DNA from: Candidatus [Bacteroides] periocalifornicus | Lineage (GTDB): Bacteria; Bacteroidota; Bacteroidia; Bacteroidales; CAJPTX01 | Assembly: GCA_001421095.1 (NCBI GenBank) | Contig: LIIK01000008.1 | Span: 2,791 to 66,790 of the forward strand | DNA: 64,000 bases | Reading direction: 5' to 3' | Part shown: piece after piece, positions 1 to 64,000 of the stretch | Position numbering within the stretch: position 1 is the first letter of the stretch | How the letters are laid out: each line of letters opens with the position of its first letter | Program-made: the position numbers and the translations under genes | The notes under the pieces: generated by a model | The model's database searches: none | The model's input: the letters and a program-made list of their open reading frames with translations, nothing else | What the model was told of the DNA's origin: nothing

Positions 1-908
1 TAGGCTTTGGCCAGTCGGGTTAGGCGGGCAGATAGCCTCCGTTTACGCTCTGGGGCTGGGAGCTGACGGGTGATGTTCACCGCCTCGGTGTAGTACTCTA
101 TGGCTGCCAGGGGCGTGCCTTTGGCGAGATATATCGAGCCAAGGTTGCAGAAGGCAGTAGCAATGAGGGTTGAGTCGGCGAGCTCGTTGGCTAGTCGCTG
201 CGCTTTTTGCGCAATGGGAATGGCCTCGGAGTAGATGCCGAGCTGGGCGAGATTGGCGGCTTGGAGCGAGAGCGCGCTGAATTCCGTGTAGGGGGTAGAG
301 TGCGCCTCCAGCGCGGGAATGGCCAGGTCGCAGCCTTGCGACGATTCGAGGTAGAGGTTTCGGTGGTAGAGCTTATAGGCTAGGTACAGGCGTAGGTGGG
401 CTAATGCGCAGCTGGGGTGGGCGCCTAGGTAGCTGAACAGGCTTGCGCTGCAGGGCGCCATGGGGGAGAGGCTCACGGAATCGAGCGCCAAGTAGAGCGA
501 CGGGGTTTGCAGGAACAGGGAGAGTAGATGCTGCGAGGTTCCCCCGATGCCCTCTAGCGAATCGGGGATCGGGTGGGTTCGACACCAGCGGCAGTTGGCA
601 TCTACGGTGGTGGTAGGGGCTACGAATCCTGGTTCAGGCTGGACGTTTTGCTGCAGGATGTGGAGGAATGCGGAAGCTTCGCGCGAGAGCGCATGCTCCC
701 AGGTCGATAGCGTGTCGGGCTCTTCCTGTTCACTGTAGAAGTAGAATGAATGCGGCCATCGCCCCTGCGCGGTAGCATGCCCAGAGGTGGCCACCACACC
801 GCTTAGCCCGAGCAGCAGGGCTGCACAGCTCCGTATCGCCACGGGCCTTACAATGTGTAGCCATTGGCGGCGCCATTGTTCTACAAATAGGGTAAGAAAG
901 ACTGGCAT
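1..908 (-). CDS. TPR-repeat protein, N-terminal portion (gene runs off the window start)
   Basis: Not in the ORF track because no stop lies inside the window. My manual minus-strand translation from the ATG at 908-906 stays open to position 3. It reads MPVFLTLFVEQWRRQW...SCAALLLGLSGVVATSGHATAQG (signal/TM-like), then LGIYSEAIPIAQKAQRLANELADSTLIATAFCNLGSIYLAKGTPLAAIEYYTEAVNI (TPR-like A/G/Y/L spacing). Confidence 0.55.
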   Translation of the reverse strand, partial: MPVFLTLFVEQWRRQWLHIVRPVAIRSCAALLLGLSGVVATSGHATAQGRWPHSFYFYSEQEEPDTLSTWEHALSREASAFLHILQQNVQPEPGFVAPTTTVDANCRWCRTHPIPDSLEGIGGTSQHLLSLFLQTPSLYLALDSVSLSPMAPCSASLFSYLGAHPSCALAHLRLYLAYKLYHRNLYLESSQGCDLAIPALEAHSTPYTEFSALSLQAANLAQLGIYSEAIPIAQKAQRLANELADSTLIATAFCNLGSIYLAKGTPLAAIEYYTEAVNITRQLPAPERKRRLSARLTRLAKA

Positions 909-1328
909 GGTACGGCACGCAAAGAGCTTGGTTGATTGGTAATGGCTCTGGGCAATTCTACAGGGCTTGCCTCTGAGCACCAGTAACGTGGGATTGTTTT
1001 AGAATGGACTTGGGCTAGGCTGATGTAATACTTGGATGTCGATGGCTAGGATGGTGCAAGCGTGAACCCCTGCGGCATAGGGGCTTACTACGTGCGCGGT
1101 TGTTGAATTGCGTTCTGCGAGTTAATAAACAATGAAAAACGGGACGACTGCGCTCTATTTTGCGGGGTTTTTCGTGCGACAAAGTAACTAAAAAAAAGAA
1201 TTCGCGCCAAACGTGAAAGGGGCAACTCTTACTTTTTGAATATATTATTTACCATGTGGAGAGGGGGTGCAGGAATCGGGGTAAATCTGGGGCGGGGGTT
1301 CGTATTCTTTTTTGTCGAAAAAAAGTTT

Positions 1329-1336
1329 TACATTTG
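1329..1336 (+). promoter_or_regulatory. Bacteroidota -7 promoter box (tacatttg, TAnnTTTG)
   Basis: Matches the TAnnTTTG consensus, 60 nt upstream of the first ATG of the M23 peptidase gene. Confidence 0.4.
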
Positions 1337-1395
1337 CCGCCTAGTTGGTCAGTGTAAAATGGCTAACGGCATCGCGAGGAGCAGCAGATTTTTGT

Positions 1396-2367
1396 ATGGC
1401 GAGGGAGGGTTACCATTTTAATCGGGAGTCGCTGAGCTTTACGCAGGTTGGGCAGAGCTGGGGACGGCGAATCTTCGGGTGGGTAAAGTACATGCTGGCG
1501 GGCTTTGGACTGGCCGTGATATGCTACTTGGTCTACTCGCTATCGTTCTACACGCCTCGGGAGCGGCAAATGCAGGACAACAACCGTCTACTGGCCGATT
1601 ACGTCAAGACCCTACAGGCTCGGTACGATAACGTAAGCGCCGTGCTCAAGGATCTGGAGCAGCGTGACAATACGATATACCGCGTGATATTTGAGGCCGA
1701 GCCGGCTTTAGACGATGAGCAGGCCGCCGCGCAGATGATAGGGCAGATGTACGATCAGGCCAAACGGGAGGGCTGCGAGGCTATGCAGGAGACCACAAAG
1801 GATGTGCTCATAGGGCTAGCCGATAGGGCGCGCGAGGCCTCCGCTTCTTTTAACGATATAGTGGAGCTGGCGCAGGCCGATACGCTCTTCGCACGGGAGG
1901 TGCCTAGTATCCAACCGCTCGATAATTCAACCCTTACCCGTGTGGCGGCACCCTTTGGCGTGCGGATGCACCCCTTCTACAAGATGCTGCGCCTGCATAC
2001 GGGCTTGGATTACGCCGCGCCGGTGGGTTATCCTGTGCGGGCCACGGCGAATGGGGTGGTGAAGGATGTAGTTCGCTCCCAGCGTGGGTATGGAAATACG
2101 GTGATCGTAACGCATGCCAGAGGTTACAGCACGCTATACGCGCATTTGGATGAGATAAAGGTGAAGAAGGGGGCCAAGGTGCGCCAAGGTGAACCCCTGG
2201 GGACGGTGGGCTCTACGGGCATGTGCATGGCGCCAGCGCTCCACTACGAGGTGCACTTTGAGGGGCGTCCTGTAGATCCGGTGAACTATTTTTTCCTGGA
2301 GTTGGATCCGCTACAGCTAGCTCGCCTTGCCAAGCTGGCTGGCCAAACGGGGCAGTCTATGGACTGA
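1396..2367 (+). CDS. M23/LytM family metallopeptidase
   Basis: Motifs HTGLDYAAPVGYPV, GYGNTVIVTHARGYSTLYAHL and GSTGMCMAPALHYEV. One N-terminal TM helix. The track start (1345) is TTG; the first ATG is at 1396. Confidence 0.85.
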   Translation: MAREGYHFNRESLSFTQVGQSWGRRIFGWVKYMLAGFGLAVICYLVYSLSFYTPRERQMQDNNRLLADYVKTLQARYDNVSAVLKDLEQRDNTIYRVIFEAEPALDDEQAAAQMIGQMYDQAKREGCEAMQETTKDVLIGLADRAREASASFNDIVELAQADTLFAREVPSIQPLDNSTLTRVAAPFGVRMHPFYKMLRLHTGLDYAAPVGYPVRATANGVVKDVVRSQRGYGNTVIVTHARGYSTLYAHLDEIKVKKGAKVRQGEPLGTVGSTGMCMAPALHYEVHFEGRPVDPVNYFFLELDPLQLARLAKLAGQTGQSMD

Positions 2368-2407
2368 GCCTGAGGTCTAATTTTGCGTAACTTAGGTAGG
2401 AAGGGAA

Positions 2408-3790
2408 ATGCGTCGTAATCGGCAAGCGATATTCTGCGTTGTTTCAGTTTTCACCTCGCTGTTGCTGGCGGGTAGGGCTTTGGGGCATGATGTGTCTGCA
2501 CAAACCCTTGGGAGGGGCGAGGATACGCTGGTGCGGAGAGATACCCTGGTAATGCCGCCAGCCGACACCGTGAAGGGGGCTGTTCGCCCGTTGCAGGCAG
2601 GTGTGGATTCAGTGCGTATACAGCTCGATTCGGGGAGAATTCTGACAGATTCTGCTCATCTACAGCTCGATACGCTGCAGGGAGGACGGGATACCGCAAG
2701 ATACCCTACCGATTCGATACGGCAGGTGCTCGACTCCGTGGCGGTGCCCGTAGATACTACCATCACCATAATGGCGGTGGGCGATGTGATGCTGGGGAGC
2801 GACTTTCCCAGTAAGAATCAGCTACCACCACGTGATGATGCCGATGCGTTGCTACGAGAGGTTCAAGGGCTCTTCAAGCGCGGCGATGTGGTTTTTGGCA
2901 ATCTGGAGGGTGCGTTCCTGGCGGGTGGGCATCCAGCCAAGAGCTGCAAGGACCCCAGTCGCTGCTATCTATTCCGCATGCCGCCTCGCTATGCAGCAGC
3001 GCTACAGCGGGCAGGCTTTACCGCGATTAGCAATGCGAACAACCATGTGGGGGATTTTGGCGAACCCGCACGGCGGTGCACGGGGCGCCTGCTCGATTCG
3101 CTGGGCATTGCACGGGCAGGATTGCTATCGCACCCTGTGGACACTATCTGGGTGAAAGGGGTTAAGATTGGCCTGTGCGCTTTTGCCCCGAATTCAGGGT
3201 GCTGCCAGCTGAATGACTACGCGGGGCTAAGGAGGATAGTGGCCGGGCTAAAGGCCAAGTGCCAGCTGGTGATAGCCTCGTGCCACATGGGGGGTGAAGG
3301 CTCTGCGCAAACCCACATCACCAAGCAGCGGGAGATATTCCTTGGCGAGAACAGGGGAAACCCCTATGAGATAGCCAGGGTGCTGATAGATGCTGGGGCC
3401 GATGTGGTGATAGGGCATGGGCCGCACGTTACCCGGGCGGTAGACATCTATAAGGGTCGCCTAATAGCCTACAGTCTTGGGAATTTCTGCACATACGGGG
3501 GCTTCAACCTTCGTGGCGTGTGCGGCATATCGCCAGTGCTGGAGGTTCGGGTAGGGCCTAGTGGTCAGTTCCTAGGGGGTAGGGTGCATGCTACGCGGCA
3601 AGAGGGGCGAGGAGGTGTACGGCTAGATGCTGCAGGCACGGTGATAGCGGAGATCCGTCGGCTAATGGCTCATGATATACCTGAAACTCAACTGGTGGTG
3701 CATGAGGATGGAGAAATGGGGCTAAAGAGTAGGGTGAAGGCAGAGAATGCGGTACGTGACTCCGTGCGGCAGCCCCAGGGTGTGCAATGA
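2408..3790 (+). CDS. CapA (PGA_cap) family metallophosphatase-like protein
   Basis: Signal peptide, then MAVGDVMLG, GNLEG, ANNHVGDFG, HMGGEG, GHGPHV and YSLGNF. Confidence 0.8.
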   Translation: MRRNRQAIFCVVSVFTSLLLAGRALGHDVSAQTLGRGEDTLVRRDTLVMPPADTVKGAVRPLQAGVDSVRIQLDSGRILTDSAHLQLDTLQGGRDTARYPTDSIRQVLDSVAVPVDTTITIMAVGDVMLGSDFPSKNQLPPRDDADALLREVQGLFKRGDVVFGNLEGAFLAGGHPAKSCKDPSRCYLFRMPPRYAAALQRAGFTAISNANNHVGDFGEPARRCTGRLLDSLGIARAGLLSHPVDTIWVKGVKIGLCAFAPNSGCCQLNDYAGLRRIVAGLKAKCQLVIASCHMGGEGSAQTHITKQREIFLGENRGNPYEIARVLIDAGADVVIGHGPHVTRAVDIYKGRLIAYSLGNFCTYGGFNLRGVCGISPVLEVRVGPSGQFLGGRVHATRQEGRGGVRLDAAGTVIAEIRRLMAHDIPETQLVVHEDGEMGLKSRVKAENAVRDSVRQPQGVQ

Positions 3791-3928
3791 ATGGCGAGGG
3801 TGGCGCTTTTTATGCCGACCTCCTGCCAGCGGAGGGGAAGTTTTTAGCTTGTGGTAATTCAATCAAAAAGGGGGCGTTTCTTCTGATAGCGAAGAGGCTC
3901 GGTTTCCAAAAGGTCAGGAGGCTGGATT

Positions 3929-4267
3929 ATGGAGAGCGACAACCAAGACAGTAAGCATAGGCTGTACTACTCTATAAAAGAGGTGGCAAAGTTGCTCAAT
4001 GAGGAGCCCACAACCCTACGCTACTGGGAGCGGAATTTCCCTCAATTGCAGCCGCGTAGGTCTGGGAACGGGCGCCGCCAGTACACGCTGGAGAACGTGG
4101 AGGTGCTACGCAAAATCCGCCACATGCTCCGCGAGGAGGGGTTCTCTATAAGCAGGGCGCGTGGTAGGCTGGAGCAGCTCGGCAGCGAGGAGATGCGTAG
4201 GATAGAGATACTGGCGAGCCTCAACCGTATGCGAGTGCTCCTCCATGAGCTCCGAAAGCTGGTGTGA
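3929..4267 (+). CDS. MerR family transcriptional regulator
   Basis: N-terminal HTH YSIKEVAKLLNEEPTTLRYWERNF...GRRQYTLENVEVLRKI, followed by a coiled-coil tail. Confidence 0.8.
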   Translation: MESDNQDSKHRLYYSIKEVAKLLNEEPTTLRYWERNFPQLQPRRSGNGRRQYTLENVEVLRKIRHMLREEGFSISRARGRLEQLGSEEMRRIEILASLNRMRVLLHELRKLV

Positions 4268-4380
4268 GGGGGGAAGTGTAGTAACGGGTAATTTTTCTGA
4301 AAAAAAAACGGTTCTCTGGGGGTGAGCATTAACTATAGAAACAGCCTACTAAGCTCTCGGTAGTAGCCAATCAGGCTTTA

Positions 4381-5526
4381 ATGCTCTTCGGCCTGATCGA
4401 TAATCCAGTATTTATGGAAGGTGCGGTTAGCTTTGCAGACATAGAGAGTGTGGTGGGTGAATGGGCACCCTGGGCTCTCCAAGAAAGCTATGATAATAGC
4501 GGGCTTCTGCTTGGCGAACGGGATACGAAGGTCACGGGCATCCTGGTTAGTTTCGATATACGGGAGGCCGTGGTGGAGGAGGCGGTAGAACGGGGATGCA
4601 ATCTGGTAGTGAGTCACCATCCGTTGGTATTCAAAGGATTGAAGAACCTACGGGGTGATGATCCCGTATCGCGAACGGTGATGCTAGCATTGCGTAATAG
4701 GGTTGGCGTGCTTGCAGCCCATACGAATGCCGATAGCACAAACGGAGGGGTAAGCTACCTGCTAGGCGCAAGGTTGGGGCTGAAATCGATGCGCGCGCTG
4801 GTGCCGAAAGATGGGCAGATTCTAAAACTCGCAGCCTATGTTCCGCCCGAGGCGGTAGAGGGGGTACTAGCAGCCCTCCATGCGGCAGGCGCTGGGTGCA
4901 TAGGAGCGTATAGCCACTGTTCGTTCAGCACGCAGGGGGAGGGGAGGTTTTACGCACCGCCAGAGAGCGCGCCCTATGCAGGAGCTAAGGGACAGCTCAA
5001 TAGGGTAGGGGAGGTGCGGATAGAAACGGTATGCCCATCGTATCGACTCGCCTCCGTGCTGGAGGCTCTGGTGGAGGCGCACCCCTATGAAGAGCCTGCC
5101 TATGATGTCTATCAATTGATTAACAGAGACTCTAGGGTAGGGCTGGGATGTATAGGTATGCTAGACGAAGCGTTGGATGAGAAGGGCTTTTTGGCGCGAG
5201 TGGCCGAGTCGCTCGGTACGCCTTGGCTGCGCTATAGCAACCCCACGGGGCACCTGGTGCGCCGGGTGGCGGTATGCGGGGGGAGTGGGGCCGATATGAT
5301 AGGCCAAGCTATGGCGCAGGGGGCTGACGCTTACGTTACAGCCGATGTGAAATACCATGATTTCCAGCAACCTGTAGGCCGAATGCTGCTGGTGGATGCT
5401 GGGCATAGGGAGAGTGAACTTATGGTGGTGGAGGCCTTGAGGAAGCTTATCCAAGAAAGATTTACTACATTTGCGGTTTGGGAGAGCAGCCAAGATGCCT
5501 CCCCAGTGCACTACTATAGACGTTAA
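4381..5526 (+). CDS. Nif3-like dinuclear metal centre protein (YbgI/GTP cyclohydrolase 1 type 2 family)
   Basis: Motifs DNSGLLLGE, VVSHHPLVFKG, AAHTNAD, VAVCGGSG and YVTADVKYHDF, with a PII-like insert. An alternative ATG lies at 4414. Confidence 0.85.
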   Translation: MLFGLIDNPVFMEGAVSFADIESVVGEWAPWALQESYDNSGLLLGERDTKVTGILVSFDIREAVVEEAVERGCNLVVSHHPLVFKGLKNLRGDDPVSRTVMLALRNRVGVLAAHTNADSTNGGVSYLLGARLGLKSMRALVPKDGQILKLAAYVPPEAVEGVLAALHAAGAGCIGAYSHCSFSTQGEGRFYAPPESAPYAGAKGQLNRVGEVRIETVCPSYRLASVLEALVEAHPYEEPAYDVYQLINRDSRVGLGCIGMLDEALDEKGFLARVAESLGTPWLRYSNPTGHLVRRVAVCGGSGADMIGQAMAQGADAYVTADVKYHDFQQPVGRMLLVDAGHRESELMVVEALRKLIQERFTTFAVWESSQDASPVHYYRR

Positions 5527-5539
5527 TACAGAGCTACAA

Positions 5540-6322
5540 ATGGCAGAGGAGATACGAGAAGAGCAGCCGACGGTGGCCACGCGCGAGGAGCGCACGATGG
5601 ATGAGAACCTACAGGTACTCTATAACCTTCAGCGCGTAGATTCCAAGATCGACCATTTCCGTCGCCTACGGGGCGAACTTCCCGAAGAGGTGCGCGACCT
5701 AGAGGATGAGATAGAGGGGCTACGGACTCGTGTGGCCAACCTAGAAGGCGAACTGCAAGGTGGGCTGGAGCAGATATCATCCAAGCGTATAGAGATCAGG
5801 GCGATAGAGAACCAGATATCTAAGTACGCCGAGCAGCAGAAGAATGTGCGCAATAACCGGGAGTACGATTCGCTTACCAACGAGCTAGAGTACCAGCGCC
5901 TTGAGGTGGATCTGCGCAATAAGCAGATACGAGACATTAAAACCCGCAATGAGGGGGTAAGTCGGCAGCTGGAGGTGGCTAAGCGCCATATAGCCGAGAG
6001 GGAGCTAGACCTAGGTGTGAAGCGCTCTGAGCTGCAGGGTATAATAGACGAAACGGAGAAGGAGGAGGCAGAATTGCGGGCAGAATCTGAAACCCTACAG
6101 TCCAAACTGCCCGAGCGCGTGCTGCAGGGATACCTACGGATACGGAATAGCGTGCGCAATGGGCTGGCGGTAGTCTCCGTAAAACGGAATGCCTGCGGCG
6201 GGTGTTTTAATAGGATACCTCCCCAGCGTCTGCTAGATATTCGTATGCAGAAGCGGATAATTGTATGCGAGTACTGCGGGAGAATCCTAGTGTGGGATGA
6301 GCATGCGGAGGATGAGGAGTAG
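5540..6322 (+). CDS. Zinc-ribbon/coiled-coil protein (COG1579, zf-RING_7 type), conserved Nif3 partner
   Basis: Long coiled coil ending in CGGCFNRIPPQ...VCEYCGRIL. The ATG at 5540 lies 14 nt after the nif3 stop; the track start at 5471 overlaps nif3. Confidence 0.8.
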   Translation: MAEEIREEQPTVATREERTMDENLQVLYNLQRVDSKIDHFRRLRGELPEEVRDLEDEIEGLRTRVANLEGELQGGLEQISSKRIEIRAIENQISKYAEQQKNVRNNREYDSLTNELEYQRLEVDLRNKQIRDIKTRNEGVSRQLEVAKRHIAERELDLGVKRSELQGIIDETEKEEAELRAESETLQSKLPERVLQGYLRIRNSVRNGLAVVSVKRNACGGCFNRIPPQRLLDIRMQKRIIVCEYCGRILVWDEHAEDEE

Positions 6323-6366
6323 CACGGGGGTGTGATGGCTCGTCTAGTGTAGATTTATTGGTAGCG

Positions 6367-6407
6367 CGGGGTAGGGCAGTCTGTCAGATTTGCTCTACCC
6401 CGTTTTT
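6367..6407 (+). terminator. Rho-independent terminator
   Basis: 12-bp stem cggggtagggca/tgctctaccccg followed by TTTTT. Confidence 0.6.
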
Positions 6408-6505
6408 ACTTTTATAGACATTGTTGGTTATCAGCCCTGTGAAGTGGCATTAAATGGGCAGAGGCTTATTGCGTGTAGAGTAGGGACTCAAAGAGCAGGA
6501 AGGGT

Positions 6506-8641
6506 ATGCGAATACTAGGCTGGTTTGGGCGGCTCCGGGTGAGGGTGGCCTTGATCTTTGGGGTATCTGCAGTGTTGCTGTACCTTTTGATACCCAGGAA
6601 CGCAAGGTTCTACTATGATTACCAGAAGGGTAAGGTGTGGACCTACAGCACCCTGATAGCACCTTACGATTACCCCCTCTATAAACCCGCAGAGGAGTAT
6701 GCCAAGGAGCTAGATGCGGTGCGTAAGCGCGCTGTGCCGATTTTTCAGCTAGACACCTCGGTGGCGGCAAATACAGAAACGGCGCTGGTGCGGGTTCTCG
6801 ATGCGCATTTGCTGGCGCGGTATGATTCCCTTTTGCTGCAAGGGCGAGGAGGACATGCTATAGGGCCTAGAAGCCTGCCAGAGGCTGAATTGCAGCGTCT
6901 CCATGAGTTGCTGTCATACATCTATGGGGTAGGGGTGGTGGAGAATCCGCAAGTGCTGCAAGTGGCCAATGGGGTCTCCTTCTCGGTGCTGCGCGATGGT
7001 ATAGCCTACCCTACTGCATTGGATGAGGTTTTTACCCCAGTGGTAGCTGCGGGTCGTATAGTAGCAGAGCTTCGCAACAGGCTGGGCAATGAGGTGGGCG
7101 GTGCTCTGGGTGGGGTATCCGCAGTGGCCAAGCGGATTCAGCCCAACCTACGCTACGATGCCGAGCTCTCTGGGCAGATAATCCAAGAACGGATGGCTGC
7201 CGTATCGCGGGTTCAGGGCTTGGTGCGCAAAGGGGAACATGTGGCCGAGAAGGGAGAGGTGGTAAATGAGGAGACCTTTATCAGGCTCGAGTCTCTACGC
7301 GAGGAGATGGTCAACCAGAGGGCAGAGGGGGGCTGGAGCGTAGTCCAGGAGGTTTGCCATGCTGTACTCTCGGTGCTGGTCATGGGGCTCTTCCTGTTGT
7401 TCATGGTGCGGGTTTACCCGAGGGTGCTTCGGCATACCCGAAAGCTGCTATTCATCATGCTGTTGGCCGGCTTGATGACCACGGTCGCCTTTCTCGTGAT
7501 ACGCTTTTCGCCACAGTTTCTCTACGTGGTTCCGGTGGCCATCGTACCATTGCTGGTACTCACATTCTTTGATGCCCGGCTAGCTTTCATGACCTACCTG
7601 ATGGTGGTAAGCTGCATCAGTTTCCATGCGCCTAACAGCTTTGCGTTCGTGGTGATGAGCTTTGCGGTTGGCCTGGTGGCAGTGTATGCCCAACGCCATA
7701 TATACCGCCGGGGGCAGCTCTTTAGCCTAGTGATTTGCATGCTACTCTGCAGCGAGCTGACCTATGTGGTGATGAAGGTGATTCAGGAAGGGGAATTGAA
7801 CCGGATCGACTGGATGGATGCCGCGCTCCTGGGTGGCAATGCGCTTTTGGTGCTGGCTACCTACCAGCTGATTTACCCAATCGAACGGATTTTTGGCTTT
7901 GTGTCGCACACCACGCTCATGGAGCTTTGCGATACGAACCAACCCCTGCTGCGCGAGCTTGGCGAAAAAGCGCCTGGTACGCTGCAGCATAGCCTACAAG
8001 TGGCCAACCTTGCCGAGGCGGCTGCATTGAAAATCGGTGCCGATGCCCTGCTGGTGCGTACCGGTGCTCTGTACCACGATATTGGGAAGATGGAGCATCC
8101 TGAATTCTTCACCGAGAACCAGCACCCAGGGATGAATCCGCATGCCCAGCTCAGCGAGATAGAGAGCTCTCGGGTGATAGTGGCCCATGTGGCCAATGGC
8201 ATACAGCTAGCCCATAAGCATCGGCTGCCTCAGCAGGTGGTAGATTTTATACGAACGCACCACGGCACTACCAAAACCGAGTATTTCTACAGAACCTACC
8301 GGATGAAGCACCCCGATGAGCCAGACTGCCCTGAGCTGTTTCAGTACCCGGGCCCTCGCCCCTTTAGCCGAGAAATGGCGCTGCTCATGATGGCAGATTC
8401 CATAGAGGCTGCCTCGCGTAGCCTGAAGGTTATAACCGAGGAGAGCCTCCAGGAGCTTGTGGATAAGATTATAGCCAACCAGCAGCGTGAGGAACAGTAC
8501 GCAGATACGAACCTCACCTTCAGGGATGTGAAGATAGTAAAGGAACTCTTTGTAAGCAAGCTGCAGAATATTTACCACACGAGGATCGAGTACCCCGCAG
8601 AAGTGGACAGCGAGCAGGAAAAGAAATCGTCAGAATCATAG
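6506..8641 (+). CDS. 7TM receptor with intracellular HD/HDIG phosphohydrolase domain
   Basis: Extracytoplasmic N-terminal domain, a multi-TM block, and a C-terminal HD domain (LYHDIGK, IRTHHGTT). Confidence 0.8.
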   Translation: MRILGWFGRLRVRVALIFGVSAVLLYLLIPRNARFYYDYQKGKVWTYSTLIAPYDYPLYKPAEEYAKELDAVRKRAVPIFQLDTSVAANTETALVRVLDAHLLARYDSLLLQGRGGHAIGPRSLPEAELQRLHELLSYIYGVGVVENPQVLQVANGVSFSVLRDGIAYPTALDEVFTPVVAAGRIVAELRNRLGNEVGGALGGVSAVAKRIQPNLRYDAELSGQIIQERMAAVSRVQGLVRKGEHVAEKGEVVNEETFIRLESLREEMVNQRAEGGWSVVQEVCHAVLSVLVMGLFLLFMVRVYPRVLRHTRKLLFIMLLAGLMTTVAFLVIRFSPQFLYVVPVAIVPLLVLTFFDARLAFMTYLMVVSCISFHAPNSFAFVVMSFAVGLVAVYAQRHIYRRGQLFSLVICMLLCSELTYVVMKVIQEGELNRIDWMDAALLGGNALLVLATYQLIYPIERIFGFVSHTTLMELCDTNQPLLRELGEKAPGTLQHSLQVANLAEAAALKIGADALLVRTGALYHDIGKMEHPEFFTENQHPGMNPHAQLSEIESSRVIVAHVANGIQLAHKHRLPQQVVDFIRTHHGTTKTEYFYRTYRMKHPDEPDCPELFQYPGPRPFSREMALLMMADSIEAASRSLKVITEESLQELVDKIIANQQREEQYADTNLTFRDVKIVKELFVSKLQNIYHTRIEYPAEVDSEQEKKSSES

Positions 8642-8695
8642 AATTCACATTGTTAAAATGAGTTTTTAACTGCTTCAAAAGGCCAAAATAGAACG

Positions 8696-10018
8696 ATGGA
8701 TGCAGAGACGATGATAGTAACGGAGCAGACCTATATTAACTTGCTGCGTAGCGAGGTGGTGCCGGCTCTTGGGTGTACAGAACCCATAGCTGTGGCGCTG
8801 GCAGTAGCCCGGGCGCGTGAGGCTCTCCCTGGCCAATGTGTACGTGTATCGGTGGCCACAAGCGCCAATATCTATAAAAACGGTATGGGGGTCGGAATCC
8901 CAGGCACTGGCCAAACCGGGCTAACCATTGCTGCCGCTCTAGGCGCTATAGAGGGACGGTCTGCCGACAGCCTAGAGTTGCTAAAGCACGTGAATGCCGA
9001 GGTAGTGGCTAGGGCTCGCCAGCTGGTGGCCGAGGGGGCGGTAGACATCCACATTCAGGAGGGGTCGCCTAAGCTGTATGTGCGTGCCACACTGCATGAT
9101 AAGGAGGGCAATGTGGCTACCTGTACTATACAGGATAAGCACTCGTCCATAGCAGAGGTTACGCTGAATGGCAAATCGCTGCTTGCGGGTGGCGACGGAA
9201 CGGTGGATGATAGCGAATGCCATGCAGCACCTAGCGATGGGAGCGCGGCTAGGGCTATCACGGTGGCCGGAATTTTCGATTTTGCCGATAGAGTCCCGAT
9301 AGAAAAGATTGCATTTATACTTGAGAGCGAGAAGCTTAATAGAAAGATTGCGCAGGAGGGGCTCTCTGGCAACTACGGCCTTGAGGTGGGACGGAAAATA
9401 AAAGAGAGAATGGAGGCTGGCACGCTCGGGAAGGGGCTGATGACCGAGGCGATGGCAATGACCGCGGCAGCTAGCGATGCCCGTATGGCGGGTTCTACCA
9501 CCCCGGTAATGAGCAATTCGGGGAGTGGGAACCAAGGGATTACCGCAACGCTCCCCGTGGTGGCTGCGGCAGACTATTTACACTCTAGCACCGAGAAGCT
9601 AACCAGGGCACTGGCCCTCTCGCACCTAGTGGCCATACACATCAAAGGGTATCTCGGTAGACTGTCGGCGCTCTGCGGCTGCGTGGTGGCCTCTTCTGGC
9701 GCTGGCTGCGGAATAGCCTACCTAATGGGCGGGGGTGAAAAGGAGGTGGAAGCTACGATTAAGAATATGCTTGGGAGCGTAACCGGGATGCTTTGCGATG
9801 GTGCCAAGGTCGGCTGTGCGCTTAAGGTCAGTTCTGGGGTAAGCACGGCGGTAACCTCAGCGCTCCTCGCAATGGAGGGTTCCTGTATATCGGCCAATGA
9901 CGGGATCATTGAGACTGATATAGAGCGTTGTATCCGTAATCTCGGCAACATCGGGGCAGAGGGCATGCGTGAGACCGACGAGATGGTTCTGGAAATCATG
10001 ACGCACAAGGCAGAGTAG
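8696..10018 (+). CDS. UPF0597/serine dehydratase alpha-like family protein (YhaM/CyuA-like, putative L-cysteine desulfidase)
   Basis: Family-typical N-terminus LRSEVVPALGCTEPIAVALAVA, then SNSGSGNQG and CDGAKVGCALK. Confidence 0.75.
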   Translation: MDAETMIVTEQTYINLLRSEVVPALGCTEPIAVALAVARAREALPGQCVRVSVATSANIYKNGMGVGIPGTGQTGLTIAAALGAIEGRSADSLELLKHVNAEVVARARQLVAEGAVDIHIQEGSPKLYVRATLHDKEGNVATCTIQDKHSSIAEVTLNGKSLLAGGDGTVDDSECHAAPSDGSAARAITVAGIFDFADRVPIEKIAFILESEKLNRKIAQEGLSGNYGLEVGRKIKERMEAGTLGKGLMTEAMAMTAAASDARMAGSTTPVMSNSGSGNQGITATLPVVAAADYLHSSTEKLTRALALSHLVAIHIKGYLGRLSALCGCVVASSGAGCGIAYLMGGGEKEVEATIKNMLGSVTGMLCDGAKVGCALKVSSGVSTAVTSALLAMEGSCISANDGIIETDIERCIRNLGNIGAEGMRETDEMVLEIMTHKAE

Positions 10019-10319
10019 GGTGATCGGCAAGCAACTGGTTAGCAATAGCGTAGCGAGATACGGAGAGCGGATGGAATTATCCACCCGCTCTCTCCGTAGA
10101 TTTTGCCTGTCCTTGGGATGGATTTCTACCACTGTTTGCGGGCATTTTGTCAATAAAAACGGCATATCTACGCTGTTGCATAATATTGACTAAGGAGCTT
10201 ATTTGAGGAGCGAATTTGAGTTTTTCAACAGGTTAAACCCTTTTCTAGGAAAGGGAACGATTGCAATAGGGCTTGAGGATCTGGGCTTCTGGTTTCGTGG
10301 TTTTCTAGAGAAATGCGGC

Positions 10320-10327
10320 TACCTTTG
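10320..10327 (+). promoter_or_regulatory. -7 promoter box (tacctttg)
   Basis: TAnnTTTG match 37 nt upstream of the aroC ATG. Confidence 0.5.
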
Positions 10328-10363
10328 CGGTGCAAGAAGTGCGGATTCTACTAGAGGCAGACT

Positions 10364-11371
10364 ATGAATAGCCTAGGACATAGCCTGAGGGTATCGCTGC
10401 AAGGGGAGTCACATGGGCCAGCGCTAGTGGTGGTGGTGGATGGGCTTCCAGCAGGACTGCCAGTGCGCGAGGAGGTTTTCTCGGCAGATTTGGCGAGGAG
10501 ACGCCCCCAAGGAGACTGTGCCACGGCTAGGCAAGAGCCAGATGTACTCCACCTGCTGACTGGCATACACCAAGGGTACACTACGGGGGCTCCGGTGACG
10601 GTGAGCATAGAGAATAGGGAGGCAAATAGTGCTGATTACCAAGATATAGAGAATTTTCCACGTCCAGGTCATGCCGATTTTGTGGCACAACAAAAATATG
10701 GGGAGTATTGCGACCTACGTGGTGGTGGAGTTTTTTCTGGTCGGACTACGGTAGGCATAGTCGTGGCCGGGACGCTGGCAGGTATGATGCTTAGGGGTGT
10801 GCGGGTGGAGGCGAAAGTAGAGAGTGTAGGCGGACGCACTGATTGGGCTGCGTACCTGCACGAGGTGACGGCTGAAGGCGATTCTCTAGGGGGCATTGTA
10901 ACGTGCGAGGCCTCTGGAGTCCCGGCTGGGTGGGGCGATCCCTATTTTGATTCTGTGGAGTCGCTCCTTGCGCATGGACTTTTCGCCATACCAGGAGTTA
11001 AAGGGGTGGAGTTTGGTGACGGGTTCGCTGCCGCTAGCCTGCGTGGCTCTGAGTATAACGATGCTATTATAGATGCTGGTGGGCAAACGGCTACCAATCA
11101 TTGCGGTGGGGTGAATGGGGGGATATCTAACGGTAACCAGTTACGATTCAGAGTGGTTGCACGTCCGCCAGCTAGCATACGGCGAGAGCAGCAGAGCTAT
11201 AGTAGGCGCACGGGACAGGTAGAGCCCATTCGGGTACAGGGGCGGCACGATTCGTGCTTCGTTACACGGCTCCCAGTGGTGGTGGAGGCTATGACAAAGC
11301 TGGTGCTAGGGGATTTGGCCTTGAGGCGAATGGCGGAGTTGGGGGGGAGGAAGCTTTTTAACGAGGGTTAG
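10364..11371 (+). CDS. aroC: Chorismate synthase
   Basis: Motifs SLQGESHGPALVVVVDGLPAG, RPGHADF and GRHDSC. Confidence 0.9.
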   Translation: MNSLGHSLRVSLQGESHGPALVVVVDGLPAGLPVREEVFSADLARRRPQGDCATARQEPDVLHLLTGIHQGYTTGAPVTVSIENREANSADYQDIENFPRPGHADFVAQQKYGEYCDLRGGGVFSGRTTVGIVVAGTLAGMMLRGVRVEAKVESVGGRTDWAAYLHEVTAEGDSLGGIVTCEASGVPAGWGDPYFDSVESLLAHGLFAIPGVKGVEFGDGFAAASLRGSEYNDAIIDAGGQTATNHCGGVNGGISNGNQLRFRVVARPPASIRREQQSYSRRTGQVEPIRVQGRHDSCFVTRLPVVVEAMTKLVLGDLALRRMAELGGRKLFNEG

Positions 11372-11581
11372 TTTTTCTGCTCATCGGTTTTTACGCATAA
11401 ATATGGGCGTGTGCTGCTGTGATTGATAAATAGGATGCGGAATTGCCGATAGAAGGTAGATAATAAGTTAATAATTCGTCTTATTTACTTCGTGAAGACG
11501 GGTAGTTAGTAGGAAAGATATCCCCGTTCACCCGAATCGGAAGGAGGGGGTGAACGGAATAGTAGATTGGAATAATATTGC

Positions 11582-11589
11582 TAACTTTG
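11582..11589 (+). promoter_or_regulatory. -7 promoter box (taactttg)
   Basis: TAnnTTTG match about 108 nt upstream of the giant adhesin ATG. Confidence 0.4.
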
Positions 11590-11696
11590 CGCTGCGAACG
11601 GATGCCATCAGTTTACGCAAGTGAGACGGGTGCTTTGGCTGGGAAATCCAACGGAAAGCGAGGACTGATGCGGGCCTGCGGCATGGAGGATAGGAG

Positions 11697-14600
11697 ATGC
11701 GGAAGAGTATACTGAGGGGATGTTTAGGTCGTTTTGGCGCGCTGCGTGTCGCACGGTGGCGTGCGGGGCAAGTGCTGGCTTTGGTAGCGGTGCTTACGGT
11801 GATGCTGGCAATGACTGCCCATGCGCAGCCAACGGCATTCCCCACGTTACCAGATGGTACGACCACCTGTGCAGGGGCGCGCTCCATAATTCTTCCATCT
11901 CAGCCCACCGCGGTGAAGATGCGCCTAGTGGTGTGGGATGGGATCTGCTGCACGGGGATTGAGAGCTTTACGGTATACGAGAATGTGGGTACAGGCTACC
12001 AGAAAACCCCTGTGAGCCAGGTGCTGGAGACTCTGCTGAACTCCACTACTCTTCAGCCAGTTAGTTCGAATACCAAATGGAAGTATCTTGATTTCACCCT
12101 GCCGTCTTCAGCTGTGGGGAAGACTTTTAGGATTGTCAATACGAATAACGTCTTCCATCTGGGCATTTTTGCAGCCCCTAATCCCCCCGACGACCTCTAC
12201 AGTTACCTTCCTGCTGAAACGCCTTTGAGTACGAGCATCGTTTTGCAAGAGGAGCGGTATGTGGGGAGCAATAAGGTATTCCAGCCAATTACGAATATTG
12301 TCGGCGGTGTAAAGCAGGTAGAGGTATGCGCGGGAAGAGGACTCCGGCTAAGCGCGGCAATCGATTCCAAGGATCGATACTCCTACGAGTGGCGGCCTGG
12401 CGACGGGATAAAGTCGCCATTCGATAGCGCCGTGGTAGAGTTTGAACCGTTTGATTACACGCCGACCCCCAGGATCGTCAAAGTGCTACGTACAGGGGTC
12501 TGCGAACTCACGAATCCCTCCAAGCCAGGAGCACATGTCATTTGGGATTCTGTACGGATAGTGGTGAAGCCTCCGATTCAACCCAAACTCACGGTGCCAG
12601 AGGCTAAGGGATGTGCAGGTCGAGAACTCTACTTTAAGCTAGAGAATCTCAAGCCGGGCTACCATGTTCAGTGGTACTACATAAAGAATGGGACGGGAAA
12701 CCCTGTTATACCCTACCCTCCTGTTGTACCCGCCCCTCCGCTCCCTTCTGGTATTGTAAAGTTGTGGGAGGAAACGGTAACGGGCAATATGGCTGAGTAT
12801 AAGGCTAATCCAGTAGGTACACCCGTTCCACCGAGTGCGCCACTAGTTCCAGCATTCCTGTATGAATCTGAAATCCCTACCAATTTAACAGGAGGGGAGA
12901 TAAGCCATCGGCTCGGAGTGCGGGTTTCTGATGGCGACTGCTACTGGGAGCAGTACGTCACCATCACCGTTTACCCCTCGGTGCTTAAACCGAATTTTGA
13001 TGTGCCAGCAGGTCCTATCTGCTCCCCGGTTCTCCACCACCAGTATGAGGATCACAACTATACTGGCCAGCCTAGGAGGGCTAAGTATCTCTGGGAGTTC
13101 GATGTGACCAACGAGCTCGGCGTGCTTTCCAGCTCCGATATGGTCTTACCCGCACCTCAAGACTACGTATGGGAGGATAACGCTACGCTCACCAAGACTA
13201 TAAAGGTGCGCTGCACGGTTACTGACGCTTCAGGGAACTGTAAGAACTCGGACGAGAAAACCTTTGTCCTGAAGACCGGCATCAAACCAGCTATTACGGT
13301 TGAGGTTGACCCCAACTCAGGCTGTCTTCCCGTGAAGATAAATTATAGGAGCAATGACCCCGCAATCTACATCCAGAGCTACCAGTGGGATCTGCTACAG
13401 AAAACGGGCGGGACGTTCACCTCGGTGGCCAGCAGTACTACGGCAGCGGGTCAGTTCTTAGGTATACCCTTAGATCCCAGCAAGGAGACGAGGGTTCGGC
13501 TTAGGGTTCTCAATCAGAACTCCTGCCCAGGATCGAGCGAGGCTGCGCTGAGGATAAAGCCCAACGCTAAGCTAGGCTCGCTTGCCGCTACGGTGGTTAA
13601 TCCCTGTAGTCCAGAGTTTAAGGTGAAGATTGAGGGTCTGAATTTGAGCGGTGCGGACAGCTGTGTATGGAGCATAGGCGATCCGCTGGCTCTGGGGACG
13701 TACCAGCTGCACGAGATGGGGAAAATGAACATCACCGATGTGCATAAGGAGACCACAATCACGTTTGAGAACTACACTCCTACCCCCTACCAGAAGTACG
13801 TACACCTGGAATTGAGGCGAGGATCAGACTGTGGGGTGCGTGATAGCATTCTGGTCACTGTGCCGAGCTACATGAAGGCCGTAATGGAAGTGGATGAACC
13901 AGAGAAATGTCCCAGCAATGCGGCAGGTGAACGTTTGATACACGTGGTGGACAAGTCTATAGCGCCTACTACGGCTACCCGGACATGGCTGATAGATGGG
14001 GTAGCAGCAACACCTGAACCTGGGAGCTCCCATCCAAACTATTACTTCAAGCTGACGAATCCCAGCACCACCATATCTAAGCAGCAAACTATAAAGCTCA
14101 GCCTGACAGATAATCCCCCAGCACCCATTCCGCCAGCACCGCCAACCCCTCCTGCTTGCCCCAGTAGCACGGAGGTTGCACTTACCACGTATCCTCGGGT
14201 AGATCCACAATTCACTGCTGAGTACGGAACACCACCTACTATCTGGAATGTGGGGGTAGAGCTTTGCGCCGACCAAGAAGTCACGCTCAGGGCTACGGGA
14301 GCAGAAAAATATGAGTGGATATCCTATGTAACGGCATTGCCAGGTGAGACCCCGGCAATTCAGGGTGAGGGTGCGCAAATAACGGGTAAATTTACAAATG
14401 AAACCGCTGCCAACATCGCCCATCATGTAGTACTCACAGGTTCGAATAGCAAGGGATGCACTGGCAAGGCAGAGCGCGATTTCATCTTAAAGCCCGGGAT
14501 AAGGGCTGCTTTCAAGGCAAAGACTCTCGACAGCTGCACGCCCTACAAGCTCCAGTTGATAAGCGAAACGAAATCAGCCCTCGCTCCCAATATCATAGAG

Positions 14601-17600
14601 AACTGGAATCTGGATGGAGGCGTTCCCTCCTCCGATCCACTGGATCCTCCTGGTACTTATGAATATACCACGCCAGGCTCGCACACCGTTACGCTAACGG
14701 CGCAGAATAACGTTCCAGGTAACTCCTGCGATGCCGTAGCACCAATGTCATTCACCTTTGAGGTGTTGCCGCCCATATCGGTTAATGTATCGGGTGTTTC
14801 CCCTTCCACAATGGTTTGTGCACCCGAGACCCTGACATTCAATTGCACGGCCAATGGGGCAGAAACGTTGACATGGTTCTTCGAGTCACCCTATGTTGGC
14901 GATGGCCAAGAGTTCCCTGTTCCTCCTGCTACTGCGTCCCATACGTACCAGAATACAACGGATAACGAGATTCACCACATCGTTAAAGTCATTGGTAAGA
15001 ACCGACGGGGTTGTGGCGATAAACCTGGGAGCGTGGCGACACAGGAGGTGATAATTCTGCCCCAGCCGCAGAAGAAGATCTCGTTTAAGGAGTTGAACCT
15101 CTGCTCGCCCATCCGTGTACGATTCGGCTCAGATGCGGGTATGTTTGATATGAGCGAGTGGAAGTTTACGCCCACAGGTCCGCATGCTACAACGCACGGA
15201 CAGCAAGAAATTCGTACTCTACAGGTCGGCAAACTGGATTCTATACCGCTGAAGAATGATCACGATACAGATCCCATAGTCTACGAAGTAGAGTTCAAAG
15301 CGTGGAAGATTTGGACTTTTGGTGGTATCTCTAAGTCATGTCCATTTGGCCCAGAAAAGATTGACGACAAGGTGACGGTTCCACCGCTTTTGAAACCGCT
15401 AGTAGTTCCTTCAGACACAGAAGTCTGCTCTGGAACAAAGGTGGTTTTCACGGATAATACTACTGGGGGCGACGTCCAGCAAGAGTGGACCTTTGAGGAT
15501 GTGCAGGGCGGAAACCTTGTGACAGACAGGGGAACGCTAGTAGATTATACGTTTGTCAACACGAGTAGAGCTGCAAAGGAGTTTGATGTAAAGCTTCGGT
15601 CGCTCCAAACCAGCTATGGGTGTGTAAAGGAGTCGCACTATCCAATCCTAGTAATGCCGCGTATTCAGGCAGATTTCAAGATTAAAGAGACGGATAAGTG
15701 CGCATACCCTTACCCCATTACATTCACGCCGACCGAAACGGGAGGGGACGATCCTACACAGTTCAGTACCCAGTGCGATTGGGATTTTGGCTATGTGTGG
15801 CCCCATCCAGGTGGTGCGCAACAGCAGGATGTAAGGAGTGATTTCGGAGCAGTCTCGCACAATTTCAGGAATCACTTACCCAATGCCACTATCTCGTATC
15901 AGGTTAAGCTTAACGTAAAGCAAACCTACCTGAACTCAGGTAAAGTGTGCCAGCATGACACGACGCAAACTGTGGTGATCCCCCCCGAATTACGGCCTGT
16001 ATTCGATCCCGTGCCAGAGAGGTTTTGCGTTCCCGATGAGGTGGAATTTACCCACACATCTTCTGGAGGCATAGAACATGTGGTTTGGGACTTTGGCGAT
16101 GAGAATAAGCTCGATACGGTATCAACTGTAACGAAGGTTAAACACAAGTACCAGAACGAGGCGATCACAACGCCTACACCGTACACCGTAACGCTTACGG
16201 CTCACAGGGGAAAGTGCGCCCAGAAAGCCGAACGTATCATTACGGCCTACCCCAAAGTTAAGCCTGAGTTCACGGTGGATCAGAGCGAATTCTGCTCGCC
16301 TACAAAAATGAGGATAAAGAATAGTACTAAGAATGGGATGACATTCGACTGGACTATCACGGGTGTAGGCCTCACACCAGTAACGATACCCTCAACCACA
16401 ACACTCGATGATGTGGAGACGCCCGACCTCATCAATACCAATAGCAACAGCGAGATCGATATCACCCTGCGTCTTCTTGCAAAGGCTGACTATGGAGGAG
16501 GGTTGGTGTGCCAGAATTCTAAAGAGGCAACCTACAAGCTACTCCCTCCTGTTAAAGCTCAATTTACCCCATCGGTTACCATAGGGTGCAATCCCTTGGA
16601 TGTGAACATCACCAACCTCAGCACGGGGCTAGGTAGCTACTCTTGGTATGTTGACGGGGCGCCCATGGGTACTGAAGCGCAACCCACGTTTAGATTTGAA
16701 AATACGGATAAGGAAAATCCGCGAACCCTAGTTTTACGGCTCGAGTCGAAGAATCGTCTCTACGATGCCAAAAAGCCAGTGGCGGCTTGCTGGGATGCCC
16801 AGGAGGTCTCGCTCACTGTACACCCGAAGCTAGACTCTATATTTGAGCTCGATAAGCAGGACGGATGCTCCCCGCTGACCGTAGAGCCCAAGGTTTCCTT
16901 CCCTTCCTCTGCGTATGGGTATAGCTGGGATTTCTCTGGAGGTACACCCGCTACAAGCTCGGCAGAAGTACCCGGGGCTGTAGTATTCCAGAACGTGACG
17001 AATGCGCCTCCAGTTTTAGTCAAACGCAAGATTAAGCTAACCACATTTGTTGCAGCAGCTACGCAGTGTTCCAAGGTCTACGAGCGTGAAGTCACCGTCT
17101 TTCCGAGGGCCTATCCTGATTTTAGCATAACAGCCAATGGATGTTCACCCTTGCAGGCTGTGGTGCATGATCAGAGTGTGCTTAGAGATGGAGAGGGAAC
17201 TTACGAATGGGAACTGGACAACGGGCTAAAGAGCAGCGAGCAGAACCCCGTTCTTACGCTTGTCAACAATTCGTATACTACAGATGTGTCGTATACTGTG
17301 AAACTCAGGCTTCGCTCTAAGGATGGGTGTGTAGATTCAACCACACAGTCTGTAACGGTATACCCGCGCCCGAAGGCAGCCTTTGTCGTGGTTGGCGATA
17401 GTGAGAAATGCCCACCGTTTGATGTCGAATTGCAGAATCAGAGTGAGGGTACAGGGCTTACCCATACATTCGATTTTGGCGACGGGGCTTCGCAGACTAC
17501 CACGACACTTGCCCCGATAACCCATAGGTATGATAATCACACCTCCGATAAGGTGGGCTATACCATCAACCTCGTTGTTGTGAATAACCATAACTGTACT

Positions 17601-18956
17601 GACACCACATCGCGCACAGTGGTGGTCTTTCCGACCGTGGTTGCCGATTTTGACTTCGATCCTGGTACTCCTCGGTGTAGCCCATCGGTAGTCAACATGG
17701 TGAATAGGAGTACGGGTGGCTTTAAGTACGAATGGAATTTTGGCGATGGCACAACGATTGACATGCCTGAACCCACGCACACCTTTGTGAATAAGGATCC
17801 TGCAGATAAGACATTCTCGGTAACCCTGAATGTAGCCTCAGAGTTTGATTGCAAGGCAACAGTCACCAAGCAGCTTACGGTATTCGCAACACCGTTGGCA
17901 TATTTTGAGGCTGCGCCACCATTGCAGGTATTCCCGAATTCTACGATACATTTGAGGAATCTCACCGAACCACAGCCGAGCACCTGGTCTTACTATTGGG
18001 ATTTCAACGATGGGTACGACAGTCATGATAAGTCGCCAGCCGATCATAAGTATAGGCGTTGGGCACCCAAGGAATGGGATTTCGCCTACACCGTAAAACT
18101 TGTGGTGAATGCCCCCAACTGCTCAGACACCGCCATTCAGAAGGTGTACATATATGCGCCGTTGCCCAATACCAAGTTCACAGCAAACCGCTTTGAGGAT
18201 TGCGTACCAATGCGTGTTTTCTTCAGGAACGATACGGAGGGCGCTACTGATTACCTCTGGGAGTTTGGCGATGGTACAACGAGTACGGATCAAGAGCCCA
18301 TACATGATTACACTCGGCCAGGGATCTATCACGTTAAGCTGACGGCAACAGGCGATGGAGGTGTGAACTACGCCTACGGTGTATTCATCGCCTATGAGAG
18401 GCCGGTGGCTAAATTCAAGATGTTCCCCTCTAAAGTAATGTTACCCAATGCGCTAGTGAAGGCACAGCATGAAACGGTAGGCGTGAACAAATTCTGGTGG
18501 GACTTCGGCGATGGTGCTGTATCCACCGAAGAGGCCCCCGTGCATGAGTATCAGGCTCCAGGGGAGTATAGGGTCTCGCTAAAGGTTGAGAACAGTGCTG
18601 GTTGCACGGATACAACTTCCCGTAGCCCAGGTGTCATAGTACTTCCAGTAGGTAAGATCAGGTTTCCTGATGTCTTCCAGCCCAACGAGAACGGCAGTAA
18701 CGGAGGAAGTTACGATGAACACGATGTCAAGAACCAGGTCTTCCACCCCTATACCGATGGTATCTCAGTCTATACCCTCCAAATCTATAGCCGTTGGGGC
18801 GAGTTGATCTTTGAATCGCACGATGTGGCCAAAGGTTGGGATGGCTATAGGAGCGGTAAGCTTTGCGATGCAGGCGTTTATACCTACCGTTCGTTCGGGC
18901 AGTTCTTTAATGGTGAGGTGTTTGATGTGAGGGGTAATGTAACCTTATTGCGATGA
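11697..18956 (+). CDS. Giant PKD/Ig-repeat surface protein with T9SS type-B (gliding-motility-associated, CHU_C-like) C-terminal sorting domain
   Basis: Signal peptide (LAVLTVMLAMTAHAQ). More than 15 repeats of ~85-90 aa carry C.P..V.F.N.S.G...Y.W.FGDG...P.H.Y. The C-terminus reads FPDVFQPNENG...YTLQIYSRWGELIFES...GWDG...GVYTY...GNVTLLR. Confidence 0.85.
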   Translation: MRKSILRGCLGRFGALRVARWRAGQVLALVAVLTVMLAMTAHAQPTAFPTLPDGTTTCAGARSIILPSQPTAVKMRLVVWDGICCTGIESFTVYENVGTGYQKTPVSQVLETLLNSTTLQPVSSNTKWKYLDFTLPSSAVGKTFRIVNTNNVFHLGIFAAPNPPDDLYSYLPAETPLSTSIVLQEERYVGSNKVFQPITNIVGGVKQVEVCAGRGLRLSAAIDSKDRYSYEWRPGDGIKSPFDSAVVEFEPFDYTPTPRIVKVLRTGVCELTNPSKPGAHVIWDSVRIVVKPPIQPKLTVPEAKGCAGRELYFKLENLKPGYHVQWYYIKNGTGNPVIPYPPVVPAPPLPSGIVKLWEETVTGNMAEYKANPVGTPVPPSAPLVPAFLYESEIPTNLTGGEISHRLGVRVSDGDCYWEQYVTITVYPSVLKPNFDVPAGPICSPVLHHQYEDHNYTGQPRRAKYLWEFDVTNELGVLSSSDMVLPAPQDYVWEDNATLTKTIKVRCTVTDASGNCKNSDEKTFVLKTGIKPAITVEVDPNSGCLPVKINYRSNDPAIYIQSYQWDLLQKTGGTFTSVASSTTAAGQFLGIPLDPSKETRVRLRVLNQNSCPGSSEAALRIKPNAKLGSLAATVVNPCSPEFKVKIEGLNLSGADSCVWSIGDPLALGTYQLHEMGKMNITDVHKETTITFENYTPTPYQKYVHLELRRGSDCGVRDSILVTVPSYMKAVMEVDEPEKCPSNAAGERLIHVVDKSIAPTTATRTWLIDGVAATPEPGSSHPNYYFKLTNPSTTISKQQTIKLSLTDNPPAPIPPAPPTPPACPSSTEVALTTYPRVDPQFTAEYGTPPTIWNVGVELCADQEVTLRATGAEKYEWISYVTALPGETPAIQGEGAQITGKFTNETAANIAHHVVLTGSNSKGCTGKAERDFILKPGIRAAFKAKTLDSCTPYKLQLISETKSALAPNIIENWNLDGGVPSSDPLDPPGTYEYTTPGSHTVTLTAQNNVPGNSCDAVAPMSFTFEVLPPISVNVSGVSPSTMVCAPETLTFNCTANGAETLTWFFESPYVGDGQEFPVPPATASHTYQNTTDNEIHHIVKVIGKNRRGCGDKPGSVATQEVIILPQPQKKISFKELNLCSPIRVRFGSDAGMFDMSEWKFTPTGPHATTHGQQEIRTLQVGKLDSIPLKNDHDTDPIVYEVEFKAWKIWTFGGISKSCPFGPEKIDDKVTVPPLLKPLVVPSDTEVCSGTKVVFTDNTTGGDVQQEWTFEDVQGGNLVTDRGTLVDYTFVNTSRAAKEFDVKLRSLQTSYGCVKESHYPILVMPRIQADFKIKETDKCAYPYPITFTPTETGGDDPTQFSTQCDWDFGYVWPHPGGAQQQDVRSDFGAVSHNFRNHLPNATISYQVKLNVKQTYLNSGKVCQHDTTQTVVIPPELRPVFDPVPERFCVPDEVEFTHTSSGGIEHVVWDFGDENKLDTVSTVTKVKHKYQNEAITTPTPYTVTLTAHRGKCAQKAERIITAYPKVKPEFTVDQSEFCSPTKMRIKNSTKNGMTFDWTITGVGLTPVTIPSTTTLDDVETPDLINTNSNSEIDITLRLLAKADYGGGLVCQNSKEATYKLLPPVKAQFTPSVTIGCNPLDVNITNLSTGLGSYSWYVDGAPMGTEAQPTFRFENTDKENPRTLVLRLESKNRLYDAKKPVAACWDAQEVSLTVHPKLDSIFELDKQDGCSPLTVEPKVSFPSSAYGYSWDFSGGTPATSSAEVPGAVVFQNVTNAPPVLVKRKIKLTTFVAAATQCSKVYEREVTVFPRAYPDFSITANGCSPLQAVVHDQSVLRDGEGTYEWELDNGLKSSEQNPVLTLVNNSYTTDVSYTVKLRLRSKDGCVDSTTQSVTVYPRPKAAFVVVGDSEKCPPFDVELQNQSEGTGLTHTFDFGDGASQTTTTLAPITHRYDNHTSDKVGYTINLVVVNNHNCTDTTSRTVVVFPTVVADFDFDPGTPRCSPSVVNMVNRSTGGFKYEWNFGDGTTIDMPEPTHTFVNKDPADKTFSVTLNVASEFDCKATVTKQLTVFATPLAYFEAAPPLQVFPNSTIHLRNLTEPQPSTWSYYWDFNDGYDSHDKSPADHKYRRWAPKEWDFAYTVKLVVNAPNCSDTAIQKVYIYAPLPNTKFTANRFEDCVPMRVFFRNDTEGATDYLWEFGDGTTSTDQEPIHDYTRPGIYHVKLTATGDGGVNYAYGVFIAYERPVAKFKMFPSKVMLPNALVKAQHETVGVNKFWWDFGDGAVSTEEAPVHEYQAPGEYRVSLKVENSAGCTDTTSRSPGVIVLPVGKIRFPDVFQPNENGSNGGSYDEHDVKNQVFHPYTDGISVYTLQIYSRWGELIFESHDVAKGWDGYRSGKLCDAGVYTYRSFGQFFNGEVFDVRGNVTLLR

Positions 18957-19951
18957 GAATTAATTCTGTAGTATTGCCGCTCATTCTGGGCTGTGTATTC
19001 GTGGGGGCGTGGAGTAGAGTGCAGGCTCAGGATCCGCAGTTTACCCAGTTCTTCGCGAATCCGGTCTACATGTCCCCCTCTTATGCCGGTGCGAGTTCTG
19101 GGCATAGGGCTGTGCTGAGCTACCGTGACCAGTGGTCGATAATGCCCAACATGTATCGCACACTTTCAGCCTCGTATGATGTCAATATCGCCTCCCTTCG
19201 TTCCGGTGTAGGGGTTTTCGTGCTGGGCGATCTGGCTGGAACTGGGAATCTTGGCACAATTCTGGTAGGGGCAGTGTATTCATACTCTGTACCCTTGACC
19301 GATGTGTGGAGCTTTCGGCCTGGTATTGGATTCTACTATCGGCAGAATTCCATTAGCTATTCGAGGCTTACCTGGGGAGACCAGCTCAATACCGATCCGC
19401 CCAGTTCCACGACCATGCAACGTCCAGGGAAGCGGAGGATTTATGATATTGATGCTACGGTGTCCATCCTGTTCCACTCTGAGAATGCCTGGGTGGGGTC
19501 TACCTGGGATCACATGCTTCGCCCAAAGGATTCTTTTTACGGAGAGGGGTCTAGGGTACCATTCCGGTTCTCCCTCTTTGGCGGGTATCGGTTTGTAATT
19601 CAGAGTCTCTACCGTAGAGGAGTCGACCAGAGCCTTTCGGTAGCGGCCAATATACGCTATCAGCAGCGATTTGCGCAGATAGATGTGGGGGGCTATTGGT
19701 TCAAGTATCCATTGCTGCTCGGCATTTGGTACAGAGGAGTACCCATGCTCAAGGGGTATTTTGGGTCTGATGCCCTAGCCTTCATGGTAGGCTTCCGTTA
19801 CAATGGAATACAGGTGGCCTATAGCTACGATCTCACCGTCTCAGGACTTGGGCCTAGCTCGGGTGGTTCGCATGAGATTTCTTTGACCTACGAGGCACCC
19901 ATCACGCCGAAGAAGCGTAAGTACAAAGCCCCCATTTGCCCGCCATACTAG
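18953..19951 (+). CDS. PorP/SprF family type IX secretion system membrane protein
   Basis: N-terminus AQDPQFTQFFANPVYMSPSYAG. The start overlaps the upstream type-B CTD gene by 4 nt (ATGA). Beta-barrel-like composition. Confidence 0.85.
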   Translation: MRINSVVLPLILGCVFVGAWSRVQAQDPQFTQFFANPVYMSPSYAGASSGHRAVLSYRDQWSIMPNMYRTLSASYDVNIASLRSGVGVFVLGDLAGTGNLGTILVGAVYSYSVPLTDVWSFRPGIGFYYRQNSISYSRLTWGDQLNTDPPSSTTMQRPGKRRIYDIDATVSILFHSENAWVGSTWDHMLRPKDSFYGEGSRVPFRFSLFGGYRFVIQSLYRRGVDQSLSVAANIRYQQRFAQIDVGGYWFKYPLLLGIWYRGVPMLKGYFGSDALAFMVGFRYNGIQVAYSYDLTVSGLGPSSGGSHEISLTYEAPITPKKRKYKAPICPPY

Positions 19952-19973
19952 CGGCAGATTGGCATATACACAG

Positions 19974-20001
19974 AGCCTCGCATTTTGCGGGGCTTTTTTT
20001 T
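19974..20001 (+). terminator. Rho-independent terminator
   Basis: Stem agcctcgc/gcggggct with loop atttt, then T8. Confidence 0.7.
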
Positions 20002-20045
20002 GCGGGAGCTGTTGGTTACAAGGTAAAAGGATTCTCTGCAAAACC

Positions 20046-20197
20046 AAGACCTCTGCCAAAATCACATGAACGACGCGGCACGCCGTGTCGCTACGGTCTT
20101 CGAGAAATGGAAGTGATTGATTAAAACCTATTTATTTGCAAAAAGAGGAAAGCACTCCTGTAAAAGATTGAACCCATACGGGACTTTTGCAGAGGTC
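20046..20197 (+). repeat. MITE-like 152-bp element (TIRs agacctctgccaaaa / ttttgcagaggtct) carrying one REP-like GTAG-palindrome (20070-20093)
   Basis: Terminal inverted repeats are visible. It is the reverse complement of 27951-28101, with 6 mismatches by hand alignment. Confidence 0.7.
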
Positions 20198-20815
20198 TCA
20201 AACCAGTAAAACGATGCGATACGTTGCTACAATCTTCGTTAGCTGCCCTACCTAGAGGGCATTTTTATTCATAGCCTTTCAGCTTCTGTAAAGCTAGCAC
20301 TAAAAGGCTTGTGGTGCAGCTCGACCATTCAGTTTTGTCCATTACGCCCCATTACGCAATTTTGTCCTTCAAGTGAAAGTGCACGTTACTATCTCGCCCC
20401 ATTTGCGACGCGAAATTACGCACACCGCGATAACTAGAATGGGAATTGCCTCAAGATTATATAATAAGCTTTTAGTCAAGTTGATATAGAGCTCTAAGAG
20501 AGGAAAAATACGCATGTCATGGGAGCTGTTGCGCGCGCCGAGCCGTTGCGACGCATTCAGCATTGCGGTTGTGCTTGCTGCGACAGGGATCCTCTTGCCA
20601 TTTCCCTTTTGGACGGTGGGCTGCGAGGGGGCTCTTTGGGGAATTAGGGCTATTTTCAGCATTCTCATTCGCGCTGGTTAGCCGTATCTGATCTGATATT
20701 TTATTCTGATAATCATTACGTTGAGATGTTATTCTTTTTGTTCTGCATTGGGATGTTTGGAGCAGTGTAGGCTAAGGGATTCTTTCGTTGAGGCGTGTCT
20801 TTTCAAAAATCTTAC

Positions 20816-20823
20816 TACCTTTG
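20816..20823 (+). promoter_or_regulatory. -7 promoter box (tacctttg)
   Basis: TAnnTTTG match 69 nt upstream of the ECF sigma start. Confidence 0.45.
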
Positions 20824-20891
20824 CCGTTGTGAAACCAGCTAATCATTTCTGCCTATAGAGTACTTTTCCACAAACCAACATTGTTGAAAAC

Positions 20892-21479
20892 GTGGATATT
20901 ACACAGGTAGAAAAGGACAATGCGCTGTTGATTCAGCGGTTCCTTTCTGAGGGGGATCAAGAGGCGCTCAACCTTCTGTTCTCGCGGTATAGCGGGAAGG
21001 TGTTTGCCTACCTCTATACCTCGTTGAATGATAGGAGTGTGGCCTCTGATGTGATGCAAGAGGTGTTCTGCAAGGCATTGCGTTCTATTCAGGAGGGGCG
21101 TTACGTTGACACCTATCGCTTTGAGGCGTGGCTGATGCGTATCACCCACAATGCTGCGATGGACTTCTACCGCGACCGTAGACGCACGAGGGATCTTTTT
21201 GCCGAGAGTACCCCGTCATCCGCCTTCAGTACCAGTAGCGACTATGATCCCGAGCGGGAACTTACGCTCTCGCAGTCCAAGAAGAACCTAAGGCGGCTCA
21301 TTCAGAAGCTCCCCCCAGCGCAGCGGCAGGTGGTCATTATGCGCCTGTATATGGGGTTATCGTTCCAGGAGATAGCAACGCACACTGACGTGAGCATCAA
21401 TACGGCCCTTGGGCGGATGCGGTATGCGCTGCTGAACATGCGTCGCTACGCAGAGCGCGATAATCTCCAGCTGGTGTAG
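20892..21479 (+). CDS. RNA polymerase ECF-type sigma-70 factor
   Basis: Region 2 (EVFCKALRSIQEGRY...FEAWLMRITHNAAMDFYR) and region 4 (LPPAQRQVVIMRLYMGLSFQEIATHTDVSINTALGRMRYAL). GTG start. No adjacent anti-sigma gene. Confidence 0.8.
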   Translation: MDITQVEKDNALLIQRFLSEGDQEALNLLFSRYSGKVFAYLYTSLNDRSVASDVMQEVFCKALRSIQEGRYVDTYRFEAWLMRITHNAAMDFYRDRRRTRDLFAESTPSSAFSTSSDYDPERELTLSQSKKNLRRLIQKLPPAQRQVVIMRLYMGLSFQEIATHTDVSINTALGRMRYALLNMRRYAERDNLQLV

Positions 21480-21690
21480 CCCTGGCAGGGCAGGAATGCG
21501 TTGGGGGCATCCACGCTCCCTCTCGTTTATCAGGCCGTTTACGGCTATTTAGTCGAGCAATAGCATTCGGGAAATGGTTCGGCGAGCCACCTTTCTTGGG
21601 GATCTAAGGGATTCTTAAGTAGGTGTTCATTCTGCTTTTTGAACGTACAGTTCGGGTAGAATTCCACGTTAGGTTGGGTTTTAAAAACGG

Positions 21691-21722
21691 GCAGGGTTGC
21701 GCGTAGCGACCCTGCTTTTTTT
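21691..21722 (+). terminator. Hairpin + T-run (orphan/bidirectional terminator)
   Basis: Stem gcagggt/accctgc, then T7. It lies 212 nt after the sigma stop, and its loop contains gcgtagcgac. Confidence 0.4.
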
Positions 21723-21904
21723 ATTTGTGTAGGCGGAGAATTAAGGAAGGGGTAATGTATCAACCTATTGTATTCCAATTGCTAGAATCATCATTGAGCC
21801 TAGCGTATTGAGCTAGATTATCGATGTTGTGTCTCGGGTTGCCACACAGGAAAAGAGCCCGAAGAGGGGAGGTCGGCAGATTTTTCTATCCCGACTTTTT
21901 CCTA

Positions 21905-21912
21905 TACCTTTG
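21905..21912 (+). promoter_or_regulatory. -7 promoter box (tacctttg)
   Basis: Lies 40 nt upstream of the ATG at 21952. Confidence 0.5.
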
Positions 21913-21951
21913 CGCGGTTTTTGGCATTGTAATATCCAAGATTATACTGTT

Positions 21952-22437
21952 ATGGAGCTGAAAGAAGTCCTATCCATATCTGGTAAGCCAGGGCTTTACC
22001 GAATGGTAGCAAAGACCCGCGGAGGTCTGCTAGTGGAGTCGTTGCTCGATGCGAAGCGCCTTGTGGTTCCGATGTCCTCCAAAGTCAGCGCGCTGTCAGA
22101 CATAGCCATATTCACCACAGAGGGGGAGGCCCCGCTGCATACCGTGTTCACAGCGGTTAAGCCGTTTCAGAAAGAGGTGGAATCCCTCGACATTAAGCGG
22201 GATGAGGAGGGGGTGAAGGCCCTTTTTGCCAAGGTGTTGCCGAATTATGCGGAGCACAAAGTGTATCCAGAGGTCATGCGTAAGGTATTCAAGTGGTTTC
22301 TCCTCCTTACGCAGCAGGGGATGGACGAGTTTACACCGTCAGCTGACGAATCGGCAACTGATTCTGGGGCTAGTGGGCAGAGCGCAGAGCCAGCGGCAGG
22401 CAAAGCTGGGGCAGAATCGCCTGCTGATGCCGACTAA
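21952..22437 (+). CDS. DUF5606-like conserved Bacteroidota protein
   Basis: MELKEVLSISGKPGLYRMVAKTRGGLLVESLLDAKRLVVPMSSKVSALSDIAIFT matches my recollection of DUF5606 N-termini. The track's upstream extension (21829) overlaps the promoter box. Confidence 0.6.
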   Translation: MELKEVLSISGKPGLYRMVAKTRGGLLVESLLDAKRLVVPMSSKVSALSDIAIFTTEGEAPLHTVFTAVKPFQKEVESLDIKRDEEGVKALFAKVLPNYAEHKVYPEVMRKVFKWFLLLTQQGMDEFTPSADESATDSGASGQSAEPAAGKAGAESPADAD

Positions 22438-22480
22438 GAGCGATAGTTAACGATAGTGCAACCATAAATATTTTACGCAT

Positions 22481-23791
22481 TTGGCCATGGACATTCCGAT
22501 TTCGGGGTGGTTACTCCTCCCCTTTGTGCTCATGCTGCTCACTATAGCCGTAGCCCCGTTGGTGGCAGAGCATTGGTGGGAGAGTAACCGAAACAAGCTT
22601 ATTGTCTCGCTTGTGCTGGGTGTTCCTACTGCTATCATACTCTGCCGCATGGGGTTATCCCATAATCTAGAGCATCAGCTGGTGTTTGACTATATACCGT
22701 TTATCGTCCTGCTCTTGGGGCTTTTTACCACCACAGGCGGAATTAAGCTAAGTGGCGATATTCGGGCCACGCCCGCCGTAAACACCCTGTTCTTGGCCAT
22801 AGGGGCCGTGTTGGCCAGCTTTATGGGAACTACAGGCGCCTCCATGCTCCTGATTCGCCCCGTGCTGGCCACCAATCGGCAGCGTCGGTTTACCGTGCAT
22901 ACCGTGCTGTTTTTCATAGCCATCGTCTCCAATGCGGGGGGGATACTTACTCCCCTTGGCGATCCGCCCCTCTTCCTGCTCTACCTGCGGGGTGCACCCT
23001 TTACGTGGTTTTTCCACCTGATTCCCGAGTGGCTTACGGTGAATGTCTTGCTGCTGGCGATCTACTATATTTTTGATAGCGTGCAGTACCGCAAGGAGTC
23101 AAAGGTCAATCTGCAGAAAGATGTGGCGGAGAAGCAACCCTTACGCCTTACTGGGTGCATCAATTTTGTGTGGTTGCTGGGCGTGATACTCGCAGTGGCA
23201 TTTATGAATGAGCAGTATTTCCCCTTCATGAAAGATCCCGTTACAGGAGTCAACACCTACTGGATGTTCCTACGCGAGGGGATGATACTGCTCATGGTAG
23301 TAGCATCGCTGCTGACCACCAAGAAATCGGTGCGCGAGGCCAATCAATTCACCTGGGGCCCTGTGGTAGAGGTTGCGTTCCTATTCGTGGGGATCTTCAC
23401 CACCATGGTGCCCGCATTGCTCTACCTTCAGCAGCATGCGCAGGCACTGGGGCTTACGAAGCCGATACACTTCTTCTTCGCTACGGGTGCGCTCTCAGGA
23501 TTCCTAGACAATGCCCCCACCGCGCTCGCATTCCATTCATTGGCCATGGGGTTACCTACCAATGTGCCTGAGATTGCGGGGATTACCGTGCCATTGCTCA
23601 AGGCTATCTCGCTGGGCGCAGTGCTTTTCGGCTCGATGACCTACATTGGCAATGGCCCGAATTTCATGGTGAAGGCCATCGCGGAGAGCAGCGGTATCAA
23701 GATGCCAGACTTCTTCAAGTACATGTACAAATTCTCCCTCATCATCCTGCTTCCGATTTTTGCCTTGGTGGCAGTGATATTCTTGCTCTAG
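22481..23791 (+). CDS. ArsB/NhaD-superfamily ion transporter (sodium:proton antiporter-like)
   Basis: About 11-12 TM helices. N-terminus SGWLLLPFVLMLLTIAVAPL.AEHWWESN, later GILTPLGDPPLFL and GNGPNFMVK. Confidence 0.65.
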   Translation: MAMDIPISGWLLLPFVLMLLTIAVAPLVAEHWWESNRNKLIVSLVLGVPTAIILCRMGLSHNLEHQLVFDYIPFIVLLLGLFTTTGGIKLSGDIRATPAVNTLFLAIGAVLASFMGTTGASMLLIRPVLATNRQRRFTVHTVLFFIAIVSNAGGILTPLGDPPLFLLYLRGAPFTWFFHLIPEWLTVNVLLLAIYYIFDSVQYRKESKVNLQKDVAEKQPLRLTGCINFVWLLGVILAVAFMNEQYFPFMKDPVTGVNTYWMFLREGMILLMVVASLLTTKKSVREANQFTWGPVVEVAFLFVGIFTTMVPALLYLQQHAQALGLTKPIHFFFATGALSGFLDNAPTALAFHSLAMGLPTNVPEIAGITVPLLKAISLGAVLFGSMTYIGNGPNFMVKAIAESSGIKMPDFFKYMYKFSLIILLPIFALVAVIFLL

Positions 23792-23830
23792 CCGAGGGCT
23801 AATTTTGTAGGGAGTATAGCGAGTATTTAC

Positions 23831-23864
23831 GGCGCGGGGGCGGTATGCCTCCGCGCCTTTTTTA
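23831..23864 (+). terminator. Rho-independent terminator
   Basis: Stem ggcgcgg/ccgcgcc, then T7. Confidence 0.65.
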
Positions 23865-23972
23865 TGCCTCTGCAAGATCCACATTTCCACCAATTGCCGA
23901 GCTTTCTATCGCGTTCTTGGTAGGGGTGCCGCTGTAGGGGCTTTACCGCACGCTGCTGTATGCGTTTTATCA

Positions 23973-24170
23973 CGACGCGGCGCGCCGCGTCGCTACGTCC
24001 TTCGGGGAACGGGAGAATAGGTTTTAAACCACCGCATTCCAAAGGGTGACCGCGGCAAAAGGCCCGTATGGGTTCAATCTTTATGGGGCTTTCCCCTTCT
24101 TTCGGGTAAACAGGTTTCAATCACGCAATCCCATTTCTCGAAGACCGTAGCGACGCGGCGTGCCGCGTCG
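23973..24170 (-). repeat. REPIN-like ~200-bp inverted doublet of GTAG-palindrome units
   Basis: cgacgcggcgcgccgcgtcgCTAC at 23973-23996 and GTAGcgacgcggcgtgccgcgtcg at 24147-24170. The arms and centre are homologous to 31149-31348 in reverse complement. Confidence 0.8.
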
Positions 24171-24322
24171 TTTACGTAGGCGATGTAGGGTCTTTTGATG
24201 GACATCGATTTTGTGGACTCGGTAGGGGCGGTGCTGTAGGGGCGGGCCGCGAGTTGCCCGCCCACCCTCGAATGCCCGCCCAAACAGAGCAGCGAGAGTC
24301 CCCGACGGGCTCTCGGGCGTTT

Positions 24323-24346
24323 GTAGCGACGTGGCGTGCCGCGTCG
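24323..24346 (+). repeat. GTAG-palindrome box, 'T-variant' (GTAGCGACGTGGCGTGCCGCGTCG), followed by a degenerate 20-22-nt tandem array to ~24440
   Basis: Read directly from the sequence. Lies 209 nt upstream of the ATG at 24532. Confidence 0.7.
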
Positions 24347-24531
24347 CGATTCCAAATGAGCCGCGTTGCGGTTATTAATGCCGCATCACAGTTCTTATAA
24401 TGCCGCGTCGCGATTCTAAGCGTGCCGCATCATTTACATGGCTGTGTAGGAATAAAATCGGTTGTCGGGCGTTTTTCTATTGAGTTGCCTGGGGGTGCGG
24501 TTTTTGTGCATAATCAAATAGAATGTGACTC

Positions 24532-25617
24532 ATGAAAAACAGCTTAAACCTTGCTATTCTCTTGGTTTTTGTTCTCCTGCTTTCGGGGTGTGTAGGGCGC
24601 AGGGGGCGCACCTGGCCATTGGAGCAGATGCCAACAGGCCCCTCAGACTATACCGTTTACTTCCTGCCGCAAAATGTGGTTCAGCTGCAGTTCACCCTAC
24701 TGCGGCATAGGCATACGGCAGGGCCTTACGCAGCGTACCAGGGGCAGCTCCTTGGAGTAGAGCCCGCATCTACTCCCGTGGTGCGGTACGCCATAGGGGC
24801 CGTGCAGCTCCGTACTAGGGTGGCGCCCGACCTTGCCCATCCTATAGCCGCCCGGGTGCCCAGGAACTGCCCGCTGTTCCTCCGTATGCTGAAGGGGGGC
24901 TACCTAGTGCCGGCCAATGCAGACCGGCAGCCCTCTGAGGCGGCGAACCTGCCCGATGGCGAGCGGGAGTCCCAACCCCTCTTTGTCGATCTTTCCGTTC
25001 AGCCGTTCATAGACGATCAGCGGAATATATTCTACTCTGTGGTAGAGCAGGATAGCGCATTGGTACGAGTGCCAGTGCAGCGGACCGTTACGGTTCAGCG
25101 CACGCTGCAGGAGAAGGCGAAGCAGGCCGCCGACCTGATATTCTCCCTGCGCAAAAAGCGAATCGATCTTATTTCAGGAGAGGTAGATCTCTCCAATTCG
25201 CCCGGCACCCTCCCGGTGATGCTTGCCGAAATCGCGAGGCTGGAGGAGGCCTACCTCTCGCTCTTCATTGGGCGAGATGTCACAGATACCCTACGCGTTG
25301 ACTATGAGGTAACCCCGCAGCCCGGGCAAACGATTACCATCCCATGCCGATTCTCGCCCGAGCGTGGCGTGGTGCCAGCCTCCGAGTTTGGGGCGAAGCC
25401 CATCACGCTGTCCATTACGCCGGGGGCGCAGTCCGATTCGGCAGCCCACCATCTCCGTCCTGTTGCGGGGCGTTTCTACTACCGAGTGGCCGCCCCCGTG
25501 GAGTACACGCTCTCGCTGGAGGGGCAGCACCTCCTGCAGGGCCAGTTGTATCTTGCCCAGTTCGGGCGCGTGATGACCCTCCCGCTGGCGACTAGCAGGC
25601 TGGGCCGATGCAAGTAG
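24532..25617 (+). CDS. Lipoprotein of unknown function (possibly DUF4831-like)
   Basis: Lipobox LLLSGC at the N-terminus. No catalytic motif recognised. The family name is from memory only. Confidence 0.5.
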   Translation: MKNSLNLAILLVFVLLLSGCVGRRGRTWPLEQMPTGPSDYTVYFLPQNVVQLQFTLLRHRHTAGPYAAYQGQLLGVEPASTPVVRYAIGAVQLRTRVAPDLAHPIAARVPRNCPLFLRMLKGGYLVPANADRQPSEAANLPDGERESQPLFVDLSVQPFIDDQRNIFYSVVEQDSALVRVPVQRTVTVQRTLQEKAKQAADLIFSLRKKRIDLISGEVDLSNSPGTLPVMLAEIARLEEAYLSLFIGRDVTDTLRVDYEVTPQPGQTITIPCRFSPERGVVPASEFGAKPITLSITPGAQSDSAAHHLRPVAGRFYYRVAAPVEYTLSLEGQHLLQGQLYLAQFGRVMTLPLATSRLGRCK

Positions 25618-25873
25618 AACGGCCGATTTGCCATTGGGGGCAGGCAGAGTTTTGTAGGAAGTCAGGCTTGAGAGGGTTGGAGCCCATTAGAAAACAGCCC
25701 GGGGAGCACGGCGAAATGTACCCACGCCTTCCATTGTAGAGTTGCCCTTTTCCCTTTCAAAGTTAAAAATCTTTAGCCAATCGCGCCCAATTACCGCAGG
25801 CGTAACGGAGCGACGTGCAGAGAGTCGTTTAACAGAGATTCGCAGAGGTCTTGTAATACCATTTCTATTGATC

Positions 25874-27049
25874 ATGCCCATTCCGCAGTCCATTTTTCGC
25901 TACGCGCAGGCCGTGCGGCGCCGTGTGCATGCCCACCCAGAGCTCTCTGCGCAGGAGTGGCATACCGCCTCCTACTTGCAGGCAGAGCTCGAGGCGTTGG
26001 GGTGGAGCCTGGTTACCATTCCTGATACCCCTAGCTTTCTCGCGGTGTGGAATCCTAGAGGCGAGCGCTTTATTGGCTACCGTGCCGAACTCGATGCGCT
26101 CCCCATAGCCGAGGCTACAGACCTGCCCTACGCCAGCGAAAATGCAGGAATCATGCATGCCTGCGGGCATGATATGCACATGGCCATCGCTATGGGGTTG
26201 GCCAAGATGCTCGCCGAGGGCAGCGCGATATTGCCCACCGGGGACGATACCGCATCTTACGGCGTGGTGCTGGTGTTTGAATCGTCTGAGGAGCTTCTCC
26301 CCGGGGGGGCGCCTGCCATATTGTCCAGCTCAGAATTCGCCCGCTACCGCCCCCAGTCTATTTTCGCCTTCCACGCCGATCCATCGCTCGCCACGGGGCA
26401 GATAGGGTTTCACCCAGGGCCATTCATGGCATCGTGCGATGAGCTCTACATTACCGTGTCGGGGCAGGGTGGGCATGGCGCCATGCCGCATCTTACCACC
26501 GATCCAGTGCTGGCCGCAGCGCAAGTGATAGTGGCGCTGCAGGCCGTGAGGGCGCGCATGCTGCCGCCTTTCACCCCGAGCGTGCTCACCATAGGCAGAG
26601 TAGAGGCGTTGGGGGCGACGAACGTGATACCCCACCAGGTGAAGATGCAGGGAACTTTCCGCACGCATGACGAGGAGGTGCGTAGGCAGGCGCACGCGCG
26701 CATTGCCACCGTGGCAGAGCGGGTGGCAGAATCAATGGGCAATACCGCCCAGGTTGAGATACGGCATGGGTACCCCGTGCTGGTGAATGCGCCGGAGCTT
26801 TGCCAGTCTGTAAGGCAGATGCTCAGTGCCGAGTGCGAGAATGCCGAGTGCGTGGAGGTGCCAATGCGCATGACGGCTGACGATTTTGCCTACTATGCCC
26901 AGCAGATTCCCGGGCTTTACCTTCGCCTGGGAGTGGGGGTAGGGGCAGGGCTGCACACCTCGGCCTTCAGCCCCGACGAGCAGGCGCTGGGGGTGGCGCT
27001 CTCAGCCCTGCAAGTACTGTGCCGCCACCCAGAGCGCTGGGGGAGTTAG
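25874..27049 (+). CDS. M20D family amidohydrolase (N-acyl-L-amino acid amidohydrolase-like)
   Basis: Motifs IFRYAQAVRRRVHAHPELS, HACGHDMH and FESSEE..PGGA. The ATG at 25874 gives the typical ~391-aa length; the track start at 25742 is a TTG extension. Confidence 0.85.
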   Translation: MPIPQSIFRYAQAVRRRVHAHPELSAQEWHTASYLQAELEALGWSLVTIPDTPSFLAVWNPRGERFIGYRAELDALPIAEATDLPYASENAGIMHACGHDMHMAIAMGLAKMLAEGSAILPTGDDTASYGVVLVFESSEELLPGGAPAILSSSEFARYRPQSIFAFHADPSLATGQIGFHPGPFMASCDELYITVSGQGGHGAMPHLTTDPVLAAAQVIVALQAVRARMLPPFTPSVLTIGRVEALGATNVIPHQVKMQGTFRTHDEEVRRQAHARIATVAERVAESMGNTAQVEIRHGYPVLVNAPELCQSVRQMLSAECENAECVEVPMRMTADDFAYYAQQIPGLYLRLGVGVGAGLHTSAFSPDEQALGVALSALQVLCRHPERWGS

Positions 27050-27280
27050 GCGGTCCAGGGAGGGATGGTGGAGCGCGGGTGAACGGTGCCAACCAACCTT
27101 TTTGCCCAGTGTGAAAATATTTGTAGCTTTGCAGCCTGATTTTCCGCCAAGAGAGCTGAATGCAACGCAAGGAGGCATCGCACCCCACAATGCGCCACCC
27201 GTGCAGGCCGTGATTGGTTGAGAATCCTGAAAATTCGAATAGGTAGTTAAAGGCTCATTTTTACATTCTTGCAATTCGCC

Positions 27281-27889
27281 ATGTTTGACATTTCAACCTT
27301 CATATCCCACGCGCTCAGCGGGTTCGTTATTCTCTTCGCCATCATCGATATCACGGGGGCTGTGCCAGTGGTGGTGAGCATGCTAGAGCGCGGGCAGACC
27401 TACAAGCCGCTCATAGTGGTAATCGCCTCCCTGGCGTTCTACATCGCGTTTTTCTACCTTGGGCAGGCGATCCTGAAGTTCCTGGGGGTCGATTTCACCT
27501 CGTTTGCCATAGCGGGCGCCCTGGTGCTGCTCGCGATGGCCATGGAGATGATATTTGACATCACCATATTCAAGGATACCAACCATACGGGCGATGCCAC
27601 CTTTGTGCCGTTGGTATTCCCCCTCATTGCAGGGCCGGGCTCCATCACCACCATCCTTGCCTTCAAAACCCAGTTCTCCAACGCGGAGATCCTAGCCGCC
27701 GTGCTGCTCAATCTGCTGGTGGTCTACCTGGTGCTGAAGAATGTCTACCTGGTTCAGAAATTCTTGGGTAAGGCGGGCGTGTACGCGCTACGGAAGTTTT
27801 TCGGGATCATCCTCTTGGCAACGAGCTCTAAGATGCTTATCGAAAATCTCTCCAAGATCATCGCGCAGGTTAGCGGTGCTGGGGAGTAG
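27281..27889 (+). CDS. MarC family (UPF0056) integral membrane protein
   Basis: MFDISTFISHALSGFVILFAIIDITGAVPVV and six TM helices. The first ATG is at 27281. Confidence 0.8.
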   Translation: MFDISTFISHALSGFVILFAIIDITGAVPVVVSMLERGQTYKPLIVVIASLAFYIAFFYLGQAILKFLGVDFTSFAIAGALVLLAMAMEMIFDITIFKDTNHTGDATFVPLVFPLIAGPGSITTILAFKTQFSNAEILAAVLLNLLVVYLVLKNVYLVQKFLGKAGVYALRKFFGIILLATSSKMLIENLSKIIAQVSGAGE

Positions 27890-27914
27890 AGGCTTTCATG
27901 TGGAATTTCTATAG

Positions 27915-27937
27915 GGCGGCGTGGGCCGCCTTTTTTT
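27915..27937 (+). terminator. Rho-independent terminator
   Basis: Stem ggcggc/gccgcc, then T7. Confidence 0.65.
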
Positions 27938-27950
27938 GTGCGCGGTGTGA

Positions 27951-28101
27951 GACATCTGCAAAAGGCCCGTATGGTTTTAATCTTTTACAGGAGGGCTTTC
28001 CTCTTCTTGCAAATAAATAGGTTTTAATCAATCACTTCCATTTCTCGAAGACCGTAGCGACACGGCGTGCCGCGTCGTTCATGTGATTTTGGCAGAGGTC
28101 T
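27951..28101 (-). repeat. MITE-like 151-bp element, inverted copy of 20046-20197
   Basis: TIRs agacatctgcaaaa / ttttggcagaggtct. GTAG-palindrome at 28054-28077. About 96% identical to the 20-kb copy by hand alignment. Confidence 0.7.
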
Positions 28102-28605
28102 TGGTGTGGCATTGTTAGGGCGGGTACTCGGGAGGCGGGCAACTCTCGGCCCGCCCCTACAGCTCCGCTCCTACCCAGGACGTAGTAGCCAATCTCGTTA
28201 TTTGATAGAAATGCGGTTCTCTGCAGCAAAGCACACGTAAGCGAAGCGGCGCGCTTAAAATTGCGAAGCGGCAGATTTAATATCACGACGCGGCACGCCA
28301 CGTCGCTACAAATACGGACCCGTCCCTACAGCATCTCCCCTGCCAAGATCCCCAAGGTAGGGATGGATATCCAATGCATGGGAGCACTGCAACCCATAGA
28401 AAGATGCGGCGCGCTGCGTCTTTTAAACGGGTTTTGCAGAGGTCTTTGTGTATAGTCTGGCCTGTCGCTCCCCCTGCGCGCATCTACGCCTATCTTGCGG
28501 GGGTATTTAGGGGCAGGCCGAAAGTTGCCAGCCCACCCCGTTCCTGCGCGTACCCTTCCACCATCCCATCTGCCCTTTCGTCCTACCAACCTCGTACCAA
28601 CCTCC

Positions 28606-28692
28606 TACCAACCCCGTACCTCCGTCGCTTCAAGTTCGGGTTTCGCCTTAGACGAAACCCGAACTTATAGCGACGGAGGTACGGGGTTGGTA
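28606..28692. repeat. 87-nt near-perfect hairpin element
   Basis: Arms taccaaccccgtacctccgtcgct..aagttcgggtttcg and cgaaacccgaactt..agcgacggaggtacggggttggta. About 40 bp of stem with a 2-nt internal mismatch. It is preceded by 11-nt tandem units c(c/g)taccaacc(t/c). Confidence 0.75.
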
Positions 28693-29119
28693 CGGCGAAG
28701 GTGCGGCCCATGTGTAGCCCAAGTGTGGGGATGGAGTAGGGGTATTTCATGTTCTACCGATTGAAAATAGAGCAGTTTTCGCTATAATTGAAAGATTTTC
28801 CTTTTAATAGGTTATATTTGTATTGAATTGGTAAACAGTTTGTTAGATTTATCATCGAGGATTTTCTTGAATCCTGTTGGAAATTTTCTGGGGTTGTGGG
28901 GTACAAATCCCGGATATCCGCGCTATCTTTGCGGCAAAGTTAACCAGGAGATCTCTGCGAAATCCCCCCAATCATCCGCGTTATCGGTGGTCGCTACGTG
29001 GCGTGCCGCGTCTCGATTAGATCCATCGCATCGTAATTGGGCGTGTGGCGTTGCGATTAGTTGCGCCGCATCGTTTAAATGGATTTTTGCAGAGGTCTTA
29101 CCCCATCATTCCTAGCATC

Positions 29120-29890
29120 ATGGCGATAGCAATACCCCATCAGCCCCGTTACCGAGACCACAGCCTGCCGATCTATTACCTTTGTGGCGAGCAGGTGCGC
29201 ATACGCCGTCGGCCTACGCAGATCCGCGATCCACGCAGCGAGGCGCAGAAGGCGCAGCGGTTACGATTCAAGGTGGCCTCCCACTTTCTGGCGCCGTTCA
29301 AATCGTTCGTGCAGAAGGGCTTTGAGCCGCTTGAGAAGGAGAATTTCCGCCAGGTGGGGGCGTATCAGCAGGCCTTGAGCCACCTGCTGGGGTACGCCAT
29401 ACAGCAGCAGGGTGACGTGGTGAAGGTTGATACCCAAAAGGTTGTACTATCTGAGGGGCGGAAAAACCCTATGGACACTGTGCAGGCTTCGGTGGCTAGC
29501 GGCATGCTGCGGGTGCGGTGGTCGGGTACGTTACCTAAGAAATGCAGCCTGGTACTGGTGGCCGCCCTGAACAGGGCAACCGGCGAGGTGCTGTGCCGGG
29601 AGCTGGAGGCTGGGGAGCTGGGCGATGGATTCGCGCTGAAGGTTCCTGACGATTGGAACGGCGCGGCGTTGGATCTCTGGCTAGCCCCGTGGCACAGCGG
29701 GAATCGTGGGCGTTTTGATTCGATCCACGTGGTGGTAGATGGGGTGCAGCCCGCTGGGCAAGAATTCCTCTGCGCGCATTTGAAGGACCTGATTCCCAAC
29801 CGTAAGGGCAGCTCTATTCGGATAGCCTCTGAGCTCAGACGCCGCATTCTCATCCCTGATTTCTACACAGGCCGACGACGACGGCGGTGA
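29120..29890 (+). CDS. Hypothetical protein (possibly DUF6266-like)
   Basis: The ATG at 29120 lies just after a ttttgcagaggtct repeat end. The pattern VRIRRRPTQIRDPRSEAQKAQRLRFKVASHFLAPFKSFVQKGF resembles my recollection of DUF6266, which is weak evidence. Confidence 0.45.
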   Translation: MAIAIPHQPRYRDHSLPIYYLCGEQVRIRRRPTQIRDPRSEAQKAQRLRFKVASHFLAPFKSFVQKGFEPLEKENFRQVGAYQQALSHLLGYAIQQQGDVVKVDTQKVVLSEGRKNPMDTVQASVASGMLRVRWSGTLPKKCSLVLVAALNRATGEVLCRELEAGELGDGFALKVPDDWNGAALDLWLAPWHSGNRGRFDSIHVVVDGVQPAGQEFLCAHLKDLIPNRKGSSIRIASELRRRILIPDFYTGRRRRR

Positions 29891-30114
29891 GACGCGCCCG
29901 CTTTACGCGTCTTGGCGATACGATTCTTACGTCCCAATCGTTATACAATGTTAGGGTAGGGCGAGCGAGCGTGTTGCGCGGTATCGCCCGTACCAAGATT
30001 GTAGGAACAGACATCGTCAATTTGGGAATGCGTTTTTCCTCTAGATTTTAAGATCTAGGATTCGGGAATCTGCGGATAATTCAACGATATCGGGAATTAC
30101 TCAACCATCCCGCT

Positions 30115-30729
30115 ATGAAGTGTGCCCAGTGGCTATACGGTTTGGTGCTGGTGTGCGTTTTGAGCTCGGTGTGCACCACGGCATCGGCGCAAGATTCTGT
30201 GCCGGTGGAGTTTGGAGGGCGGGTGCTGCCCGCCTACGTAGAGAATGGCGACACCATCCCCTACGAGCACATATTCGAGGTGGTGATAGTGCCGCGACGC
30301 ACCTTTCGGAATGAGCGCGAGCTGCGGGCTTACAGGCGGATGATAGCCAACCTGAAGAAGGTCTACCCGTACGCGCAGGAGGCCAAGCGCCTGCTCCGCG
30401 AGATGGATTCGGTGTACGGGAGCCTCGATTCTCGCATGGCGCGCTCCCGCTACGCTTCTCAGATGGAGCGGAAGCTGAACCGGCAATTTGAGAAGCAGAT
30501 CCGCAACCTCACCTACTCGCAGGGGCGCATGCTCATCAAGCTCATCAACCGGGAGACGGGGCGCACGACCTACGATATCATCAAGCAGTTTCGCGGTGGT
30601 CTCTCGGCGGGGTTCTGGCAGATTATCGCCAAGATGTTCGGGTCAGACCTCAAGTCGGGCTTCGACCCCGTGGAGGAGGATCGCATTCTGAATGAGCTCA
30701 TCATACTCTACGAGCACGGGCAGCTGTAG
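30115..30729 (+). CDS. DUF4294 domain-containing protein
   Basis: Signal peptide, then RELRAYRRMIANLKKVYPYAQEAKRLL and YSQGRMLIKLINRETGRTTYDIIKQFRG. Confidence 0.7.
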   Translation: MKCAQWLYGLVLVCVLSSVCTTASAQDSVPVEFGGRVLPAYVENGDTIPYEHIFEVVIVPRRTFRNERELRAYRRMIANLKKVYPYAQEAKRLLREMDSVYGSLDSRMARSRYASQMERKLNRQFEKQIRNLTYSQGRMLIKLINRETGRTTYDIIKQFRGGLSAGFWQIIAKMFGSDLKSGFDPVEEDRILNELIILYEHGQL

Positions 30730-30768
30730 GGGCGTGATGAAGAATTTGGTGGGTATGGAAAAAGTGCC

Positions 30769-30776
30769 TACCTTTG
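30769..30776 (+). promoter_or_regulatory. -7 promoter box (tacctttg) for the tRNA gene
   Basis: Lies 19 nt upstream of the tRNA 5' end. Confidence 0.5.
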
Positions 30777-30794
30777 CAGTCGGATTCTTGAGGG

Positions 30795-30868
30795 GGCGAG
30801 GTAGCTCAGCTGGTTAGAGCGCATGATTCATAATCATGAGGTCGGCGGTTCAATCCCGCCTCTCGCTA
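30795..30868 (+). tRNA. tRNA with CAT anticodon (elongator tRNA-Met type; tRNA-Ile2/lysidine not excluded)
   Basis: Hand-folded cloverleaf: acceptor ggcgagg/tctcgct (two G-U pairs), D arm gctc-agctggtta-gagc, anticodon arm catga-ttCATaa-tcatg, T arm ggcgg-ttcaatc-ccgcc. No encoded CCA. Confidence 0.85.
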
Positions 30869-30895
30869 CGACATGTGTTTTGGTGAAACAATGGG

Positions 30896-30933
30896 GAAGA
30901 GGGAGGCTTTCGGGTCTCTCTTTTCCTTTTTTT
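30896..30933 (+). terminator. Putative tRNA terminator
   Basis: Stem gaagagggag/ctctcttttc (contains G-U pairs), then a T-run. Confidence 0.4.
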
Positions 30934-30939
30934 GCGGGT

Positions 30940-31495
30940 AGCGCCTTGCATTGGGGGCAGCATCGCTACCAACCCCGAGTCCCCGTTTGGGAGGGCACGC
31001 GGCATTGTTAGGGCGGGCACTTTGGGGTGGGCCGGCGCATGCGGGGTAGGCGGGCACTCGCTACGCTCGGCACCGCCCCTACCAAGAACGCGATGGCAAA
31101 TCTCGACAATTGATAGAAATGGGATTCTCCGCTGCGAAACCTTATAAACGACGCGGCACGCCGCGTCGCTACCTTCTTCGAGAAATGGGATTGCTTGATT
31201 GAAACCCGTTTACCCGTAAGAGAGGGAAAGCCTCCATAAAGATTGAACCCATACGGGTCTTTTGCAGCGGTCTCCCTTTTGGAATCCGGCGGTTTGAAAC
31301 CTATTCTCCCGTTCCCCAAAGGACGTAGCGACGCGGCGTGCCGCATCGTTTAATTACAGGTGCGGCGTTTTTGCCCTGGCGGGGGCGCGCCGCCCCCGAG
31401 GCTGGGCGTGGGCTGCTCTTTCCCCTTTTTGCGTTGGGATGGTACAGCGCGGAATTTTGCGAGAGGTCTTAATCCTTGGTATTCTCATGTAGAAT
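30940..31495. repeat. Intergenic repeat mosaic
   Basis: G-module (31005-31085), a complete REPIN-like doublet, and a ttttgcgagaggtct end motif. Confidence 0.7.
31149..31348 (+). repeat. REPIN-like ~200-bp inverted doublet
   Basis: cgacgcggcacgccgcgtcgCTAC at 31149-31172 and GTAGcgacgcggcgtgccgcatcg at 31325-31348, with a conserved centre aaagattgaacccatacgggtcttttgcagcggtct. Confidence 0.8.
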
Positions 31496-31498
31496 GGC

Positions 31499-31506
31499 TA
31501 CCTTTG
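31499..31506 (+). promoter_or_regulatory. -7 promoter box (tacctttg)
   Basis: Lies 25 nt upstream of the parA-like ATG. Confidence 0.5.
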
Positions 31507-31530
31507 CCCCAATCATAATACCGTTCGCCT

Positions 31531-32325
31531 ATGGCTCGGACTTTGGCTCTGCTGAACAACAAGGGGGGGACAGGAAAAACCACCACTACCCTAGGGCTCG
31601 GTGCGGCGTTAGCCCGACGACGGCAGCGCGTGCTGCTCATAGATCTCGATAGTCAGCGAAACCTCTCGGCGGCCTTTACGCTCCCCGAGGGCTACACGGG
31701 CATAGGCCATGCGCTAGTGGATAGCCTACCGCTACACGAGGCGATGGTGAAGGTGGACAAGCAGCTCTGGGTGCTGGGCTCTACGCCAGCGCTGGTGGAT
31801 TATGAGTACCAGCTGAGCCATGAGCCCGGGCGGGAGTTCATACTGCGTGAGGCCTTGGCGCCATTGCAGAGCGAATTCGACTTCATCCTGCTGGACTGCG
31901 CTCCTAGCCTGGGTACGCTTACCGTGAATGCGCTCACAGCTGCGGACGGATTCATAGTGCCGATGCAGGCGGAGAATTTCGCCTTTCTGGGGCTAGACCG
32001 AATCCTAGAGACTGCCGATAAGGCCAAGCGGAGAATGAATCCCAAGCTGGAGCTGGAGGGTATTCTCTTCGTGAAGCTGAATCCCCGCACCACGTTCTCC
32101 AAGGCTGTAGTGCAGAGCTTGGCCAAGGATCCTCGCACGGCGGGGAGGGTCTTCCACACCTACATTCGGCAGGATATTGCGCTTATGGAGTGCTCGGCAT
32201 TCCAGAAAAGCGTGTTTGAGTACGCCCCCAGCAGCAATGGGGCGCATGATTACGCAGACCTAGCCCGTGAGTTACTGCAGCGCACGGGTGACCAGAGTGG
32301 TAAGCATAACCTTGAGGAGAAGTAG
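31531..32325 (+). CDS. ParA/Soj-family ATPase (deviant Walker A)
   Basis: LNNKGGTGKTTTT, LLIDLDSQ and ILLDCAPSLG. Confidence 0.85.
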   Translation: MARTLALLNNKGGTGKTTTTLGLGAALARRRQRVLLIDLDSQRNLSAAFTLPEGYTGIGHALVDSLPLHEAMVKVDKQLWVLGSTPALVDYEYQLSHEPGREFILREALAPLQSEFDFILLDCAPSLGTLTVNALTAADGFIVPMQAENFAFLGLDRILETADKAKRRMNPKLELEGILFVKLNPRTTFSKAVVQSLAKDPRTAGRVFHTYIRQDIALMECSAFQKSVFEYAPSSNGAHDYADLARELLQRTGDQSGKHNLEEK

Positions 32326-32327
32326 AT

Positions 32328-32570
32328 ATGGCCAAGAAGAGACGCCCTGCCCTGACCGATATTCAGGATGCTCTCCATGCGCAGACCCGCTACCTTACGG
32401 GAGGTGAAGCGTCATTACCCCTCTCGGCAGATTCGCTGCACAAGCTCCAGGTGCTGGCAGAGTACCAGGGCACTACGGTGGAGGCGCTGCTGCAGCTCGC
32501 GGTAGATGACCTCCTCTCGCTGCGCGCCAGGCAGCTGAAGGCCGCCATGGACGAGCGGGGCGAGGCGTGA
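32328..32570 (+). CDS. Small ribbon-helix-helix-like protein (ParG/CopG-like partner of ParA)
   Basis: Starts 2 nt after the parA stop. 80 aa with a basic N-terminus (MAKKRRPAL) and SLPLSADSLHKLQVLAEYQGTTVEALLQLAVDDLL, a strand-helix-helix pattern. Confidence 0.5.
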   Translation: MAKKRRPALTDIQDALHAQTRYLTGGEASLPLSADSLHKLQVLAEYQGTTVEALLQLAVDDLLSLRARQLKAAMDERGEA

Positions 32571-32929
32571 TCGGCGCGCCTCCTGCTGGGATCATCGGCG
32601 AGCGTTGCTATTGCGATCTGGGTAGGGGAGGTGCCGAGCGCAGCGAGTGCCCTCCCTAATGCATCGTGGCGTGCCGCGTCGCGGTTACATTAATGTTGCG
32701 TCGCAATTATTAATGCCGCATCGCAATTCTACGCGTGCCGCGTCGTTTATGTGGTTTTTGCCGAGGTCTTGGATGGTATGCGCGGGGAGGAGATGGGCGG
32801 GGGAATCTTCGCGTTGCGAAGACCCCGCCCCTACAGTCGGCATTGCGAGGAGATCGTTGCGGGGTATGCCGCACCGACCATCGTGTACGCCCACATAGGC
32901 ATCAACGGGAGCGGCGAATGGGCGGATAA

Positions 32930-33132
32930 CGACGCGGCACGCCGCATCGCTACGTCCTCCGGGAAACGGGGAAATAGGATTTAAACCATCGTATTCCAAA
33001 AGGGGACTCCTCTGCAAAAGGCCTGTAGGGGTCAATCTTTTTTAAAGGATTCTTTCCCTTCTTGCGCGTAAATAGGTTTCAATCAGGCAATTCCATTTCT
33101 CGAAGACCGTAGCGACGCGGCGTGCCGCGTCG
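32930..33132 (-). repeat. REPIN-like ~200-bp inverted doublet
   Basis: Cores at 32930-32953 (…CTAC) and 33109-33132 (GTAG…). Confidence 0.8.
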
Positions 33133-33318
33133 GTTATAAAAACCGTGGGTTTCTATGGGTGGCGCGGAATGCGCATGGAGGCGGCGGCAATGGCAACATG
33201 TGGCTCGCAATGCGACACGCAATGGTATCCCCGCAAACGCCGACTGTAGGGTGCGGGGTCTTCGCGGTCCGCGCGAAGATTTCCCCGCCCGTTGTCACCA
33301 TGCGCCGCTGCGGCGTTT

Positions 33319-33342
33319 GTAGCGACGTGGCGTGCCGCGTCG
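33319..33342 (+). repeat. GTAG-palindrome box, T-variant
   Basis: GTAGCGACGTGGCGTGCCGCGTCG, 142 nt upstream of the ATG at 33461. Confidence 0.7.
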
Positions 33343-33408
33343 CAATTCTTAGCATCCTGCCGGTAGCGGCGTTCATTTTTTCTATTTCGCCATTTCTTTC
33401 GAAATGTC

Positions 33409-33416
33409 TACCTTTG
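33409..33416 (+). promoter_or_regulatory. -7 promoter box (tacctttg)
   Basis: Lies 45 nt upstream of the ATG at 33461. Confidence 0.5.
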
Positions 33417-33460
33417 CAGGAGATTAGGCAGTGTTGCGGCAATTCTCATCGGAAAGCAAA

Positions 33461-34801
33461 ATGGCCACAAGAATAAAAAGCATCAAATGCCCGCAGTGCG
33501 GGAGTACTCGCGTGGAGGAGCTGGCCAACGGGCGTTTCCGTTGCAGGAGCTGCTCCACCACGTTCTTCCTCGATAGCGACGATATCACCATACACCACCA
33601 GTACGATGCGCCGCAGCTGCGGAAGTACCTAACGGGGAAAAATCTGCGTATCGTGCTGATTTCGGTGCTGGGGATGGTGGCCTTGTACGTGCTCTCATCT
33701 ATACTGTCGCCCCGTTCGTCTAGCACGCAGTCGTCGTTATCGCAATCCGTCCGCGATATCGAGAATGTTGAGGAAAAGGAGGCCGAACCCGTTTTCGAGG
33801 CCAAGTACGCGGTGCCCTTTGCCAATAAGGATGGAATGCCGATGATTGCCCTGTTCGGCGTGCAGAGAACGGGCCAATATCCCAAGGTGAAGGAAGATTT
33901 TCTGCTGAAAATATACGATGTCACAGAGGAAGAGATGGTGAGCGCTTCGCTGCTGCCTATAGACCGATTGGGCAGGTTGGAGTACCGGCTCTTTGCCAAC
34001 GGGAAGCTGAACATCATCATCAACGAAAGGCGTTGGTTCGTGCTCGATAGGCAGCTCTATTCGCTGGAAGAGCAAAACAGCTATAGGGAAATAGAACAGC
34101 TGAGCTCAGGATTCGCTTCGGTCAAGTTCGATTATATAGGCCGAGGCGACGGGATGGAGCTGATGACGAATCTGGGCAAGGCGTACTATTACTACCCCTC
34201 TATAGGCAAGGTTTACACGAAAGATCAGTACTTTGATGCCCTGAATAGTCGGCCTCCGCACGCGGTGGTTCGCACGGCTTTCGCCTTTTCATCGGTTACT
34301 GATGACTACCCGGAGCAGGATATTCAGCTGCTGAAAGTCAAGCAGTATTGGAAGGATGGCTACCCGCATGATTTTGTAGATGGATTCGGGTGGTATAAGG
34401 ATTTTGGCGGGAAATTCATCGTCTACACTGATCGCGATCCGTATACAAAGGCCTTCATCAGCAAGTACAATGCCAATAGGGTTCGGCTCATTTCCTACAA
34501 GGATTTCACGCCGGGTTCCATTTATTTTGACCCCGATGTTTTCTATTTCAACGACAGCATCCTCCTTATTGGCTACAAGCCCACGGCGGCGCCCGATGCC
34601 GTCTACCAGTTCCAGCTTTTGGATGCCAACACCGCGGAACGAAAATGGACGGCGCAGAAGCCCGCAGAGCTCTCTGGCAGCGTTGCCAATGACGAGGCTG
34701 TGCTCACCTCGAAGGGCTTTATGCTGGCTTATGGCCGCAAGGTGTGGCTGCTGGGGCTCGACGGTAAAAACCGCTCCATTTCGTCGTTCTATAAGTACTA
34801 A
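33461..34801 (+). CDS. Zinc-ribbon / single-TM protein with large extracytoplasmic domain (unknown function)
   Basis: CPQCGS...CRSC ribbon, TM helix LRIVLISVLGMVALYVLSSIL, then ~350 aa rich in Y/F/D/K. The ATG at 33461 is preferred over the GTG at 33431. Confidence 0.6.
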   Translation: MATRIKSIKCPQCGSTRVEELANGRFRCRSCSTTFFLDSDDITIHHQYDAPQLRKYLTGKNLRIVLISVLGMVALYVLSSILSPRSSSTQSSLSQSVRDIENVEEKEAEPVFEAKYAVPFANKDGMPMIALFGVQRTGQYPKVKEDFLLKIYDVTEEEMVSASLLPIDRLGRLEYRLFANGKLNIIINERRWFVLDRQLYSLEEQNSYREIEQLSSGFASVKFDYIGRGDGMELMTNLGKAYYYYPSIGKVYTKDQYFDALNSRPPHAVVRTAFAFSSVTDDYPEQDIQLLKVKQYWKDGYPHDFVDGFGWYKDFGGKFIVYTDRDPYTKAFISKYNANRVRLISYKDFTPGSIYFDPDVFYFNDSILLIGYKPTAAPDAVYQFQLLDANTAERKWTAQKPAELSGSVANDEAVLTSKGFMLAYGRKVWLLGLDGKNRSISSFYKY

Positions 34802-34897
34802 AGGTGGGGATAAAATGCCGCGAGGCGTATTGCACGCATGGCAAAGAGACTGATAGGCAGATTTCTATGATTATTTAAAGACCGCAGCAATAGCGCA

Positions 34898-35911
34898 ATG
34901 GGTATAAAGAATCTTTTCCACAGGCAGCTATCTACCGTTATCCAGTGGGCAGGCGACGATGGTGATTTCTGGTATAAATACCCCTCAAAGCACGATGAAA
35001 TCATCAATGCCAGCAAGCTCATAGTGGCGCCCGGGCAGGGTGCTGTGCTGGTGTATGAGGGCGAGGTGGTAGATGTTATAGAAGAGGCGGGCTCGTTCAA
35101 CCTGAAAACCGATAACCATCCGTTCTTCACCAACCTTGTAAGGCTACGCCAGGGGTTTGAGAGTGAGCACAAGCTGAAGATCTACTTCTTCCGTAAAACG
35201 CAGGTCTTGAACCAGCTCTGGGGGACGGCCGCACCGGTAAAGCTCATCGATAAGCAATACCGCATCCCGGTAGAATTGGGGGTCAATGGCAATTTCTCGT
35301 ACCGAATGGCCGATGCCCGGCTGTTCCTGGCGGGTATCACGGGAGGGCGCGAGGAGTACTCTACCAGCGAACTCAGCGAGGTCTTGGCCGACCGGATAGT
35401 GCAGAATATCATCACGGAGCTGCACCAGGCAGACTATTCCTACGTGCAGATAGATGCCCACCTCGATGCGATGGCGGGGGCATTAAAGCAGAAGCTCGCC
35501 CCTGTTTTCCAGCAGCTGGGGCTAGAGCTCGCCGACTTCAGAATCATGGGAACGCAGTTCGACGAGGCGACCCGTGCGCGCATTGGGCGTATTGCCGACG
35601 TTACCTCCGATGCGCAGGCAGCGCAGGGGGCCGGGATGACGTACGCTGAGCTCGAGAAACTGCGGGCGTTGCGCGATGCTGCCCGTAATGAAGGCGGCCT
35701 GGCGGGCGCTGGCGTTCAGATGGGCGTGGGCATAGAGATGGGACGGCAAATGGGCGCAGTATCGGGCTCGGCAGGCAGAAACGGGGCGGCACAGACTACC
35801 GACGAGGAGCTGGCCCAACGGCTAAGGCGGCTGAAACTCCTGCTCGACGAGCACGTAATCACCCAGGATGACTACGAGCAGATGAAACGGCAACTGCTGC
35901 TGAAATCCTAA
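34898..35911 (+). CDS. SPFH (Band-7, YdjI/'virion core protein'-like, COG4260) protein with C-terminal SHOCT domain
   Basis: N-terminus LSTVIQWAGDDGDFWYKYPSKHDEIINASKLIVAPGQGAVLVYEGEVV. C-terminus ELAQRLRRLKLLLDEHVITQDDYEQMKRQLL (SHOCT pattern). Confidence 0.7.
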   Translation: MGIKNLFHRQLSTVIQWAGDDGDFWYKYPSKHDEIINASKLIVAPGQGAVLVYEGEVVDVIEEAGSFNLKTDNHPFFTNLVRLRQGFESEHKLKIYFFRKTQVLNQLWGTAAPVKLIDKQYRIPVELGVNGNFSYRMADARLFLAGITGGREEYSTSELSEVLADRIVQNIITELHQADYSYVQIDAHLDAMAGALKQKLAPVFQQLGLELADFRIMGTQFDEATRARIGRIADVTSDAQAAQGAGMTYAELEKLRALRDAARNEGGLAGAGVQMGVGIEMGRQMGAVSGSAGRNGAAQTTDEELAQRLRRLKLLLDEHVITQDDYEQMKRQLLLKS

Positions 35912-35932
35912 CAACATCTAGCATTCTGAACT

Positions 35933-36205
35933 ATGGCATACATTAAGGGAATCGTGCTGAGCATCGTGCTTCTCGCCTTGCTCATCATAGCCTATTTTAC
36001 CCTGGATATGTGGGGTGTAGGGCTTCCATTCAGCCGGGGCACGCTGTACAGCATCGTCATCACGGTGGGCATTGTGGATTGCGTTGTAATCCTTCTGCTC
36101 ATTTTCCTGCCGTTCCTTTTCAAAAAAGAGGGGGCGGGGTACGACAAAACGGGCACAGGGGTAGCGCAACGGAAAAGGAGAAAAGACCAGATTATCGCGG
36201 AATAG
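35933..36205 (+). CDS. Small two-TM membrane protein
   Basis: Two hydrophobic helices and a basic tail (QRKRRKDQ). Starts 21 nt after the SPFH gene. Confidence 0.45.
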   Translation: MAYIKGIVLSIVLLALLIIAYFTLDMWGVGLPFSRGTLYSIVITVGIVDCVVILLLIFLPFLFKKEGAGYDKTGTGVAQRKRRKDQIIAE

Positions 36206-36448
36206 GCTGGCATGGAGAAGTGGAAGGGGAGGGCCAGGCAGGGGAAGGATGGAATAGGCAGGCAGGGGAGGGGGAGTGGGCAGGCAACTTTCGGCCTGCC
36301 CCTACATGGTCTATCCCCTATGCGGCATCGCCTTTGCCCAGATCGCAGGAATGGGGGCATCGATTGATGAAGGCATTACCCTTCCGATGATTTTTGATTT
36401 CAAAGGTCTAGAATCTGATAGTAAGATTCTATTAATTAAATAATTACG

Positions 36449-38515
36449 ATGATGAAGAACGGTGTACTACGGCTGGCAGTGGTGCTCGCTTTGCTATTGG
36501 GTGCTGCTGGGGTGAAGGGGCAGGATGGGAAATCCTTCATTACCCTATGGGATACGGAGCTAAGGGTCGTCTACCTTGTGTACGATGGAAAGGAGATACA
36601 CGGGGTGGATGTGGATGATAAGACGCTCTACATCCCGATAGTTGGGGAGAACTACGCAGTGAGCTACCGCAAGGTGGGGGAGAGCCAGTGGACTGATGCT
36701 GGCAGGCACACCACCCAGAGGGGGAAGGCTCTGATACTAAAGCTCCCAACCCCCGGGAAGTACTACGTGAAGGCTGGACCCGAGGGGGTAAAGGCAATAT
36801 ACGGTGGAGGGCAGCACTACACAACATGGACGGGTACGAACAGCCGCTTGCTGGAGGTGGTCTCGTTTGGCGATGTGGAGTGGGGCGAAAATGGGCTGGA
36901 GAGCGCTTTTATCGCCAGCACAGCGCTAACCACGATGGGGGTACGCAAGGCGGAATTCCCCGACGCACGGCTTACGCCAAAGGGGGTGAAGGGATCGCTG
37001 CGCCACCTATTCTGCGATTGCAGAGAGTTCAATGGCGACCTCTCCCAATGGGATGTGAGCCAGGTTACCAACCTAGACAGCACCTTCGCGGGCTGCGAGA
37101 AGTTCAACGGCGATCTCTCCAAGTGGAATGTGGGCAATGTGACCTCTATGCGCAGCACATTCTACGGTTGCGATGTTTTCAATGCGAACCTCTCAGAATG
37201 GAACGTGGGCCGTGTGGTACGTATGGACGATATGCTCCACGGTTGCTATGTTTTTAGCTCAGATATCTCCCGATGGAATGTGGCGCAGGTGGCAAATATG
37301 GATCAGCTGTTCTACTATTGCTGGGCCTTCAATGCGGATATCTCCAAGTGGAATGTGGCTCGGGTAACCACGATGAATCGGATGTTCTATGGGTGTAAAA
37401 TCTTCAATGCCAATCTCTCCAGATGGGATGTGTCCAATGTGGAGGATATGGGCTTTATGTTCTGGGGGTGTGAGGCTTTCAACGCGGATCTTAGCCTGTG
37501 GAACGTGGGGAAGGTCGCCTCGATAGGGGGTATGTTTGTAAGGTGTAAGGCTTTCAACTACGACTGTATCACAAGCTGGGTGCCTCGCTCGCTGGAGAGA
37601 GGGCATATGTTCAGCGATGCCATAACCCCCGCGGCATGGAGTAGAATTCTGAAGGCTTGGGGGGCTATAGCCGATCGGCTTCCTCTGAATGCGAAAGTGG
37701 GGGCGGAGTGCAAGCATTTCAAGAGTGCCAACGCGGCAATAGCCCAGCTGAACGGCAGGGGATGGGAGATACTGGATGGCGGTGAGATGGACGGGGTTAT
37801 CTTCCGGTACGATGCGAATGGCGGCGTATTTGCAGGGGGAAAAACCACTTGGGACGATGAAACGGAGGGAAAGGCGGAGGCCCCGAAGGTGCGCCCAACC
37901 AAGGCGGGTTTCGTGGTGTCTGGCTGGTATCAGGATGCAGCTTGCACCCGAAAGTGGGACTTCACGAAGAGCTACCCAATGGGCGGTAGCCCCTACACCA
38001 TCTACGCTGGGTGGAGGGCCGGTAAGATCCTCACGATTATCCCACCGTCCAATGGTTCGCTAGAGGTGCGGGAAGGTGCTACCGTGCTGCCTACAGGATC
38101 TGGCGTTGCAGAGGGTGTGATTCTCACCATAATAGCCACTCCCGCGGAAGGCTATACCCTGAAGTCAATCACTGTCAACGGAACTCCCATAGCTACCAGT
38201 AGCCCGGCAACCTATACCGTGGCAGGCGACCTGGAGGTATCGGCAGAATTTGCAGAGGGAGGTAATACACCGGTGGAGGGGCTTGCAAGGGTGGTGGCTG
38301 CCCCCAATCCGTTTGGGCATTCGCTAATCCTGATGAATGCTGAGCGGGTGGCTAGCTACACAGTACTGAATGCAAAGGGTGCGGTAGTGGCAAGCGGGGC
38401 GCATGATGGCTCGCCAACGCTACAAATAACCGCGCAGGACTGGCCTAGCGGTTTCTACCTCGTGCGGCTAGTGGGACCTGACGGGGTGAAGGTGCTGCGG
38501 ATCGTGAAGATGTAG
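36449..38515 (+). CDS. BspA-type leucine-rich-repeat surface protein with Listeria-Bacteroides (Flg_new) repeat and T9SS type-A C-terminal domain
   Basis: Signal peptide. About 8 repeats of FxGCxxFNxDLSxWNVxxVTxMxxMF. GFVVSGWYQDAACTRKWDF. C-terminal NPFGHSLILMNAERVASYTVLNAKG...GFYLVRLVG...LRIVKM. Confidence 0.8.
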   Translation: MMKNGVLRLAVVLALLLGAAGVKGQDGKSFITLWDTELRVVYLVYDGKEIHGVDVDDKTLYIPIVGENYAVSYRKVGESQWTDAGRHTTQRGKALILKLPTPGKYYVKAGPEGVKAIYGGGQHYTTWTGTNSRLLEVVSFGDVEWGENGLESAFIASTALTTMGVRKAEFPDARLTPKGVKGSLRHLFCDCREFNGDLSQWDVSQVTNLDSTFAGCEKFNGDLSKWNVGNVTSMRSTFYGCDVFNANLSEWNVGRVVRMDDMLHGCYVFSSDISRWNVAQVANMDQLFYYCWAFNADISKWNVARVTTMNRMFYGCKIFNANLSRWDVSNVEDMGFMFWGCEAFNADLSLWNVGKVASIGGMFVRCKAFNYDCITSWVPRSLERGHMFSDAITPAAWSRILKAWGAIADRLPLNAKVGAECKHFKSANAAIAQLNGRGWEILDGGEMDGVIFRYDANGGVFAGGKTTWDDETEGKAEAPKVRPTKAGFVVSGWYQDAACTRKWDFTKSYPMGGSPYTIYAGWRAGKILTIIPPSNGSLEVREGATVLPTGSGVAEGVILTIIATPAEGYTLKSITVNGTPIATSSPATYTVAGDLEVSAEFAEGGNTPVEGLARVVAAPNPFGHSLILMNAERVASYTVLNAKGAVVASGAHDGSPTLQITAQDWPSGFYLVRLVGPDGVKVLRIVKM

Positions 38516-38700
38516 GGATGGTGCTCACAGGTGGGGGGCTTTGGACGGCGAAGCCCCCTCTACGGTCGGCGTTGCGGGGTATGCCGCTTGACTAACATTC
38601 TACGCCCATGCGGGGATGCCATGCGCGTATATCGCCAACCAATCCGTGAGTTTTCTAAGTTGATGCGATGATCAATGGAAACGGCGTGAAGGCGAGTCAA

Positions 38701-38899
38701 CGACGCGGCACGCCGCGTCGCTACGTCCTTCGGAGAACGGGAGAATCGGTTTTAAACCGCCGTATTCCAAAAGGGGACCGCGGCGAAAGGCCGTAGGGGG
38801 TCAATCTTTCTGGGGAGATTTTCCCTTCTTGCGCGTAAATCGGCTTCAATCATGCAATTCCATTTCTCGAAGAGCGTAGCGACGCGGCGTGCCGCGTCG
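38701..38899 (-). repeat. REPIN-like doublet, copy 1 of tandem trio
   Basis: Cores at 38701-38724 and 38876-38899. Confidence 0.8.
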
Positions 38900-39061
38900 T
38901 TTATGGGAGGTTTGCAGAGGTCTTGGATGGTATGCGCGGAGGCGATGGGCGGGGGAATCTTCGCGCTGCGAAGCCCCCTCTACGGTCGGCGTTGCGGGGT
39001 ATCTCTATTGGCCAACATTTACGTCACAGCGGAAATCAACGGGAACGCCATGGGCGGATAA

Positions 39062-39256
39062 TGACGCGGCACGCCGCGTCGCTACGTCCTTCGGGAAACG
39101 TGAGGATAGGATTTAACCGCCGTATTCCAAAAGGGAGGCCGCGGCAAAAGGCCTGTAGGGGTTCAATTTTTTATGGGGGGCCTTCTTGTTGGTAAAGACC
39201 TTTTAATCATGCAATCCCATTTCTCGAAGAGCGTAGCGACGCGGCGTGCCGCGTCG
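39062..39256 (-). repeat. REPIN-like doublet, copy 2 of tandem trio
   Basis: Cores at 39062-39085 (tgacgcggc variant) and 39233-39256. Confidence 0.8.
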
Positions 39257-39305
39257 TTGTAAAAACCGTAAGGTCTCCTTAGGTGGGAGCCATAAAGGCG
39301 GATAA

Positions 39306-39496
39306 CGATGCGGCACGCCGCGTCGCTACGTCCTTCGGGAATCGGGAGAATAGGTTTTAAACCTCCGCATTCCAAAAGAGGGACCGCGGCGAAAGGCCTA
39401 TGTGGTCAATCAATTTTTAAAGGGGGCTTTGGTAAACAGTTTTTAATCACGCAATTCCATTTCTCGAAGAGCGTAGCGACGCGGCGTGCCGCGTCG
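39306..39496 (-). repeat. REPIN-like doublet, copy 3 of tandem trio
   Basis: Cores at 39306-39329 (cgatgcggc variant) and 39473-39496. Confidence 0.8.
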
Positions 39497-40128
39497 TTTT
39501 GTGTGGGCGCTACAGAGAATCCCATTTCTATCAATTAACGAGATTTGCTATCTCGTTCTTGGTAGGGGCGGTGCTGTAGGGGCGGGTCGAGAGTTGCCCG
39601 CCCACCCCCGAGTACCCTCCCTAACAGTGCCGTGTCGGTTATAAAAACCGTGGCTCTCCATGCGTGGCATGGTATGCGCATGAAGGCGGCGGCAATGGCG
39701 ACATGTGGATCGCAATGCGACACGCAATGGCCTCCCCGCAAACGCCGACTGTAGGGTGCGTGGTCTTCGCAACGCGAAGATTCCCCCGCCCACCGTCTCC
39801 GCCGCGCAAATCCTCCCCGTCCGCCCCATCCACCATACGCGGTTACGGGAGGCCTGCGCGAGGGGCATCAAGAATCGCCCGCAGGCCTGTGCCCACGGGA
39901 TATGCGGGCTATTCCCCATCTCGGGAGTACCTAGCGCACTACCTTCGCGGCGTGGAATCGAGAGATTCCTCTTGCCTGCACCCTAAATCAGGACGCACAA
40001 TCAATCTACCGTAATAACCAACCAAAACCATACCGACATGGCCAATGCAATTCCCCACAAGCTCCGCTACCAGGACTGCCCCCACCCTCTTCCTGGAGTG
40101 CGACCGCCTGCTGGTGTAAGCTGCGTTA

Positions 40129-40150
40129 GTAGCGACGTGGCGTGCCGCGT
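40129..40150 (+). repeat. GTAG-palindrome box, T-variant (3' arm truncated) + short array
   Basis: GTAGCGACGTGGCGTGCCGCGT, then tcccaaac repeats. Lies 197 nt upstream of the ATG at 40326. Confidence 0.6.
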
Positions 40151-40274
40151 TCCCAAACGCCGCGTCGCGTTCCCAAACCCGCATTGCGATTAGGGGATTC
40201 GGCTCGCTCCATTATGTGGCGTTCTCCAATTGCCACCCTCGGGGGGCTAAAAATTGCAGAAATGAAATAATGTC

Positions 40275-40282
40275 TACCTTTG
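40275..40282 (+). promoter_or_regulatory. -7 promoter box (tacctttg)
   Basis: Lies 44 nt upstream of the ATG at 40326. Confidence 0.5.
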
Positions 40283-40325
40283 CGTCTGACAACCCTGTCA
40301 AATCGATAGGCTAAAATTGATGTAA

Positions 40326-43300
40326 ATGCTTAGAATAGGCGTAGATATAGGTTCGACGACGGCGAAAATCGTAGTGCTGGGTGCTGATGATTCGGTGCTC
40401 TTTGAGGCCTACGAGCGCCATAATGCGAAGGCCAAGGAGCTCCTGCTATCGTTCTTGGATAGACTGCGTGCCCAGTTTGGCGATAGCGAGGTGTCGTTGA
40501 ATATCACGGGTTCTGTGGGCATGGGGGTGAGCGAGAAGTGCGGAGTGGCATTTGTGCAGGAGGTGGTGGCGGCTACCAAGGCCATACAGCATTTCTACCC
40601 GCAGGTACGCTCGATGATCGACATTGGGGGTGAGGATGCCAAGGTGGTATTCTTCAAGGACGGGCGTGCTACCGACCTCCGTATGAACGGGAACTGTGCT
40701 GGAGGAACGGGGGCTTTCATCGACCAGATGGCGATTCTGCTGGGAGTGCCACCCGAGGAACTCACCACCCTCGCGGAGAGGAGCAAGAACATCTACCCCA
40801 TCGCCTCTAGGTGCGGGGTGTTCAGCAAGACCGATGTCCAGAACCTGATAGCCAAGAATGTGGGCAAGGAGGACATAGCGGCCTCTGTATTCCACGCGGT
40901 GGCGGTGCAGGTGGTGGCTACGCTAGCCCACGGGTGTGAGATAGCGCCGCCAGTGCTATTCTGCGGGGGGCCACTCACATTTCTACCCCAGCTTCGGCAG
41001 GCTTTTATCGACTACCTAAAGATCTCGGAGTCAGACCTTGTGCTGCCCAAGAACAGCCACCTTATCCCGGCATTGGGGGCTGCCCTTGCGGCGGAGAAGG
41101 GTAAAGTCCAGCTGCTCTCGGAGCTGCGAGATTCTATCACTAAGGGGTTGGACAGCAATGGGATAGTGCGCAAGGGGCTTGAGCCAATATTTGCCAGTGA
41201 GGAGGAGTACGCGGCCTGGAAGGCACGAATCAATACCCACGCCATGCGCGAGGCGGATTTGACGCCCGGTAAGCATAGGGTGACGTTGGGCATTGACTCG
41301 GGCTCTACCACCACCAAGATCGTAGTGCTCAATGCGCAGAATGAGTTGCTTTTCCACTACTACCACAATAACGAGGGGAATCCTATAGCCGCAGCCCGCA
41401 AGGGATTGGAGCTTTTCCGAGAACGTTGCCAAGAGGCGAGGGCTGAGGTAGAAATTGTGGGGAGCTGCTCCACGGGCTACGGAGAGGATCTGCTCAAGGC
41501 TTCGTTTCGGCTCGATAGCGGTATCATAGAGACGATAGCGCACTACATGGCCGCCCGCCACCTTACGCAGAAGGTGAGCTTTATCCTCGACATTGGTGGT
41601 CAGGATATGAAGGCGATCTTCGTGAATGATGGGGTAATAAACCGCATGGAGATCAACGAGGCCTGCTCTAGCGGTTGCGGCTCGTTCATCGAGACCTTCG
41701 CGAAGTCGCTAGGTTACGATAAGGAGGCCTTTGCCCGCGAGGCGAGTTTGGCCAAGCTACCCTACGATCTGGGTACTCGCTGCACGGTGTTCATGAACTC
41801 AAAGGTAAAGCAGGCGCTGCGCGAGGGAGCTTCGATTGGTGACATTGCTGCCGGGCTATCATACTCGGTGGTGAAGAATTGCCTCTACAAGGTTCTGCGT
41901 CTCAAGGGGGTAGAGGAGCTGGGTGAGTACGTGGTGGTGCAGGGTGGTACGATGCGGAACGACTCGGTTGTGCGTGCCTACGAAAAGCTGATAGGGCATC
42001 CGGTATTCCGTAGCAATCGCCCGGAGTTGATGGGTGCTATAGGGTGTGCGCTCTATGCTCAAACGCATACGCACGGCGAGGTTGGGGTTACGCTTGAGGA
42101 GATTCTCGGGCAGGCTGACTACACCACCAAGCAGCAGGTGTGCATAGGGTGCGAGAACAAGTGCCTGGTGAGCATCTACCGATTCAGCAACGGGAGCCGC
42201 TACTTCTCAGGTAACCGGTGCGAGAAGATCTTCACCAACCAGGGCAGCGCTGTGGAGCACGGGACTAATGCCTATGCTCAGAAGCTGAATCTCCTGTTCA
42301 ACAGGAAGATCGAGGTCTCTAATCCGATTGCTACCATCGGGATTCCCCGCTCGCTGAATATGTATGAGGAGTACCCATTTTGGCATACGCTCTTCAGCCT
42401 GTGCGGTATCCAAGTGGTGCTGTCTGATACCTCTACCTTCACCAAGTACGAGGGGAGTGTGCGCCTTATAATGAGCGATAATATCTGCTTTCCGGCCAAA
42501 CTGGCGCATAGCCACATCAAGAATTTGATTGACAAGGGGGTAGATAGGATTTTCATGCCCTTTGTGGTGTTTGAGAAGCAGGAGGGGGGGCAGAATAGCT
42601 ACAACTGCCCGATAGTATCAGGATACGCCGAGGTGATAAAGAGCGTGCATAGCACCGATATCCCTATAGATTCGCCCGCTATCACCTTCAAGGATCACAA
42701 GCTGCTGCTACGCCAGTGTACGGAGTACCTTGCGGGGTTGGGCGTAAAGGCCAAGGTGGTGAAGGAGGCATTCTCCAAGGCCCTAGAGGCGGCAGATCAG
42801 TATGCTGAGCAGATAGCTACGTACAATCGGCAGCTGCTGGAGTCGAATGGCGGGAAGCGGTTGGCGATTTTGCTTGCCGGGCGTCCCTACCATGCCGATC
42901 CGCTTATCCAGCATAAGCTCAGCGATGTGATAGCGGCGATGGGGGCTGATGTGCTGACTGAGGACGTAGTGCGGGGCATGGATATAGAGGCTAAGGATGT
43001 GCATTTCGTGTCGCAGTGGGCCTATACCAATCGGATACTCAAGGCGGCAGAATGGGCAGGAAGGCAGGGCAATGGGGTGCAATTCATGCAGATGACCTCG
43101 TTCGGCTGTGGCCCTGATGCGTTCCTGACCGATGAGACGCGCCACCTGCTCAAGCTGCATGGCAAGACGCTCACCCTGCTGAAGATAGACGATGTGAGCA
43201 ATATCGGCTCTATAAAACTGCGGGTGCGGAGCGTGATAGAGAGTATGAAGCTCAGCGTGCAGGAGAAGCAAGCGGAGCGTGCCCCATTCGTTCGCCCTCC

Positions 43301-44534
43301 CGTATTCACCAAGGAGGAGCGGCAGAAGCGCAAGCGTATCATTGCACCGTTCTTCACCCCCTTCATCTCCCCGTTGATACCACCGCTCTTCAAGCTTGCG
43401 GGCTACGATGTGGAGAACCTAGAACCGAGCGATACGCAGTCTGGCGAGTGGGGGTTGCGCTACGCGAATAACGAGGTCTGCTACCCCGCAACGCTGGTGG
43501 TGGGCGATATAGTGAAGGCCTTCAAGAGCGGGAAGTACAGCCCTGAGGATACCGCAGTAATCATTACCCAGACCGGGGGGCAGTGCCGTGCTACAAACTA
43601 CATCTCGCTCATTAAGCGAGCATTGGCAGAGAGCGGCTATCCCGATGTGCCGGTAATCTCGCTGGCCTCGGGCTCTGGGGTGGAGAATAATCAGCCGGGG
43701 TTCAAGATGAACTGGCTGAAGATCATCGGTATAGTGGTGGCTGCGTTACTCTACAGCGACTGCATCGCGAAGTTCTACTACGCAGCGGTGGTGCGTGAGA
43801 AGGGGAGGGGAATGGCAGCCCGGCTACGCGATTACTATCTGGCGAAGGCCGATCCAGTAATTCGCAGGCACGACACCAAGGGGCTCTGGGCTCTGCTGGG
43901 TGAGGCTGCTGAGGCGTTCAACGATATTATAGTAGAACGCCGCACGCACAAGGTAGGGATAGTGGGTGAAATCTACCTGAAGTTCAACCCATTTGCCCAG
44001 AAGGATATCACCAACTGGCTCACCGAGCAGGGCATAGAGGTGGTGCCGCCGCTGCTAACCGACTTTTTCCTGCAGAGCTTTGTGAATACAATGGTGAATC
44101 GCGACAATCTGTTGGAAAGTGAGGGGCTGCCACGCCCGCTGCTGAAGGGTATCTATGCACTGGTATGGTCTAAGATCCAGAAAGCCAATAGGATCTGTAG
44201 CGCATTCAGGATCTTCACACCTTTCGAGTCGATATTCGCCAAGGCAGAAGAGGCCGAGCAGGTCGTTTCGCTCTACGCGCAGTTTGGTGAAGGGTGGTTG
44301 CTACCCGGCGAAATCCTCTCTATGGCGCACCAGGGGGTAAATCACGTGGTGAGCCTGCAGCCGTTTGGGTGTATAGCGAACCACATAGTGGCCCGGGGTA
44401 TAGAGAATAGAATGAAGCGACTGTACCCAGACTTGAACCTGCTCTCGCTAGATTTTGACAGCGGGGTGAGCGATGTGAACCTCCGGAATAGGATTCTGCT
44501 ATTCTTAGACAATATACTGGGAGTGGAGGCGTAG
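40326..44534 (+). CDS. Fusion protein: two BadF/BadG/BcrA/BcrD-type (2-hydroxyacyl-CoA dehydratase activase-like) ATPase modules + large DUF2229-like C-terminal region
   Basis: Two copies of the acetate/sugar-kinase fold motifs (GVDIGSTTAKIVV and GIDSGSTTTKIVV, each followed by DIGGEDAK or DIGGQDMK, and a conserved Cys). About 700 aa of Cys-containing C-terminal region. Confidence 0.75.
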   Translation: MLRIGVDIGSTTAKIVVLGADDSVLFEAYERHNAKAKELLLSFLDRLRAQFGDSEVSLNITGSVGMGVSEKCGVAFVQEVVAATKAIQHFYPQVRSMIDIGGEDAKVVFFKDGRATDLRMNGNCAGGTGAFIDQMAILLGVPPEELTTLAERSKNIYPIASRCGVFSKTDVQNLIAKNVGKEDIAASVFHAVAVQVVATLAHGCEIAPPVLFCGGPLTFLPQLRQAFIDYLKISESDLVLPKNSHLIPALGAALAAEKGKVQLLSELRDSITKGLDSNGIVRKGLEPIFASEEEYAAWKARINTHAMREADLTPGKHRVTLGIDSGSTTTKIVVLNAQNELLFHYYHNNEGNPIAAARKGLELFRERCQEARAEVEIVGSCSTGYGEDLLKASFRLDSGIIETIAHYMAARHLTQKVSFILDIGGQDMKAIFVNDGVINRMEINEACSSGCGSFIETFAKSLGYDKEAFAREASLAKLPYDLGTRCTVFMNSKVKQALREGASIGDIAAGLSYSVVKNCLYKVLRLKGVEELGEYVVVQGGTMRNDSVVRAYEKLIGHPVFRSNRPELMGAIGCALYAQTHTHGEVGVTLEEILGQADYTTKQQVCIGCENKCLVSIYRFSNGSRYFSGNRCEKIFTNQGSAVEHGTNAYAQKLNLLFNRKIEVSNPIATIGIPRSLNMYEEYPFWHTLFSLCGIQVVLSDTSTFTKYEGSVRLIMSDNICFPAKLAHSHIKNLIDKGVDRIFMPFVVFEKQEGGQNSYNCPIVSGYAEVIKSVHSTDIPIDSPAITFKDHKLLLRQCTEYLAGLGVKAKVVKEAFSKALEAADQYAEQIATYNRQLLESNGGKRLAILLAGRPYHADPLIQHKLSDVIAAMGADVLTEDVVRGMDIEAKDVHFVSQWAYTNRILKAAEWAGRQGNGVQFMQMTSFGCGPDAFLTDETRHLLKLHGKTLTLLKIDDVSNIGSIKLRVRSVIESMKLSVQEKQAERAPFVRPPVFTKEERQKRKRIIAPFFTPFISPLIPPLFKLAGYDVENLEPSDTQSGEWGLRYANNEVCYPATLVVGDIVKAFKSGKYSPEDTAVIITQTGGQCRATNYISLIKRALAESGYPDVPVISLASGSGVENNQPGFKMNWLKIIGIVVAALLYSDCIAKFYYAAVVREKGRGMAARLRDYYLAKADPVIRRHDTKGLWALLGEAAEAFNDIIVERRTHKVGIVGEIYLKFNPFAQKDITNWLTEQGIEVVPPLLTDFFLQSFVNTMVNRDNLLESEGLPRPLLKGIYALVWSKIQKANRICSAFRIFTPFESIFAKAEEAEQVVSLYAQFGEGWLLPGEILSMAHQGVNHVVSLQPFGCIANHIVARGIENRMKRLYPDLNLLSLDFDSGVSDVNLRNRILLFLDNILGVEA

Positions 44535-44720
44535 GGAGAATAGCATCATAACGTATTGTGGCAAAGGATTTCAGTTCCTGTGGAGGGGGCTGCGTAGGGC
44601 GGTGGCGCAATACTTAGGGAGGCTCTTTGAATGTAATGTATAGGTAGATGATGTATTGACCGCTGGGAGGTGATTCACTAGAGGCGGTTTAACATTAAGG
44701 GTTGTCGATAGAAAACGGTG

Positions 44721-45347
44721 ATGGAAGATGGTAAGCCAACATCTGGCACAGAGGCACGAATAGTGCAGGAGGCGACGAGGCTCTTCACAGAGCGGGGCTA
44801 TATTGCCACGAGCATGGCTGATATTGCTGCGGAGGTGGGAATCAATCGCACAGGGCTACATTACTACTACCGGACAAAGGATAGAATGTTTCAGGCTGTA
44901 TTCGGCAGCGTGGTGAAGCAGCTAATCCCCCAGATTCATGAAATCATCCTAGAGGTTAACAGCCCCGTGGAGGAGAGGGTCAGTAGGGTGATAGATGTCT
45001 ATTACGGGCTTTTCAAGGCTAACCCGAGCCTGCCAATGTTCATGCTTCGGGAGATGCAACGAGATTTTGATAATCTGCTGAATGCGATCTACCGGATGCA
45101 CCTTGAGCGCTACTGCACTGCGATAAGCCTAGGGCTACAGCGGGAAATGGACAGCGGCCATATACGGAAAGTACCCATCAGATTCCTGTTCATGACGTTC
45201 TATTCGCTGCTGACCATGCCCTTCATAACCAAGAATCTGTGCCAGTACGTTTGGCTGGAGGAGGGGGAAGCGTTTACTGATATGGTGGCTAAGTGGAAGC
45301 CATACGTGGTGGAGCAGATAAGGGCGCTGCTGGAGATACGGCAATAG
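44721..45347 (+). CDS. TetR/AcrR family transcriptional regulator
   Basis: HTH EATRLFTERGYIATSMADIAAEVGINRTGLHYYYRTKDRMF. Confidence 0.85.
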   Translation: MEDGKPTSGTEARIVQEATRLFTERGYIATSMADIAAEVGINRTGLHYYYRTKDRMFQAVFGSVVKQLIPQIHEIILEVNSPVEERVSRVIDVYYGLFKANPSLPMFMLREMQRDFDNLLNAIYRMHLERYCTAISLGLQREMDSGHIRKVPIRFLFMTFYSLLTMPFITKNLCQYVWLEEGEAFTDMVAKWKPYVVEQIRALLEIRQ

Positions 45348-45363
45348 CGCGCTGAGGCAGGGA

Positions 45364-45403
45364 AGAGAGCCGCCTAGACGAAGTCCAGGCGGCTCTCTTT
45401 TTT
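45364..45403 (+). terminator. Rho-independent terminator
   Basis: Stem agagagccgcc/ggcggctctct, then T6. Confidence 0.7.
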
Positions 45404-45469
45404 ACGGCTTTTTGCCCCTTGTTTTCCCATTTTCAGCGGGCTTGTTCCCCTCCCATTCGCCCAGGAGAT

Positions 45470-45700
45470 GGGTTTTAACCATGTTATCACCCATCGCCCT
45501 GCGAGGGAAAGCGGGAATGGCGTAATTCTGCCCTGGCGGGTCTTAGTAGCGACGTGGCGTGCCGCGTCGCGGCTTTACACCATCCGTGCTGCGGTTGTGG
45601 CGTATCCGCGTCGCGGCTTTACACCTTCCGCGCTGTGGTTAAAGCGTAATCCATCTTGCGGTTAAGCCATCCCACGCGCCCTTTAGCCGCGCTTCGGGTT
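45470..45700. repeat. Intergenic repeat block with T-variant GTAG box (45545-45568) and degenerate tandem array
   Basis: GTAGCGACGTGGCGTGCCGCGTCGcggctttacacc... appears twice. Lies 214 nt upstream of the ATG at 45759. Confidence 0.65.
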
Positions 45701-45758
45701 CATTAGCGTTTTCGGGAGATGGGGTAGATCCTTAAGATGTGAATGGGGGGCTGATAGG

Positions 45759-47597
45759 ATGTACGATTTCAGCCTCCCAGTATTCGATAAGTGCACGCTA
45801 CGCGCGAGGACGAGGTCGAAGAATCATCAGATGTGGACGGTGACCTTTATGGATGGCGACACGGAGTGGAAGAGCGTGCAGGTGGAGGATGGTGAACTCT
45901 GCGAGAAACCAACGCCAGACCCAGTGAGAGCGGGCTACACCTTTGAGTACTGGTGTAGCGATAGGGGAGATCCAGAGACATCGAAATTCCAGTTCAGAGT
46001 GCCCATACGGAAGAATCTGACACTCTGGGCACAGTGGAGGCGGGATCCCAAGGTAGTACTCCACAAGGTGATATTTGACACGCAGGAGGCTGGCAAGATC
46101 GACACCGTGGAGGTGGAGGACGGCAAGGCAGTGGCAGAGCCTACAGCACCAGTGAGGGCAGGGTACGATTTCAAGGGTTGGTATACCGATGCGGGATGCA
46201 CGATAAAGTACAACTTCAGCTCGGTGGTTACTGGCGATATCCACCTCTACGCCAAATGGGAGAGCAATGGGAAACCGACGTTCAAGGTGACATTCCACAG
46301 CAATGGTGGTAGCGAAGTGCCAGCGCAGCAGGTGGAGGAAAACTGGAAGGTTCAGCGACCTAAGAATCCTGTGTGGGCGAAGCACCAGTTTGCAGACTGG
46401 TATGAGGATGCGGGGCTCACGAAGCTCTACGATTTCGACGCGCAGGTAACAAAACCACTCGACCTCTACGCCAAATGGCTTTCGCTCTGTACGGTAAGCT
46501 ACTCGCAACCCGAGCACGGAAGGATGGATGTGAGAAACGGCAACGACCCCGTAGCGAGCGGCAACGAGGTGCTGGAGGGCACTAAGCTCTCGGTAAGCCT
46601 ACAGGCCGATGATGATTACAAGCCCAAAAGCCTGCTGGTGAACGGAAAGGAGCAGAAAATAGGTGAGGATATAGAGGTAAGGGAGGATGTGACCCTGGTG
46701 GCGGAATTCACCCTCGCGACCTATACGGTGACGTTTATCTACAACGATGGGGTAACGCAGAACTTAGACACTGTGGTGCCTATCTATACGATTCTCCAGC
46801 GGGGCGACGATCCTCAGCGGGAGGGGTATCGATTCAAGGATTGGTACATGGATCAGAATCTAGAAACGCCCTACGATTACAGCCGGCCGGTGAAGAACGA
46901 TCTTAAGCTCTACGCCAAGTGGGCGAAGCTCTGGACAGTAACCTTTGAGAGCAATGGGGGAAGCCCAGTGGATGCCCAGCAGGTGGAGGAAGGGCAAGCG
47001 GCTACCGAACCCCCAGCACCCACCAAGGGCGACGGGAGTGATTTTGGCGGTTGGTTTGAGGATGAAGGGCTGACGAAACCCTTCGTATTCACCACATCGA
47101 TTACTGGCGATAAGAAGCTCTACGCCAAGTGGGATACCAACCGATGCACCATAACCTTCAATAGCAATGGCGGTTCTACGGTGAAGGCTATCCAGGTACA
47201 GAAAGGTAAGCAGGCTAACGAGCCTACAGCACCTGTTCGGAGCGGTTACACTTTCGGGGGATGGTATACCGATGCGGCCTGCACTAAGGCCTACGATTGG
47301 AATAATCCCGTAGTTGCCAACCTAACGCTCTACGCCAAGTGGCAGATGGCAACCCCCGTGGCGCAGCTGCCCGAGGTGGTGGTGGCTAACCCCATAGACG
47401 GAGAGCTACGGCTGCTGAATGCCGAAAGGGTAATACGCTATACGGTGTACACCCAGACTGGCGTAGCTATAGTGCAAGGACGCTCGGCGGGCGCTGGGTC
47501 TATAAGGATAGATGCTACGGATTGGCCCAGTGGGGGCTACCTAGTGCGGGTGGAAGGCGCAATGGGCGGAAGGACTATAAGGGTAGTGAAACAGTAA
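45759..47597 (+). CDS. InlB B-repeat (Listeria-Bacteroides repeat, Flg_new) protein with T9SS type-A C-terminal domain; no recognisable signal peptide
   Basis: Six or more repeats of V.F..NGG........V..G......P..P.R.GY.F.GWY.D......YDF...V...L.LYAKW. C-terminus NPIDGELRLLNAERVIRYTVYTQTG...GGYLVRVEG...IRVVKQ. Confidence 0.75.
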   Translation: MYDFSLPVFDKCTLRARTRSKNHQMWTVTFMDGDTEWKSVQVEDGELCEKPTPDPVRAGYTFEYWCSDRGDPETSKFQFRVPIRKNLTLWAQWRRDPKVVLHKVIFDTQEAGKIDTVEVEDGKAVAEPTAPVRAGYDFKGWYTDAGCTIKYNFSSVVTGDIHLYAKWESNGKPTFKVTFHSNGGSEVPAQQVEENWKVQRPKNPVWAKHQFADWYEDAGLTKLYDFDAQVTKPLDLYAKWLSLCTVSYSQPEHGRMDVRNGNDPVASGNEVLEGTKLSVSLQADDDYKPKSLLVNGKEQKIGEDIEVREDVTLVAEFTLATYTVTFIYNDGVTQNLDTVVPIYTILQRGDDPQREGYRFKDWYMDQNLETPYDYSRPVKNDLKLYAKWAKLWTVTFESNGGSPVDAQQVEEGQAATEPPAPTKGDGSDFGGWFEDEGLTKPFVFTTSITGDKKLYAKWDTNRCTITFNSNGGSTVKAIQVQKGKQANEPTAPVRSGYTFGGWYTDAACTKAYDWNNPVVANLTLYAKWQMATPVAQLPEVVVANPIDGELRLLNAERVIRYTVYTQTGVAIVQGRSAGAGSIRIDATDWPSGGYLVRVEGAMGGRTIRVVKQ

Positions 47598-47838
47598 GGA
47601 TTGTTGGCAGCTTGCCCCCATCGGGTTACCGGTGGGGGCCGTTGTCATGGTTTTGCTGTAGAATGGGGTGCGCTCGGGAAGAGTGGGCATTTTGCCCCAT
47701 ATTATGATGCGCACGCAGAGAGCATGCAATTTTGTCCCCATGCAGCTTAGTAGCGACATGGAGGCTCGTGTTGCGATTTGGCTTTTCAGCATTCTCATTA
47801 CCATACAGTTCAGCAATTTTAATGGGATTTTTTAGCCG

Positions 47839-50800
47839 ATGAGATTTATCAAAACGATCTTTAGCCTTCTGCTTCTCGCGGCCTGCTGGGGAGGGGAGAC
47901 CCTTGGGCAGAAGGTGAACTACCTCTACGCTGGGCATGATTCTACCGTGCTAGAGGTGGAATTTCCCTCTGTGCGCCTTGAACCCGTTGAGGTTCAGGGG
48001 CAGCGAAGCCTATTGCCCTATATGCCAGAGGGGATCTATAGGCAGGAGGCGGGTGATCCGGATTTGCCCAACTACGCCCTGCCGATGCTTATGCAGCCTG
48101 GGCAAACGGCTAGCGTTCGCATACTCTCTATGGAGCTGGACACCGTGCCGGGCGTACTGATTGCGCCTTCTAGAGGTATGCTAATACGGACTGTAGACCC
48201 TAGCACGGTGGTTAGAATCTTTGGCCCTAGCTATACGAACGATGGACTGTTCCCTACCCAGAGCGTAGAATTTGCCGCCCCCTATTGGCAGGGTACCAAC
48301 TACGGGCGGAGTTTGCAGCTCTACCCCTTGCAGTACAATCCGGTGAAGCGGTAGCTCTTGGTTGCTAAAAGGATGCGGTTGGCTATTAGGGGTCTGGTAG
48401 ATCCTAGCGAATTGTTCCCAGAGGAAGTACGGGCAGCAGCGAACTATTCGAATATCTATCCAGCACTCTCTAAACTCCCGAAAGTCAGAGGTCAGAAGGT
48501 TGATCCCCAATACGAACTGATGGTGGTAGTGCCTGAGAGATACCGAGCCGCCATACAGCCTTTGGTGCTGTGGAAACGGCAGAGAGGGCTAGCTGTGAGC
48601 ATCTGCAACTACGGCAAGGTGAATGGGGGCAGATAGTAAAGAGCCCCTCTACCCTGAAGCAGTATATCCAGACGAGGTACGAGGCCTCCAGCTCGCGGCT
48701 ACGCTACGTGCTGCTTGTGGGTGGACGGGAGGATATTCCACCGTTTACGAGGACGGGGATCTCAGACCTAAGCTCTGGCGTACCCAATTCCGATAGCGAT
48801 GTGGCCTACGGGCAGCTGCCAGGGCCAGACGGGAGGGAAGACCATGTGAATGAGGTTTACGTGGGGAGATTCTCGGTGCGTGGGATTCCAGAGCTAGAGT
48901 CCATGGTGAAGAAGGTTATAACCTACGAACGCGATCTGGATGCCAGCGATACGTGGCTATCCAATGGCCTTTCGATAGCCAGCAATGAGGGGACGAATGC
49001 GGGCGATAACGACGAAACTGATAGAGAGCACAGCCGGCTTATCCGCCAACATATGCTCTCGGGCGGTTACCAGCAGGTGGATACGCTTTTCGACTTGCCA
49101 CGCCGTTCGGTGAAACCACAGGATGTTTTTGAGACTATCAACAGCGGGGTGGGGGTGATAACCTATATAGGGCATGGCGATGTGCGTTACTGGCAAACCT
49201 CTGGATTCACCGTTGGCCATATAGAGCAACAGCTTAGGAACACTAGGGCTTGGCCTTTTATATTCGATGTAGCCTGCCTAAACGGTAAGATGGCAGAGGG
49301 ACCCTGTTTTGCCGAGGCGTTCGCCAGGGCTAGCCGCGATGGTGAGCCTACGGGCGCATTGGCCATAAACGGAAGTAGCGATAACCAACCGTGAGCACCA
49401 CCCATGGCAGCCCAGGACGCTATGGTTGACTACCTTACAGGGTTTAGCCCTACCGATGGCATGCTAGAGCAGGAGCAACTCTCCTATGGTATGCTGGTAG
49501 CGCGGTCTGTGCAGGTGATGCTGGGCAAATACACGGGGCGGTACGGTGCAGTCACAGCCGATACGTGGAATACGTTTGGCGACCCCTCGGTGTATCTTCG
49601 CACGCAACCGCCTATCCCCATGCGGGCAGAGCTTACTAGAACCGTAAGGATGGGCGATACGCTGCTCAGTGTGCAGTGAGACACGGAGGGGGCACTCGCT
49701 GTGCTTACCTTTGAGCGTACAGGTGAAGATACAGCCTACCTTAGGGCGGTGGTAGACGGAGGACTGGCGCAGTTTCGGGTGAAAGCAATTAAAAAATCAG
49801 ATCGGCTTACACTTACGGTTACAGCGCCCAATAGGCAAACGGTGGTTAGCACGCTCAATGTGGAAGAGGCCAATGCTTTCAGCCTTCGTTCAGTGGTGTG
49901 AAGCTAAAGACTGCTGTAGGGGAAGAGGGAATCTCAATGAAGGGTGGCGATAGTCGAGAGCTTTCGGGCGAGTTGTGCAGCTCGGGATCTGCATTGCCCA
50001 GTGGGTCAGTATCGTTGGAGTGTGTATTGGAACCGAGTACCTTGGGAACGGTAGCTGTGGAGCTGCCCGATGTGAAGGTTGCTGCTTTAGGGCAGTGTAC
50101 GGGTAGGCAAAATCTGGCCAAGGTCACGCTGAAGGCGGAGATACCAGAGGGTACACAGGGTACTCTGCGGCTTAAGGCTAAGGTGGGCGATGTGGTGGTG
50201 GGTGACTATAGCCAGCTCTTCCGAATGGGGACGTGGCGTATGGTAATAGACAGCCTCTCCATTGCAGCGAGTTCAAACGGTGGTAGCGTGCTGGTACCAG
50301 GCGAAAAGCTCACGCTTCAGGTGGCATTGAGGAATGTAGGGGGGCTCGATGTGGAGAATTACCAGCTGATGCTTTCCTACCCAGATTTTCCAGAATTCAC
50401 CCCAAAAGAGTTCAAGCGCACATTGCTCCCTGTTGGAGCAAAGAGCTGATTCCGTCTAGATGTACAGCTGCCAGAGCAAGCCAAGAACAGAAACTTCACG
50501 GTGCTTCGGGCAACGGTCCTGGTGGCGGGCAAAGAGGTGACCGTTACCGAGCTCCCCATCCCGCTTAAAGAGCGTTACATCGCGCAAGCCCTCTTTACGG
50601 GTTACCCACTTGCGAATGGGGATGCTAAGTACCAGAAAACAAGGATTATTATACCCCGTGAAACATTTAAGGCTGGGCAGTATACGGGGATTAGAATCCC
50701 GGTGTACGCTTACGGTTTGCAACAGCAGGGTGCGTGGAACGCCACGGCAACACTAGAACCTACGCTGGCTACCACCATGTCTGATTTGCCCAAAAGCGTA

Positions 50801-51791
50801 CTGGATACGACCACTTGGCCTAGTGCTACCCTGCCCGTAACCTACGATTCGGCCTCCCATTCGCTCGTTCTGCCTACCAATGTTGTGAAGATGTCGGGCG
50901 ATAAGAACCTCCTGCTTACCATCTACTACCGCGGTGGTCAGCAGCAGGGGTATGGGGTAAAGCCCGCCCAAAAGGGGTACGGCATGGTGGATGTAGCCCA
51001 ATTGCATGGTGGAGGGGACGCCGAGGTCTATAATCCGGTATTCCCCCCCCCGCGCAGAGCTGATAGAGGCTAGGAGGGCGAAGGTCACTCTCGCCTTTCA
51101 CCCGGTAGACGGAGGTAAGCCCGAGGCTCTACGGGTGCGATTCAATGGCGAACTCCTCGCAGTCAACCAGCAGGCTACAGCATATGCCAATGTGCTTGAG
51201 GGGGACTATACCCTACAGTTCAGCACAGACAATTACCTCGATAGCACGGTGGCAGTGAGCGTTCGGGGGACGGAGTCCTCCCATGCAATACCGCTCCTAG
51301 CACCACACGCTGCGCCAGTAACCATCTGGGTTACCAACAAGCAGGGGGCAAGCCTAGATGGCGCCGCGGCAGAGGTGGGAGGAGTAACAGCGCAACCAGA
51401 TGATGATGGTGTATTCCATTTTAGCTTTAGGCCAGGGATATACCCCCTTGCAGTTAGTGCGCCAGGATTCTCGGCCATGAATTACGATATTGTGGTTACG
51501 AAGTCAGGGTTCAACGGTAAATACGCTCTTTCGGCAGATCTTAGTCCAGTAGATGAACCCGAGGGTATACGTCTACACCCCAATCCGGCCGGTTCGTACC
51601 TAGAGATGCAGCTTCCAGAGGGCGTGGAACGATTGCAGGTGCTGGCTTCTACTGGAGTTGAGATGCTTGAGGTGCAGGTTAGCGAGCAAAAGGTCAGGAT
51701 AGATGTGCGCGCCCTTCCAGCAGGGGGCTATATTGTTAGGGCTGTAGGGAAGGGGAGGGCGCCCGTATTGGCACGCTTTGTTAAGCTGTAG
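47839..51791 (+). pseudogene. Gingipain-family (peptidase C25) T9SS protease gene, disrupted by 4 in-frame stops and 3 frameshifts
   Basis: Eight consecutive ORF fragments reconstruct one ~1300-aa protein. It has a signal peptide and propeptide, a C25 catalytic region (ITYIGHGDVRYW, IFDVACLNGKM), Ig-like domains and a T9SS CTD (HPNPAGSYLEMQL...GGYIVRAVG...ARFVKL). In-frame stops: TAG at 48352-48354, TGA at 49392-49394, TGA at 49677-49679, TGA at 50447-50449. Frame changes occur near 48625-48629 (G5), about 49880-49900, and 51043-51051 (C9). Confidence 0.85.
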
Positions 51792-51820
51792 GTGATTTTG
51801 CGGGTAAGATAGGTAAGATA

Positions 51821-52576
51821 ATGGTGCGTAATCAGCGGAATGTGTGGATTCTTATGCTAGCTGCGATGTCGCTTCTGACTGTGCCGCTCGGCTGTACGAA
51901 AGAGCCGATTAAGCCCATTGAGAATCCTGACAGAGTCGACACCGTTCCAAATCCCAAGCCAGATACCATTCCAGACCCCAAGCCACAACCCGAACCGTCG
52001 CCAGTGCCAGGCAAATACCCCGCTGTCGATAGTATCATGGTGGATGCCTACCATTTCGATAGTTGGGTCTACATCTCCCTCGAGAAGAGGGGCAATGCTC
52101 GCGTATTGGGGAAGGGGAGCATGACTGTGGATGGCGAACGGCGAGTGGTGGAGGAGCTTTCTTGGAGAGAGCGTGATGATTGGGATGTGGCGCTCCACCT
52201 TACCGACTGGCGCACCAATGGCGGTACATCGGGAAAAGGGCAGTGCGCAGTGGCCAGAACCGAGGAGAAGGACTTTGCTAAAGTTACCGAGGTACCAGCA
52301 CCGTCGGCATTCATAGCCGATGATTCTATACAGGTGCACTATGCGCATAAGCTGGATAAGATTACCACCTTTGGCAATGCGCTACTGTCTGATGTTGTGA
52401 CCATGGTGCACCAAGGGGGCGGTCCTCCAATATTCTCCATTCTCCCGAAAGTTTTAGTGCTTCGCACAGCCAAGGGGCGATACCTCAAGCTGCAGGTAAC
52501 GGGCTACATGGATATGGCAGCGAGTAAATATCTGCAAATCTCATTCAGATACCAAGAGCTAAAGCCGCAGCCATAG
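51821..52576 (+). CDS. HmuY-family (haem-binding) lipoprotein
   Basis: Lipobox LGC. Collinear pattern match to P. gingivalis HmuY from memory: DAYHFDSWVYISL, DDWDVALHLTDWRTNGGTSGKG, VPAPSAFIAD, VLVLRTAKGRYLKLQVTGY, ISFRYQEL. Confidence 0.65.
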   Translation: MVRNQRNVWILMLAAMSLLTVPLGCTKEPIKPIENPDRVDTVPNPKPDTIPDPKPQPEPSPVPGKYPAVDSIMVDAYHFDSWVYISLEKRGNARVLGKGSMTVDGERRVVEELSWRERDDWDVALHLTDWRTNGGTSGKGQCAVARTEEKDFAKVTEVPAPSAFIADDSIQVHYAHKLDKITTFGNALLSDVVTMVHQGGGPPIFSILPKVLVLRTAKGRYLKLQVTGYMDMAASKYLQISFRYQELKPQP

Positions 52577-52605
52577 TTCGTGTGCATAGCGGTGCTACCC
52601 AGTGA

Positions 52606-52634
52606 AGACCCACCCGAGAGGGTGGGTCTTTTTA
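52606..52634 (+). terminator. Rho-independent terminator
   Basis: Stem agacccaccc/gggtgggtct with loop gaga, then TTTT. Confidence 0.7.
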
Positions 52635-52667
52635 TGCCGTTTTGCCAGTTATTCCCCATCTTCTTGC

Positions 52668-52675
52668 TACCTTTG
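52668..52675 (+). promoter_or_regulatory. -7 promoter box (tacctttg)
   Basis: Lies 45 nt upstream of the ATG at 52720. Confidence 0.5.
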
Positions 52676-52719
52676 CCCCGTTTACCGAGAAATCAATATT
52701 AGAACATCAGGTTTATTCT

Positions 52720-53772
52720 ATGAAAAGATCGCAAGTAGCCCCCTTTTTTCTTGCCATTGCCCTGGTGGCGGCATTCACCTTTGCGGCGTACGGTATAGCT
52801 GGCATTCGTGTGGTCAAGGAGCTTTCGCTCAGCCCTATGGTTATAGGCATTGTGCTGGGGATGCTCTTTGGCAATACTCTGCTGCCCTATGTGCTGGGTT
52901 CGTGGGAGCTTAAAGGGGGATTCAAATTCTGCAGCAAGACCCTCCTGCGCACCGCTATCGTATTCTACGGATTCCGCCTCACGGTGGGCAATGTGATGGA
53001 GATAGGGGTGCCGGGTATCGTTATCGATATCATAGTGGTGACCACGGTGCTGCTGCTGGGTACGTGGCTAGGGCGGCGGTTGGGGCTTGATAGCGATTTG
53101 GCCATACTCACCTCATCGGGCAGCGCGATATGCGGGGCAGCTGCGGTGCTGGGTACAGAGCCCGTGGTGCGCGCCAAACCCTACCAGACGGCAATAGCTG
53201 TGACAACGGTGGTGCTCTTCGGTACCATTGCCATGTTCCTCTACCCTGCGCTCTACAGGGCGGGAGTGTTCGACCTTAACCCTACGCAGATGGCGCTCTA
53301 CACCGGGAGCACCCTCCATGAGGTAGCCCATGTGGTGGGGGCAGGCAACGCAATGAACGATGTGGTAATAGCAAACAATGCGGTGATTACCAAAATGATC
53401 CGTGTTATACTGCTTGCCCCATTCCTCATAATTCTGGGCTTAATACTGCAGCGTACTCGCCGTGGGAAACCCGAATTTGAGGGTAATGCGGGTGGAGCCT
53501 GGTGGCGAAGATTCCCCTGGTTTGCCATTGGTTTCCTGCTGGTTATCTGCTTCAACTCCTTCGACCTCTTGCCGCATTCTGCCGTGGGTATGATCAATAA
53601 GCTCGATAATTTTGCGCTGGCTATGGCCATGACGGCCTTGGGTATCGATGCCGACTTCCGCAAGTTCAAGGAGGCGGGTTTTCGGCCATTCCTGCTGGCG
53701 CTTATCCTTTTCGGCTGGCTCATCGGTGTCGGCTACCTGTTGGCCAAGTATTTAGCGCCCGCATTGGCCTAG
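52720..53772 (+). CDS. YeiH/UPF0324 family membrane protein (putative sulfate exporter family)
   Basis: About 10 TM helices. Motifs GSAICGAAAV and TLHEVAHVVGAG. The ATG at 52720 is preferred because the track start overlaps the promoter. Confidence 0.75.
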   Translation: MKRSQVAPFFLAIALVAAFTFAAYGIAGIRVVKELSLSPMVIGIVLGMLFGNTLLPYVLGSWELKGGFKFCSKTLLRTAIVFYGFRLTVGNVMEIGVPGIVIDIIVVTTVLLLGTWLGRRLGLDSDLAILTSSGSAICGAAAVLGTEPVVRAKPYQTAIAVTTVVLFGTIAMFLYPALYRAGVFDLNPTQMALYTGSTLHEVAHVVGAGNAMNDVVIANNAVITKMIRVILLAPFLIILGLILQRTRRGKPEFEGNAGGAWWRRFPWFAIGFLLVICFNSFDLLPHSAVGMINKLDNFALAMAMTALGIDADFRKFKEAGFRPFLLALILFGWLIGVGYLLAKYLAPALA

Positions 53773-53796
53773 TTTCATCCAAACCATCCATTCGCC

Positions 53797-54675
53797 ATGC
53801 ACAAGTCAGGTTTTGTCAGCATTCTCGGGAATCCCAACGTTGGGAAATCCACACTTATGAATCGTCTGGTAGGCGAGCGGCTGTCCATAGTCACCAGCAA
53901 GGCGCAGACTACCCGCCATCGAATTTTTGGCATTGTCGATACCCCAGACTACCAGATTGTTTACTCCGACACCCCAGGTATATTGGCGCCAGCCTACGAG
54001 CTACAGCGCACCATGCTGAAGGCGGTGGAGCAGACCCTGGAGGATTCCGATTTCCTGCTCTACATAACCGACGTGGTGGAGAATCCGGCCAAGCACGCCG
54101 AGTTTTTCGCCACCATAGCCAAGAGTCCCATCCCAAAGCTGGTGCTTATCAATAAGATCGATCTTACCGATCAGCATACGCTAGAGGGACTCGTTGCCCA
54201 GTGGGCAGAGAGGTTGCCCGGGGCTGAGGTGCTCCCCATATCGGCCCTGCATAGCTTTGGCGTGGAGCTTATCCAGCCGAAGATCATTTCGCTCCTACCC
54301 GAGGGTGAAAAGTACTTCCCCCCCGATACGCTGACCGACAGACCAGTGCGTTTCTTCGTTACGGAGATCATCCGAGAGAAGATCCTGCTCTACACCCATC
54401 AGGAGGTGCCCTACTCGGTAGAGATCTCGGTGAGCGACTACCGCGAAGAGCGTGGTATCGACCGTATAGAGGCGGTGATATACGTTGCCCGCGATTCACA
54501 GCGGGGCATCCTCATCGGGCACGGGGGGCGCATGCTCAAGCGCATTGGCATAGAGGCCCGCAAGGATCTGGAGCGATTCCTCCAGAAGCACGTCTACCTT
54601 GGCCTCACGGTTCAGGTGGCCGATAACTGGCGCGACGACCCAGACCAGCTCAAGCGATTCGGGTATACGGAGTAG
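53797..54675 (+). CDS. era: GTPase Era
   Basis: G1 GNPNVGKST, G3 DTPG, G4 NKID, and a C-terminal KH domain (IYVARDSQRGILIGHGGRMLKRIG). Confidence 0.9.
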   Translation: MHKSGFVSILGNPNVGKSTLMNRLVGERLSIVTSKAQTTRHRIFGIVDTPDYQIVYSDTPGILAPAYELQRTMLKAVEQTLEDSDFLLYITDVVENPAKHAEFFATIAKSPIPKLVLINKIDLTDQHTLEGLVAQWAERLPGAEVLPISALHSFGVELIQPKIISLLPEGEKYFPPDTLTDRPVRFFVTEIIREKILLYTHQEVPYSVEISVSDYREERGIDRIEAVIYVARDSQRGILIGHGGRMLKRIGIEARKDLERFLQKHVYLGLTVQVADNWRDDPDQLKRFGYTE

Positions 54676-54701
54676 GGCGGAATACCGCAAAATCTGATTC
54701 A

Positions 54702-54738
54702 ACGGGCGATGCGAAGAGCATCGTCCGTTTTTTTTTTT
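54702..54738 (+). terminator. Rho-independent terminator
   Basis: 11-bp stem acgggcgatgc/gcatcgtccgt, then T11. Confidence 0.8.
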
Positions 54739-54756
54739 GCAATTTATTGATGTCTG

Positions 54757-54832
54757 GTAAAACTTAATGGGGGTTACGAAATCTCCTAAGAATATAGTCA
54801 AAATCTTCAAAAATAGGCTTATAAAGGCCTAA
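54757..54832 (+). repeat. Left arm of ~76-81-bp imperfect inverted repeat bounding the 5.7-kb cassette
   Basis: gtaaaactta..ggggttacgaaatctcctaagaatatagtcaaaatcttcaaaaataggcttataaaggcctaa is the reverse complement (with a few mismatches and indels) of 60421-60501. Confidence 0.8.
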
Positions 54833-55233
54833 CAAGCAAGAAATACCCAGATAATAGCAATTTGTATAATCTGTCTAAAAGATTGCCTCTGTATTAAAAT
54901 TGGCTATAACTATAAGATTTTTATCTATTTGCAGTAATCGTATGTATTTTTAGCGGACAGCAATAAAAAAAGATTGAACCCATTACGAAACTTTTGCAGG
55001 GGGGCATCGTGCCAAATTTCGCTCTGGTATAGACTGGGAGGTGTTGATGGTATGTTATTTCACGGCTCGTTGCCCTCCTTAGTAAGGACGCGGTGTAACC
55101 CAACCCCAAGGGAGGCCCCAAACCGAACAAAGAAAGCAAAAGATATCAACGCCAATTGACTCTGAAATCTTGCACGCCGGGATTTGAATCACTACCTAGT
55201 TGTGGCGTGCCTGTAGAACGGTTATGATCCACT

Positions 55234-56256
55234 TCACATTTCTTCGCTCCACTGCATACATTCCGGGTTATAATGGCATTTATAGGGTTTATCTGTAAGG
55301 TTTTCCAGAAAGGCTCTACAGTCATTGCAAAGATATCTGAACTCGCACAATTTACATACTGAAACACGATCTGTGTTGATCATTCCTAAGGATTGGAATT
55401 TTTCATTACTCACAATATCTACTAACTGAACGTCATTCTGATCTATATTACCGTAGTAGCGAGGAATACAGGGACAATTCATTACATCCCCTTCTGATGA
55501 TATGAAGAGTTTCTTGTACAAGCAGCTGTTATATAACTTATTGAACATATAGGAGTGTACAGTCTTCAATCTGTAAAGAGTTCTCCTATTTATCACTCCA
55601 CAGTCTCTGGGAGATGAAAAACATTGCTCTGAATAAAGTATGAATCCTATCGATTGGGATGTGAATTCTGTTTTGATCTTCTTATAATAATTCTTTTCTT
55701 GGTTAAATACTATCATCGATAGCATCGGATATTTTTCTAGGAAAGAAATTGCTTCGTCTACATGATTCCAATTCGGCTGGCAGATTATTAGTTCGATTGA
55801 TAGCCATTCATGCTGTAAAAATGGCTGTAGCGTCTTGTCGACTTCTGCAAGCGATACAGGAAGGAAATATCGAAACTGAAGATGCTGGCAATTCAACTTT
55901 GCGAGTTGTGCCGCAATATAATCATATCTATGCGCATGCTTCTCAATATCTATACATGCGATTTCTATTAGGCACGGAGAGCAGTATATCTCCTCGATTT
56001 TTCTAAATCCAGTAATATCCTCCACTAGAACTCCAAGCCGGTAACGTAAGATAAAGTCGATAAATTGCTGTATGAATTCATGCCATTCCTCTCCCCATTT
56101 GGAAAAAATACACTCAATAGTTTCGGTAGAGAATTGCTCCTGCAAACCACACGGCAAATTTGGGATATAGAGGAGTTCTTCCCTTTTGAAATCAAGCACG
56201 AGCGTTCTTTTCGCTCCCTTGGTGAAAAAAACGTCTGGGAAAATAAGTAGATACAT
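55234..56256 (-). CDS. SPASM-domain peptide maturase ('grasp-with-spasm' type), no canonical radical-SAM CX3CX2C motif
   Basis: The C-terminal Cys pattern fits SPASM: C-x10-G-x4-C (CLYKKLFISSEGDVMNC), then CKLCEFRYLCNDC, then YKCHYNPEC. The N-terminal half has only CSPCLIEIAC (C-x2-C-x5-C). AT-rich codon usage. Confidence 0.75.
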   Translation of the reverse strand: MYLLIFPDVFFTKGAKRTLVLDFKREELLYIPNLPCGLQEQFSTETIECIFSKWGEEWHEFIQQFIDFILRYRLGVLVEDITGFRKIEEIYCSPCLIEIACIDIEKHAHRYDYIAAQLAKLNCQHLQFRYFLPVSLAEVDKTLQPFLQHEWLSIELIICQPNWNHVDEAISFLEKYPMLSMIVFNQEKNYYKKIKTEFTSQSIGFILYSEQCFSSPRDCGVINRRTLYRLKTVHSYMFNKLYNSCLYKKLFISSEGDVMNCPCIPRYYGNIDQNDVQLVDIVSNEKFQSLGMINTDRVSVCKLCEFRYLCNDCRAFLENLTDKPYKCHYNPECMQWSEEM

Positions 56257-56459
56257 TATCCGTCATCTTCATTTTTTGTAGTAAATCCATATATTGTAAC
56301 GGATTTCCAACGATCACATAGGCTGTATTGACTATAGCCATGATATTTCTGGGAAAACGAGAAATTCTTTTTCTCAGAAATTAAATGCTCAGAATCAGCC
56401 TCCCATTCTTTTAGCTCTAAGCTTCGGAAAAAGAGCGGAAATGTTTCTTCTTGTGCCAT
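56256..56459 (-). CDS. 67-aa ORF translationally coupled between the ATP-grasp and SPASM genes (function unknown)
   Basis: Its ATG lies 4 nt after the ATP-grasp stop, and its TAA overlaps the SPASM ATG by 1 nt (TAATG). Acidic C-terminus (KNEDDG). Confidence 0.5.
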   Translation of the reverse strand: MAQEETFPLFFRSLELKEWEADSEHLISEKKNFSFSQKYHGYSQYSLCDRWKSVTIYGFTTKNEDDG

Positions 56460-56463
56460 AGTC

Positions 56464-57444
56464 TTACAGTAAGGACGCTAATTCTTTCTCTAGGTAGTAG
56501 TTGCAGGCTGTACCATAGGCCGTAAATTGCCCCACTGGGTTCACTTCGAGAAATACGTAAGCACCGTTCGAATCTACTACCAAATCAATAGCCCCGAATT
56601 GCAAATCCAAGAGTCGCATCAAATGGGAAAGCTTCTGAGCGATTGAATCGGGAAGTCTATAAGGAACAATGCGAAGATCCTTTGGCTGGCAACGTCTTCC
56701 ATCAATGGTTGCCCCTTCAAGTTCCTGCGTGAATAGGGCCACCGCATAGCAACGTCCAGCTATATAGATTACGCGAAGCTCAAATCGCTTTTCAATTTTT
56801 TCTTGAAAAAGCGCATGGGGAAAAGTATCTGGTATTGAGGACAGATCTTCCTCCGTCACCAGTGAAGTGTATGATATATAAGCGCTAGATTTTTGAACAT
56901 CGTAAACCCCTTCATACATTGGCTTTACGATCATATCCCCTTTCTGCTTAATCAAATCTTTCAACTCGCTTTTCTTGTTTATGATATAAGTCGCTGGCGT
57001 TTTAAGCCCAATGTTTCTAGCTATTACAAGTACACTTAGCTTATTCAGCTCGCGTTTTTCGTATTCGCAGAGTTTAAAGCTTGCCTGCTTTTGAATCTGC
57101 TCAAAAATAAAAGCCCGATAAACGAGAAACTCGGTTTTTAGGAATTCCTTATAATGATCGATTTTGTAGGCTTCACATTTGTCATGCGGAAGATCTGCAT
57201 GTGCCGTGGCTGGAGGTAGTGCTAGGTTGATTCCACATTTTCGATACCAAAAGCTCGTGATTTCTGAGATGTCAATATCCCTCGCACAGTAGATAGATCG
57301 GGCGCTCAGCTTCCCATTTGAGTATTTGAAATGAATATCATGACAATCCCCATTGAACCGGAAATAGTTTTTTCCCCAGAAGTAAAGCCAATCAATCACC
57401 CTAGAGGTGGCGAAATCATCTAATCGCGAGGATATAGCTATCAT
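56464..57444 (-). CDS. ATP-grasp peptide maturase (graspetide/'grasp-with-spasm' type)
   Basis: MIAISSRLDDFATSRVIDWL N-terminal pre-ATP-grasp region. Later VKPMYEG, FELRVIYIAGRCYAVA and YVFLEVNPVGQF. The track start at 57573 adds 43 codons and is less likely. Confidence 0.8.
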   Translation of the reverse strand: MIAISSRLDDFATSRVIDWLYFWGKNYFRFNGDCHDIHFKYSNGKLSARSIYCARDIDISEITSFWYRKCGINLALPPATAHADLPHDKCEAYKIDHYKEFLKTEFLVYRAFIFEQIQKQASFKLCEYEKRELNKLSVLVIARNIGLKTPATYIINKKSELKDLIKQKGDMIVKPMYEGVYDVQKSSAYISYTSLVTEEDLSSIPDTFPHALFQEKIEKRFELRVIYIAGRCYAVALFTQELEGATIDGRRCQPKDLRIVPYRLPDSIAQKLSHLMRLLDLQFGAIDLVVDSNGAYVFLEVNPVGQFTAYGTACNYYLEKELASLL

Positions 57445-57602
57445 AAGTACAAAAAAAATTAAAATAGAGAGTTCCACCCGTGAGTAAGTAGAACCCTCTA
57501 TCAAACTAAACCGCTTCTTGTAGCTATCGTATGGGATAAACGACGAGTTACAGCCTCTAACAAATACATACAAAACCTACAGAAGTGCGTACCAAACTGA
57601 TC

Positions 57603-57788
57603 TTACTTCAAGTCAGTCAGTTTTTCTGTATCAGCATCGCTATCTACATCCTTACCGCTGGCCTCGCTGCACTGCATCCCTGAAGACAACGTAAAGGAAA
57701 GATGCCAATCCCATTCCTTACCACCAAGAAGTTCTTCTTGCATGCTCTGTGGAATTTCAAAATCCACATTGAAATTCTTAACATCCAT
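57603..57788 (-). CDS. Candidate RiPP precursor peptide (61 aa) with double-glycine leader
   Basis: MDVKNFNVDFEIPQSMQEELLGG | KEWDWHLSFTLSSGMQCSEASGKDVDSDADTEKLTDLK. Verified ATG at 57788-57786 and TAA at 57605-57603. It is the only AT-rich part of the 181-aa track ORF and lies 158 nt upstream of the ATP-grasp gene. Confidence 0.65.
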   Translation of the reverse strand: MDVKNFNVDFEIPQSMQEELLGGKEWDWHLSFTLSSGMQCSEASGKDVDSDADTEKLTDLK

Positions 57789-57829
57789 GATCGTAAGTAT
57801 TTTGTGAAACAATATGAACACAACATCTA

Positions 57830-60133
57830 CTACAATCGCTGTACCTCGTCGGATACCTCGTTTGGTTTCTTCGTAGTTTTCATACCCCATCGGTACTGCA
57901 CTGAGAGGAAGACGCCGCGAATCCCACCCCGCGAAAAGCTGTCCCGCTGGATTCCGTTGGTCTCCAGGAGGATGTTCTCGTAGGCCGTATTGAACATATC
58001 GTCGGCTATTAGCTGAGTTACGAGCTGCCCCCCGAGCCAGCTCTTCGATATGCGCCCATCTGCATTGATGTAGCCCTTCGTCACCCCGGTGGCATAGCTC
58101 CCACCGTGCACGTGGGAGCGTACCCCAAGAGTTAGGTTCCATCCCCACCCTACTGCGTACCGTACTCGCAGCGAGTAGGCCACGAAGGGGTGGGTGTAGC
58201 GTTGGCCATTGTAGCGCAGATCCTGGAGCTGCACGCCAACCTGCCCGTTTATGGAGAGATGCCAGATCTTCGGGCTGAAGGCGAGCGCGGTGAAGTACTG
58301 GTTGTGGTCTGGCAGATTCATGGGGGCGACCAGCACTATGGCCTGGGCATCGTCATGCAGCCGCGCCACCTCAAAGACACGTGCGTAGACCCTGCTGTAG
58401 GAGACCTCCCACGATAGCCACCCGTAGGAGAGGTTGCATGCGACCTCGCGCAGCCGGCTGGTGCGCAGATTGGGGTTGCCATCCCAGCGGAGATACCGAT
58501 TGTTCATGAAGTGGTTCGAGGAGAGCTGTTCGTAGGAGGGTCTATCCACCATCTCCCTGTACGCCAGCTCGAGAGCCAGATTATCAGACTCGTAGCCCAG
58601 GGTGACCACAGGGAGAAGATCGAGCGACCTGCGGCTCTGCCCGGGCTGTAGCACCCTGTCTGCGTAGTACCGATAATCCACGTACTCCGCCCCGAGCTGC
58701 CCTTGGAGCCTCCACTGCTCGCCCAGCGTGTAGGTGCAGCCCACGTAGCCCCCTAGGCGATCTTGCCGGAACTGATCGGAGGCGAGCTGCGCGCGGCTAT
58801 ACTCCCCTTCACGAGCTGTGCGTGCGTAGTCTGCCCCTAGGGAAAGTTCAAAATCGCCTAGTTTGTGGGAGAAATCCCCCTTGGCAAAGAGAAGGCGGGC
58901 GCGCGATACGGTACGGTAGGCATCTGGCACCCCGCCTGTCCCGTAGAGGATCGCCCGCTCCGATTCAGCTCCCGTCCAGTAGTAGCTGCCCGTGATAGCT
59001 GCGGTTGTCCGCTCAGTCTGGAAATCGTAACCGCCCCCCACGGTGTAGCCCTGATTTTTATCTAGGGTTTCGCTCCGGAAGGGCTGCTCTTCCCTTGTGG
59101 TTGAACCAGAGCGCGGGCGTAACTGGTGCGAGAAATCACCCGCTATCACAGTTCGTTTCCTACGGCTCGGCTGGGCATCTACATACAGGTTGAGCGTATG
59201 GCTACTGCTCAGATGGTAGAACAGCTTGGCGCCACCCGATAGCTCACGATTTTGTCGACGGCGATTCGCAAGCAGACGATTATCCACCGTACCCCGCGAG
59301 GTGCCGTAGTGGAACACCTCCTCATCGTGCAGGCGGTTGGTATTCTCAAATTCGTGAATCCCGAGAAGGATATCGAGCCGGGACAGGCTAAGGAAACCGC
59401 TTGCATCCGCAGTATTCGTCCAACCGTTACGCAGTCCGAATTTGTCGTAGAGGTCGAACCCGATATATTCGCTCCGCTTACGGTAGGTGTTGATGATGAT
59501 GGCCGAGCCTACATTTACCCCGTACCGACCTGAGGGGTTCGTGGTGATCTCCACATTGCGAATCTGTGACGATTTCACGCGCGCAAGTTCGTTGGCATCC
59601 TGCACTTCCCGACCGTCTATGAATATGGCTGGCGTGCCATGCCCGAAGATGGACACCGCACCGTCTGTAACCTCCACCCGGGGCATTTCACGTAGCACAT
59701 CGAGCAGCGTGCCGACTGCCTCCAGCTGAGTCCCCTGGATCTTCACCGTGGTGAGGTTGGCCTTCCGCTCGATGCGTTCCGCATCGCCCCGGACTACCAC
59801 CCGCTCGATCTCCTGCACTGGAGAGTCGGCCACTACGATGCCAAGGTCAGTATCGCCTATCACGTTCACTGATATCTCTTGCAGATTCTGCCCGAGGTAG
59901 GTGAACCGTAGCCCGTAGTGACCCACGGAAACCGTGCCCGCCATGTGGCCTTGCGCATCGGTCCAGTACACTGCAGCGTGCCTCTGCTCCCCCTCGGGGG
60001 TGAATATGCAGGTAACATCGGGCAGCGGCCTACCTGTGCTATCCTGCAGCGTGAGGCTTACTCTAGCCACTTGGGCAACAGCCGGGGACACGGCAAGCAG
60101 TGACGCAACAAATACGGCTATCAATCTTTTCAT
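57830..60133 (-). CDS. Outer-membrane beta-barrel protein (CarboxypepD_reg-like + plug-like + OMP_b-brl_3/TonB-dependent-receptor-like barrel)
   Basis: Signal peptide MKRLIAVFVASLLAVSPAVAQ. N-terminal VSLTLQDSTGRPLPDV. Plug-like FGHGTPAIFIDGREV. Alternating beta-strand pattern ending in LSVQYRWG. Confidence 0.75.
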   Translation of the reverse strand: MKRLIAVFVASLLAVSPAVAQVARVSLTLQDSTGRPLPDVTCIFTPEGEQRHAAVYWTDAQGHMAGTVSVGHYGLRFTYLGQNLQEISVNVIGDTDLGIVVADSPVQEIERVVVRGDAERIERKANLTTVKIQGTQLEAVGTLLDVLREMPRVEVTDGAVSIFGHGTPAIFIDGREVQDANELARVKSSQIRNVEITTNPSGRYGVNVGSAIIINTYRKRSEYIGFDLYDKFGLRNGWTNTADASGFLSLSRLDILLGIHEFENTNRLHDEEVFHYGTSRGTVDNRLLANRRRQNRELSGGAKLFYHLSSSHTLNLYVDAQPSRRKRTVIAGDFSHQLRPRSGSTTREEQPFRSETLDKNQGYTVGGGYDFQTERTTAAITGSYYWTGAESERAILYGTGGVPDAYRTVSRARLLFAKGDFSHKLGDFELSLGADYARTAREGEYSRAQLASDQFRQDRLGGYVGCTYTLGEQWRLQGQLGAEYVDYRYYADRVLQPGQSRRSLDLLPVVTLGYESDNLALELAYREMVDRPSYEQLSSNHFMNNRYLRWDGNPNLRTSRLREVACNLSYGWLSWEVSYSRVYARVFEVARLHDDAQAIVLVAPMNLPDHNQYFTALAFSPKIWHLSINGQVGVQLQDLRYNGQRYTHPFVAYSLRVRYAVGWGWNLTLGVRSHVHGGSYATGVTKGYINADGRISKSWLGGQLVTQLIADDMFNTAYENILLETNGIQRDSFSRGGIRGVFLSVQYRWGMKTTKKPNEVSDEVQRL

Positions 60134-60420
60134 ACCACCAAGTTATAAACTATTTTTGGTTCAATAGCAAGCGTAGAGTCCAAAAAATATTTATTATACT
60201 ATACTGTGCTAATCATCAACCGTTTAGCGATGAAAAAAAGAGAATAACCCATGCGACCCGGCTCGAAGATCGCCCAGAAAATTATTATTGCTGACCAGTA
60301 AAAATACATTACAATTACTACAAATGACTGATAATCTTATAGTTATAGTCAAATTTAATGCAGGAGTTTACCTTTTAGACGGGTTATGCCAACTGCTATT
60401 ATCAGGGTGTTTTTCGCCTG

Positions 60421-60501
60421 TTAGACCTTATATAAGCCTATATTTTGAAGTTATTGACTATATTCCTAGGAGATTTCGTAACCCCATCAAGTAAGTTTTA
60501 C
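60421..60501 (-). repeat. Right arm of the inverted repeat bounding the cassette
   Basis: ttagaccttatataagcctatattttgaagttattgactatattcctaggagatttcgtaaccccatcaagtaagttttac. Confidence 0.8.
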
Positions 60502-60517
60502 TGGATAGCAATAATAG

Positions 60518-61546
60518 GCAATAGATTACGAGACGGGTGAACGGAGTTTCGGCTCAGTGGCAGTGGGCAATAATCTGGAGTATACTGACGATGGGATTAA
60601 GAACATAGCGGCCTCCCCCGCCTTATTTGCCAGCGTGGGGCTTTGGAGCAACTACACCCATGCCACCTACACGCACAGCTGGCGGCAGCTCTACTACATG
60701 GGTTCTGTGGGGCTACAGGGCCTAGCGGTCAATGCTACGAGTAAGCGGCATGACTACTGGCGGCCACGGGTAGCCGTGAGCCTTACATGGCGGTTGCCCC
60801 ACAGGCAGTCGGTACGCGGGAGCTACTACCTCACCAATCAGCTCCCGGAGAGCCGGAATCTGGTGACCTTCAACCAGTCGACCAACCCGTGGTTTCGCGA
60901 AGAGGGCAATCCCTACCTCGTCCCCATCCAGAGCCATCGTTTCAGCCTGAACTATGAGTGCGGGTTGGGCGATTTTCAGCTTCGCCTGCAGGTACGCCAT
61001 AACCGCAACAGCCAGATGATAGAGCCCTACCTGAGGCAAGAGGGAGCGGTGCAGGTCCAGTCGTACCGAAACAATGGCACTACGCTAGGCACCCATGCGG
61101 GGCTTGGGCTGAACTACCGAGGCGAGAGCATAATGGTATCGCTTACCTCTGAGTACTCGTGGGTGGCCTACAATGGGCAGCGGCCCAAGGGCTATGTGGG
61201 GGTAAGGGGCTTCCTCCGTTGGGATTTTGGCGACTTTTTCATGTACACCACCCTTGCCTGGCAGAACCAGAGCTACACGGCCATAGGCAGTACCGAATAC
61301 CCAGCCCCCCTAGAAGCCCACGTACAGATAGCTTGGCAGGCCACCAAGCGGCTCTACCTGGCACTGGCGCTGCCCTACTACTGGGGGGTGCGGAGCGAGA
61401 TAACGCGGATCGGGCAGGCAGACTACACGAGCTACCAGCGCACCTACTACCAGGGGGCCAGCTTTCGCCCTTGGGTGCTGGTGGCCTGGACGCTGCGTAG
61501 GAACGCCGAGCAGGCCATAGAGAACCGGATGCCCGAGCCGCTGTAG
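60518..61546 (+). pseudogene. 5'-truncated outer-membrane beta-barrel (OMP_b-brl_3-like) gene remnant
   Basis: The open frame starts right after a TAG at 60515, about 17 nt from the inverted-repeat arm, where GC content jumps. It encodes only the C-terminal ~340 aa of a barrel (NPWFREEGNPYLVP..., ends ...RPWVLVAWTL) with no signal, plug or N-terminal domain. Confidence 0.6.
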
Positions 61547-61630
61547 CGCGCAGCCCGTTGAGCCATGCCGCAGGGGGGATCTTTACGCGCAGCATTTGGC
61601 CAATCCGAGCCAAAGTAGTACCTTCGCGTC

Positions 61631-61715
61631 GGAGGAATGGCAGAGCGGTCGAATGCGGCGGTCTTGAAAACCGTTGTACCGCGAGGTACCGGGGGTTCGA
61701 ATCCCTCTTCCTCCG
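61631..61715 (+). tRNA. tRNA-Ser (TGA anticodon), class II with long variable arm
   Basis: Hand-folded: acceptor ggaggaa/ttcctcc, anticodon arm gcggt-ctTGAaa-accgt, variable arm gtacc-gcga-ggtac, T arm ggggg-ttcgaat-ccctc. Confidence 0.85.
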
Positions 61716-61765
61716 CGGAGGATTCCCGGGCGTGAACTGCTGGGGGAATCTGGGGGAATTCCCAA

Positions 61766-61802
61766 GTGCTGCAACCCAAAATCTGGGGGCAGCACTTTTT
61801 TC
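61766..61802 (+). terminator. Rho-independent terminator after tRNA-Ser
   Basis: Stem gtgctgc/gcagcac, then T7. Confidence 0.6.
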
Positions 61803-61899
61803 ATGCAGATACGGCGGCTGGGGATGTCATACTGCCGTTTTTGCCCATTCGCCTTCGTGCTCTTGTGGGGAGGAAGCTGCGCTGCTATCAGCTATTTGT

Positions 61900-62700
61900 T
61901 GGGGTGGGGAGCGCAGCAATGGGGGATGGCTCTCGTTGAGTTCGGCACTTCCTCTACCCAGATCTGCATAATCACCGCTTTGCACCAGATTCTTGCAGAA
62001 AAAGGGGAATTCCCGGCGCATTAATGGAGGGAGAGAACATGGGCACCCCTCCCTTCCCCCCTCTTCGTCCCTCCTCCCCGGTCGTACCATCCCCGTACCT
62101 GCGCCGTACCAACCTCGTACCTGCGTCGCTACATCCTCGGGTTTCGCCTAAGGCGAAATCCGAACTTGAAGCGACGGATGTGTCTGGTTGGTAGGAGGTT
62201 GGTATAAAGAAGGTGCGGAGGTGGTAGAATGCGCAAAAAGGGGGATGCCCTAGAGCATTTTCAGGGCTCGGTACGCTTGGCTTCTTACAGTGAGAGCGCA
62301 CTGCAAAACTCACATAAACGATGCGGCGTGGGCAGGTCGGGCACTCGTAGGTGGTCGGCCAACCGATACGCGCCCCTGCAGCACTGCCCCTACCACGATC
62401 TGAAAACAGGGGTGGCGCTCCAATGCGTCGGGGCTCGCCAACCCTTTATAAGAACGCCGTGGAACGCTTATATCACGCCACGGCACGCTGTGTAGCTACA
62501 GTCTTCGGTAATTTGAATTGCGTAACTAAAACCGATTTACCAGCAAGAAGGGGAAATGTAAAAGCTTGGGTACATACGGGACTTTTGCAGAGGTCTCGCG
62601 CGAACCCTCCATCCTGGGGCAGCCCGCACGCGGTTTCATCGTTAGGTGTGTAGAATCGCGCTGCCCTCTGCGATATGTCGAGGCGTTTGTAGTGGCGTGA
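61900..62700. repeat. Intergenic repeat mosaic (degenerate long-hairpin element ~62090-62205; degenerate MITE-like unit ~62470-62596)
   Basis: cgggtttcgcctaaggcgaaatccg, flanked by gtaccaacc repeats and ggttggta...gaaggtgcgg as at 28.6 kb. Also ...gggacttttgcagaggtct. Confidence 0.6.
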
Positions 62701-62867
62701 GGGGAGGGGCGTCGTTTAGATGGCTATCCTTGGAATCTGGGCAGAGTTGGACGGCCCCGCGGGCGGTAACCCCACTGCATGCCGTGGTCTGATAGGCCTT
62801 CCCCTGCGCGCATAAAAAACGCCTGGGTGTTCCCCAGGCGTTGGTTGGGTCCCGTATGCCGGGCGGC

Positions 62868-64000
62868 CTAGGCCAGCCCGTAGATGAAGATGGCGATGAT
62901 GGCTATAGGGGCTATGAAGCGCACGAGGAAGGTGTAGGTCTTCAGCATCCCTATGCTCCAGTGCTGCCGCCCCTCGCTGGTGAGCTCGGCCTCCACCAGC
63001 TTGCGCTGCATGAACCAGCCCACGAAGATAGAGACCAGCAGCCCGCCGAGCGGGAGCATGATCTTCGCGGTGAGGAAGTCGAGCCGGTCGAAGAAGTTCA
63101 TGGAGTAGGAGCAGAACACGCCGAGGATGATGACCCCAGCCGTAACGATGATAGTACCCACCGAGCGGCTGAGTTTGAACCGCTCGTGCACAAACACCAC
63201 GCAGGTCTCGGTGAGCGAGATGGTGGAGGTGATGGCGGCAATCATGATGAGGAAGAAGAAGATGGACGACCATAGGCTCGAGAGCGGCAGGCTCTTGAAC
63301 AGGCCCGGCACGGTGATGAAGAGCAGCCCGGGGCCTCCCTTCACCAGCTCCTGGGTTACAGCAGCTTTATCTGGCGCGAGCGCAAAGGCCGCAGGGAATA
63401 TCACCAGGCCGGCGAGGATGGCCACCAGCGTATCGAGTAGGGAGACCTGGGCGGCGGTTTTGAACAGGTGCGCATCCTGCTTGAAGTAGGAGCCGTAGGT
63501 AATCATGATCCCCATGCCCAGCGAGAGCGAGAAGAATGACTGCCCTAAGGCCGAGAGGAATGTGGAGCCATTGAGCTTGCTGAAATCGGGGTGGAAGAGG
63601 AATGAGAGCCCCTCGCCAGCCCCCTCTAGCGTTATGGAGCGTATGGCCAAGACGATGAGCAGGAGGAAGAGCACGGGCATGAGTAGCTTGGCCGATTTCT
63701 CAATGCCCTTCTTAACGCCAGAATTGACAAACACTCCCGTGAGTATGGCAAAGGTGGCCATTAGCGCCACCTGTATTGGGAATCTTGCGGCCAGGTTGCT
63801 GAAGTCGCCTGCGTAGTCTGTCACGCTGGCCAGCTGCCCAGAGACCGATTGGATGAAGTACCAGAGCGTCCAACCGCACACCACCTGGTAGAAACCCAGA
63901 ATGAGGAAGGCGGTGAGTATGCCGAGCCGGCCTACCCATTTCCATTGCGTACCCGGGGCCAGTACTCTGAACGACATCGAGGCGTTAGCCTTCCCAGCGC
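62868..64000 (-). CDS. Sodium-dependent transporter, NSS/SNF family (5' end beyond the window)
   Basis: Multi-TM protein. The frame stays open upstream of the track's Met to the window end (…AGKANASMSFRVL…). GPGLLFITVPGLF-type motifs. Confidence 0.7.
   Translation of the reverse strand, partial: AGKANASMSFRVLAPGTQWKWVGRLGILTAFLILGFYQVVCGWTLWYFIQSVSGQLASVTDYAGDFSNLAARFPIQVALMATFAILTGVFVNSGVKKGIEKSAKLLMPVLFLLLIVLAIRSITLEGAGEGLSFLFHPDFSKLNGSTFLSALGQSFFSLSLGMGIMITYGSYFKQDAHLFKTAAQVSLLDTLVAILAGLVIFPAAFALAPDKAAVTQELVKGGPGLLFITVPGLFKSLPLSSLWSSIFFFLIMIAAITSTISLTETCVVFVHERFKLSRSVGTIIVTAGVIILGVFCSYSMNFFDRLDFLTAKIMLPLGGLLVSIFVGWFMQRKLVEAELTSEGRQHWSIGMLKTYTFLVRFIAPIAIIAIFIYGLA

Follow-up and report, generated by a model that had tools for sequence, protein, structure and literature searches.

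REP elements and the transposases associated with them are the closest described relatives of the repeats treated here. The GTAG-type REP with its RAYT/TnpA_REP partner reportedly goes back to Nunvar in 2010 and to Ton-Hoang and Messing in 2012, the REPIN reportedly to Bertels and Rainey in 2011. In E. coli the REPs (BIMEs) are short, GC-rich palindromes with GTAG at the 5' foot, extragenic and present in many copies, and one Y1/HUH transposase gene coding for TnpA_REP (YafM; structure 4ER8) is located between inverted REPs. REPINs of Pseudomonas, Neisseria and E. coli consist of two inverted REPs which fold into one long hairpin. [quoted passage not shown] Usually they are about 100 bp long, with an operational limit of <130 bp. 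An association with REPINs is stated for RAYT Groups 2 and 3 only (Bertels et al. 2017, PMC5581495). According to the literature consulted, RAYT-mediated mobility of any REPIN has never been directly demonstrated. GTAG repeats have been listed for Proteobacteria, Cyanobacteria, Chloroflexi and PVC, for Bacteroidetes only CGTC repeats (Di Nocera 2013, PMC3733652).

The 64-kb stretch of DNA analyzed here, the window, belongs to the uncultured oral (periodontal) bacterium Candidatus [Bacteroides] periocalifornicus, and the proteins it encodes are exact matches to those of this species. Different from the 2013 listing, GTAG repeats here reside in a Bacteroidota host; the window encodes the marker domains PorP/SprF, Por_Secre_tail, DUF4831 and DUF4294. 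Very probably, these repeats are GTAG-type REPs, many of them arranged as REPIN-like doublets, of a REP-RAYT system of this species with a single-copy RAYT encoded elsewhere. An earlier note on this DNA had arrived at a REPIN-like system with a RAYT outside the window, a reading which is supported by the data below.

A 24-mer search of the window at ≤3 mismatches finds 19 copies of GTAG plus CGACGCGGC-GT-GCCGCGTCG at positions 20071-45569; the chance expectation is 0.00 copies (100 shuffles). In 19/19 copies the GTAG is kept, and a 9-bp stem around a 2-nt centre comes directly after it; this near-perfect palindrome is unlike E. coli-type GTAG REPs. All 19 are located in the non-coding 24% of the window, across 8 different spacers, and the same search finds none in 1-20 kb or 46-64 kb; the earlier note had named 0-20 kb and 48-62 kb as free of copies. 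Its count of at least 20 copies is acceptable because three degenerate copies from the repeat-family analysis (28397-28425, 28989-29017 and 32653-32686) add to the 19. The range it assigned, 23973-39496, does contain repeats, yet is too narrow since copies span 20071-45569. Two REP types which differ by 1 nt can be distinguished: the T-type flanks the RAYT gene, the C-type builds the doublets.

Six inverted doublets of 191-203 bp are present, with exactly the coordinates reported before: doublet 1 at 23973..24170 (198 bp), doublet 2 at 31149..31348 (200 bp), doublet 3 at 32930..33132 (203 bp), doublet 4 at 38701..38899 (199 bp), doublet 5 at 39062..39256 (195 bp) and doublet 6 at 39306..39496 (191 bp). 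Each consists of two inverted REPs, GTAG inward, with a REP-to-REP distance of 175-183 nt. The spacer of about 150 nt is a recognisable sequence common to all copies; in doublet 2 the interior is inverted relative to the other five. At about 200 bp the doublets are indeed unusually long and exceed the operational REPIN limit. When folded as single-stranded DNA the terminal REPs pair as a 27-28-bp stem and the partly self-complementary arms, noticed earlier, add about 10 pairs (z = -8.8 and -7.0). The notion of a conserved centre has to be abandoned: in 20 non-redundant doublets mean pairwise identity is 95% at the REP ends, 78-84% in the arms and 72% in the centre, the least conserved part.

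Two truncated half-units were absent from the earlier list. The one at 20071..20197 (minus strand; repeat family D7) combines a REP, GTAGCGACACGGCGTGCCGCGTCG, at 20071-20094 with some 100 nt of doublet interior; its second REP is missing. The other, at 27958..28077 (plus strand), retains roughly 94 nt of the interior of a doublet together with a REP at 28054-28077. In a sister-lineage MAG a T-type REP (L008 2566-2589), a possible orthologue, is found at roughly the corresponding place, beyond the end of the alignment. T-type singletons lie at 28286..28309 (minus) and 33319..33342 (plus). At 24323..24440 (plus; D12, D16) the RAYT-flanking variant, a T-type REP GTAGCGACGTGGCGTGCCGCGTCG-CGATTC, is followed by a tandem array of 3' half-sites of about 21 nt which differs by 20 bp in length between strains. 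A similar half-site array of about 21 nt, here with 20-22 bp variation between strains, accompanies a degenerate REP at 32653..32745 (plus; D4, D12, D16). Further degenerate copies are a palindrome at 28397..28425 (69% to the reference; D1) and the REP GTCGCTACGTGGCGTGCCGCGTCT at 28989..29017 (plus; D1, D4). Finally, a T-type REP with 3 mismatches and repeated 3' half-sites GCCGCGT(T/C)(C/G)C..CCCAAAC is situated at 40129..40190 (plus; D4, D12), and another T-type REP at 45546..45648 (plus; D13, D17) precedes two 44-nt tandem copies beginning with the REP 3' half.

As noted earlier, the window has no RAYT gene; tblastn and hmmsearch were both negative. The earlier note had proposed to look for a Y1/RAYT gene flanked by the same palindromes, and such a gene exists. 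A 176-aa HUH/Y1 transposase is encoded on contigs from this species and from sister lineages that are not part of the window's own assembly. In 15/15 loci REPs flank it 79 nt upstream (minus) and 58 or 85 nt downstream (plus), GTAG inward. No KQM-numbered, i.e., window-genome, RAYT is among the homologue cluster; the RAYT is known here from other contigs of the species. KQM08267, a transporter encoded by the genome from which the window derives, shares 98.7% identity with the one encoded two genes downstream of the RAYT on contig L059; an exact look-up of the window genome's transporter protein returned no match. Judged by sequence, RAYT-bearing contigs such as L059 are of the same species as the window.

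The transposase carries the motifs NHFH, WQ and YIDNNP; across 40-48 homologues, N80-H81-x-H83, W139-Q140, Y160 and N164 do not vary. The reading frame L021 199-729 scores 26.2 bits against Pfam Y1_Tnp (cut-off 23 bits), and NCBIfam REP_Tyr_transpos is matched with E = 5e-12 and 45.8 bits, below the equivalog cut-off of 80. The sole PDB sequence match is E. coli TnpA_REP, 4ER8. The match is weak (E = 0.98, about 20% identity in structural alignment), yet it spans the HUH and WQPRF..YI..NP motifs, and HUH, WQ and Y..NP align. The predicted fold (AlphaFold, pLDDT 85) matches IS200/IS605 TnpA and TnpA_REP; the best 30 Foldseek PDB matches of the model are all IS200/IS605 TnpA or 4ER8. On every sufficiently long contig the gene order is PAS - D12 methyltransferase - RAYT - Tricorn-like (S41) protease - two Asp-Al_Ex - GARS. 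Across all sequence searched, hmmsearch finds this single locus type, and the gene is single-copy. Where enough changes allow an estimate, dN/dS is 0.20-0.27 vs. 0.11 for the neighbouring gene; the RAYT is intact and evolves under purifying selection.

The IS200/IS605 elements (IS608, ISDra2) share transposase fold and catalytic motifs with this RAYT, as well as subterminal hairpins and the absence of a target duplication. However, their transposase gene is multi-copy whereas the RAYT gene is single-copy and syntenic, and their left and right ends are distinct whereas the hairpins flanking the RAYT are inverted copies of one sequence. Unlike in IS200/IS605, the abundant element here is the hairpin, not the transposase gene.

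The signature NHFH / WQ / YIDNNP fits TnpA_Y1 subclass 2.4, which equals RAYT Group 4; this assignment is by motifs, not by phylogeny. Subclass 2.4, with the signature NH[IFV]H / WQ / YIxNNP, is reported in Bacteroidetes and Cyanobacteria, and in Table 1 of the same paper it is the only class that fits (Quentin et al. 2018, PMC6006769). Members are about 180-190 aa long, similar to the 176 aa found here. Hallmarks of the subclass are REP insertions inside the tnpA gene and double-foot REPs (PMC6006769). Both occur in relatives: the nearest homologue has a REP within its own ORF and double-foot REPs are present in a sister MAG, whereas the ORF of the 176-aa RAYT contains no REP. The 16-mers that flank Group 4 genes reportedly occur only some 14 times per replicon (Bertels et al. 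2017, PMC5581495); in this window alone, 26 kb carry 19 REPs and the 6 doublets. REPINs with a RAYT of Group 2 or 3 differ from the present system with its Group 4 type.

A strain comparison, suggested in the earlier note, shows that the copy number is variable. Whole doublets are gained or lost among strains about 98-99.8% identical, and an absent doublet leaves a single palindrome. When the window is compared with contigs of 98.2-99.8% identity, all indels ≥15 bp fall in these repeats. In the intergenic spacer that contains doublet 2 the window has one doublet, L063 two, L064 three, and L068 a lone palindrome plus one doublet. In L068, doublet 3 is replaced by one 20-nt palindrome without GTAG (183-bp difference); in L063, doublets 5 and 6 are missing and one palindrome is left (415-bp difference). 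Wherever doublet losses are resolved at sequence level, the boundaries are palindromes. In two filled-vs-empty comparisons no short direct duplication exists outside the palindromes; the duplicated piece is the 20-nt palindrome alone, and a third collapsed site shows the same pattern. No near-identical doublet pairs are found at different loci; with a best non-orthologous identity of about 91%, nothing points to transposition in recent times. The tandem doublets which vary in number between strains are 86-89% identical to one another, which indicates recombinational loss rather than new insertion. Palindrome-palindrome recombination accounts for the doublet polymorphism at least as well as transposition, and the polymorphism does not prove transposition.

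Recombination can in fact explain all polymorphism observed, and this would suit another view of the palindromes, namely as primarily host-functional sites (binding sites of nucleoid or regulatory proteins, terminators or mRNA-stabilising hairpins) which are kept and spread by selection and recombination, the RAYT having no present role. E. coli REPs have been co-opted for such roles according to the literature, the REP ends are conserved far above the spacers, and downstream of the MarC gene a T-type REP is found at about the same place in a lineage of about 90% identity. Yet independent strong intrinsic terminators at 23831, 27913 and 30893 are already located between stop codons and REPs, and REP orientation follows no rule with respect to neighbouring genes (28 against 28). 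Nor would it be explained, were RAYT and REP unrelated, why an intact RAYT under purifying selection is always positioned between copies of the same REP. The same REP core also accompanies RAYT relatives of only 38-41% identity. We consider a primarily host-functional role of the palindromes, with no present part for the RAYT, improbable.

Still less probable are ordinary MITEs, i.e., internally deleted insertion sequences of a DDE transposase with palindromic terminal inverted repeats which move by cut-and-paste or copy-paste with target-site duplication. The units of about 200 bp are non-coding, their terminal inverted repeats are long (some 55 nt) and imperfect, their interior is conserved, and strains either have or lack them as entire units, all as in MITEs. 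However, the filled and empty sites described above lack the duplication, the hairpins at the unit ends have a GTAG foot and are identical to the ones around a Y1 transposase, and singleton REPs exist, which MITE transposition does not yield. Among the ORFs inspected next to the repeats, the RAYT is the only transposase. Plasmid records show no similarity and the doublet interior is unlike the RAYT cassette, which also speaks against the earlier concern that the repeats be fragments of a known IS or integrative element. An integron- or shufflon-like cassette array with the palindromes as sites of a recombinase has a practically negligible probability: all genes lie on one strand with conserved imperfect inverted repeats between them, but these are housekeeping genes (chorismate synthase, ParA, CitMHS transporter, M20 peptidase, tRNA, T9SS components) in an order conserved across the recovered strain contigs, the window has no integrase or recombinase gene, and several genes separate successive repeats while repeat clusters such as 38701-39496 are gene-free.

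Returning to the REP-RAYT system, the characterised enzymes, E. coli TnpA_REP and those of IS200/IS605, suggest how it may operate. The RAYT would bind the folded hairpin and GTAG on single-stranded DNA, its tyrosine would cleave and rejoin the REP strand, and REPs and doublets would thereby spread slowly across intergenic DNA. The simplest explanation of the gains and losses between strains would be that the 20-nt palindromes, which are identical when read in either orientation, recombine with one another or let replication slip between them. The repeat system is a further example of the already known REP-RAYT kind; what makes it noteworthy are the long doublet spacers and a RAYT which, by its motifs, is of the Group 4 type.

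Nineteen copies of a GTAG-footed palindrome (REP) are recovered from the window with the query GTAGCGACGCGGCGTGCCGCGTCG and up to three mismatches; the expectation from 100 shuffles is 0.00. The REP stem comprises 9 bp around a 2-nt centre (CGACGCGGC-GT-GCCGCGTCG). The GTAG abuts this stem directly and, as had been read from the sequence in the earlier note, precedes the palindrome intact in all 19 copies. These are the attributes of REPs, i.e., a short (20-40 nt) palindrome which forms a stem-loop, and a conserved unpaired GTAG (or GTGG) tetranucleotide at its 5' foot. Three further degenerate copies turned up among the repeat families of the window. The repeats are real, yet the range of 23973-39496 first assigned to them was too narrow: the 19 copies span 20071 to 45569. 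Two truncated half-units are located at 20071-20197 and 27958-28077. The coding fraction of the window is 76%, and 19/19 REPs lie in the remaining non-coding 24%, spread over eight spacers; the claim that no copy resides in a credible gene holds. REPs are extragenic and over-represented in the window, with a density of ~0.3 per kb in what is a small, non-random sample. Rfam matches were limited to two tRNAs, i.e., the repeats correspond to no known RNA family. Published descriptions of Candidatus [Bacteroides] periocalifornicus make no mention of repeats, and a term search of one of them likewise gave nothing on palindromes or transposases. In a literature search, no account of the present repeats in this bacterium came up.

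The host is an uncultured, periodontitis-associated bacterium with a draft genome of 2.53 Mb. Five window proteins are identical to its GenBank entries KQM09264, KQM09272, KQM09273, KQM09276, and KQM09279. The window carries typical Bacteroidota chromosomal genes (PorP/SprF, a T9SS sorting domain, DUF4831, DUF4294) besides chorismate synthase, ParA and a CitMHS transporter. Three gene regions may be mentioned in passing. A 2419-aa ORF at 11697-18956 (+) overlaps by 4 nt the start of the PorP/SprF gene at 18953-19951 (+); the pair resembles a giant T9SS cargo protein and its dedicated outer-membrane partner. Propeptide_C25 and Peptidase_C25 (gingipain-like) domains occupy separate adjoining ORFs at 47839-48354 and 48570-49394 (+), which may represent a split or frameshifted protease gene. 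Between 54000 and 58000 GC drops to 0.42-0.45 compared to about 0.55 elsewhere and the genes turn to the minus strand; this region may be horizontally acquired DNA.

Pairs of inverted REPs, GTAG inward, delimit six doublets of 191-203 bp each, at 23973-24170, 31149-31348, 32930-33132, 38701-38899, 39062-39256, and 39306-39496 (doublets 1-6); these boundaries were exact when first proposed. Five of the six share a common interior orientation; the doublet at 31149 is flipped. Window and related contigs together provide 20 non-redundant doublets with unit lengths of 184-204 bp and REP-to-REP distances of 175-183 nt. In the predicted fold of doublet single-stranded DNA the terminal REPs pair as a 27-28-bp stem (z = -8.8 and -7.0); ~ten pairs from the arms lengthen the predicted stem. 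Mean pairwise identity among the 20 doublets is 95% in the 24-nt ends, 78-84% in the arms and 72% in the centre. The centre, which had been described as conserved, is the least conserved part. Conserved ends around a less conserved spacer and two inverted REPs which form one, here predicted, hairpin are properties of REPINs. The dimensions differ: Bertels and Rainey operationally defined REPINs by REPs less than 130 bp apart, and a REPIN unit measures ~100 bp, whereas the present doublets are ~200 bp long with ~150-nt spacers.

In agreement with the earlier note, sequence and profile searches detected no RAYT gene, i.e., no gene for a REP-associated transposase, in the window. An exact-pattern scan for the 24-mer in one genome per species located it mainly in JABCOB02, a Bacteroidia MAG of human oral origin, whose overlap with the window shows about 90% identity. 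This sister MAG has at least 103 REP copies in 48 stretches. On its contig L021 inward-facing REPs 714 bp apart enclose an ORF of 176 aa (199-729). The encoded protein scores 26.2 bits against Pfam Y1_Tnp (cut-off 23) and 45.8 bits (E = 5e-12) against the NCBIfam model 'REP-associated tyrosine transposase' (REP_Tyr_transpos). The latter score falls below the equivalog cut-off of 80 bits; the model was presumably built mainly on proteobacterial RAYTs. The protein has the motifs NHFH (HUH), WQ, and YIDNNP with the catalytic tyrosine Y160, and N-H-x-H, W-Q, Y160, and N164 are invariant across 40-48 homologues. Its sole sequence match in the PDB is E. coli TnpA_REP (4ER8), aligned over the HUH, WQ and tyrosine motifs. 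With an AlphaFold model (pLDDT 85), 30/30 PDB matches at E ≤ 0.001 were IS200/IS605 TnpA or 4ER8. Judged by its motifs and the predicted structure, the L021 ORF is a Y1/HUH transposase with an IS200/IS605-type fold.

Fifteen RAYT loci were recovered from oral metagenomes, and inverted REPs flank the gene in 15/15. One REP is positioned 79 nt upstream (-) and another 58 or 85 nt downstream (+), both with their GTAG directed at the gene; depending on the strain, one to four tandem copies follow downstream. A transposase gene flanked by the same palindromes, for which a search of the genome had been recommended, thus exists, also on the same-species contigs L059-L062. The assignment of these contigs derives from the neighborhood of the gene. 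KQM08267, a transporter from the window's genome, shares 98.7% identity with the transporter encoded on L059 two genes downstream of the RAYT, compared to 96.8-97.2% with the transporters of other lineages. On this sequence basis the intact RAYT of L059-L062 (P0123) can be assigned to the window's species. In all contigs of sufficient length the neighbors of the RAYT are a D12 DNA methyltransferase gene and a Tricorn-like S41 protease gene. As befits a single-copy, vertically inherited, housekeeping-like gene it has one syntenic position and one locus type; a second locus type was not found in a profile search of the window and all related contigs. In lineage comparisons with enough changes the dN/dS of the RAYT is 0.20-0.27, compared to 0.11 for the neighboring protease, i.e., the transposase is under purifying selection.

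When the three motifs NHFH, WQ and YIDNNP are compared with Table 1 of Quentin et al. 2018 (PMC6006769), subclass 2.4 (NH[IFV]H, WQ, YIxNNP) is the sole row which fits all of them. The RAYT therefore fits subclass 2.4, an assignment made on motifs, not on a tree; subclass 2.4 is Group 4 of Bertels et al. 2017 (PMC5581495). RAYTs of this subclass were reported together with REPs in Cyanobacteria and Bacteroidetes, and its hallmarks are 'canonical long' and 'double-foot' REPs and REPs inserted within the tnpA gene (PMC6006769). The RAYT ORF itself has no internal REP. The sister MAG has 28-nt double-foot units, GTAG-palindrome-CTAC, and the nearest RAYT homologue (P0003, from a Bacteroidales MAG, 38-41% identity) carries an in-frame REP in its ORF (L079 3245-3272). 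Double-foot REPs and a REP within the P0003 ORF are consistent with the traits of subclass 2.4. P0003 is flanked by GTAG-AGACGTGGC-GT-GCCGCGTCT-CCAC (copy at L079 3548-3575), the same core with a compensatory change of the basal pair from C-G to A-T. Similar REP cores are present in the flanks of two other RAYT relatives (L081, L083). Thus, the core GACG[C/T]GGC..GCC[G/A]CGTC accompanies RAYT relatives which are just 38-41% identical. Bacteroidia MAGs from rumen and horse gut, with 43-47% GC, contain the exact 24-mer as well. These two observations suggest an old REP-RAYT pair with a wide distribution in Bacteroidales. The gut sites, L014 1375-1402, L017 6735-6762, L025 668-691, and L036 5308-5335, have a context unlike that in the window: in L014, L017 and L025 a single hairpin is centered in AT-rich, microsatellite-like inverted repeats, double-footed in L014 and L017, and L036 has a double-foot hairpin with ordinary flanks.

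Two REP variants can be distinguished. The C-type (CGACGCGGC..) is a perfect palindrome and is used by the doublets. The T-type (CGACGTGGC..), with a single G·T position and a conserved tail CG[A/G]TT, flanks the RAYT; it accounts for 6/19 copies in the window, 0/6 in a doublet. In the surveyed sequence, mostly sister-MAG contigs chosen because they contain the motif, the T-type has 76 copies and the C-type 47. We considered that T-type REPs might be promoter-linked, as 4/5 in the window are upstream of genes in the same orientation. This was rejected because among the 76 copies 28 face same-strand gene starts and 28 the ends of convergent genes; for the other 20, the nearest 450 nt contain no long ORF. 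Hairpins with T-runs which resemble strong intrinsic terminators are present at 23831-23857, 27913-27932, and 30893-30928 (+), directly 3' of the CitMHS gene, the MarC gene, and a tRNA, with REPs further downstream. Accordingly, REPs sit between terminators and the next promoters. With such separate strong hairpins between the stop codons and the REPs it is unlikely that REPs terminate these genes, and they are probably not the primary terminators.

Contigs from oral samples which are orthologous to the window are 98.2-99.8% identical to it, and all indels of ≥15 bp are within these repeats. The copy-number variation between close strains, proposed earlier as a check, is evident. In place of doublet 3 (32930-33132) L068 has one 20-nt palindrome without GTAG, a difference of 183 bp; in place of doublets 5 and 6 L063 has one palindrome, a difference of 415 bp. 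In the spacer between the DUF4294 and ParA genes the window has a single doublet; L063 has two and L064 three, and L068 combines one doublet with a lone palindrome. The doublet differences between strains are bounded by palindromes. Because the palindrome is identical in both orientations, the two doublet ends serve equally as direct repeats, and recombination or replication slippage between palindromes explains the data as it yields exactly the observed products. The tandem doublets whose number differs share only 86-89% identity with one another, which makes them old and favors loss as the more parsimonious interpretation. No two separate loci carried near-identical doublets, the best pair being ~91%. 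The strain data show copy-number variation, not ongoing transposition. In the RAYT region two contigs, L055 and L056, are 98% identical and differ by blocks of 911 bp (L055 4931-5841) and 352 bp (L056 7228-7579); within the 911-bp block are a doublet and another REP, and the block has its counterpart in a second copy at a distance of about 907 bp.

The same alleles bear on the possibility that the doublets are MITEs derived from a DDE insertion sequence. Inverted ends would suit a MITE, yet a short target-site duplication is absent: filled and empty alleles differ by one palindrome-to-palindrome period, and the flanks TAAA...TTTA are inverted, not direct. Further, singleton REPs occur, no parent IS with the same ends was present in the related contigs inspected, and plasmid records showed no similarity. 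Alternatively, REPs could be purely host-functional sites unrelated to the RAYT, but this cannot explain why RAYT and REP are constantly paired across relatives of 38-41% identity. Two further readings were rejected. Against an integron or cassette array, no integrase is present, and the genes have housekeeping roles and keep one order throughout the recovered strains. Against an origin of the doublets as internally deleted RAYT cassettes, comparing doublet interiors with the cassette gives chance 8-12-mer matches only.

The REPs are not the only repeats in these spacers. A second GTAG-tagged palindrome, GTAG-GGGCGGG-n10-CCCGCCC with an 8-bp stem, is found at 24236-24263 and 39576-39603 (+), i.e., two copies versus 0 expected, each preceded by GGTAGGGGCGGTGCT. 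It occupies spacers which also contain the main family; a cognate RAYT was not observed. A third GTAG family consists of a long palindrome, GTAG-(A/G)GGG..TCTTCGC-loop-GCGAAGA..CCCC, with four cores versus 0.07 expected (32807-32821, 33260-33278, 38959-38973, and 39765-39779) and a degenerate copy near 38540-38570. The third family resides in the same spacers, and the intergenic DNA therefore combines several REP-like families in a mosaic comparable to the BIMEs of E. coli. In the profile-searched contigs no RAYT paralogues for other GTAG-tagged families were found. Lastly, T-type REPs are followed by tandem arrays made of the REP 3' half and its tail (..GCCGCGTCGCGATTC..), and such arrays flank the RAYT as well. 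They are located at 24335-24440, 32665-32745, 40141-40190, and 45562-45648 in the window and at 1-96 and 811-940 in L021. The period is about 21 nt (44 nt at 45562), and the arrays vary between strains in steps of 20-22 bp.

Proteobacterial REP-RAYT systems have been studied in depth. Neither REP-RAYT systems nor subclass 2.4 RAYTs with REPs in Bacteroidetes are new. Three features set the present case apart from published surveys. Di Nocera et al. 2013 (PMC3733652) found Bacteroidetes with CGTC-type repeats only, not with the GTAG-type, and here GTAG-type repeats occur in a Bacteroidota. Bertels and co-workers reported REPINs only with Group 2 and 3 RAYTs (PMC5581495), whereas here a Group-4-type RAYT, as typed by motifs, accompanies dense REPs. 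Third is the length of the doublets, which searches limited to <130 bp would miss.

By analogy with E. coli TnpA_REP and the biochemistry of IS200/IS605, the RAYT would recognize the folded hairpin and its GTAG on single-stranded DNA, and would cleave and rejoin REP single strands via its tyrosine. Through such activity it would have spread REPs and doublets slowly. That a Group 4, subclass 2.4 RAYT maintains dense and still active long-spacer REPINs in an uncultured human periodontal Bacteroidota we regard as rather unlikely. Should this be true, the lone GTAG-less palindromes at 'empty' sites would be RAYT excision scars or preferred insertion targets, and the strain differences would be the first instance outside Proteobacteria of REPIN gain and loss recorded in a natural population. 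In practical terms, the repeats probably contribute to assembly breaks in metagenomes of this periodontitis-associated host, and they are length-polymorphic markers for strain typing. For the family, the system presents a Group-4-type RAYT in a Bacteroidota which occupies a fixed chromosomal position, is under purifying selection and is accompanied by abundant REPs and doublets.

Follow-up and report, generated by a model that had tools for sequence, protein, structure and literature searches.

Several described systems place inverted repeats around a gene segment. Bacteroidales invertons and OMP shufflons have short, well-matched inverted repeats (IRs), a dedicated recombinase and both orientations within populations. 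A second group comprises IMUs, TIME-COMPs and an NFM2-MITE-flanked integron, in which TIR-bounded, transposase-free copies of ~200 to 450 bp surround several kilobases of cargo (PMC13367494; PMC3184786; PMC4133298). Such units, whose cargo is of the kind of resistance genes on a plasmid, have nearly identical copies and 5- to 6-bp outer direct repeats and were inferred or shown to move whole. For known TIME-COMPs, unit transposition is deduced from direct repeats that flank the outermost IRs, and both internal orientations are known when identical MITEs are inverted; an IS26 inversion case of a third architecture has also been described (PMC13367494). In that architecture, which results from intramolecular transposition (IS26 acting "in trans" and inside-end events of composite transposons are examples), inverted copies surround an inverted segment, adjacent DNA is lost and neither copy has an ordinary target site duplication (TSD). 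We compared these systems with a 5.7-kb segment of a Bacteroidia chromosome, located in a window (the whole stretch of DNA that was analysed) of 64,000 nucleotides and carrying a RiPP operon and an OMP gene between two inverted arms.

Structure of the locus

The features of the locus are listed in Table 1. A sequence-only reading of this DNA had described imperfect inverted repeats of ~76 to 81 bp. The repeat was real, but its length had been understated: colinear inverted-repeat pieces and alignments extended the arms to more than 200 nt each, with 79.9% identity over 234 columns, 9 of which were gap columns. The best-conserved portion was a core of ~76 nt with 89% identity, in agreement with the earlier estimate of roughly 90%, and the identical blocks listed in that reading were present, for example, at 54770 to 54812 versus 60443 to 60485 (43 nt, 93% complementary). 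The 19-mer GGGGTTACGAAATCTCCTA had exactly two occurrences in the window, one per strand, versus an expectation of 0 from shuffles. The positions of the arms were as had been reported, with the left arm starting 2 to 3 nt after the era terminator and the outer end of the right arm lying 2 to 5 nt short of the point (60518 to 60521) at which protein homology of the truncated OMP gene to L023, L024 and L025 begins. Profile searches of the segment and its surroundings, including Pfam and NCBIfam, yielded neither a transposase nor an integrase, as the first reading had also noted.

Table 1. Coordinates of features at the era-to-tRNA-Ser locus
Feature	Position	Strand	Details
era (GTPase Era), native left flank	53797..54675	+	NCBIfam NF000908, 345 bits
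era intrinsic terminator	54701..54740	+	12-bp stem and T-run
MITE copy L (left arm)	54743..54967	+	225 nt, 30% GC; nhmmer E = 3.8e-67
Copy L, TIRs	54743-54762, 54948-54967
Copy L, conserved module	54769-54836		68 nt
Terminal fragment of other MITE family	54968..55003	+	adjoins inner end of copy L
Low-GC grasp-with-spasm RiPP island	55004..57789	-	not in L025
RiPP island, DNA without assigned feature	55004-55233		230 nt
RiPP island, SPASM maturase	55234-56256	-	TIGR04193, 211.9 bits (cut-off 175)
RiPP island, 67-aa ORF	56256-56459	-
RiPP island, ATP-grasp maturase	56464-57573	-	TIGR04192, 254.5 bits (cut-off 230)
RiPP island, putative precursor	57603-57788	-
OMP_B, full-length 767-aa OMP_b-brl_3 barrel	57830..60133	-	Pfam PF14905, 113.7 bits
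OMP_B upstream region	60134..60282	-	hypervariable among lineages; remnants of other MITE family
MITE copy R (right arm)	60283..60516	-	234 nt, 32% GC; nhmmer E = 5.8e-67
Copy R, TIRs	60283-60303, 60496-60516
Copy R, module	60418-60487
OMP_A, 5'-truncated paralogue of OMP_B	60519..61546	+	PF14905
tRNA-Ser(UGA), native right flank	61631..61716	+	ARAGORN; colinear with L025

Between the arms, both of the paired maturases exceeded their equivalog cut-offs, placing the operon in the grasp-with-spasm group; the putative precursor had no family match in profile searches that included NCBIfam. The polymorphism of this island was of a coding type, and its GC content was 34 to 47% versus 52 to 63% for OMP_B. 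The island is foreign to the genome and was acquired horizontally. OMP_B, on comparison of its sequence and host-like GC content, is native to the locus and inverted relative to L025, a contig of the same species; the high-GC OMP gene had been singled out as out of place among foreign-looking content, and that perception was correct. Its upstream region was 83% identical to L014 and L021, and the proximal 106 nt aligned to L025 10097-10202. The short fragment adjoining the inner end of the left arm had been recognized as part of the genome's own MITE-like repeat and does belong to the other MITE family of the window (88.6% identity to 20162-20195). In L025, an equivalent MITE end lies ~240 nt downstream of OMP_B; the fragment also matched this end, whose orientation there was as expected before an inversion.

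The arms as copies of a MITE-like element

Each arm proved to have terminal inverted repeats of its own, of 20 nt (85% complementary) in copy L and 21 nt (90% complementary) in copy R, which indicated that the arms are two complete MITE-like copies. The consensus of all four aligned termini was TTATTG.T..C..GTAAAA, and this motif had no further occurrence in the window outside the two arms. Only two copies, in opposite orientations, were present within the ~64 kb of the window. A third copy of 212 nt, with the same TIRs, was detected at a different site in L025 (16897-17108), and it was of a kind that exact 19-mer scans for further arm copies would miss. This copy was bounded by a perfect 8-bp direct repeat, TTTTTATC, which represents a target duplication; the window had no clean empty counterpart of this site. 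Neither window copy had a detectable TSD of its own, the flanks matching at only 2/8 and 1/8 positions. The lack of TSDs would be expected if these copies took part in a rearrangement. When the MITE size criterion (about 50 to 500 bp, without a transposase gene) was applied, all three AT-rich copies fell within the range, and the ORFs of the arms matched no protein family; TIRs were likewise found in all three, and a target duplication in the L025 copy only. The tally was three full copies at three sites in two lineages, with a partial relative in another species. Overall, each arm appears from its sequence to be a copy of one small MITE-like element that is non-autonomous, the two copies having diverged.

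The ISAs1 family may have supplied the parent transposase. The outer 68-nt module was 83% identical to a sequence in L001/L018, another oral Bacteroidia genome, where it lies ~76 nt upstream of the N terminus of a degraded PF13808 transposase (39.6 bits; cut-off, 32.3); that element also begins with TTATTG directly after a terminator T-run. Sharing of the module beside an ISAs1-type remnant is the point of likeness, whereas the similarity ends after the module, with nothing above chance between the arms and the L001 element beyond it. TSDs of the ISAs1 family are about 8 to 10 bp, a size that the 8-bp duplication of the third copy would fit. The window contained no ISAs1 transposase, and a complete cognate IS with matching ends was not found, the decayed remnant in L001/L018 being the only ISAs1-type match.

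Comparison with an arm-free locus

A comparison of era-to-tRNA-Ser synteny in relatives had been proposed as a way to find an empty site. L025 lacked the arms and the precursor, ATP-grasp and SPASM genes at this locus, yet OMP_B was present in the opposite orientation. In L025, era was followed by OMP_B, full-length OMP_A and tRNA-Ser in the same direction. Colinearity between the window and L025 ran to 54735 and resumed from 60521 onward. OMP_B was 95.4% identical to L025 10097-12546, and homology downstream of it stopped 2 nt before the precursor ATG. The N terminus of OMP_A in L025 was of full length, with a signal peptide, and aligned to relatives across the truncation point of the window. 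Relative to L025, therefore, the OMP_B segment of the window lineage was inverted, the RiPP island was located just downstream of OMP_B, and 77 nt plus about 1.66 kb of DNA were missing. The larger loss took in the N-terminal part of OMP_A (about 425 codons, signal peptide included), and copy R has its outer end at the truncation point. One MITE copy thus lies at each breakpoint, the first just after the era terminator and the second inside OMP_A. L025 appears to keep the ancestral layout, which is known from this one metagenomic contig, whose junctions run across repeats that belong to the other MITE family. The presence of OMP_B at the same locus in the arm-free contig indicated that this gene is native and that the 5.7-kb segment did not arrive as one unit.

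Origin of the structure

These results suggested that the arms are probably two inverted MITE copies at the breakpoints of a lineage-specific inversion-plus-deletion. The starting state would have been era, OMP_B, OMP_A and tRNA-Ser on one strand, and the low-GC grasp-with-spasm island would have been gained directly downstream of the native OMP_B. The segment between the MITE copies would have flipped, with loss of the 77 nt and the 1.66 kb. We infer that the two copies themselves may have caused the inversion and the deletions, either by intramolecular transposition, for which the transposase would have come in trans, or because the copies recombined with each other. Of the three interpretations offered in the sequence-only reading, the scar of an insertion event came closest in that the arms mark breakpoints; it did not hold for the RiPP island, the boundaries of which fall within the segment and apart from the arms.

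The likeness to intramolecular-transposition inversions lies in the inverted copies around an inverted segment, the loss of adjacent DNA and the absence of an ordinary TSD around either copy. In contrast to those systems, the window copies had no detectable pair of target duplications in reverse complement, the signature expected of a one-step replicative inversion; the copies are not near identical; and the element is non-autonomous. Copies that are 20% diverged from each other and near-invariant among lineages fit poorly with one having been copied from the other at the inversion. An identity of 80% is low for a RecA-mediated inversion. No intermediate form, with arms and the un-inverted orientation, was seen. 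The structure today is fixed and immobile; it neither moves as a single cassette nor acts as a phase-variable switch.

Alternative explanations

It is unlikely that both MITE copies are independent bystanders and that the RiPP island was gained, and the inversion and deletions arose, by mechanisms unrelated to them or, alternatively, that L025 is misassembled and no inversion took place. The lack of TSDs and of inverted TSDs at the window copies, their 20% divergence and the dependence on a single contig are consistent with such accounts, as is the abundance at this locus of the other MITE family, which is also able to drive rearrangement. However, only two copies exist in the ~64 kb of the window, and they are inverted and lie within a few bases of both breakpoints. 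With respect to misassembly, the intact OMP_A N terminus of L025 cannot derive from a window-type genome, and the L025 indel boundary falls at the precursor start codon.

The conservation of the arms raised the question of function. The left arm had 0 to 1 differences across 17 sequences, and the right arm was nearly invariant over its outer ~150 nt and variable in its inner third, versus 3 to 17% divergence among lineages in the neighbouring DNA. Near-invariance of these regions, junctions included, suggested that they could be functional elements. The MITE copies might accordingly have been domesticated as outward-reading paired cis-regulatory elements or small-RNA genes, or as the complementary 5' and 3' ends of a 5.7-kb operon transcript, which we consider quite unlikely; in the outward-reading case, one copy would be directed at tRNA-Ser and the truncated OMP gene, which is still constrained, and the other at the era terminator. 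A low arm diversity would also be expected without function, as a sequence limited to the derived haplotype cannot receive imported variation. That the arms are relics of gene 3' ends, or exapted elements (outward promoters or small RNA genes) under selection, is very unlikely. In all lineages, the right arm retains a frame that is open for 63 to 86 codons, and the same peptide is split over two frames in the left arm, but polymorphism in this ORF had no codon-position bias (8/9/6), the amino acid was changed in 15 of the 17 variable codons, and no homologue was found among 1.84 billion representatives or in Pfam or NCBIfam. In both copies, the conserved block has a promoter-like TTTAGA-17-TATTAT at its inner edge; counts of promoter-like sites were not above those of shuffles, and Bacteroidetes promoters are unlike the sigma-70 consensus. 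The arm RNA folded no better than shuffles and had no Rfam match.

Insertion of the arms and their contents as one MITE-bounded composite transposon of the IMU or TIME-COMP type is highly improbable. The architecture fits, with two inverted MITE copies forming the outermost IRs around cargo, and the size range and AT-richness of the copies are comparable. The 8 nt outside the symmetric ends, TTTGCAAT and TAGGCAAT, matched at 6/8 positions (P of about 0.005 to 0.007 alone and about 0.03 to 0.04 when corrected for six tests), whereas the flanks of the individual copies did not match. Both motifs, however, are native in L025, as TTTTGCA after the era terminator (the window has the same TTTTGCA; in L025, the same terminator is followed by GCA) and as ..CCATTGATTACGAG.. 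inside the intact OMP_A. As the outer flanks trace back to two ancestral sites separated by about 4.5 kb, the GCAAT match is not a target duplication, and no unit-level duplication was found. Nor is the cargo foreign as a whole: OMP_B is orthologous and resident in L025, its 95.4% identity is ordinary orthologue divergence, and its GC content is host-like while that of the RiPP genes is not. Unlike IMUs and TIME-COMPs, this locus combines a site-native gene in the cargo, two ancestral flank positions, copies with 20% divergence and ends that are not Tn3-type 38-bp IRs, and among the contigs scanned the arm-flanked unit was found at this locus only. The suggestion that the arms are ends of a non-autonomous mobile cassette thus survived for the arms, which have the TIRs of mobile-element copies and a relative with an 8-bp TSD, and not for the 5.7 kb as a moved unit.

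A reversible phase-variable inversion at the arms, switching expression of the OMP/RiPP operon or of the flanking OMP gene, is scarcely credible: the enclosed segment is opposite in L025, flipping would turn the operon into the direction of era and the truncated OMP gene, and the IRs around an OMP-gene segment facing a 5'-truncated paralogue recall invertons and shufflons, but L025 has no arms at the locus and is not the other phase, gene order and orientation were identical in the window and 17 other arm-bearing contigs (at the contig level), arm identity is 80%, with indels in 9 columns, no IR lies inside the OMP coding sequences, and no integrase, resolvase or recombinase Pfam family was recorded inside the segment or within 10 kb on either side. 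Of the proposal of a recombinase-invertible segment, one inversion in evolution relative to L025 remains, with no sign of ongoing switching.

Significance

The MITE family appears to be without earlier description (TIR TTATTGCTGTCC.GTAAAA; 8-bp TSD) and would be missed by annotation pipelines. The locus also calls for caution, in that a long inverted repeat surrounding a gene cluster does not in itself point to a mobile cassette or a switch, and high-GC "cargo" within such structures can be native DNA. The rearrangement is an ordinary kind of genome change, old and fixed. It offers a natural worked example of a small non-autonomous element that would have reshaped a locus in an uncultured oral Bacteroidia species, with a native OMP gene inverted, its paralogue cut off and a horizontally acquired RiPP operon embedded.

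RESULTS

A repeat search of the window detected five colinear inverted-repeat pieces (54737-54969 versus 60282-60521), and the alignment of the two arms was confirmed with MAFFT. The arms were 225 and 234 nt long and showed 79.9% identity across 234 columns, 9 of which were gap columns. The imperfect inverted repeats that the sequence-only reading had placed around a 5.7-kb segment were thus borne out but were longer than claimed, the ~76-nt core reported there being the best-conserved stretch (89% identity). TIRs of ~20 nt were present on each arm. All four termini shared the pattern TTATTG.T..C..GTAAAA, which had no further occurrence in the window, and the ends of the element read TTATTGCTGTCC.GTAAAA. 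As each arm had its own TIRs and the four termini could be aligned, the arms are two complete copies of one small MITE-like element (copies L and R), and this explains the inner boundary common to both.

The 19-mer GGGGTTACGAAATCTCCTA occurred in the window at the two arm positions only, against a chance expectation of 0. A third copy of 212 nt with the same termini and 68 to 72% identity to the window copies was detected at a different site in the conspecific contig L025. Its two sides carried an exact 8-bp direct repeat, TTTTTATC, which is a transposition footprint. Exact 19-mer scans of public collections detected only the present locus and one locus of another species. Such scans undercount the family, as 12 nt of the 19-mer are deleted from the third copy. 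No arm-like DNA was detected in plasmid records, viral contigs or the loci of relatives. That other species, an oral member of the Bacteroidia (L001/L018), had in common only the outer 68-nt module of the element (83% identity), located after a terminator T-run and ~76 nt upstream of the degraded N-terminus of an ISAs1-family transposase. The possibility that the arms form the left terminus of an ISAs1 element with an inward transposase start was rejected, as there was no similarity to L001 DNA past the module and no PF13808 signal; an ISAs1-type parent is a lead and not a finding.

In a lineage with ~5% divergence (L021), the inner third of the right arm (arm at 5563-5789) had several left-arm states that were missing from the right arm of the window, and arm-to-arm identity in this comparison was 82.8% versus 80.7% in the window. 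These states could reflect either ectopic conversion between copies or derived changes in the window's copy. Assembly breaks tended to fall at the arms, with an N-gap inside the left arm of L015 (3841-3888) and a contig, L021, that begins at the outer edge of the left arm. An apparent insertion in L015 at 54765 was rejected as a scaffold gap of N.

Features of the locus (window coordinates unless stated)
Feature	Coordinates	Strand	Description
era			Left flank; strong intrinsic terminator
Copy L	54743-54967		Left arm; TIRs 54743-54762 and 54948-54967
MITE fragment, other family	54968-55003		Beside left arm
RiPP island	55004-57789	minus	Grasp-with-spasm genes
SPASM maturase	55234-56256	minus	Inside segment
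67-aa ORF	56256-56459	minus	Between ATP-grasp and SPASM genes
ATP-grasp maturase		minus	Inside segment
Putative precursor	57603-57788	minus	Double-glycine-type leader motif
OMP_B	57830-60133	minus	Inside segment; 767-aa OMP_b-brl_3 barrel
Copy R	60283-60516		Right arm; TIRs 60283-60303 and 60496-60516
OMP_A, truncated	60519-61546	plus	Right flank; 329-aa OMP_b-brl_3 fragment, only a distant paralogue of OMP_B; followed by tRNA-Ser
Third copy	L025 16897-17108		Different site
Other MITE family	20037-20204, 23964-24410, 27944-28461, 31070-31353, 32605-33369, 38689-39770, 62464-62597		Second, abundant repeat family

The gene order and orientation of the window were common to it and 17 other independent contigs, the contigs compared being those with the exact window Era or OMP_B protein, L014 (~4% diverged) or 19-mer matches. 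L025, in which the Era allele had 98% identity to that of the window, was colinear across era and its terminator as far as window 54735. Next came a copy of the other MITE family and then an oppositely oriented OMP_B (95.4% identity), with homology 3' of OMP_B ending 2 nt short of the precursor ATG. Colinearity resumed at window 60521 and continued through tRNA-Ser. The precursor, ATP-grasp and SPASM genes and the arms were all absent from this locus of L025. The N-terminus of its OMP_A comprised a signal peptide and a CarboxypepD_reg domain, and the protein matched relatives in other species over both their halves, straight through ..NQYSLS/IDYETGERSFGS.., the point at which the window gene is cut. 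According to two independent relatives (L023 and L024), homology starts at window 60518-60521, immediately outside the outer TIR of copy R. The ends of homology and the intact OMP_A support the authenticity of L025. On these comparisons, co-directional era, OMP_B, OMP_A and tRNA-Ser, as kept in L025, is the ancestral layout; L025 is not derivable from the window layout because it holds sequence lost from the window.

Era synteny did not provide the empty site that the sequence-only reading had hoped to find in relatives. At ~75% Era identity synteny was already lost, and relatives at this distance had the usual era-der pair (L016 6175-8415; L017 10001-12211). In the species of the window, der was not found within 64 kb of era, which indicates a synteny breakpoint just downstream of era in this lineage; no relics of der or of the N-terminal half of the OMP were detected in the window.

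Relative to L025, the window lineage has gained a 2.8-kb low-GC island directly after OMP_B and MITE copies at two points, after the era terminator and inside OMP_A. It has lost 77 nt beside era and ~1.66 kb consisting of the remainder of the other-family MITE and approximately the first 425 codons of OMP_A, and the entire segment between the copies is inverted. When flipped back, this segment was colinear with L025, including a correctly oriented other-family MITE end downstream of OMP_B. The outer flanks (TTTGCAAT and TAGGCAAT) matched at GCAAT, but this was rejected as a unit-level TSD, as both motifs are native in L025, where they lie ~4.5 kb apart. The 5.7 kb therefore did not arrive as one composite transposon, which explains the host-like GC of OMP_B (52 to 63%); the arms and RiPP genes were AT-rich (30 to 47% GC). 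The earlier observation of the repeat-bracketed segment was confirmed and extended, and its interpretation was supported in part.

Two inverted element copies that bound an inverted segment, accompanied by deletions of neighbouring DNA and lacking ordinary TSDs, are the classic product of intramolecular transposition, and the same architecture can also be obtained by recombination between inverted copies. One or the other of these two processes would have produced the inversion and deletions. The window copies had no inverted-TSD signature and have diverged by 20%.

Both maturases of the island scored above the curated cut-offs of the grasp-with-spasm equivalogs. The putative precursor (MDVKNFNVDFEIPQSMQEELLGG/KEWDWH..) had no NCBIfam or Pfam match, and C39 peptidase/exporter genes were absent from the locus. 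The 67-aa ORF had no family match and exhibited coding-type polymorphism (4/2/10 by codon position); it may encode an accessory protein or a second substrate. Equivalents of the SPASM maturase or OMP_B were called as two to three fragments in some strains (L003, L009 and L011), which suggests operon decay in part of the population or assembly errors.

A structured or known RNA in the arms was rejected, as Rfam searches were empty and folding energies were no better than those of shuffled sequences. Counts from sigma-70-type promoter and terminator scans, which are unsuited to Bacteroidetes, did not exceed those of shuffles. An open frame was kept in the right arm of all lineages, and the same peptide was encoded in the left arm, where it was split over two frames. 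No family match or homologue was detected, the sole HMMER match being a translated tandem-repeat artefact, and plasmid records gave no match. A coding relic was rejected on these grounds and because polymorphism in this ORF lacked codon-position bias, unlike that in every real gene of the locus.

Copy L and the adjoining MITE fragment (54730-55002) had one SNP among 17 sequences, and the outer ~150 nt of copy R with its junction (60368-60535) had four singletons among 13 sequences, whereas the DNA neighbouring these regions was 3 to 17% diverged. The first low-diversity signal was biased, as strains had been chosen by identical Era, but low diversity persisted with independently found lineages. 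Invariance of the left arm was rejected as proof of function, since confinement of the arms to a derived haplotype would also give it. Truncated OMP_A lacked a signal peptide and had a start codon that was not conserved among strains, yet its polymorphism was third-position biased (29/16/59), resembling that of a gene under selection; recombination with lineages that keep the gene intact may have brought in this variation.

In the other MITE family the core, GACGCGGCACGCCGCGTCGC, was palindromic and the ends resembled GAGACCTCTGCAAAAG; there were at least 21 matches in the window, often nested or in inverted pairs. Fragments were also present upstream of OMP_B, and L025 had copies on both sides of OMP_B. 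In other, low-GC species, OMP_A homologues were observed as two adjacent ORFs (L012 8714-10969; L013 2188-8679; L023 764-2439), with a split point identical in L012 and L013 and different in L023. The operon that holds the L013 pair also contained a small ORF rich in repeats (NCDVINN-like) and genes for a radical SAM/SPASM enzyme and a C39-peptidase ABC exporter, and its appearance is that of a second RiPP-type cluster served by its own OMP; L012 had only the split pair and then a 76-aa C39 fragment. Upstream of era in L002 to L011 (equivalent to window ~47800-51800), gingipain-like Peptidase_C25 genes and the neighbouring Por_Secre_tail gene showed strain-specific fragmentation, one 605-aa ORF in some strains being three to five pieces in others.

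DISCUSSION

The architecture of the locus resembles that of the MITE-bounded composites IMU, TIME-COMPs and the NFM2-MITE integron (PMC13367494, PMC3184786, PMC4133298). It lacks their two key features, a unit-level TSD and cargo foreign to the site. The locus also resembles the products of transposition-mediated inversion. The defining features of Bacteroidales invertons and shufflons were not found in this structure.

The low diversity of the arms could reflect exaptation. A simpler reading is that sequence present only on a derived haplotype carries only the mutations that have occurred since the haplotype originated. Native genes can import older diversity through recombination with lineages lacking the arms, and the arms would not. 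Overall, the inverted repeat represents a new MITE family whose copies mark both breakpoints of a fixed inversion-deletion beside a horizontally acquired RiPP island.

Follow-up and report, generated by a model that had tools for sequence, protein, structure and literature searches.

A probable shortened, chromosomal copy of the grasp-with-spasm graspetide operon in Candidatus [Bacteroides] periocalifornicus

The window analysed here, a 64,000-nucleotide stretch of a contig from the uncultivated oral bacterium Candidatus Bacteroides periocalifornicus, contains a locus that is, judging from its genes, a member of the already known grasp-with-spasm (gwsG/gwsS) family. We consider it likely that the graspetide operon of Bacteroidota is represented here by a shortened copy in the chromosome, with the mechanism and history proposed below. 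New here are a fifth gene, encoding an outer-membrane protein (OMP), the truncation of the operon, the resemblance of a 67-aa open reading frame (ORF) to the LPL family in position and motif, a SPASM protein that lacks a radical-SAM motif, and the presence of the locus across strains together with purifying selection.

The locus comprises five co-oriented genes

The genes for the precursor peptide, the ATP-grasp ligase, the 67-aa protein and the SPASM-domain protein are all located on the minus strand and are tightly packed (Table 1). Their coordinates confirm the spacings given in the initial annotation: 158 nt between the precursor and ATP-grasp genes, 4 nt (TAA-gact-ATG) between the ATP-grasp gene and the 67-aa ORF, and a one-base overlap (TAATG) between the 67-aa ORF and the SPASM gene. 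The ATP-grasp and SPASM genes are separated by 208 nt, within which a single small ORF is found. These four genes are real, but their description as a four-gene operon overlooked a fifth co-oriented gene, that of the OMP, which ends 41 nt short of the precursor start. The order on the minus strand is OMP, precursor, hairpin, ATP-grasp, LPL-type small protein and SPASM protein.

Table 1. Features of the grasp-with-spasm locus and its flanks, numbered within the window.
Feature	Position	Strand	Basis or remark
OMP beta-barrel protein, 767 aa	57830–60133	minus	Signal peptide, CarboxypepD_reg and OMP_b-brl_3; Pfam, relatives' operons
Precursor peptide, 61 aa	57603–57788	minus	GG leader; 47–50% identity to peptides at the equivalent position in relatives
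17-bp hairpin with U-run, terminator/attenuator-like	57463–57502	minus	Folding, terminator scan
ATP-grasp peptide ligase GwsG, 326 aa	56464–57444	minus	TIGR04192; homology to solved graspetide ligases
67-aa putative "LPL"-type accessory protein	56256–56459	minus	Position and motif; alignment with relatives
SPASM-domain protein GwsS, 340 aa	55234–56256	minus	TIGR04193, PF13186, AF2 model and Foldseek
Non-coding spacer	54970–55233		Occupies the site where the relatives' PCAT gene begins
~235-bp inverted repeat, left arm	54737–54969		Begins directly after era terminator
~235-bp inverted repeat, right arm	60282–60521		AT-rich region upstream of the OMP gene
era terminator	54701–54729		Terminator scan

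The OMP matches Pfam PF14905 (E = 1.4e-32) and shares 36% identity across 769 aa with the OMP at the head of homologous operons on conjugative elements. By this comparison, the OMP gene opens the operon and belongs to the operon that is conserved in relatives. Its G+C content of 0.586 is host-like (era, 0.564; window, 0.541). The AT-richness noted initially was borne out for the other four genes, which span 0.36–0.42 (precursor, 0.425; ATP-grasp, 0.422; 67-aa ORF, 0.358; SPASM, 0.378), and the AT-rich block extends beyond the SPASM stop as far as 54676. As its composition differs and its identity to relatives is lower, the OMP may have a different history from the four downstream genes. A homologue search for the origin of this GC-rich gene returned only its own 90% cluster.

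In the chromosome, the copy is flanked by era on one side and a truncated OMP gene on the other. The inverted repeat brackets the five-gene module; its arms pair in five segments (I1–I5) and are 80.7% identical over 233 nt by blastn. The right arm ends 36 nt ahead of the truncated OMP_b-brl_3 fragment (60557–61546, plus strand); this 329-aa fragment was rejected as a paralogue of the operon OMP, as the two have no significant similarity. We also rejected the repeat as a dispersed or mobile element: blastn found no further copy in the window or in 39 loci, and in JGI metagenome contigs the repeat core occurred only at the equivalent locus. None of the strain contigs carried an inverted-orientation variant. 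Rfam scans of the whole window at gathering scores and of 54600–55300 at E ≤ 1 returned two tRNAs and one chance-level match; the spacer after the SPASM gene had no match, ruling it out as a known RNA. A sigma-70 promoter scan, with a model ill-suited to Bacteroidota, gave no excess over the shuffled expectation, and a search for TTTG...TAnnTTTG found no site close to the locus.

The closest relatives are carried by conjugative elements

In the closest relatives of the locus, at 47–49% identity, seven genes form an operon that is carried by Bacteroidales conjugative elements, in the order OMP, 68-aa peptide, ATP-grasp, 63/64-aa ORF, SPASM, PCAT and ~165-aa protein. Loci L033–L036 adjoin genes for relaxase, coupling protein (T4CP), MobC and RteC. 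Per-gene identity to the closest loci is 36–49%, and the subfamily in the window is divergent, with at most 51% identity to anything outside the species. The horizontal acquisition suggested initially is plausible, given that conjugative elements carry the nearest relatives as AT-rich cargo. The window itself contains no relaxase, coupling protein, transfer or integrase genes, only housekeeping and type IX secretion cargo genes.

The SPASM gene of L033–L036 and L055 overlaps at its stop with a gene for a 743-aa C39/ABC protein. No match to PCAT or to the ~165-aa protein was found in the 64-kb window by tblastn (with the L033 PCAT as query), and Pfam scans covering 22 of 24 further ORFs of at least 220 aa detected no ABC or C39 domain; contig annotation gives Flg_new at 45759–47597, HmuY at 51821–52576, Cons_hypoth698 at 52642–53772 and SNF at 62868–63977. 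The earlier observation that no PCAT is visible thus holds for the full 64 kb, as it does for HlyD or another leader peptidase, and a cluster-23 lipoprotein is likewise absent from the locus. Since PCAT or its start is present in five of the six closest relative loci, the missing PCAT may reflect a deletion from a longer ancestral operon.

A conserved precursor peptide is followed by a hairpin

The GG-leader precursor described beside the gene pair was verified, and a conserved counterpart accompanies homologous pairs. Residues 1–23 form the leader, which ends in ELLGG (residues 19–23), and residues 24–61 form the core, KEWDWHLSFTLSSGMQCSEASGKDVDSDADTEKLTDLK. The 61-aa form is already among public gene calls (KQM09293.1). 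In an alignment with the 68–69-aa peptides of L033, L036 and L039, the segments EIPQSMQE.LLGG, S31, T33, S35 and S44-G-K-D-x-D-S-D51 are invariant, leaving S31, T33, S35, K46, D47, D49 and D51 as conserved candidate donor and acceptor residues. The conserved core pattern is SxTxS...SGKDxDSD, without a conserved Cys. A regex scan of 28 distant loci flagged upstream GG-type ORFs in 24, some of them unconvincing as precursors; in about 20 loci the precursor is clear, with an S/T-rich then D/E-rich core.

The hairpin lies within the gap between the precursor and ATP-grasp genes, with a folding energy of -22.2 kcal/mol (z-score -6.7), and looks like a partial terminator or attenuator. The equivalent gap in relatives also holds strong hairpins of differing sequence, with 16 bp in L033 and L036; in L039 the computed stem is shorter, and by eye the sequence pairs further.

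A small accessory protein lies between the two enzymes

The 67-aa protein contains the motifs FPLFFRSLE, SQKYHGY and RWKSV. It aligns at 33–37% identity with 62–64-aa ORFs at the equivalent overlapping position in L033, L036, L039, L055 and L056 (39% to L033 by tblastn). A small protein family located between the ATP-grasp and SPASM enzymes, termed LPL, has been described for graspetide Branch 5 (PMC8939145). Of 30 distant loci examined, 29 have a 51–79-aa ORF in this gap, most with an LP[LIV] motif, and a profile of these 29 ORFs ranked the 67-aa ORF first of 1242 window ORFs, albeit as a weak match (E = 0.079). The 67-aa ORF overlaps the SPASM start and has FPLFF instead of LPL; the PL is invariant in a 9-sequence alignment.

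Identity of the enzymes and integrity of the locus

Both enzymes pass curated cut-offs, which establishes the initial reading of the ATP-grasp and SPASM pair as a grasp-with-spasm locus: GwsG scores 255.1 bits against TIGR04192 (cut-off 230; full-length match, 2–318 of 318) and GwsS 211.9 bits against TIGR04193 (cut-off 175). GwsG is 48% identical to its L033 counterpart; its ORF is extendable to a TTG at 57573, and homologues begin at the Met at 57444. NCBI already labels strain homologues "grasp-with-spasm system ATP-grasp peptide maturase". That GwsG is instead a housekeeping ligase of the RimK/GshB type, with small ORFs arising by chance, is almost certainly wrong. Weak secondary matches to RimK, LysX and MptN models (E = 5e-8 to 1.5e-3) are all that speaks for it, and the match to the RimK family model is limited to 32 bits. 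Among PDB entries, the closest relatives are graspetide ligases without exception (AMdnB, 1.5e-27; MdnC, 4.6e-27; MdnB, 2.8e-23; CdnC, 5.3e-21), and relatives retain both small ORFs at equivalent positions, with conserved sequence. The TIGR04192 score, these structural relatives and the conservation of the precursor refute the housekeeping identity.

GwsS combines an RRE-like N-terminus (~1–78), a shortened beta/alpha domain (~99–208) and a SPASM domain (PF13186, 24.4 bits; gathering score 21.5), whose Cys residues 219, 245, 261, 301, 304, 310, 313 and 327 are invariant in 148 sequences. An AF2 model built from a 42-sequence alignment had a pLDDT of 89, and its top Foldseek matches were CteB and SuiB (RRE, rSAM and SPASM) and the RRE protein TbiB1. 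A PDB sequence search with a SPASM-family profile returned nothing meaningful. The doubly modified peptide proposed initially could arise if GwsS were a working radical-SAM/SPASM maturase that installs a second cross-link (thioether or C–C) beyond the ATP-grasp lactones. The wording of Makarova et al., 2022 agrees with this (PMC8939145), as do the presence of the SPASM domain with all eight Cys, the whole-chain fold resembling the CteB and SuiB peptide maturases, residue C40 in the window core, and the SPASM gene kept ~190–315 nt after ATP-grasp in 30 of 32 distant loci. We nevertheless regard it as very unlikely. The CxxxCxxC motif is absent from the GwsS family (sets of 148, 81 and 42 sequences), residues 1–218 contain no three-Cys site, and the sole Cys conserved there in the subfamily is C123. 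None of 81 family members matches PF04055 (Radical_SAM) even at E ≤ 1, with the SPASM domain matched in 43 of the 81, and PF04055 is missing from the precomputed domains of 41 family proteins. The barrel is ~100 residues shorter than in the CteB and SuiB chains (~420–440 residues). C40, the only Cys of the window core, is not conserved, and the precursors of L033, L036 and L039 and many distant ones are Cys-free. In addition, the NCBI model name deliberately reads "SPASM domain peptide maturase", and NCBIfam includes a related "pseudo-rSAM" family, TIGR04150. Radical thioether chemistry by GwsS is unlikely because the core has no conserved Cys and the enzyme no radical-SAM motif, which makes double modification via the SPASM enzyme doubtful. 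As a tentative possibility, GwsS could be a true pseudo-radical-SAM protein, an RRE and SPASM Fe-S protein that has lost SAM chemistry and acts with the PLFF-motif mini-protein, either as a non-radical obligatory partner handing the leader-bound peptide to the ligase or as a SAM-independent redox catalyst.

A different question is whether what remains here of a conjugative-element operon is decaying and no longer productive, with loss of PCAT and the ~165-aa gene meaning that no mature secreted peptide is made. This seems rather unlikely to us. The absence of these two genes compared with the closest loci fits such a history, and in the chromosomal copy of Hallella multisaccharivorax decay is clear, the ATP-grasp gene being truncated or missing. 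The flanks bear rearrangement scars in the form of the inverted repeat and the truncated neighbouring OMP gene. Two strain alleles have premature SPASM stops (Q186* in L049, S253* in L057) and two have a frameshifted OMP (L044, L053), so SPASM and OMP may be dispensable or decaying. The 86-aa "SPASM fragments" were discarded as a sign of widespread decay, being mostly contig-end artefacts, with real stops only in L049 and L057. Against decay, the precursor, ATP-grasp and small ORF are intact in all strain contigs covering them, one allele carrying an in-frame 3-nt deletion. The locus was present at 97.6–100% identity in 11 of 11 contigs found via identical Era or OMP proteins, and in every further strain contig recovered. 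The pN/pS values of ~0.1–0.2 for precursor, ligase and SPASM in most strain comparisons, from small counts, indicate that the locus is under purifying selection; for the precursor the value is ~0.11–0.13 across strains, and the core is nearly invariant. Finally, PCAT is absent within 8 kb from about two thirds of distant grasp-with-spasm loci, and a trans-encoded exporter is therefore usual for the family.

A proposed mechanism

In the mechanism that we favour for the shortened operon, the ATP-grasp ligase would phosphorylate core Asp side chains and close omega-ester rings to Ser/Thr, possibly also joining K46 through an omega-amide. A cross-strand hairpin closed by up to three rings would be compatible with the alternation in SxTxS and DxDxD, although the number and topology of the rings are guessed from residue patterns. 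The hairpin 3' of the precursor gene would probably leave precursor mRNA in excess over enzyme mRNA. As a pseudo-radical-SAM protein, GwsS would perform no 5'-deoxyadenosyl radical chemistry; leader binding would probably be the task of its RRE-like domain, and the two Cys-ligated Fe-S sites would either support the ligase, structurally or as a partner, or take part in a redox step independent of SAM. The partner role is proposed from the fold and the missing motifs alone. PLFFRSL of the 67-aa protein resembles the microviridin leader motif PFFARFL, and the protein may be an accessory that engages GwsG or GwsS. Removal of the leader and export across the inner membrane would depend on a C39 transporter encoded elsewhere, or have been lost, and the OMP may handle outer-membrane passage. 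The AT-rich genes would derive from the gene pool of Bacteroidales conjugative elements and now be fixed at one chromosomal site.

Relation to known systems and significance

The statement that grasp-with-spasm had been catalogued only as a computational family was understated. Besides the NCBI names, Makarova et al., 2022 described it in detail as graspetide "Branch 5", including the inter-enzyme small protein and an associated outer-membrane protein family (PMC8939145). It probably also corresponds to "Group 14" of Carter et al., 2026, in which a SPASM-domain protein co-occurs with every member (PMC13097080), and gwsG/gwsS genes appear in a 2026 preprint on a P. gingivalis ICE. In agreement with the initial statement, we found no report on the product or chemistry of any family member in the searchable literature. 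The window locus resembles the family in its enzymes, its order of GG precursor, ATP-grasp, putative LPL-type ORF and SPASM, its Bacteroidota host, the associated OMP_b-brl_3 family and its closest relatives on conjugative elements. It differs in lacking PCAT, HlyD and the cluster-23 lipoprotein, in its chromosomal setting between era and the truncated OMP gene with the 235-bp inverted repeat, in combining a GC-rich OMP with otherwise AT-rich genes, and in its divergent subfamily.

Microviridin, plesiocin and chryseoviridin systems (MdnC/MdnB, AMdnB, CdnC) share a homologous ligase (E = 1e-27 to 5e-21) and a ribosomal precursor with Ser/Thr/Lys and Asp/Glu in the core and a leader followed by a double glycine. 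In contrast to these, no PFFARFL-type motif occurs in the leader of the window precursor or in those of its three closest relatives, the similar PLFFRSL being on the separate 67-aa protein; the grasp-with-spasm family has an obligatory SPASM-domain neighbour; and the window ligase falls below the MvdC and MvdD cut-offs (148 vs 425 and 131 vs 475 bits). GwsS shares with CteB and SuiB the domain order RRE, beta/alpha, SPASM (Foldseek probability 0.99–1.00) and all auxiliary-cluster Cys, but not CxxxCxxC, the Radical_SAM Pfam signal, the full-length barrel or a substrate with conserved Cys. Its SPASM spacing is CX2CX5CX2C, whereas the canonical spacing is CX2CX5CX3C. TIGR04150 (pseudo_rSAM_GG) and TIGR04304 (GeoRSP SPASM) likewise keep the SPASM domain, both family names tie them to peptide systems, and that of TIGR04150, which we take to be part of a Bacteroidales GG-peptide system, indicates no working radical-SAM site. 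The L033 homologue resembles them only weakly and within the SPASM region alone (E = 3e-4 and 1e-3), and they belong to systems other than grasp-with-spasm.

Hundreds of grasp-with-spasm loci exist across Bacteroidota, some on conjugative elements of oral and gut species and others in cultivable Chryseobacterium, Pedobacter and Chitinophaga. The prediction from our analysis for this family is that the ATP-grasp ligase forms lactone or lactam rings on the conserved SxTxS...DxDxD core and that the Fe-S partner is not a radical-SAM enzyme; the seven-gene operon provides the complete reference, compared with which the window copy is truncated. If GwsS were a pseudo-radical-SAM protein, either version of its function would give the SPASM twin-cluster domain a new role and add a third kind of partner-dependent graspetide synthesis. 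The host bacterium is associated with periodontitis. To our knowledge, all characterised graspetides are protease inhibitors, and for this reason we speculate that a conserved graspetide could matter in the protease-dominated niche of the host.

Operon architecture and composition

The initial annotation described an AT-rich RiPP operon of four genes. All four minus-strand genes lie where it placed them, with the claimed spacings (158 nt, 4 nt and a one-base overlap in TAATG), and their G+C content of 0.36-0.42 against 0.54 for the window bears out the AT-richness; the flanking genes on either side have 0.56-0.59. The annotation had overlooked a fifth, co-oriented gene, which encodes an outer-membrane beta-barrel protein (OMP) and past whose end the precursor gene starts after 41 nt. 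The operon therefore consists of five genes. Exact-sequence look-ups identified the deposited proteins of the locus as KQM09290-KQM09293.

Features of the operon and its surroundings in the window
Feature	Position	Strand	Length	Remarks
SPASM protein (GwsS)	55234-56256	minus	340 aa	
67-aa ORF	56256-56459	minus	67 aa	
ATP-grasp ligase (GwsG)	56464-57444	minus	326 aa	counted from the Met aligning with homologues
Hairpin, then U-run	57502-57463		17 bp	-22 kcal/mol, z -6.7
Precursor	57603-57788	minus	61 aa	
OMP	57830-60133	minus	767 aa	PF14905
Inverted repeat	54737-54969 and 60282-60521		~235 bp	arms about 81% identical
Second OMP_b-brl_3 fragment	60557-61546	plus	329 aa	covers just 157-280 of the 408 Pfam profile positions
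ORF before PorP/SprF gene	11697-19951	plus	2419 aa	
Gingipain-like C25 peptidase	48570-49394			split, with neighbouring ORFs
Short repeat	54968-55002, about 20162, 24055 and 31238		~35 nt	four sites

The 158-nt gap that follows the precursor gene contains a strong hairpin. Relatives carry strong hairpins of unrelated sequence in the same gap, with 16 bp in two of the closest (L033 and L036); in L039, a contig related to Hallella multisaccharivorax, the stem has 6 bp by fold and extends further by eye. In RiPP operons, precursor genes are commonly followed by a partial terminator.

The ligase belongs to the grasp-with-spasm family

The assignment to the grasp-with-spasm family was upheld by HMM searches, in which both proteins passed the curated NCBIfam cut-offs (TIGR04192 for the ATP-grasp protein, with 255 bits and a cut-off of 230; TIGR04193 for the SPASM protein, with 212 bits and a cut-off of 175). 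A RimK/GshB-type ligase, the alternative raised in the initial annotation, is ruled out, because RimK-type models reach only about 32 bits on GwsG and the protein shares homology with graspetide ligases of solved structure (AMdnB, MdnC, MdnB and CdnC). In newer MAGs, "grasp-with-spasm system ATP-grasp peptide maturase" is already the name that NCBI gives to the ligase's strain homologues.

GwsS as a probable pseudo-radical-SAM protein

Cysteine conservation in GwsS was judged in three family alignments with 148, 81 and 42 members. Only eight cysteines are invariant, all in the C-terminal part (219, 245, 261, 301, 304, 310, 313 and 327), with the spacing CX10GX4C ... CX2CX5CX2C ... C. Across these alignments, residues 1-218 contain no CxxxCxxC motif, and C123 is the sole conserved cysteine of this region in the present subfamily. 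While Pfam SPASM matches 43 of the 81 family members, Pfam Radical_SAM matches none of them, even at E<=1, and PF04055 is absent from the precomputed domains of 41 proteins.

In an AlphaFold model built from 42 sequences (pLDDT 89, pTM 0.85), four short strands and then three helices make up the N-terminal domain (residues ~1-78), and several beta/alpha units (~99-208) precede the SPASM region. In Foldseek searches, the sole matches below E 1e-3 were CteB and SuiB, which are RRE, radical SAM and SPASM enzymes; weaker matches, to the N-terminus, came from PaaA and TbiB1, both RRE proteins. Because it combines an RRE/SPASM-like fold with the lack of both CxxxCxxC and a Radical_SAM match, GwsS is best described as a pseudo-radical-SAM protein, with RRE and SPASM ends like those of a peptide maturase and a shortened middle domain. 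The middle domain is predicted to be incapable of binding a SAM cluster. The same absences, of the motif in GwsS and of a Radical_SAM match in all 81 members, speak against the doubly modified product that had been expected of the operon.

Precursor peptide and 67-aa ORF

The precursor has the leader sequence EIPQSMQEELLGG. Alignment of four distinct subfamily precursors revealed an invariant leader block, EIPQSMQE-LLGG, and a common core of S31, T33 and S35, then S44-G-K-D-x-D-S-D51. The only cysteine of the core in the window, C40, is not conserved, and many precursors of distant loci have no cysteine. These distant precursors follow the same pattern, in which an MKK... GG leader precedes a Ser/Thr-rich and then an Asp/Glu-rich segment. 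At locus L004 (2600-3700), the common core is approximately K/T-S/T-T-T-P/T ... E ... ND-x-D. The alternating hydroxyl/carboxylate pattern suggests that up to three cross-strand omega-ester rings may form, possibly with an additional Lys46 lactam, a ring pattern that we infer from the core residues.

The 67-aa ORF between ligase and SPASM genes is conserved in close loci, with the motifs PLF[LF]RS[IL]E, S-x-KY-x-GY and RWKS. Its PLFFRSL resembles the microviridin leader motif PFFARFL. Of the 30 distant loci examined, 29 have an ORF of 51-79 aa in the gap between the two enzyme genes, and most of these small ORFs have LP[LIV] and a motif around YKPISK near the C-terminus. When their profile was compared with 1242 candidates from the window, the 67-aa ORF ranked best, as a weak match (E 0.079). 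By position and motif, we treat it as a putative LPL-type accessory and a possible homologue; the idea that the LPL motif perhaps engages the ligase has been raised before (Makarova et al., 2022; PMC8939145).

Related loci and missing export genes

Close relatives of GwsS are few, comprising a single 96% cluster of conspecific proteins and then proteins of 43-51% identity. In the closest relatives (L033-L037, L055, L056), the operon runs OMP_b-brl_3 (818 aa), peptide (68 aa), ATP-grasp (330 aa), small ORF (63/64 aa), SPASM (340 aa), a C39-peptidase ABC transporter (PCAT; 743 aa) that overlaps the SPASM stop, and a membrane protein (164-168 aa). These operons adjoin genes for a relaxase, a coupling protein, MobC, RteC and DUF3408 and are therefore on Bacteroidales conjugative elements. 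Around the present locus, Pfam for most large ORFs and contig gene calls for the rest revealed the usual genes of a chromosome, none of them with a transfer function.

The earlier remark that no PCAT is visible holds for the entire 64 kb, where tblastn searches with the PCAT and the ~165-aa protein of L033 gave no match. By comparison with the relatives, these two proteins appear to be the parts absent here. A scan of GTDB representative genomes yielded 32 distant loci, and in 30 of them ~190-315 nt separate the ligase gene from the SPASM gene after it. A PCAT is encoded immediately downstream in nine loci and elsewhere within 8 kb in two more, so clusters without their own PCAT are common in the family. 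Hallella multisaccharivorax has a visibly decayed chromosomal copy with a truncated or missing ligase. In L038 and L039 (H. multisaccharivorax and the related contig), this copy adjoins a type III-B CRISPR (Cmr) locus; the gene calls of one contig lack the ATP-grasp gene, and those of the other give its product 277 aa. Neither has an intact PCAT, and in L039 an 82-aa ORF follows the SPASM gene at the expected PCAT start.

Genomic setting and strain variation

The inverted repeat brackets the five genes exactly. One arm abuts the era terminator and the other ends 36 nt from the truncated OMP_b-brl_3 fragment, which is GC-rich and unrelated in sequence to the operon OMP. No other copy of the repeat occurred in any of the data searched, and no inverted-orientation variant was seen among the strains. 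The operon OMP has a G+C content of 0.586 versus 0.35-0.36 in the relatives, whose OMP is as AT-rich as the rest of their operon. It also diverges more from them than the four AT-rich genes do (36% identity to L033, against 47% for the peptide, 48% for the ligase, 39% for the small ORF and 49% for SPASM). The mosaic and the repeat resemble what an insertion or a cassette replacement would leave behind. The ~35-nt repeat is probably a common intergenic or terminator element.

Candidatus [Bacteroides] periocalifornicus is an uncultivated, periodontitis-associated bacterium. All 11 contigs retrieved by way of identical Era or OMP proteins carry the locus at the same site, with 97.6-100% nucleotide identity, and it also occurs in further strain contigs. 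All contigs that cover the precursor, ligase or small ORF carry these genes intact, and pN/pS for precursor, ligase and SPASM is ~0.1-0.2 in most comparisons, based on small counts. Two SPASM alleles carry independent premature stops (Q186*, S253*), and the OMP gene is frameshifted in two alleles. Many of the 82-86-aa "SPASM fragments" in the protein cluster, considered as possible signs of widespread decay, are contig-end artefacts.

Elsewhere in the window, the C25 peptidase gene is split into several ORFs, as in identical contigs, and is a single intact 605-aa gene in three same-species strain contigs (L044, L048, L049); the split reflects either a pseudogene specific to the strain or a fault in the assembly. 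The 2419-aa ORF has a PorP/SprF gene directly after it, the usual arrangement for a type IX secretion cargo and its partner.

Place within the graspetides

The group was described as "Branch 5", with 190 Bacteroidetes loci, highly diverse GG-leader precursors, the SPASM protein (TIGR04193), a cluster-23 lipoprotein and associated PF14905/TonB-like outer-membrane proteins (Makarova et al., 2022; PMC8939145). A SPASM-domain protein co-occurs with every "Group 14" graspetide, with the chemistry not given (Carter et al., 2026; PMC13097080), and a 2026 preprint named gwsG and gwsS, which it located, along with a type I secretion set, on conjugative elements of P. gingivalis. Our literature search found no report of a product of the family. 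The window thus holds a shortened member of this known, chemically uncharacterised graspetide family, fixed in the chromosome. The pseudo-radical-SAM concept is not new, since NCBIfam already has analogous "pseudo-rSAM" and SPASM-only families, but a pseudo-radical-SAM GwsS is at odds with how the graspetide literature reads such proteins ("radical SAM, thioether").
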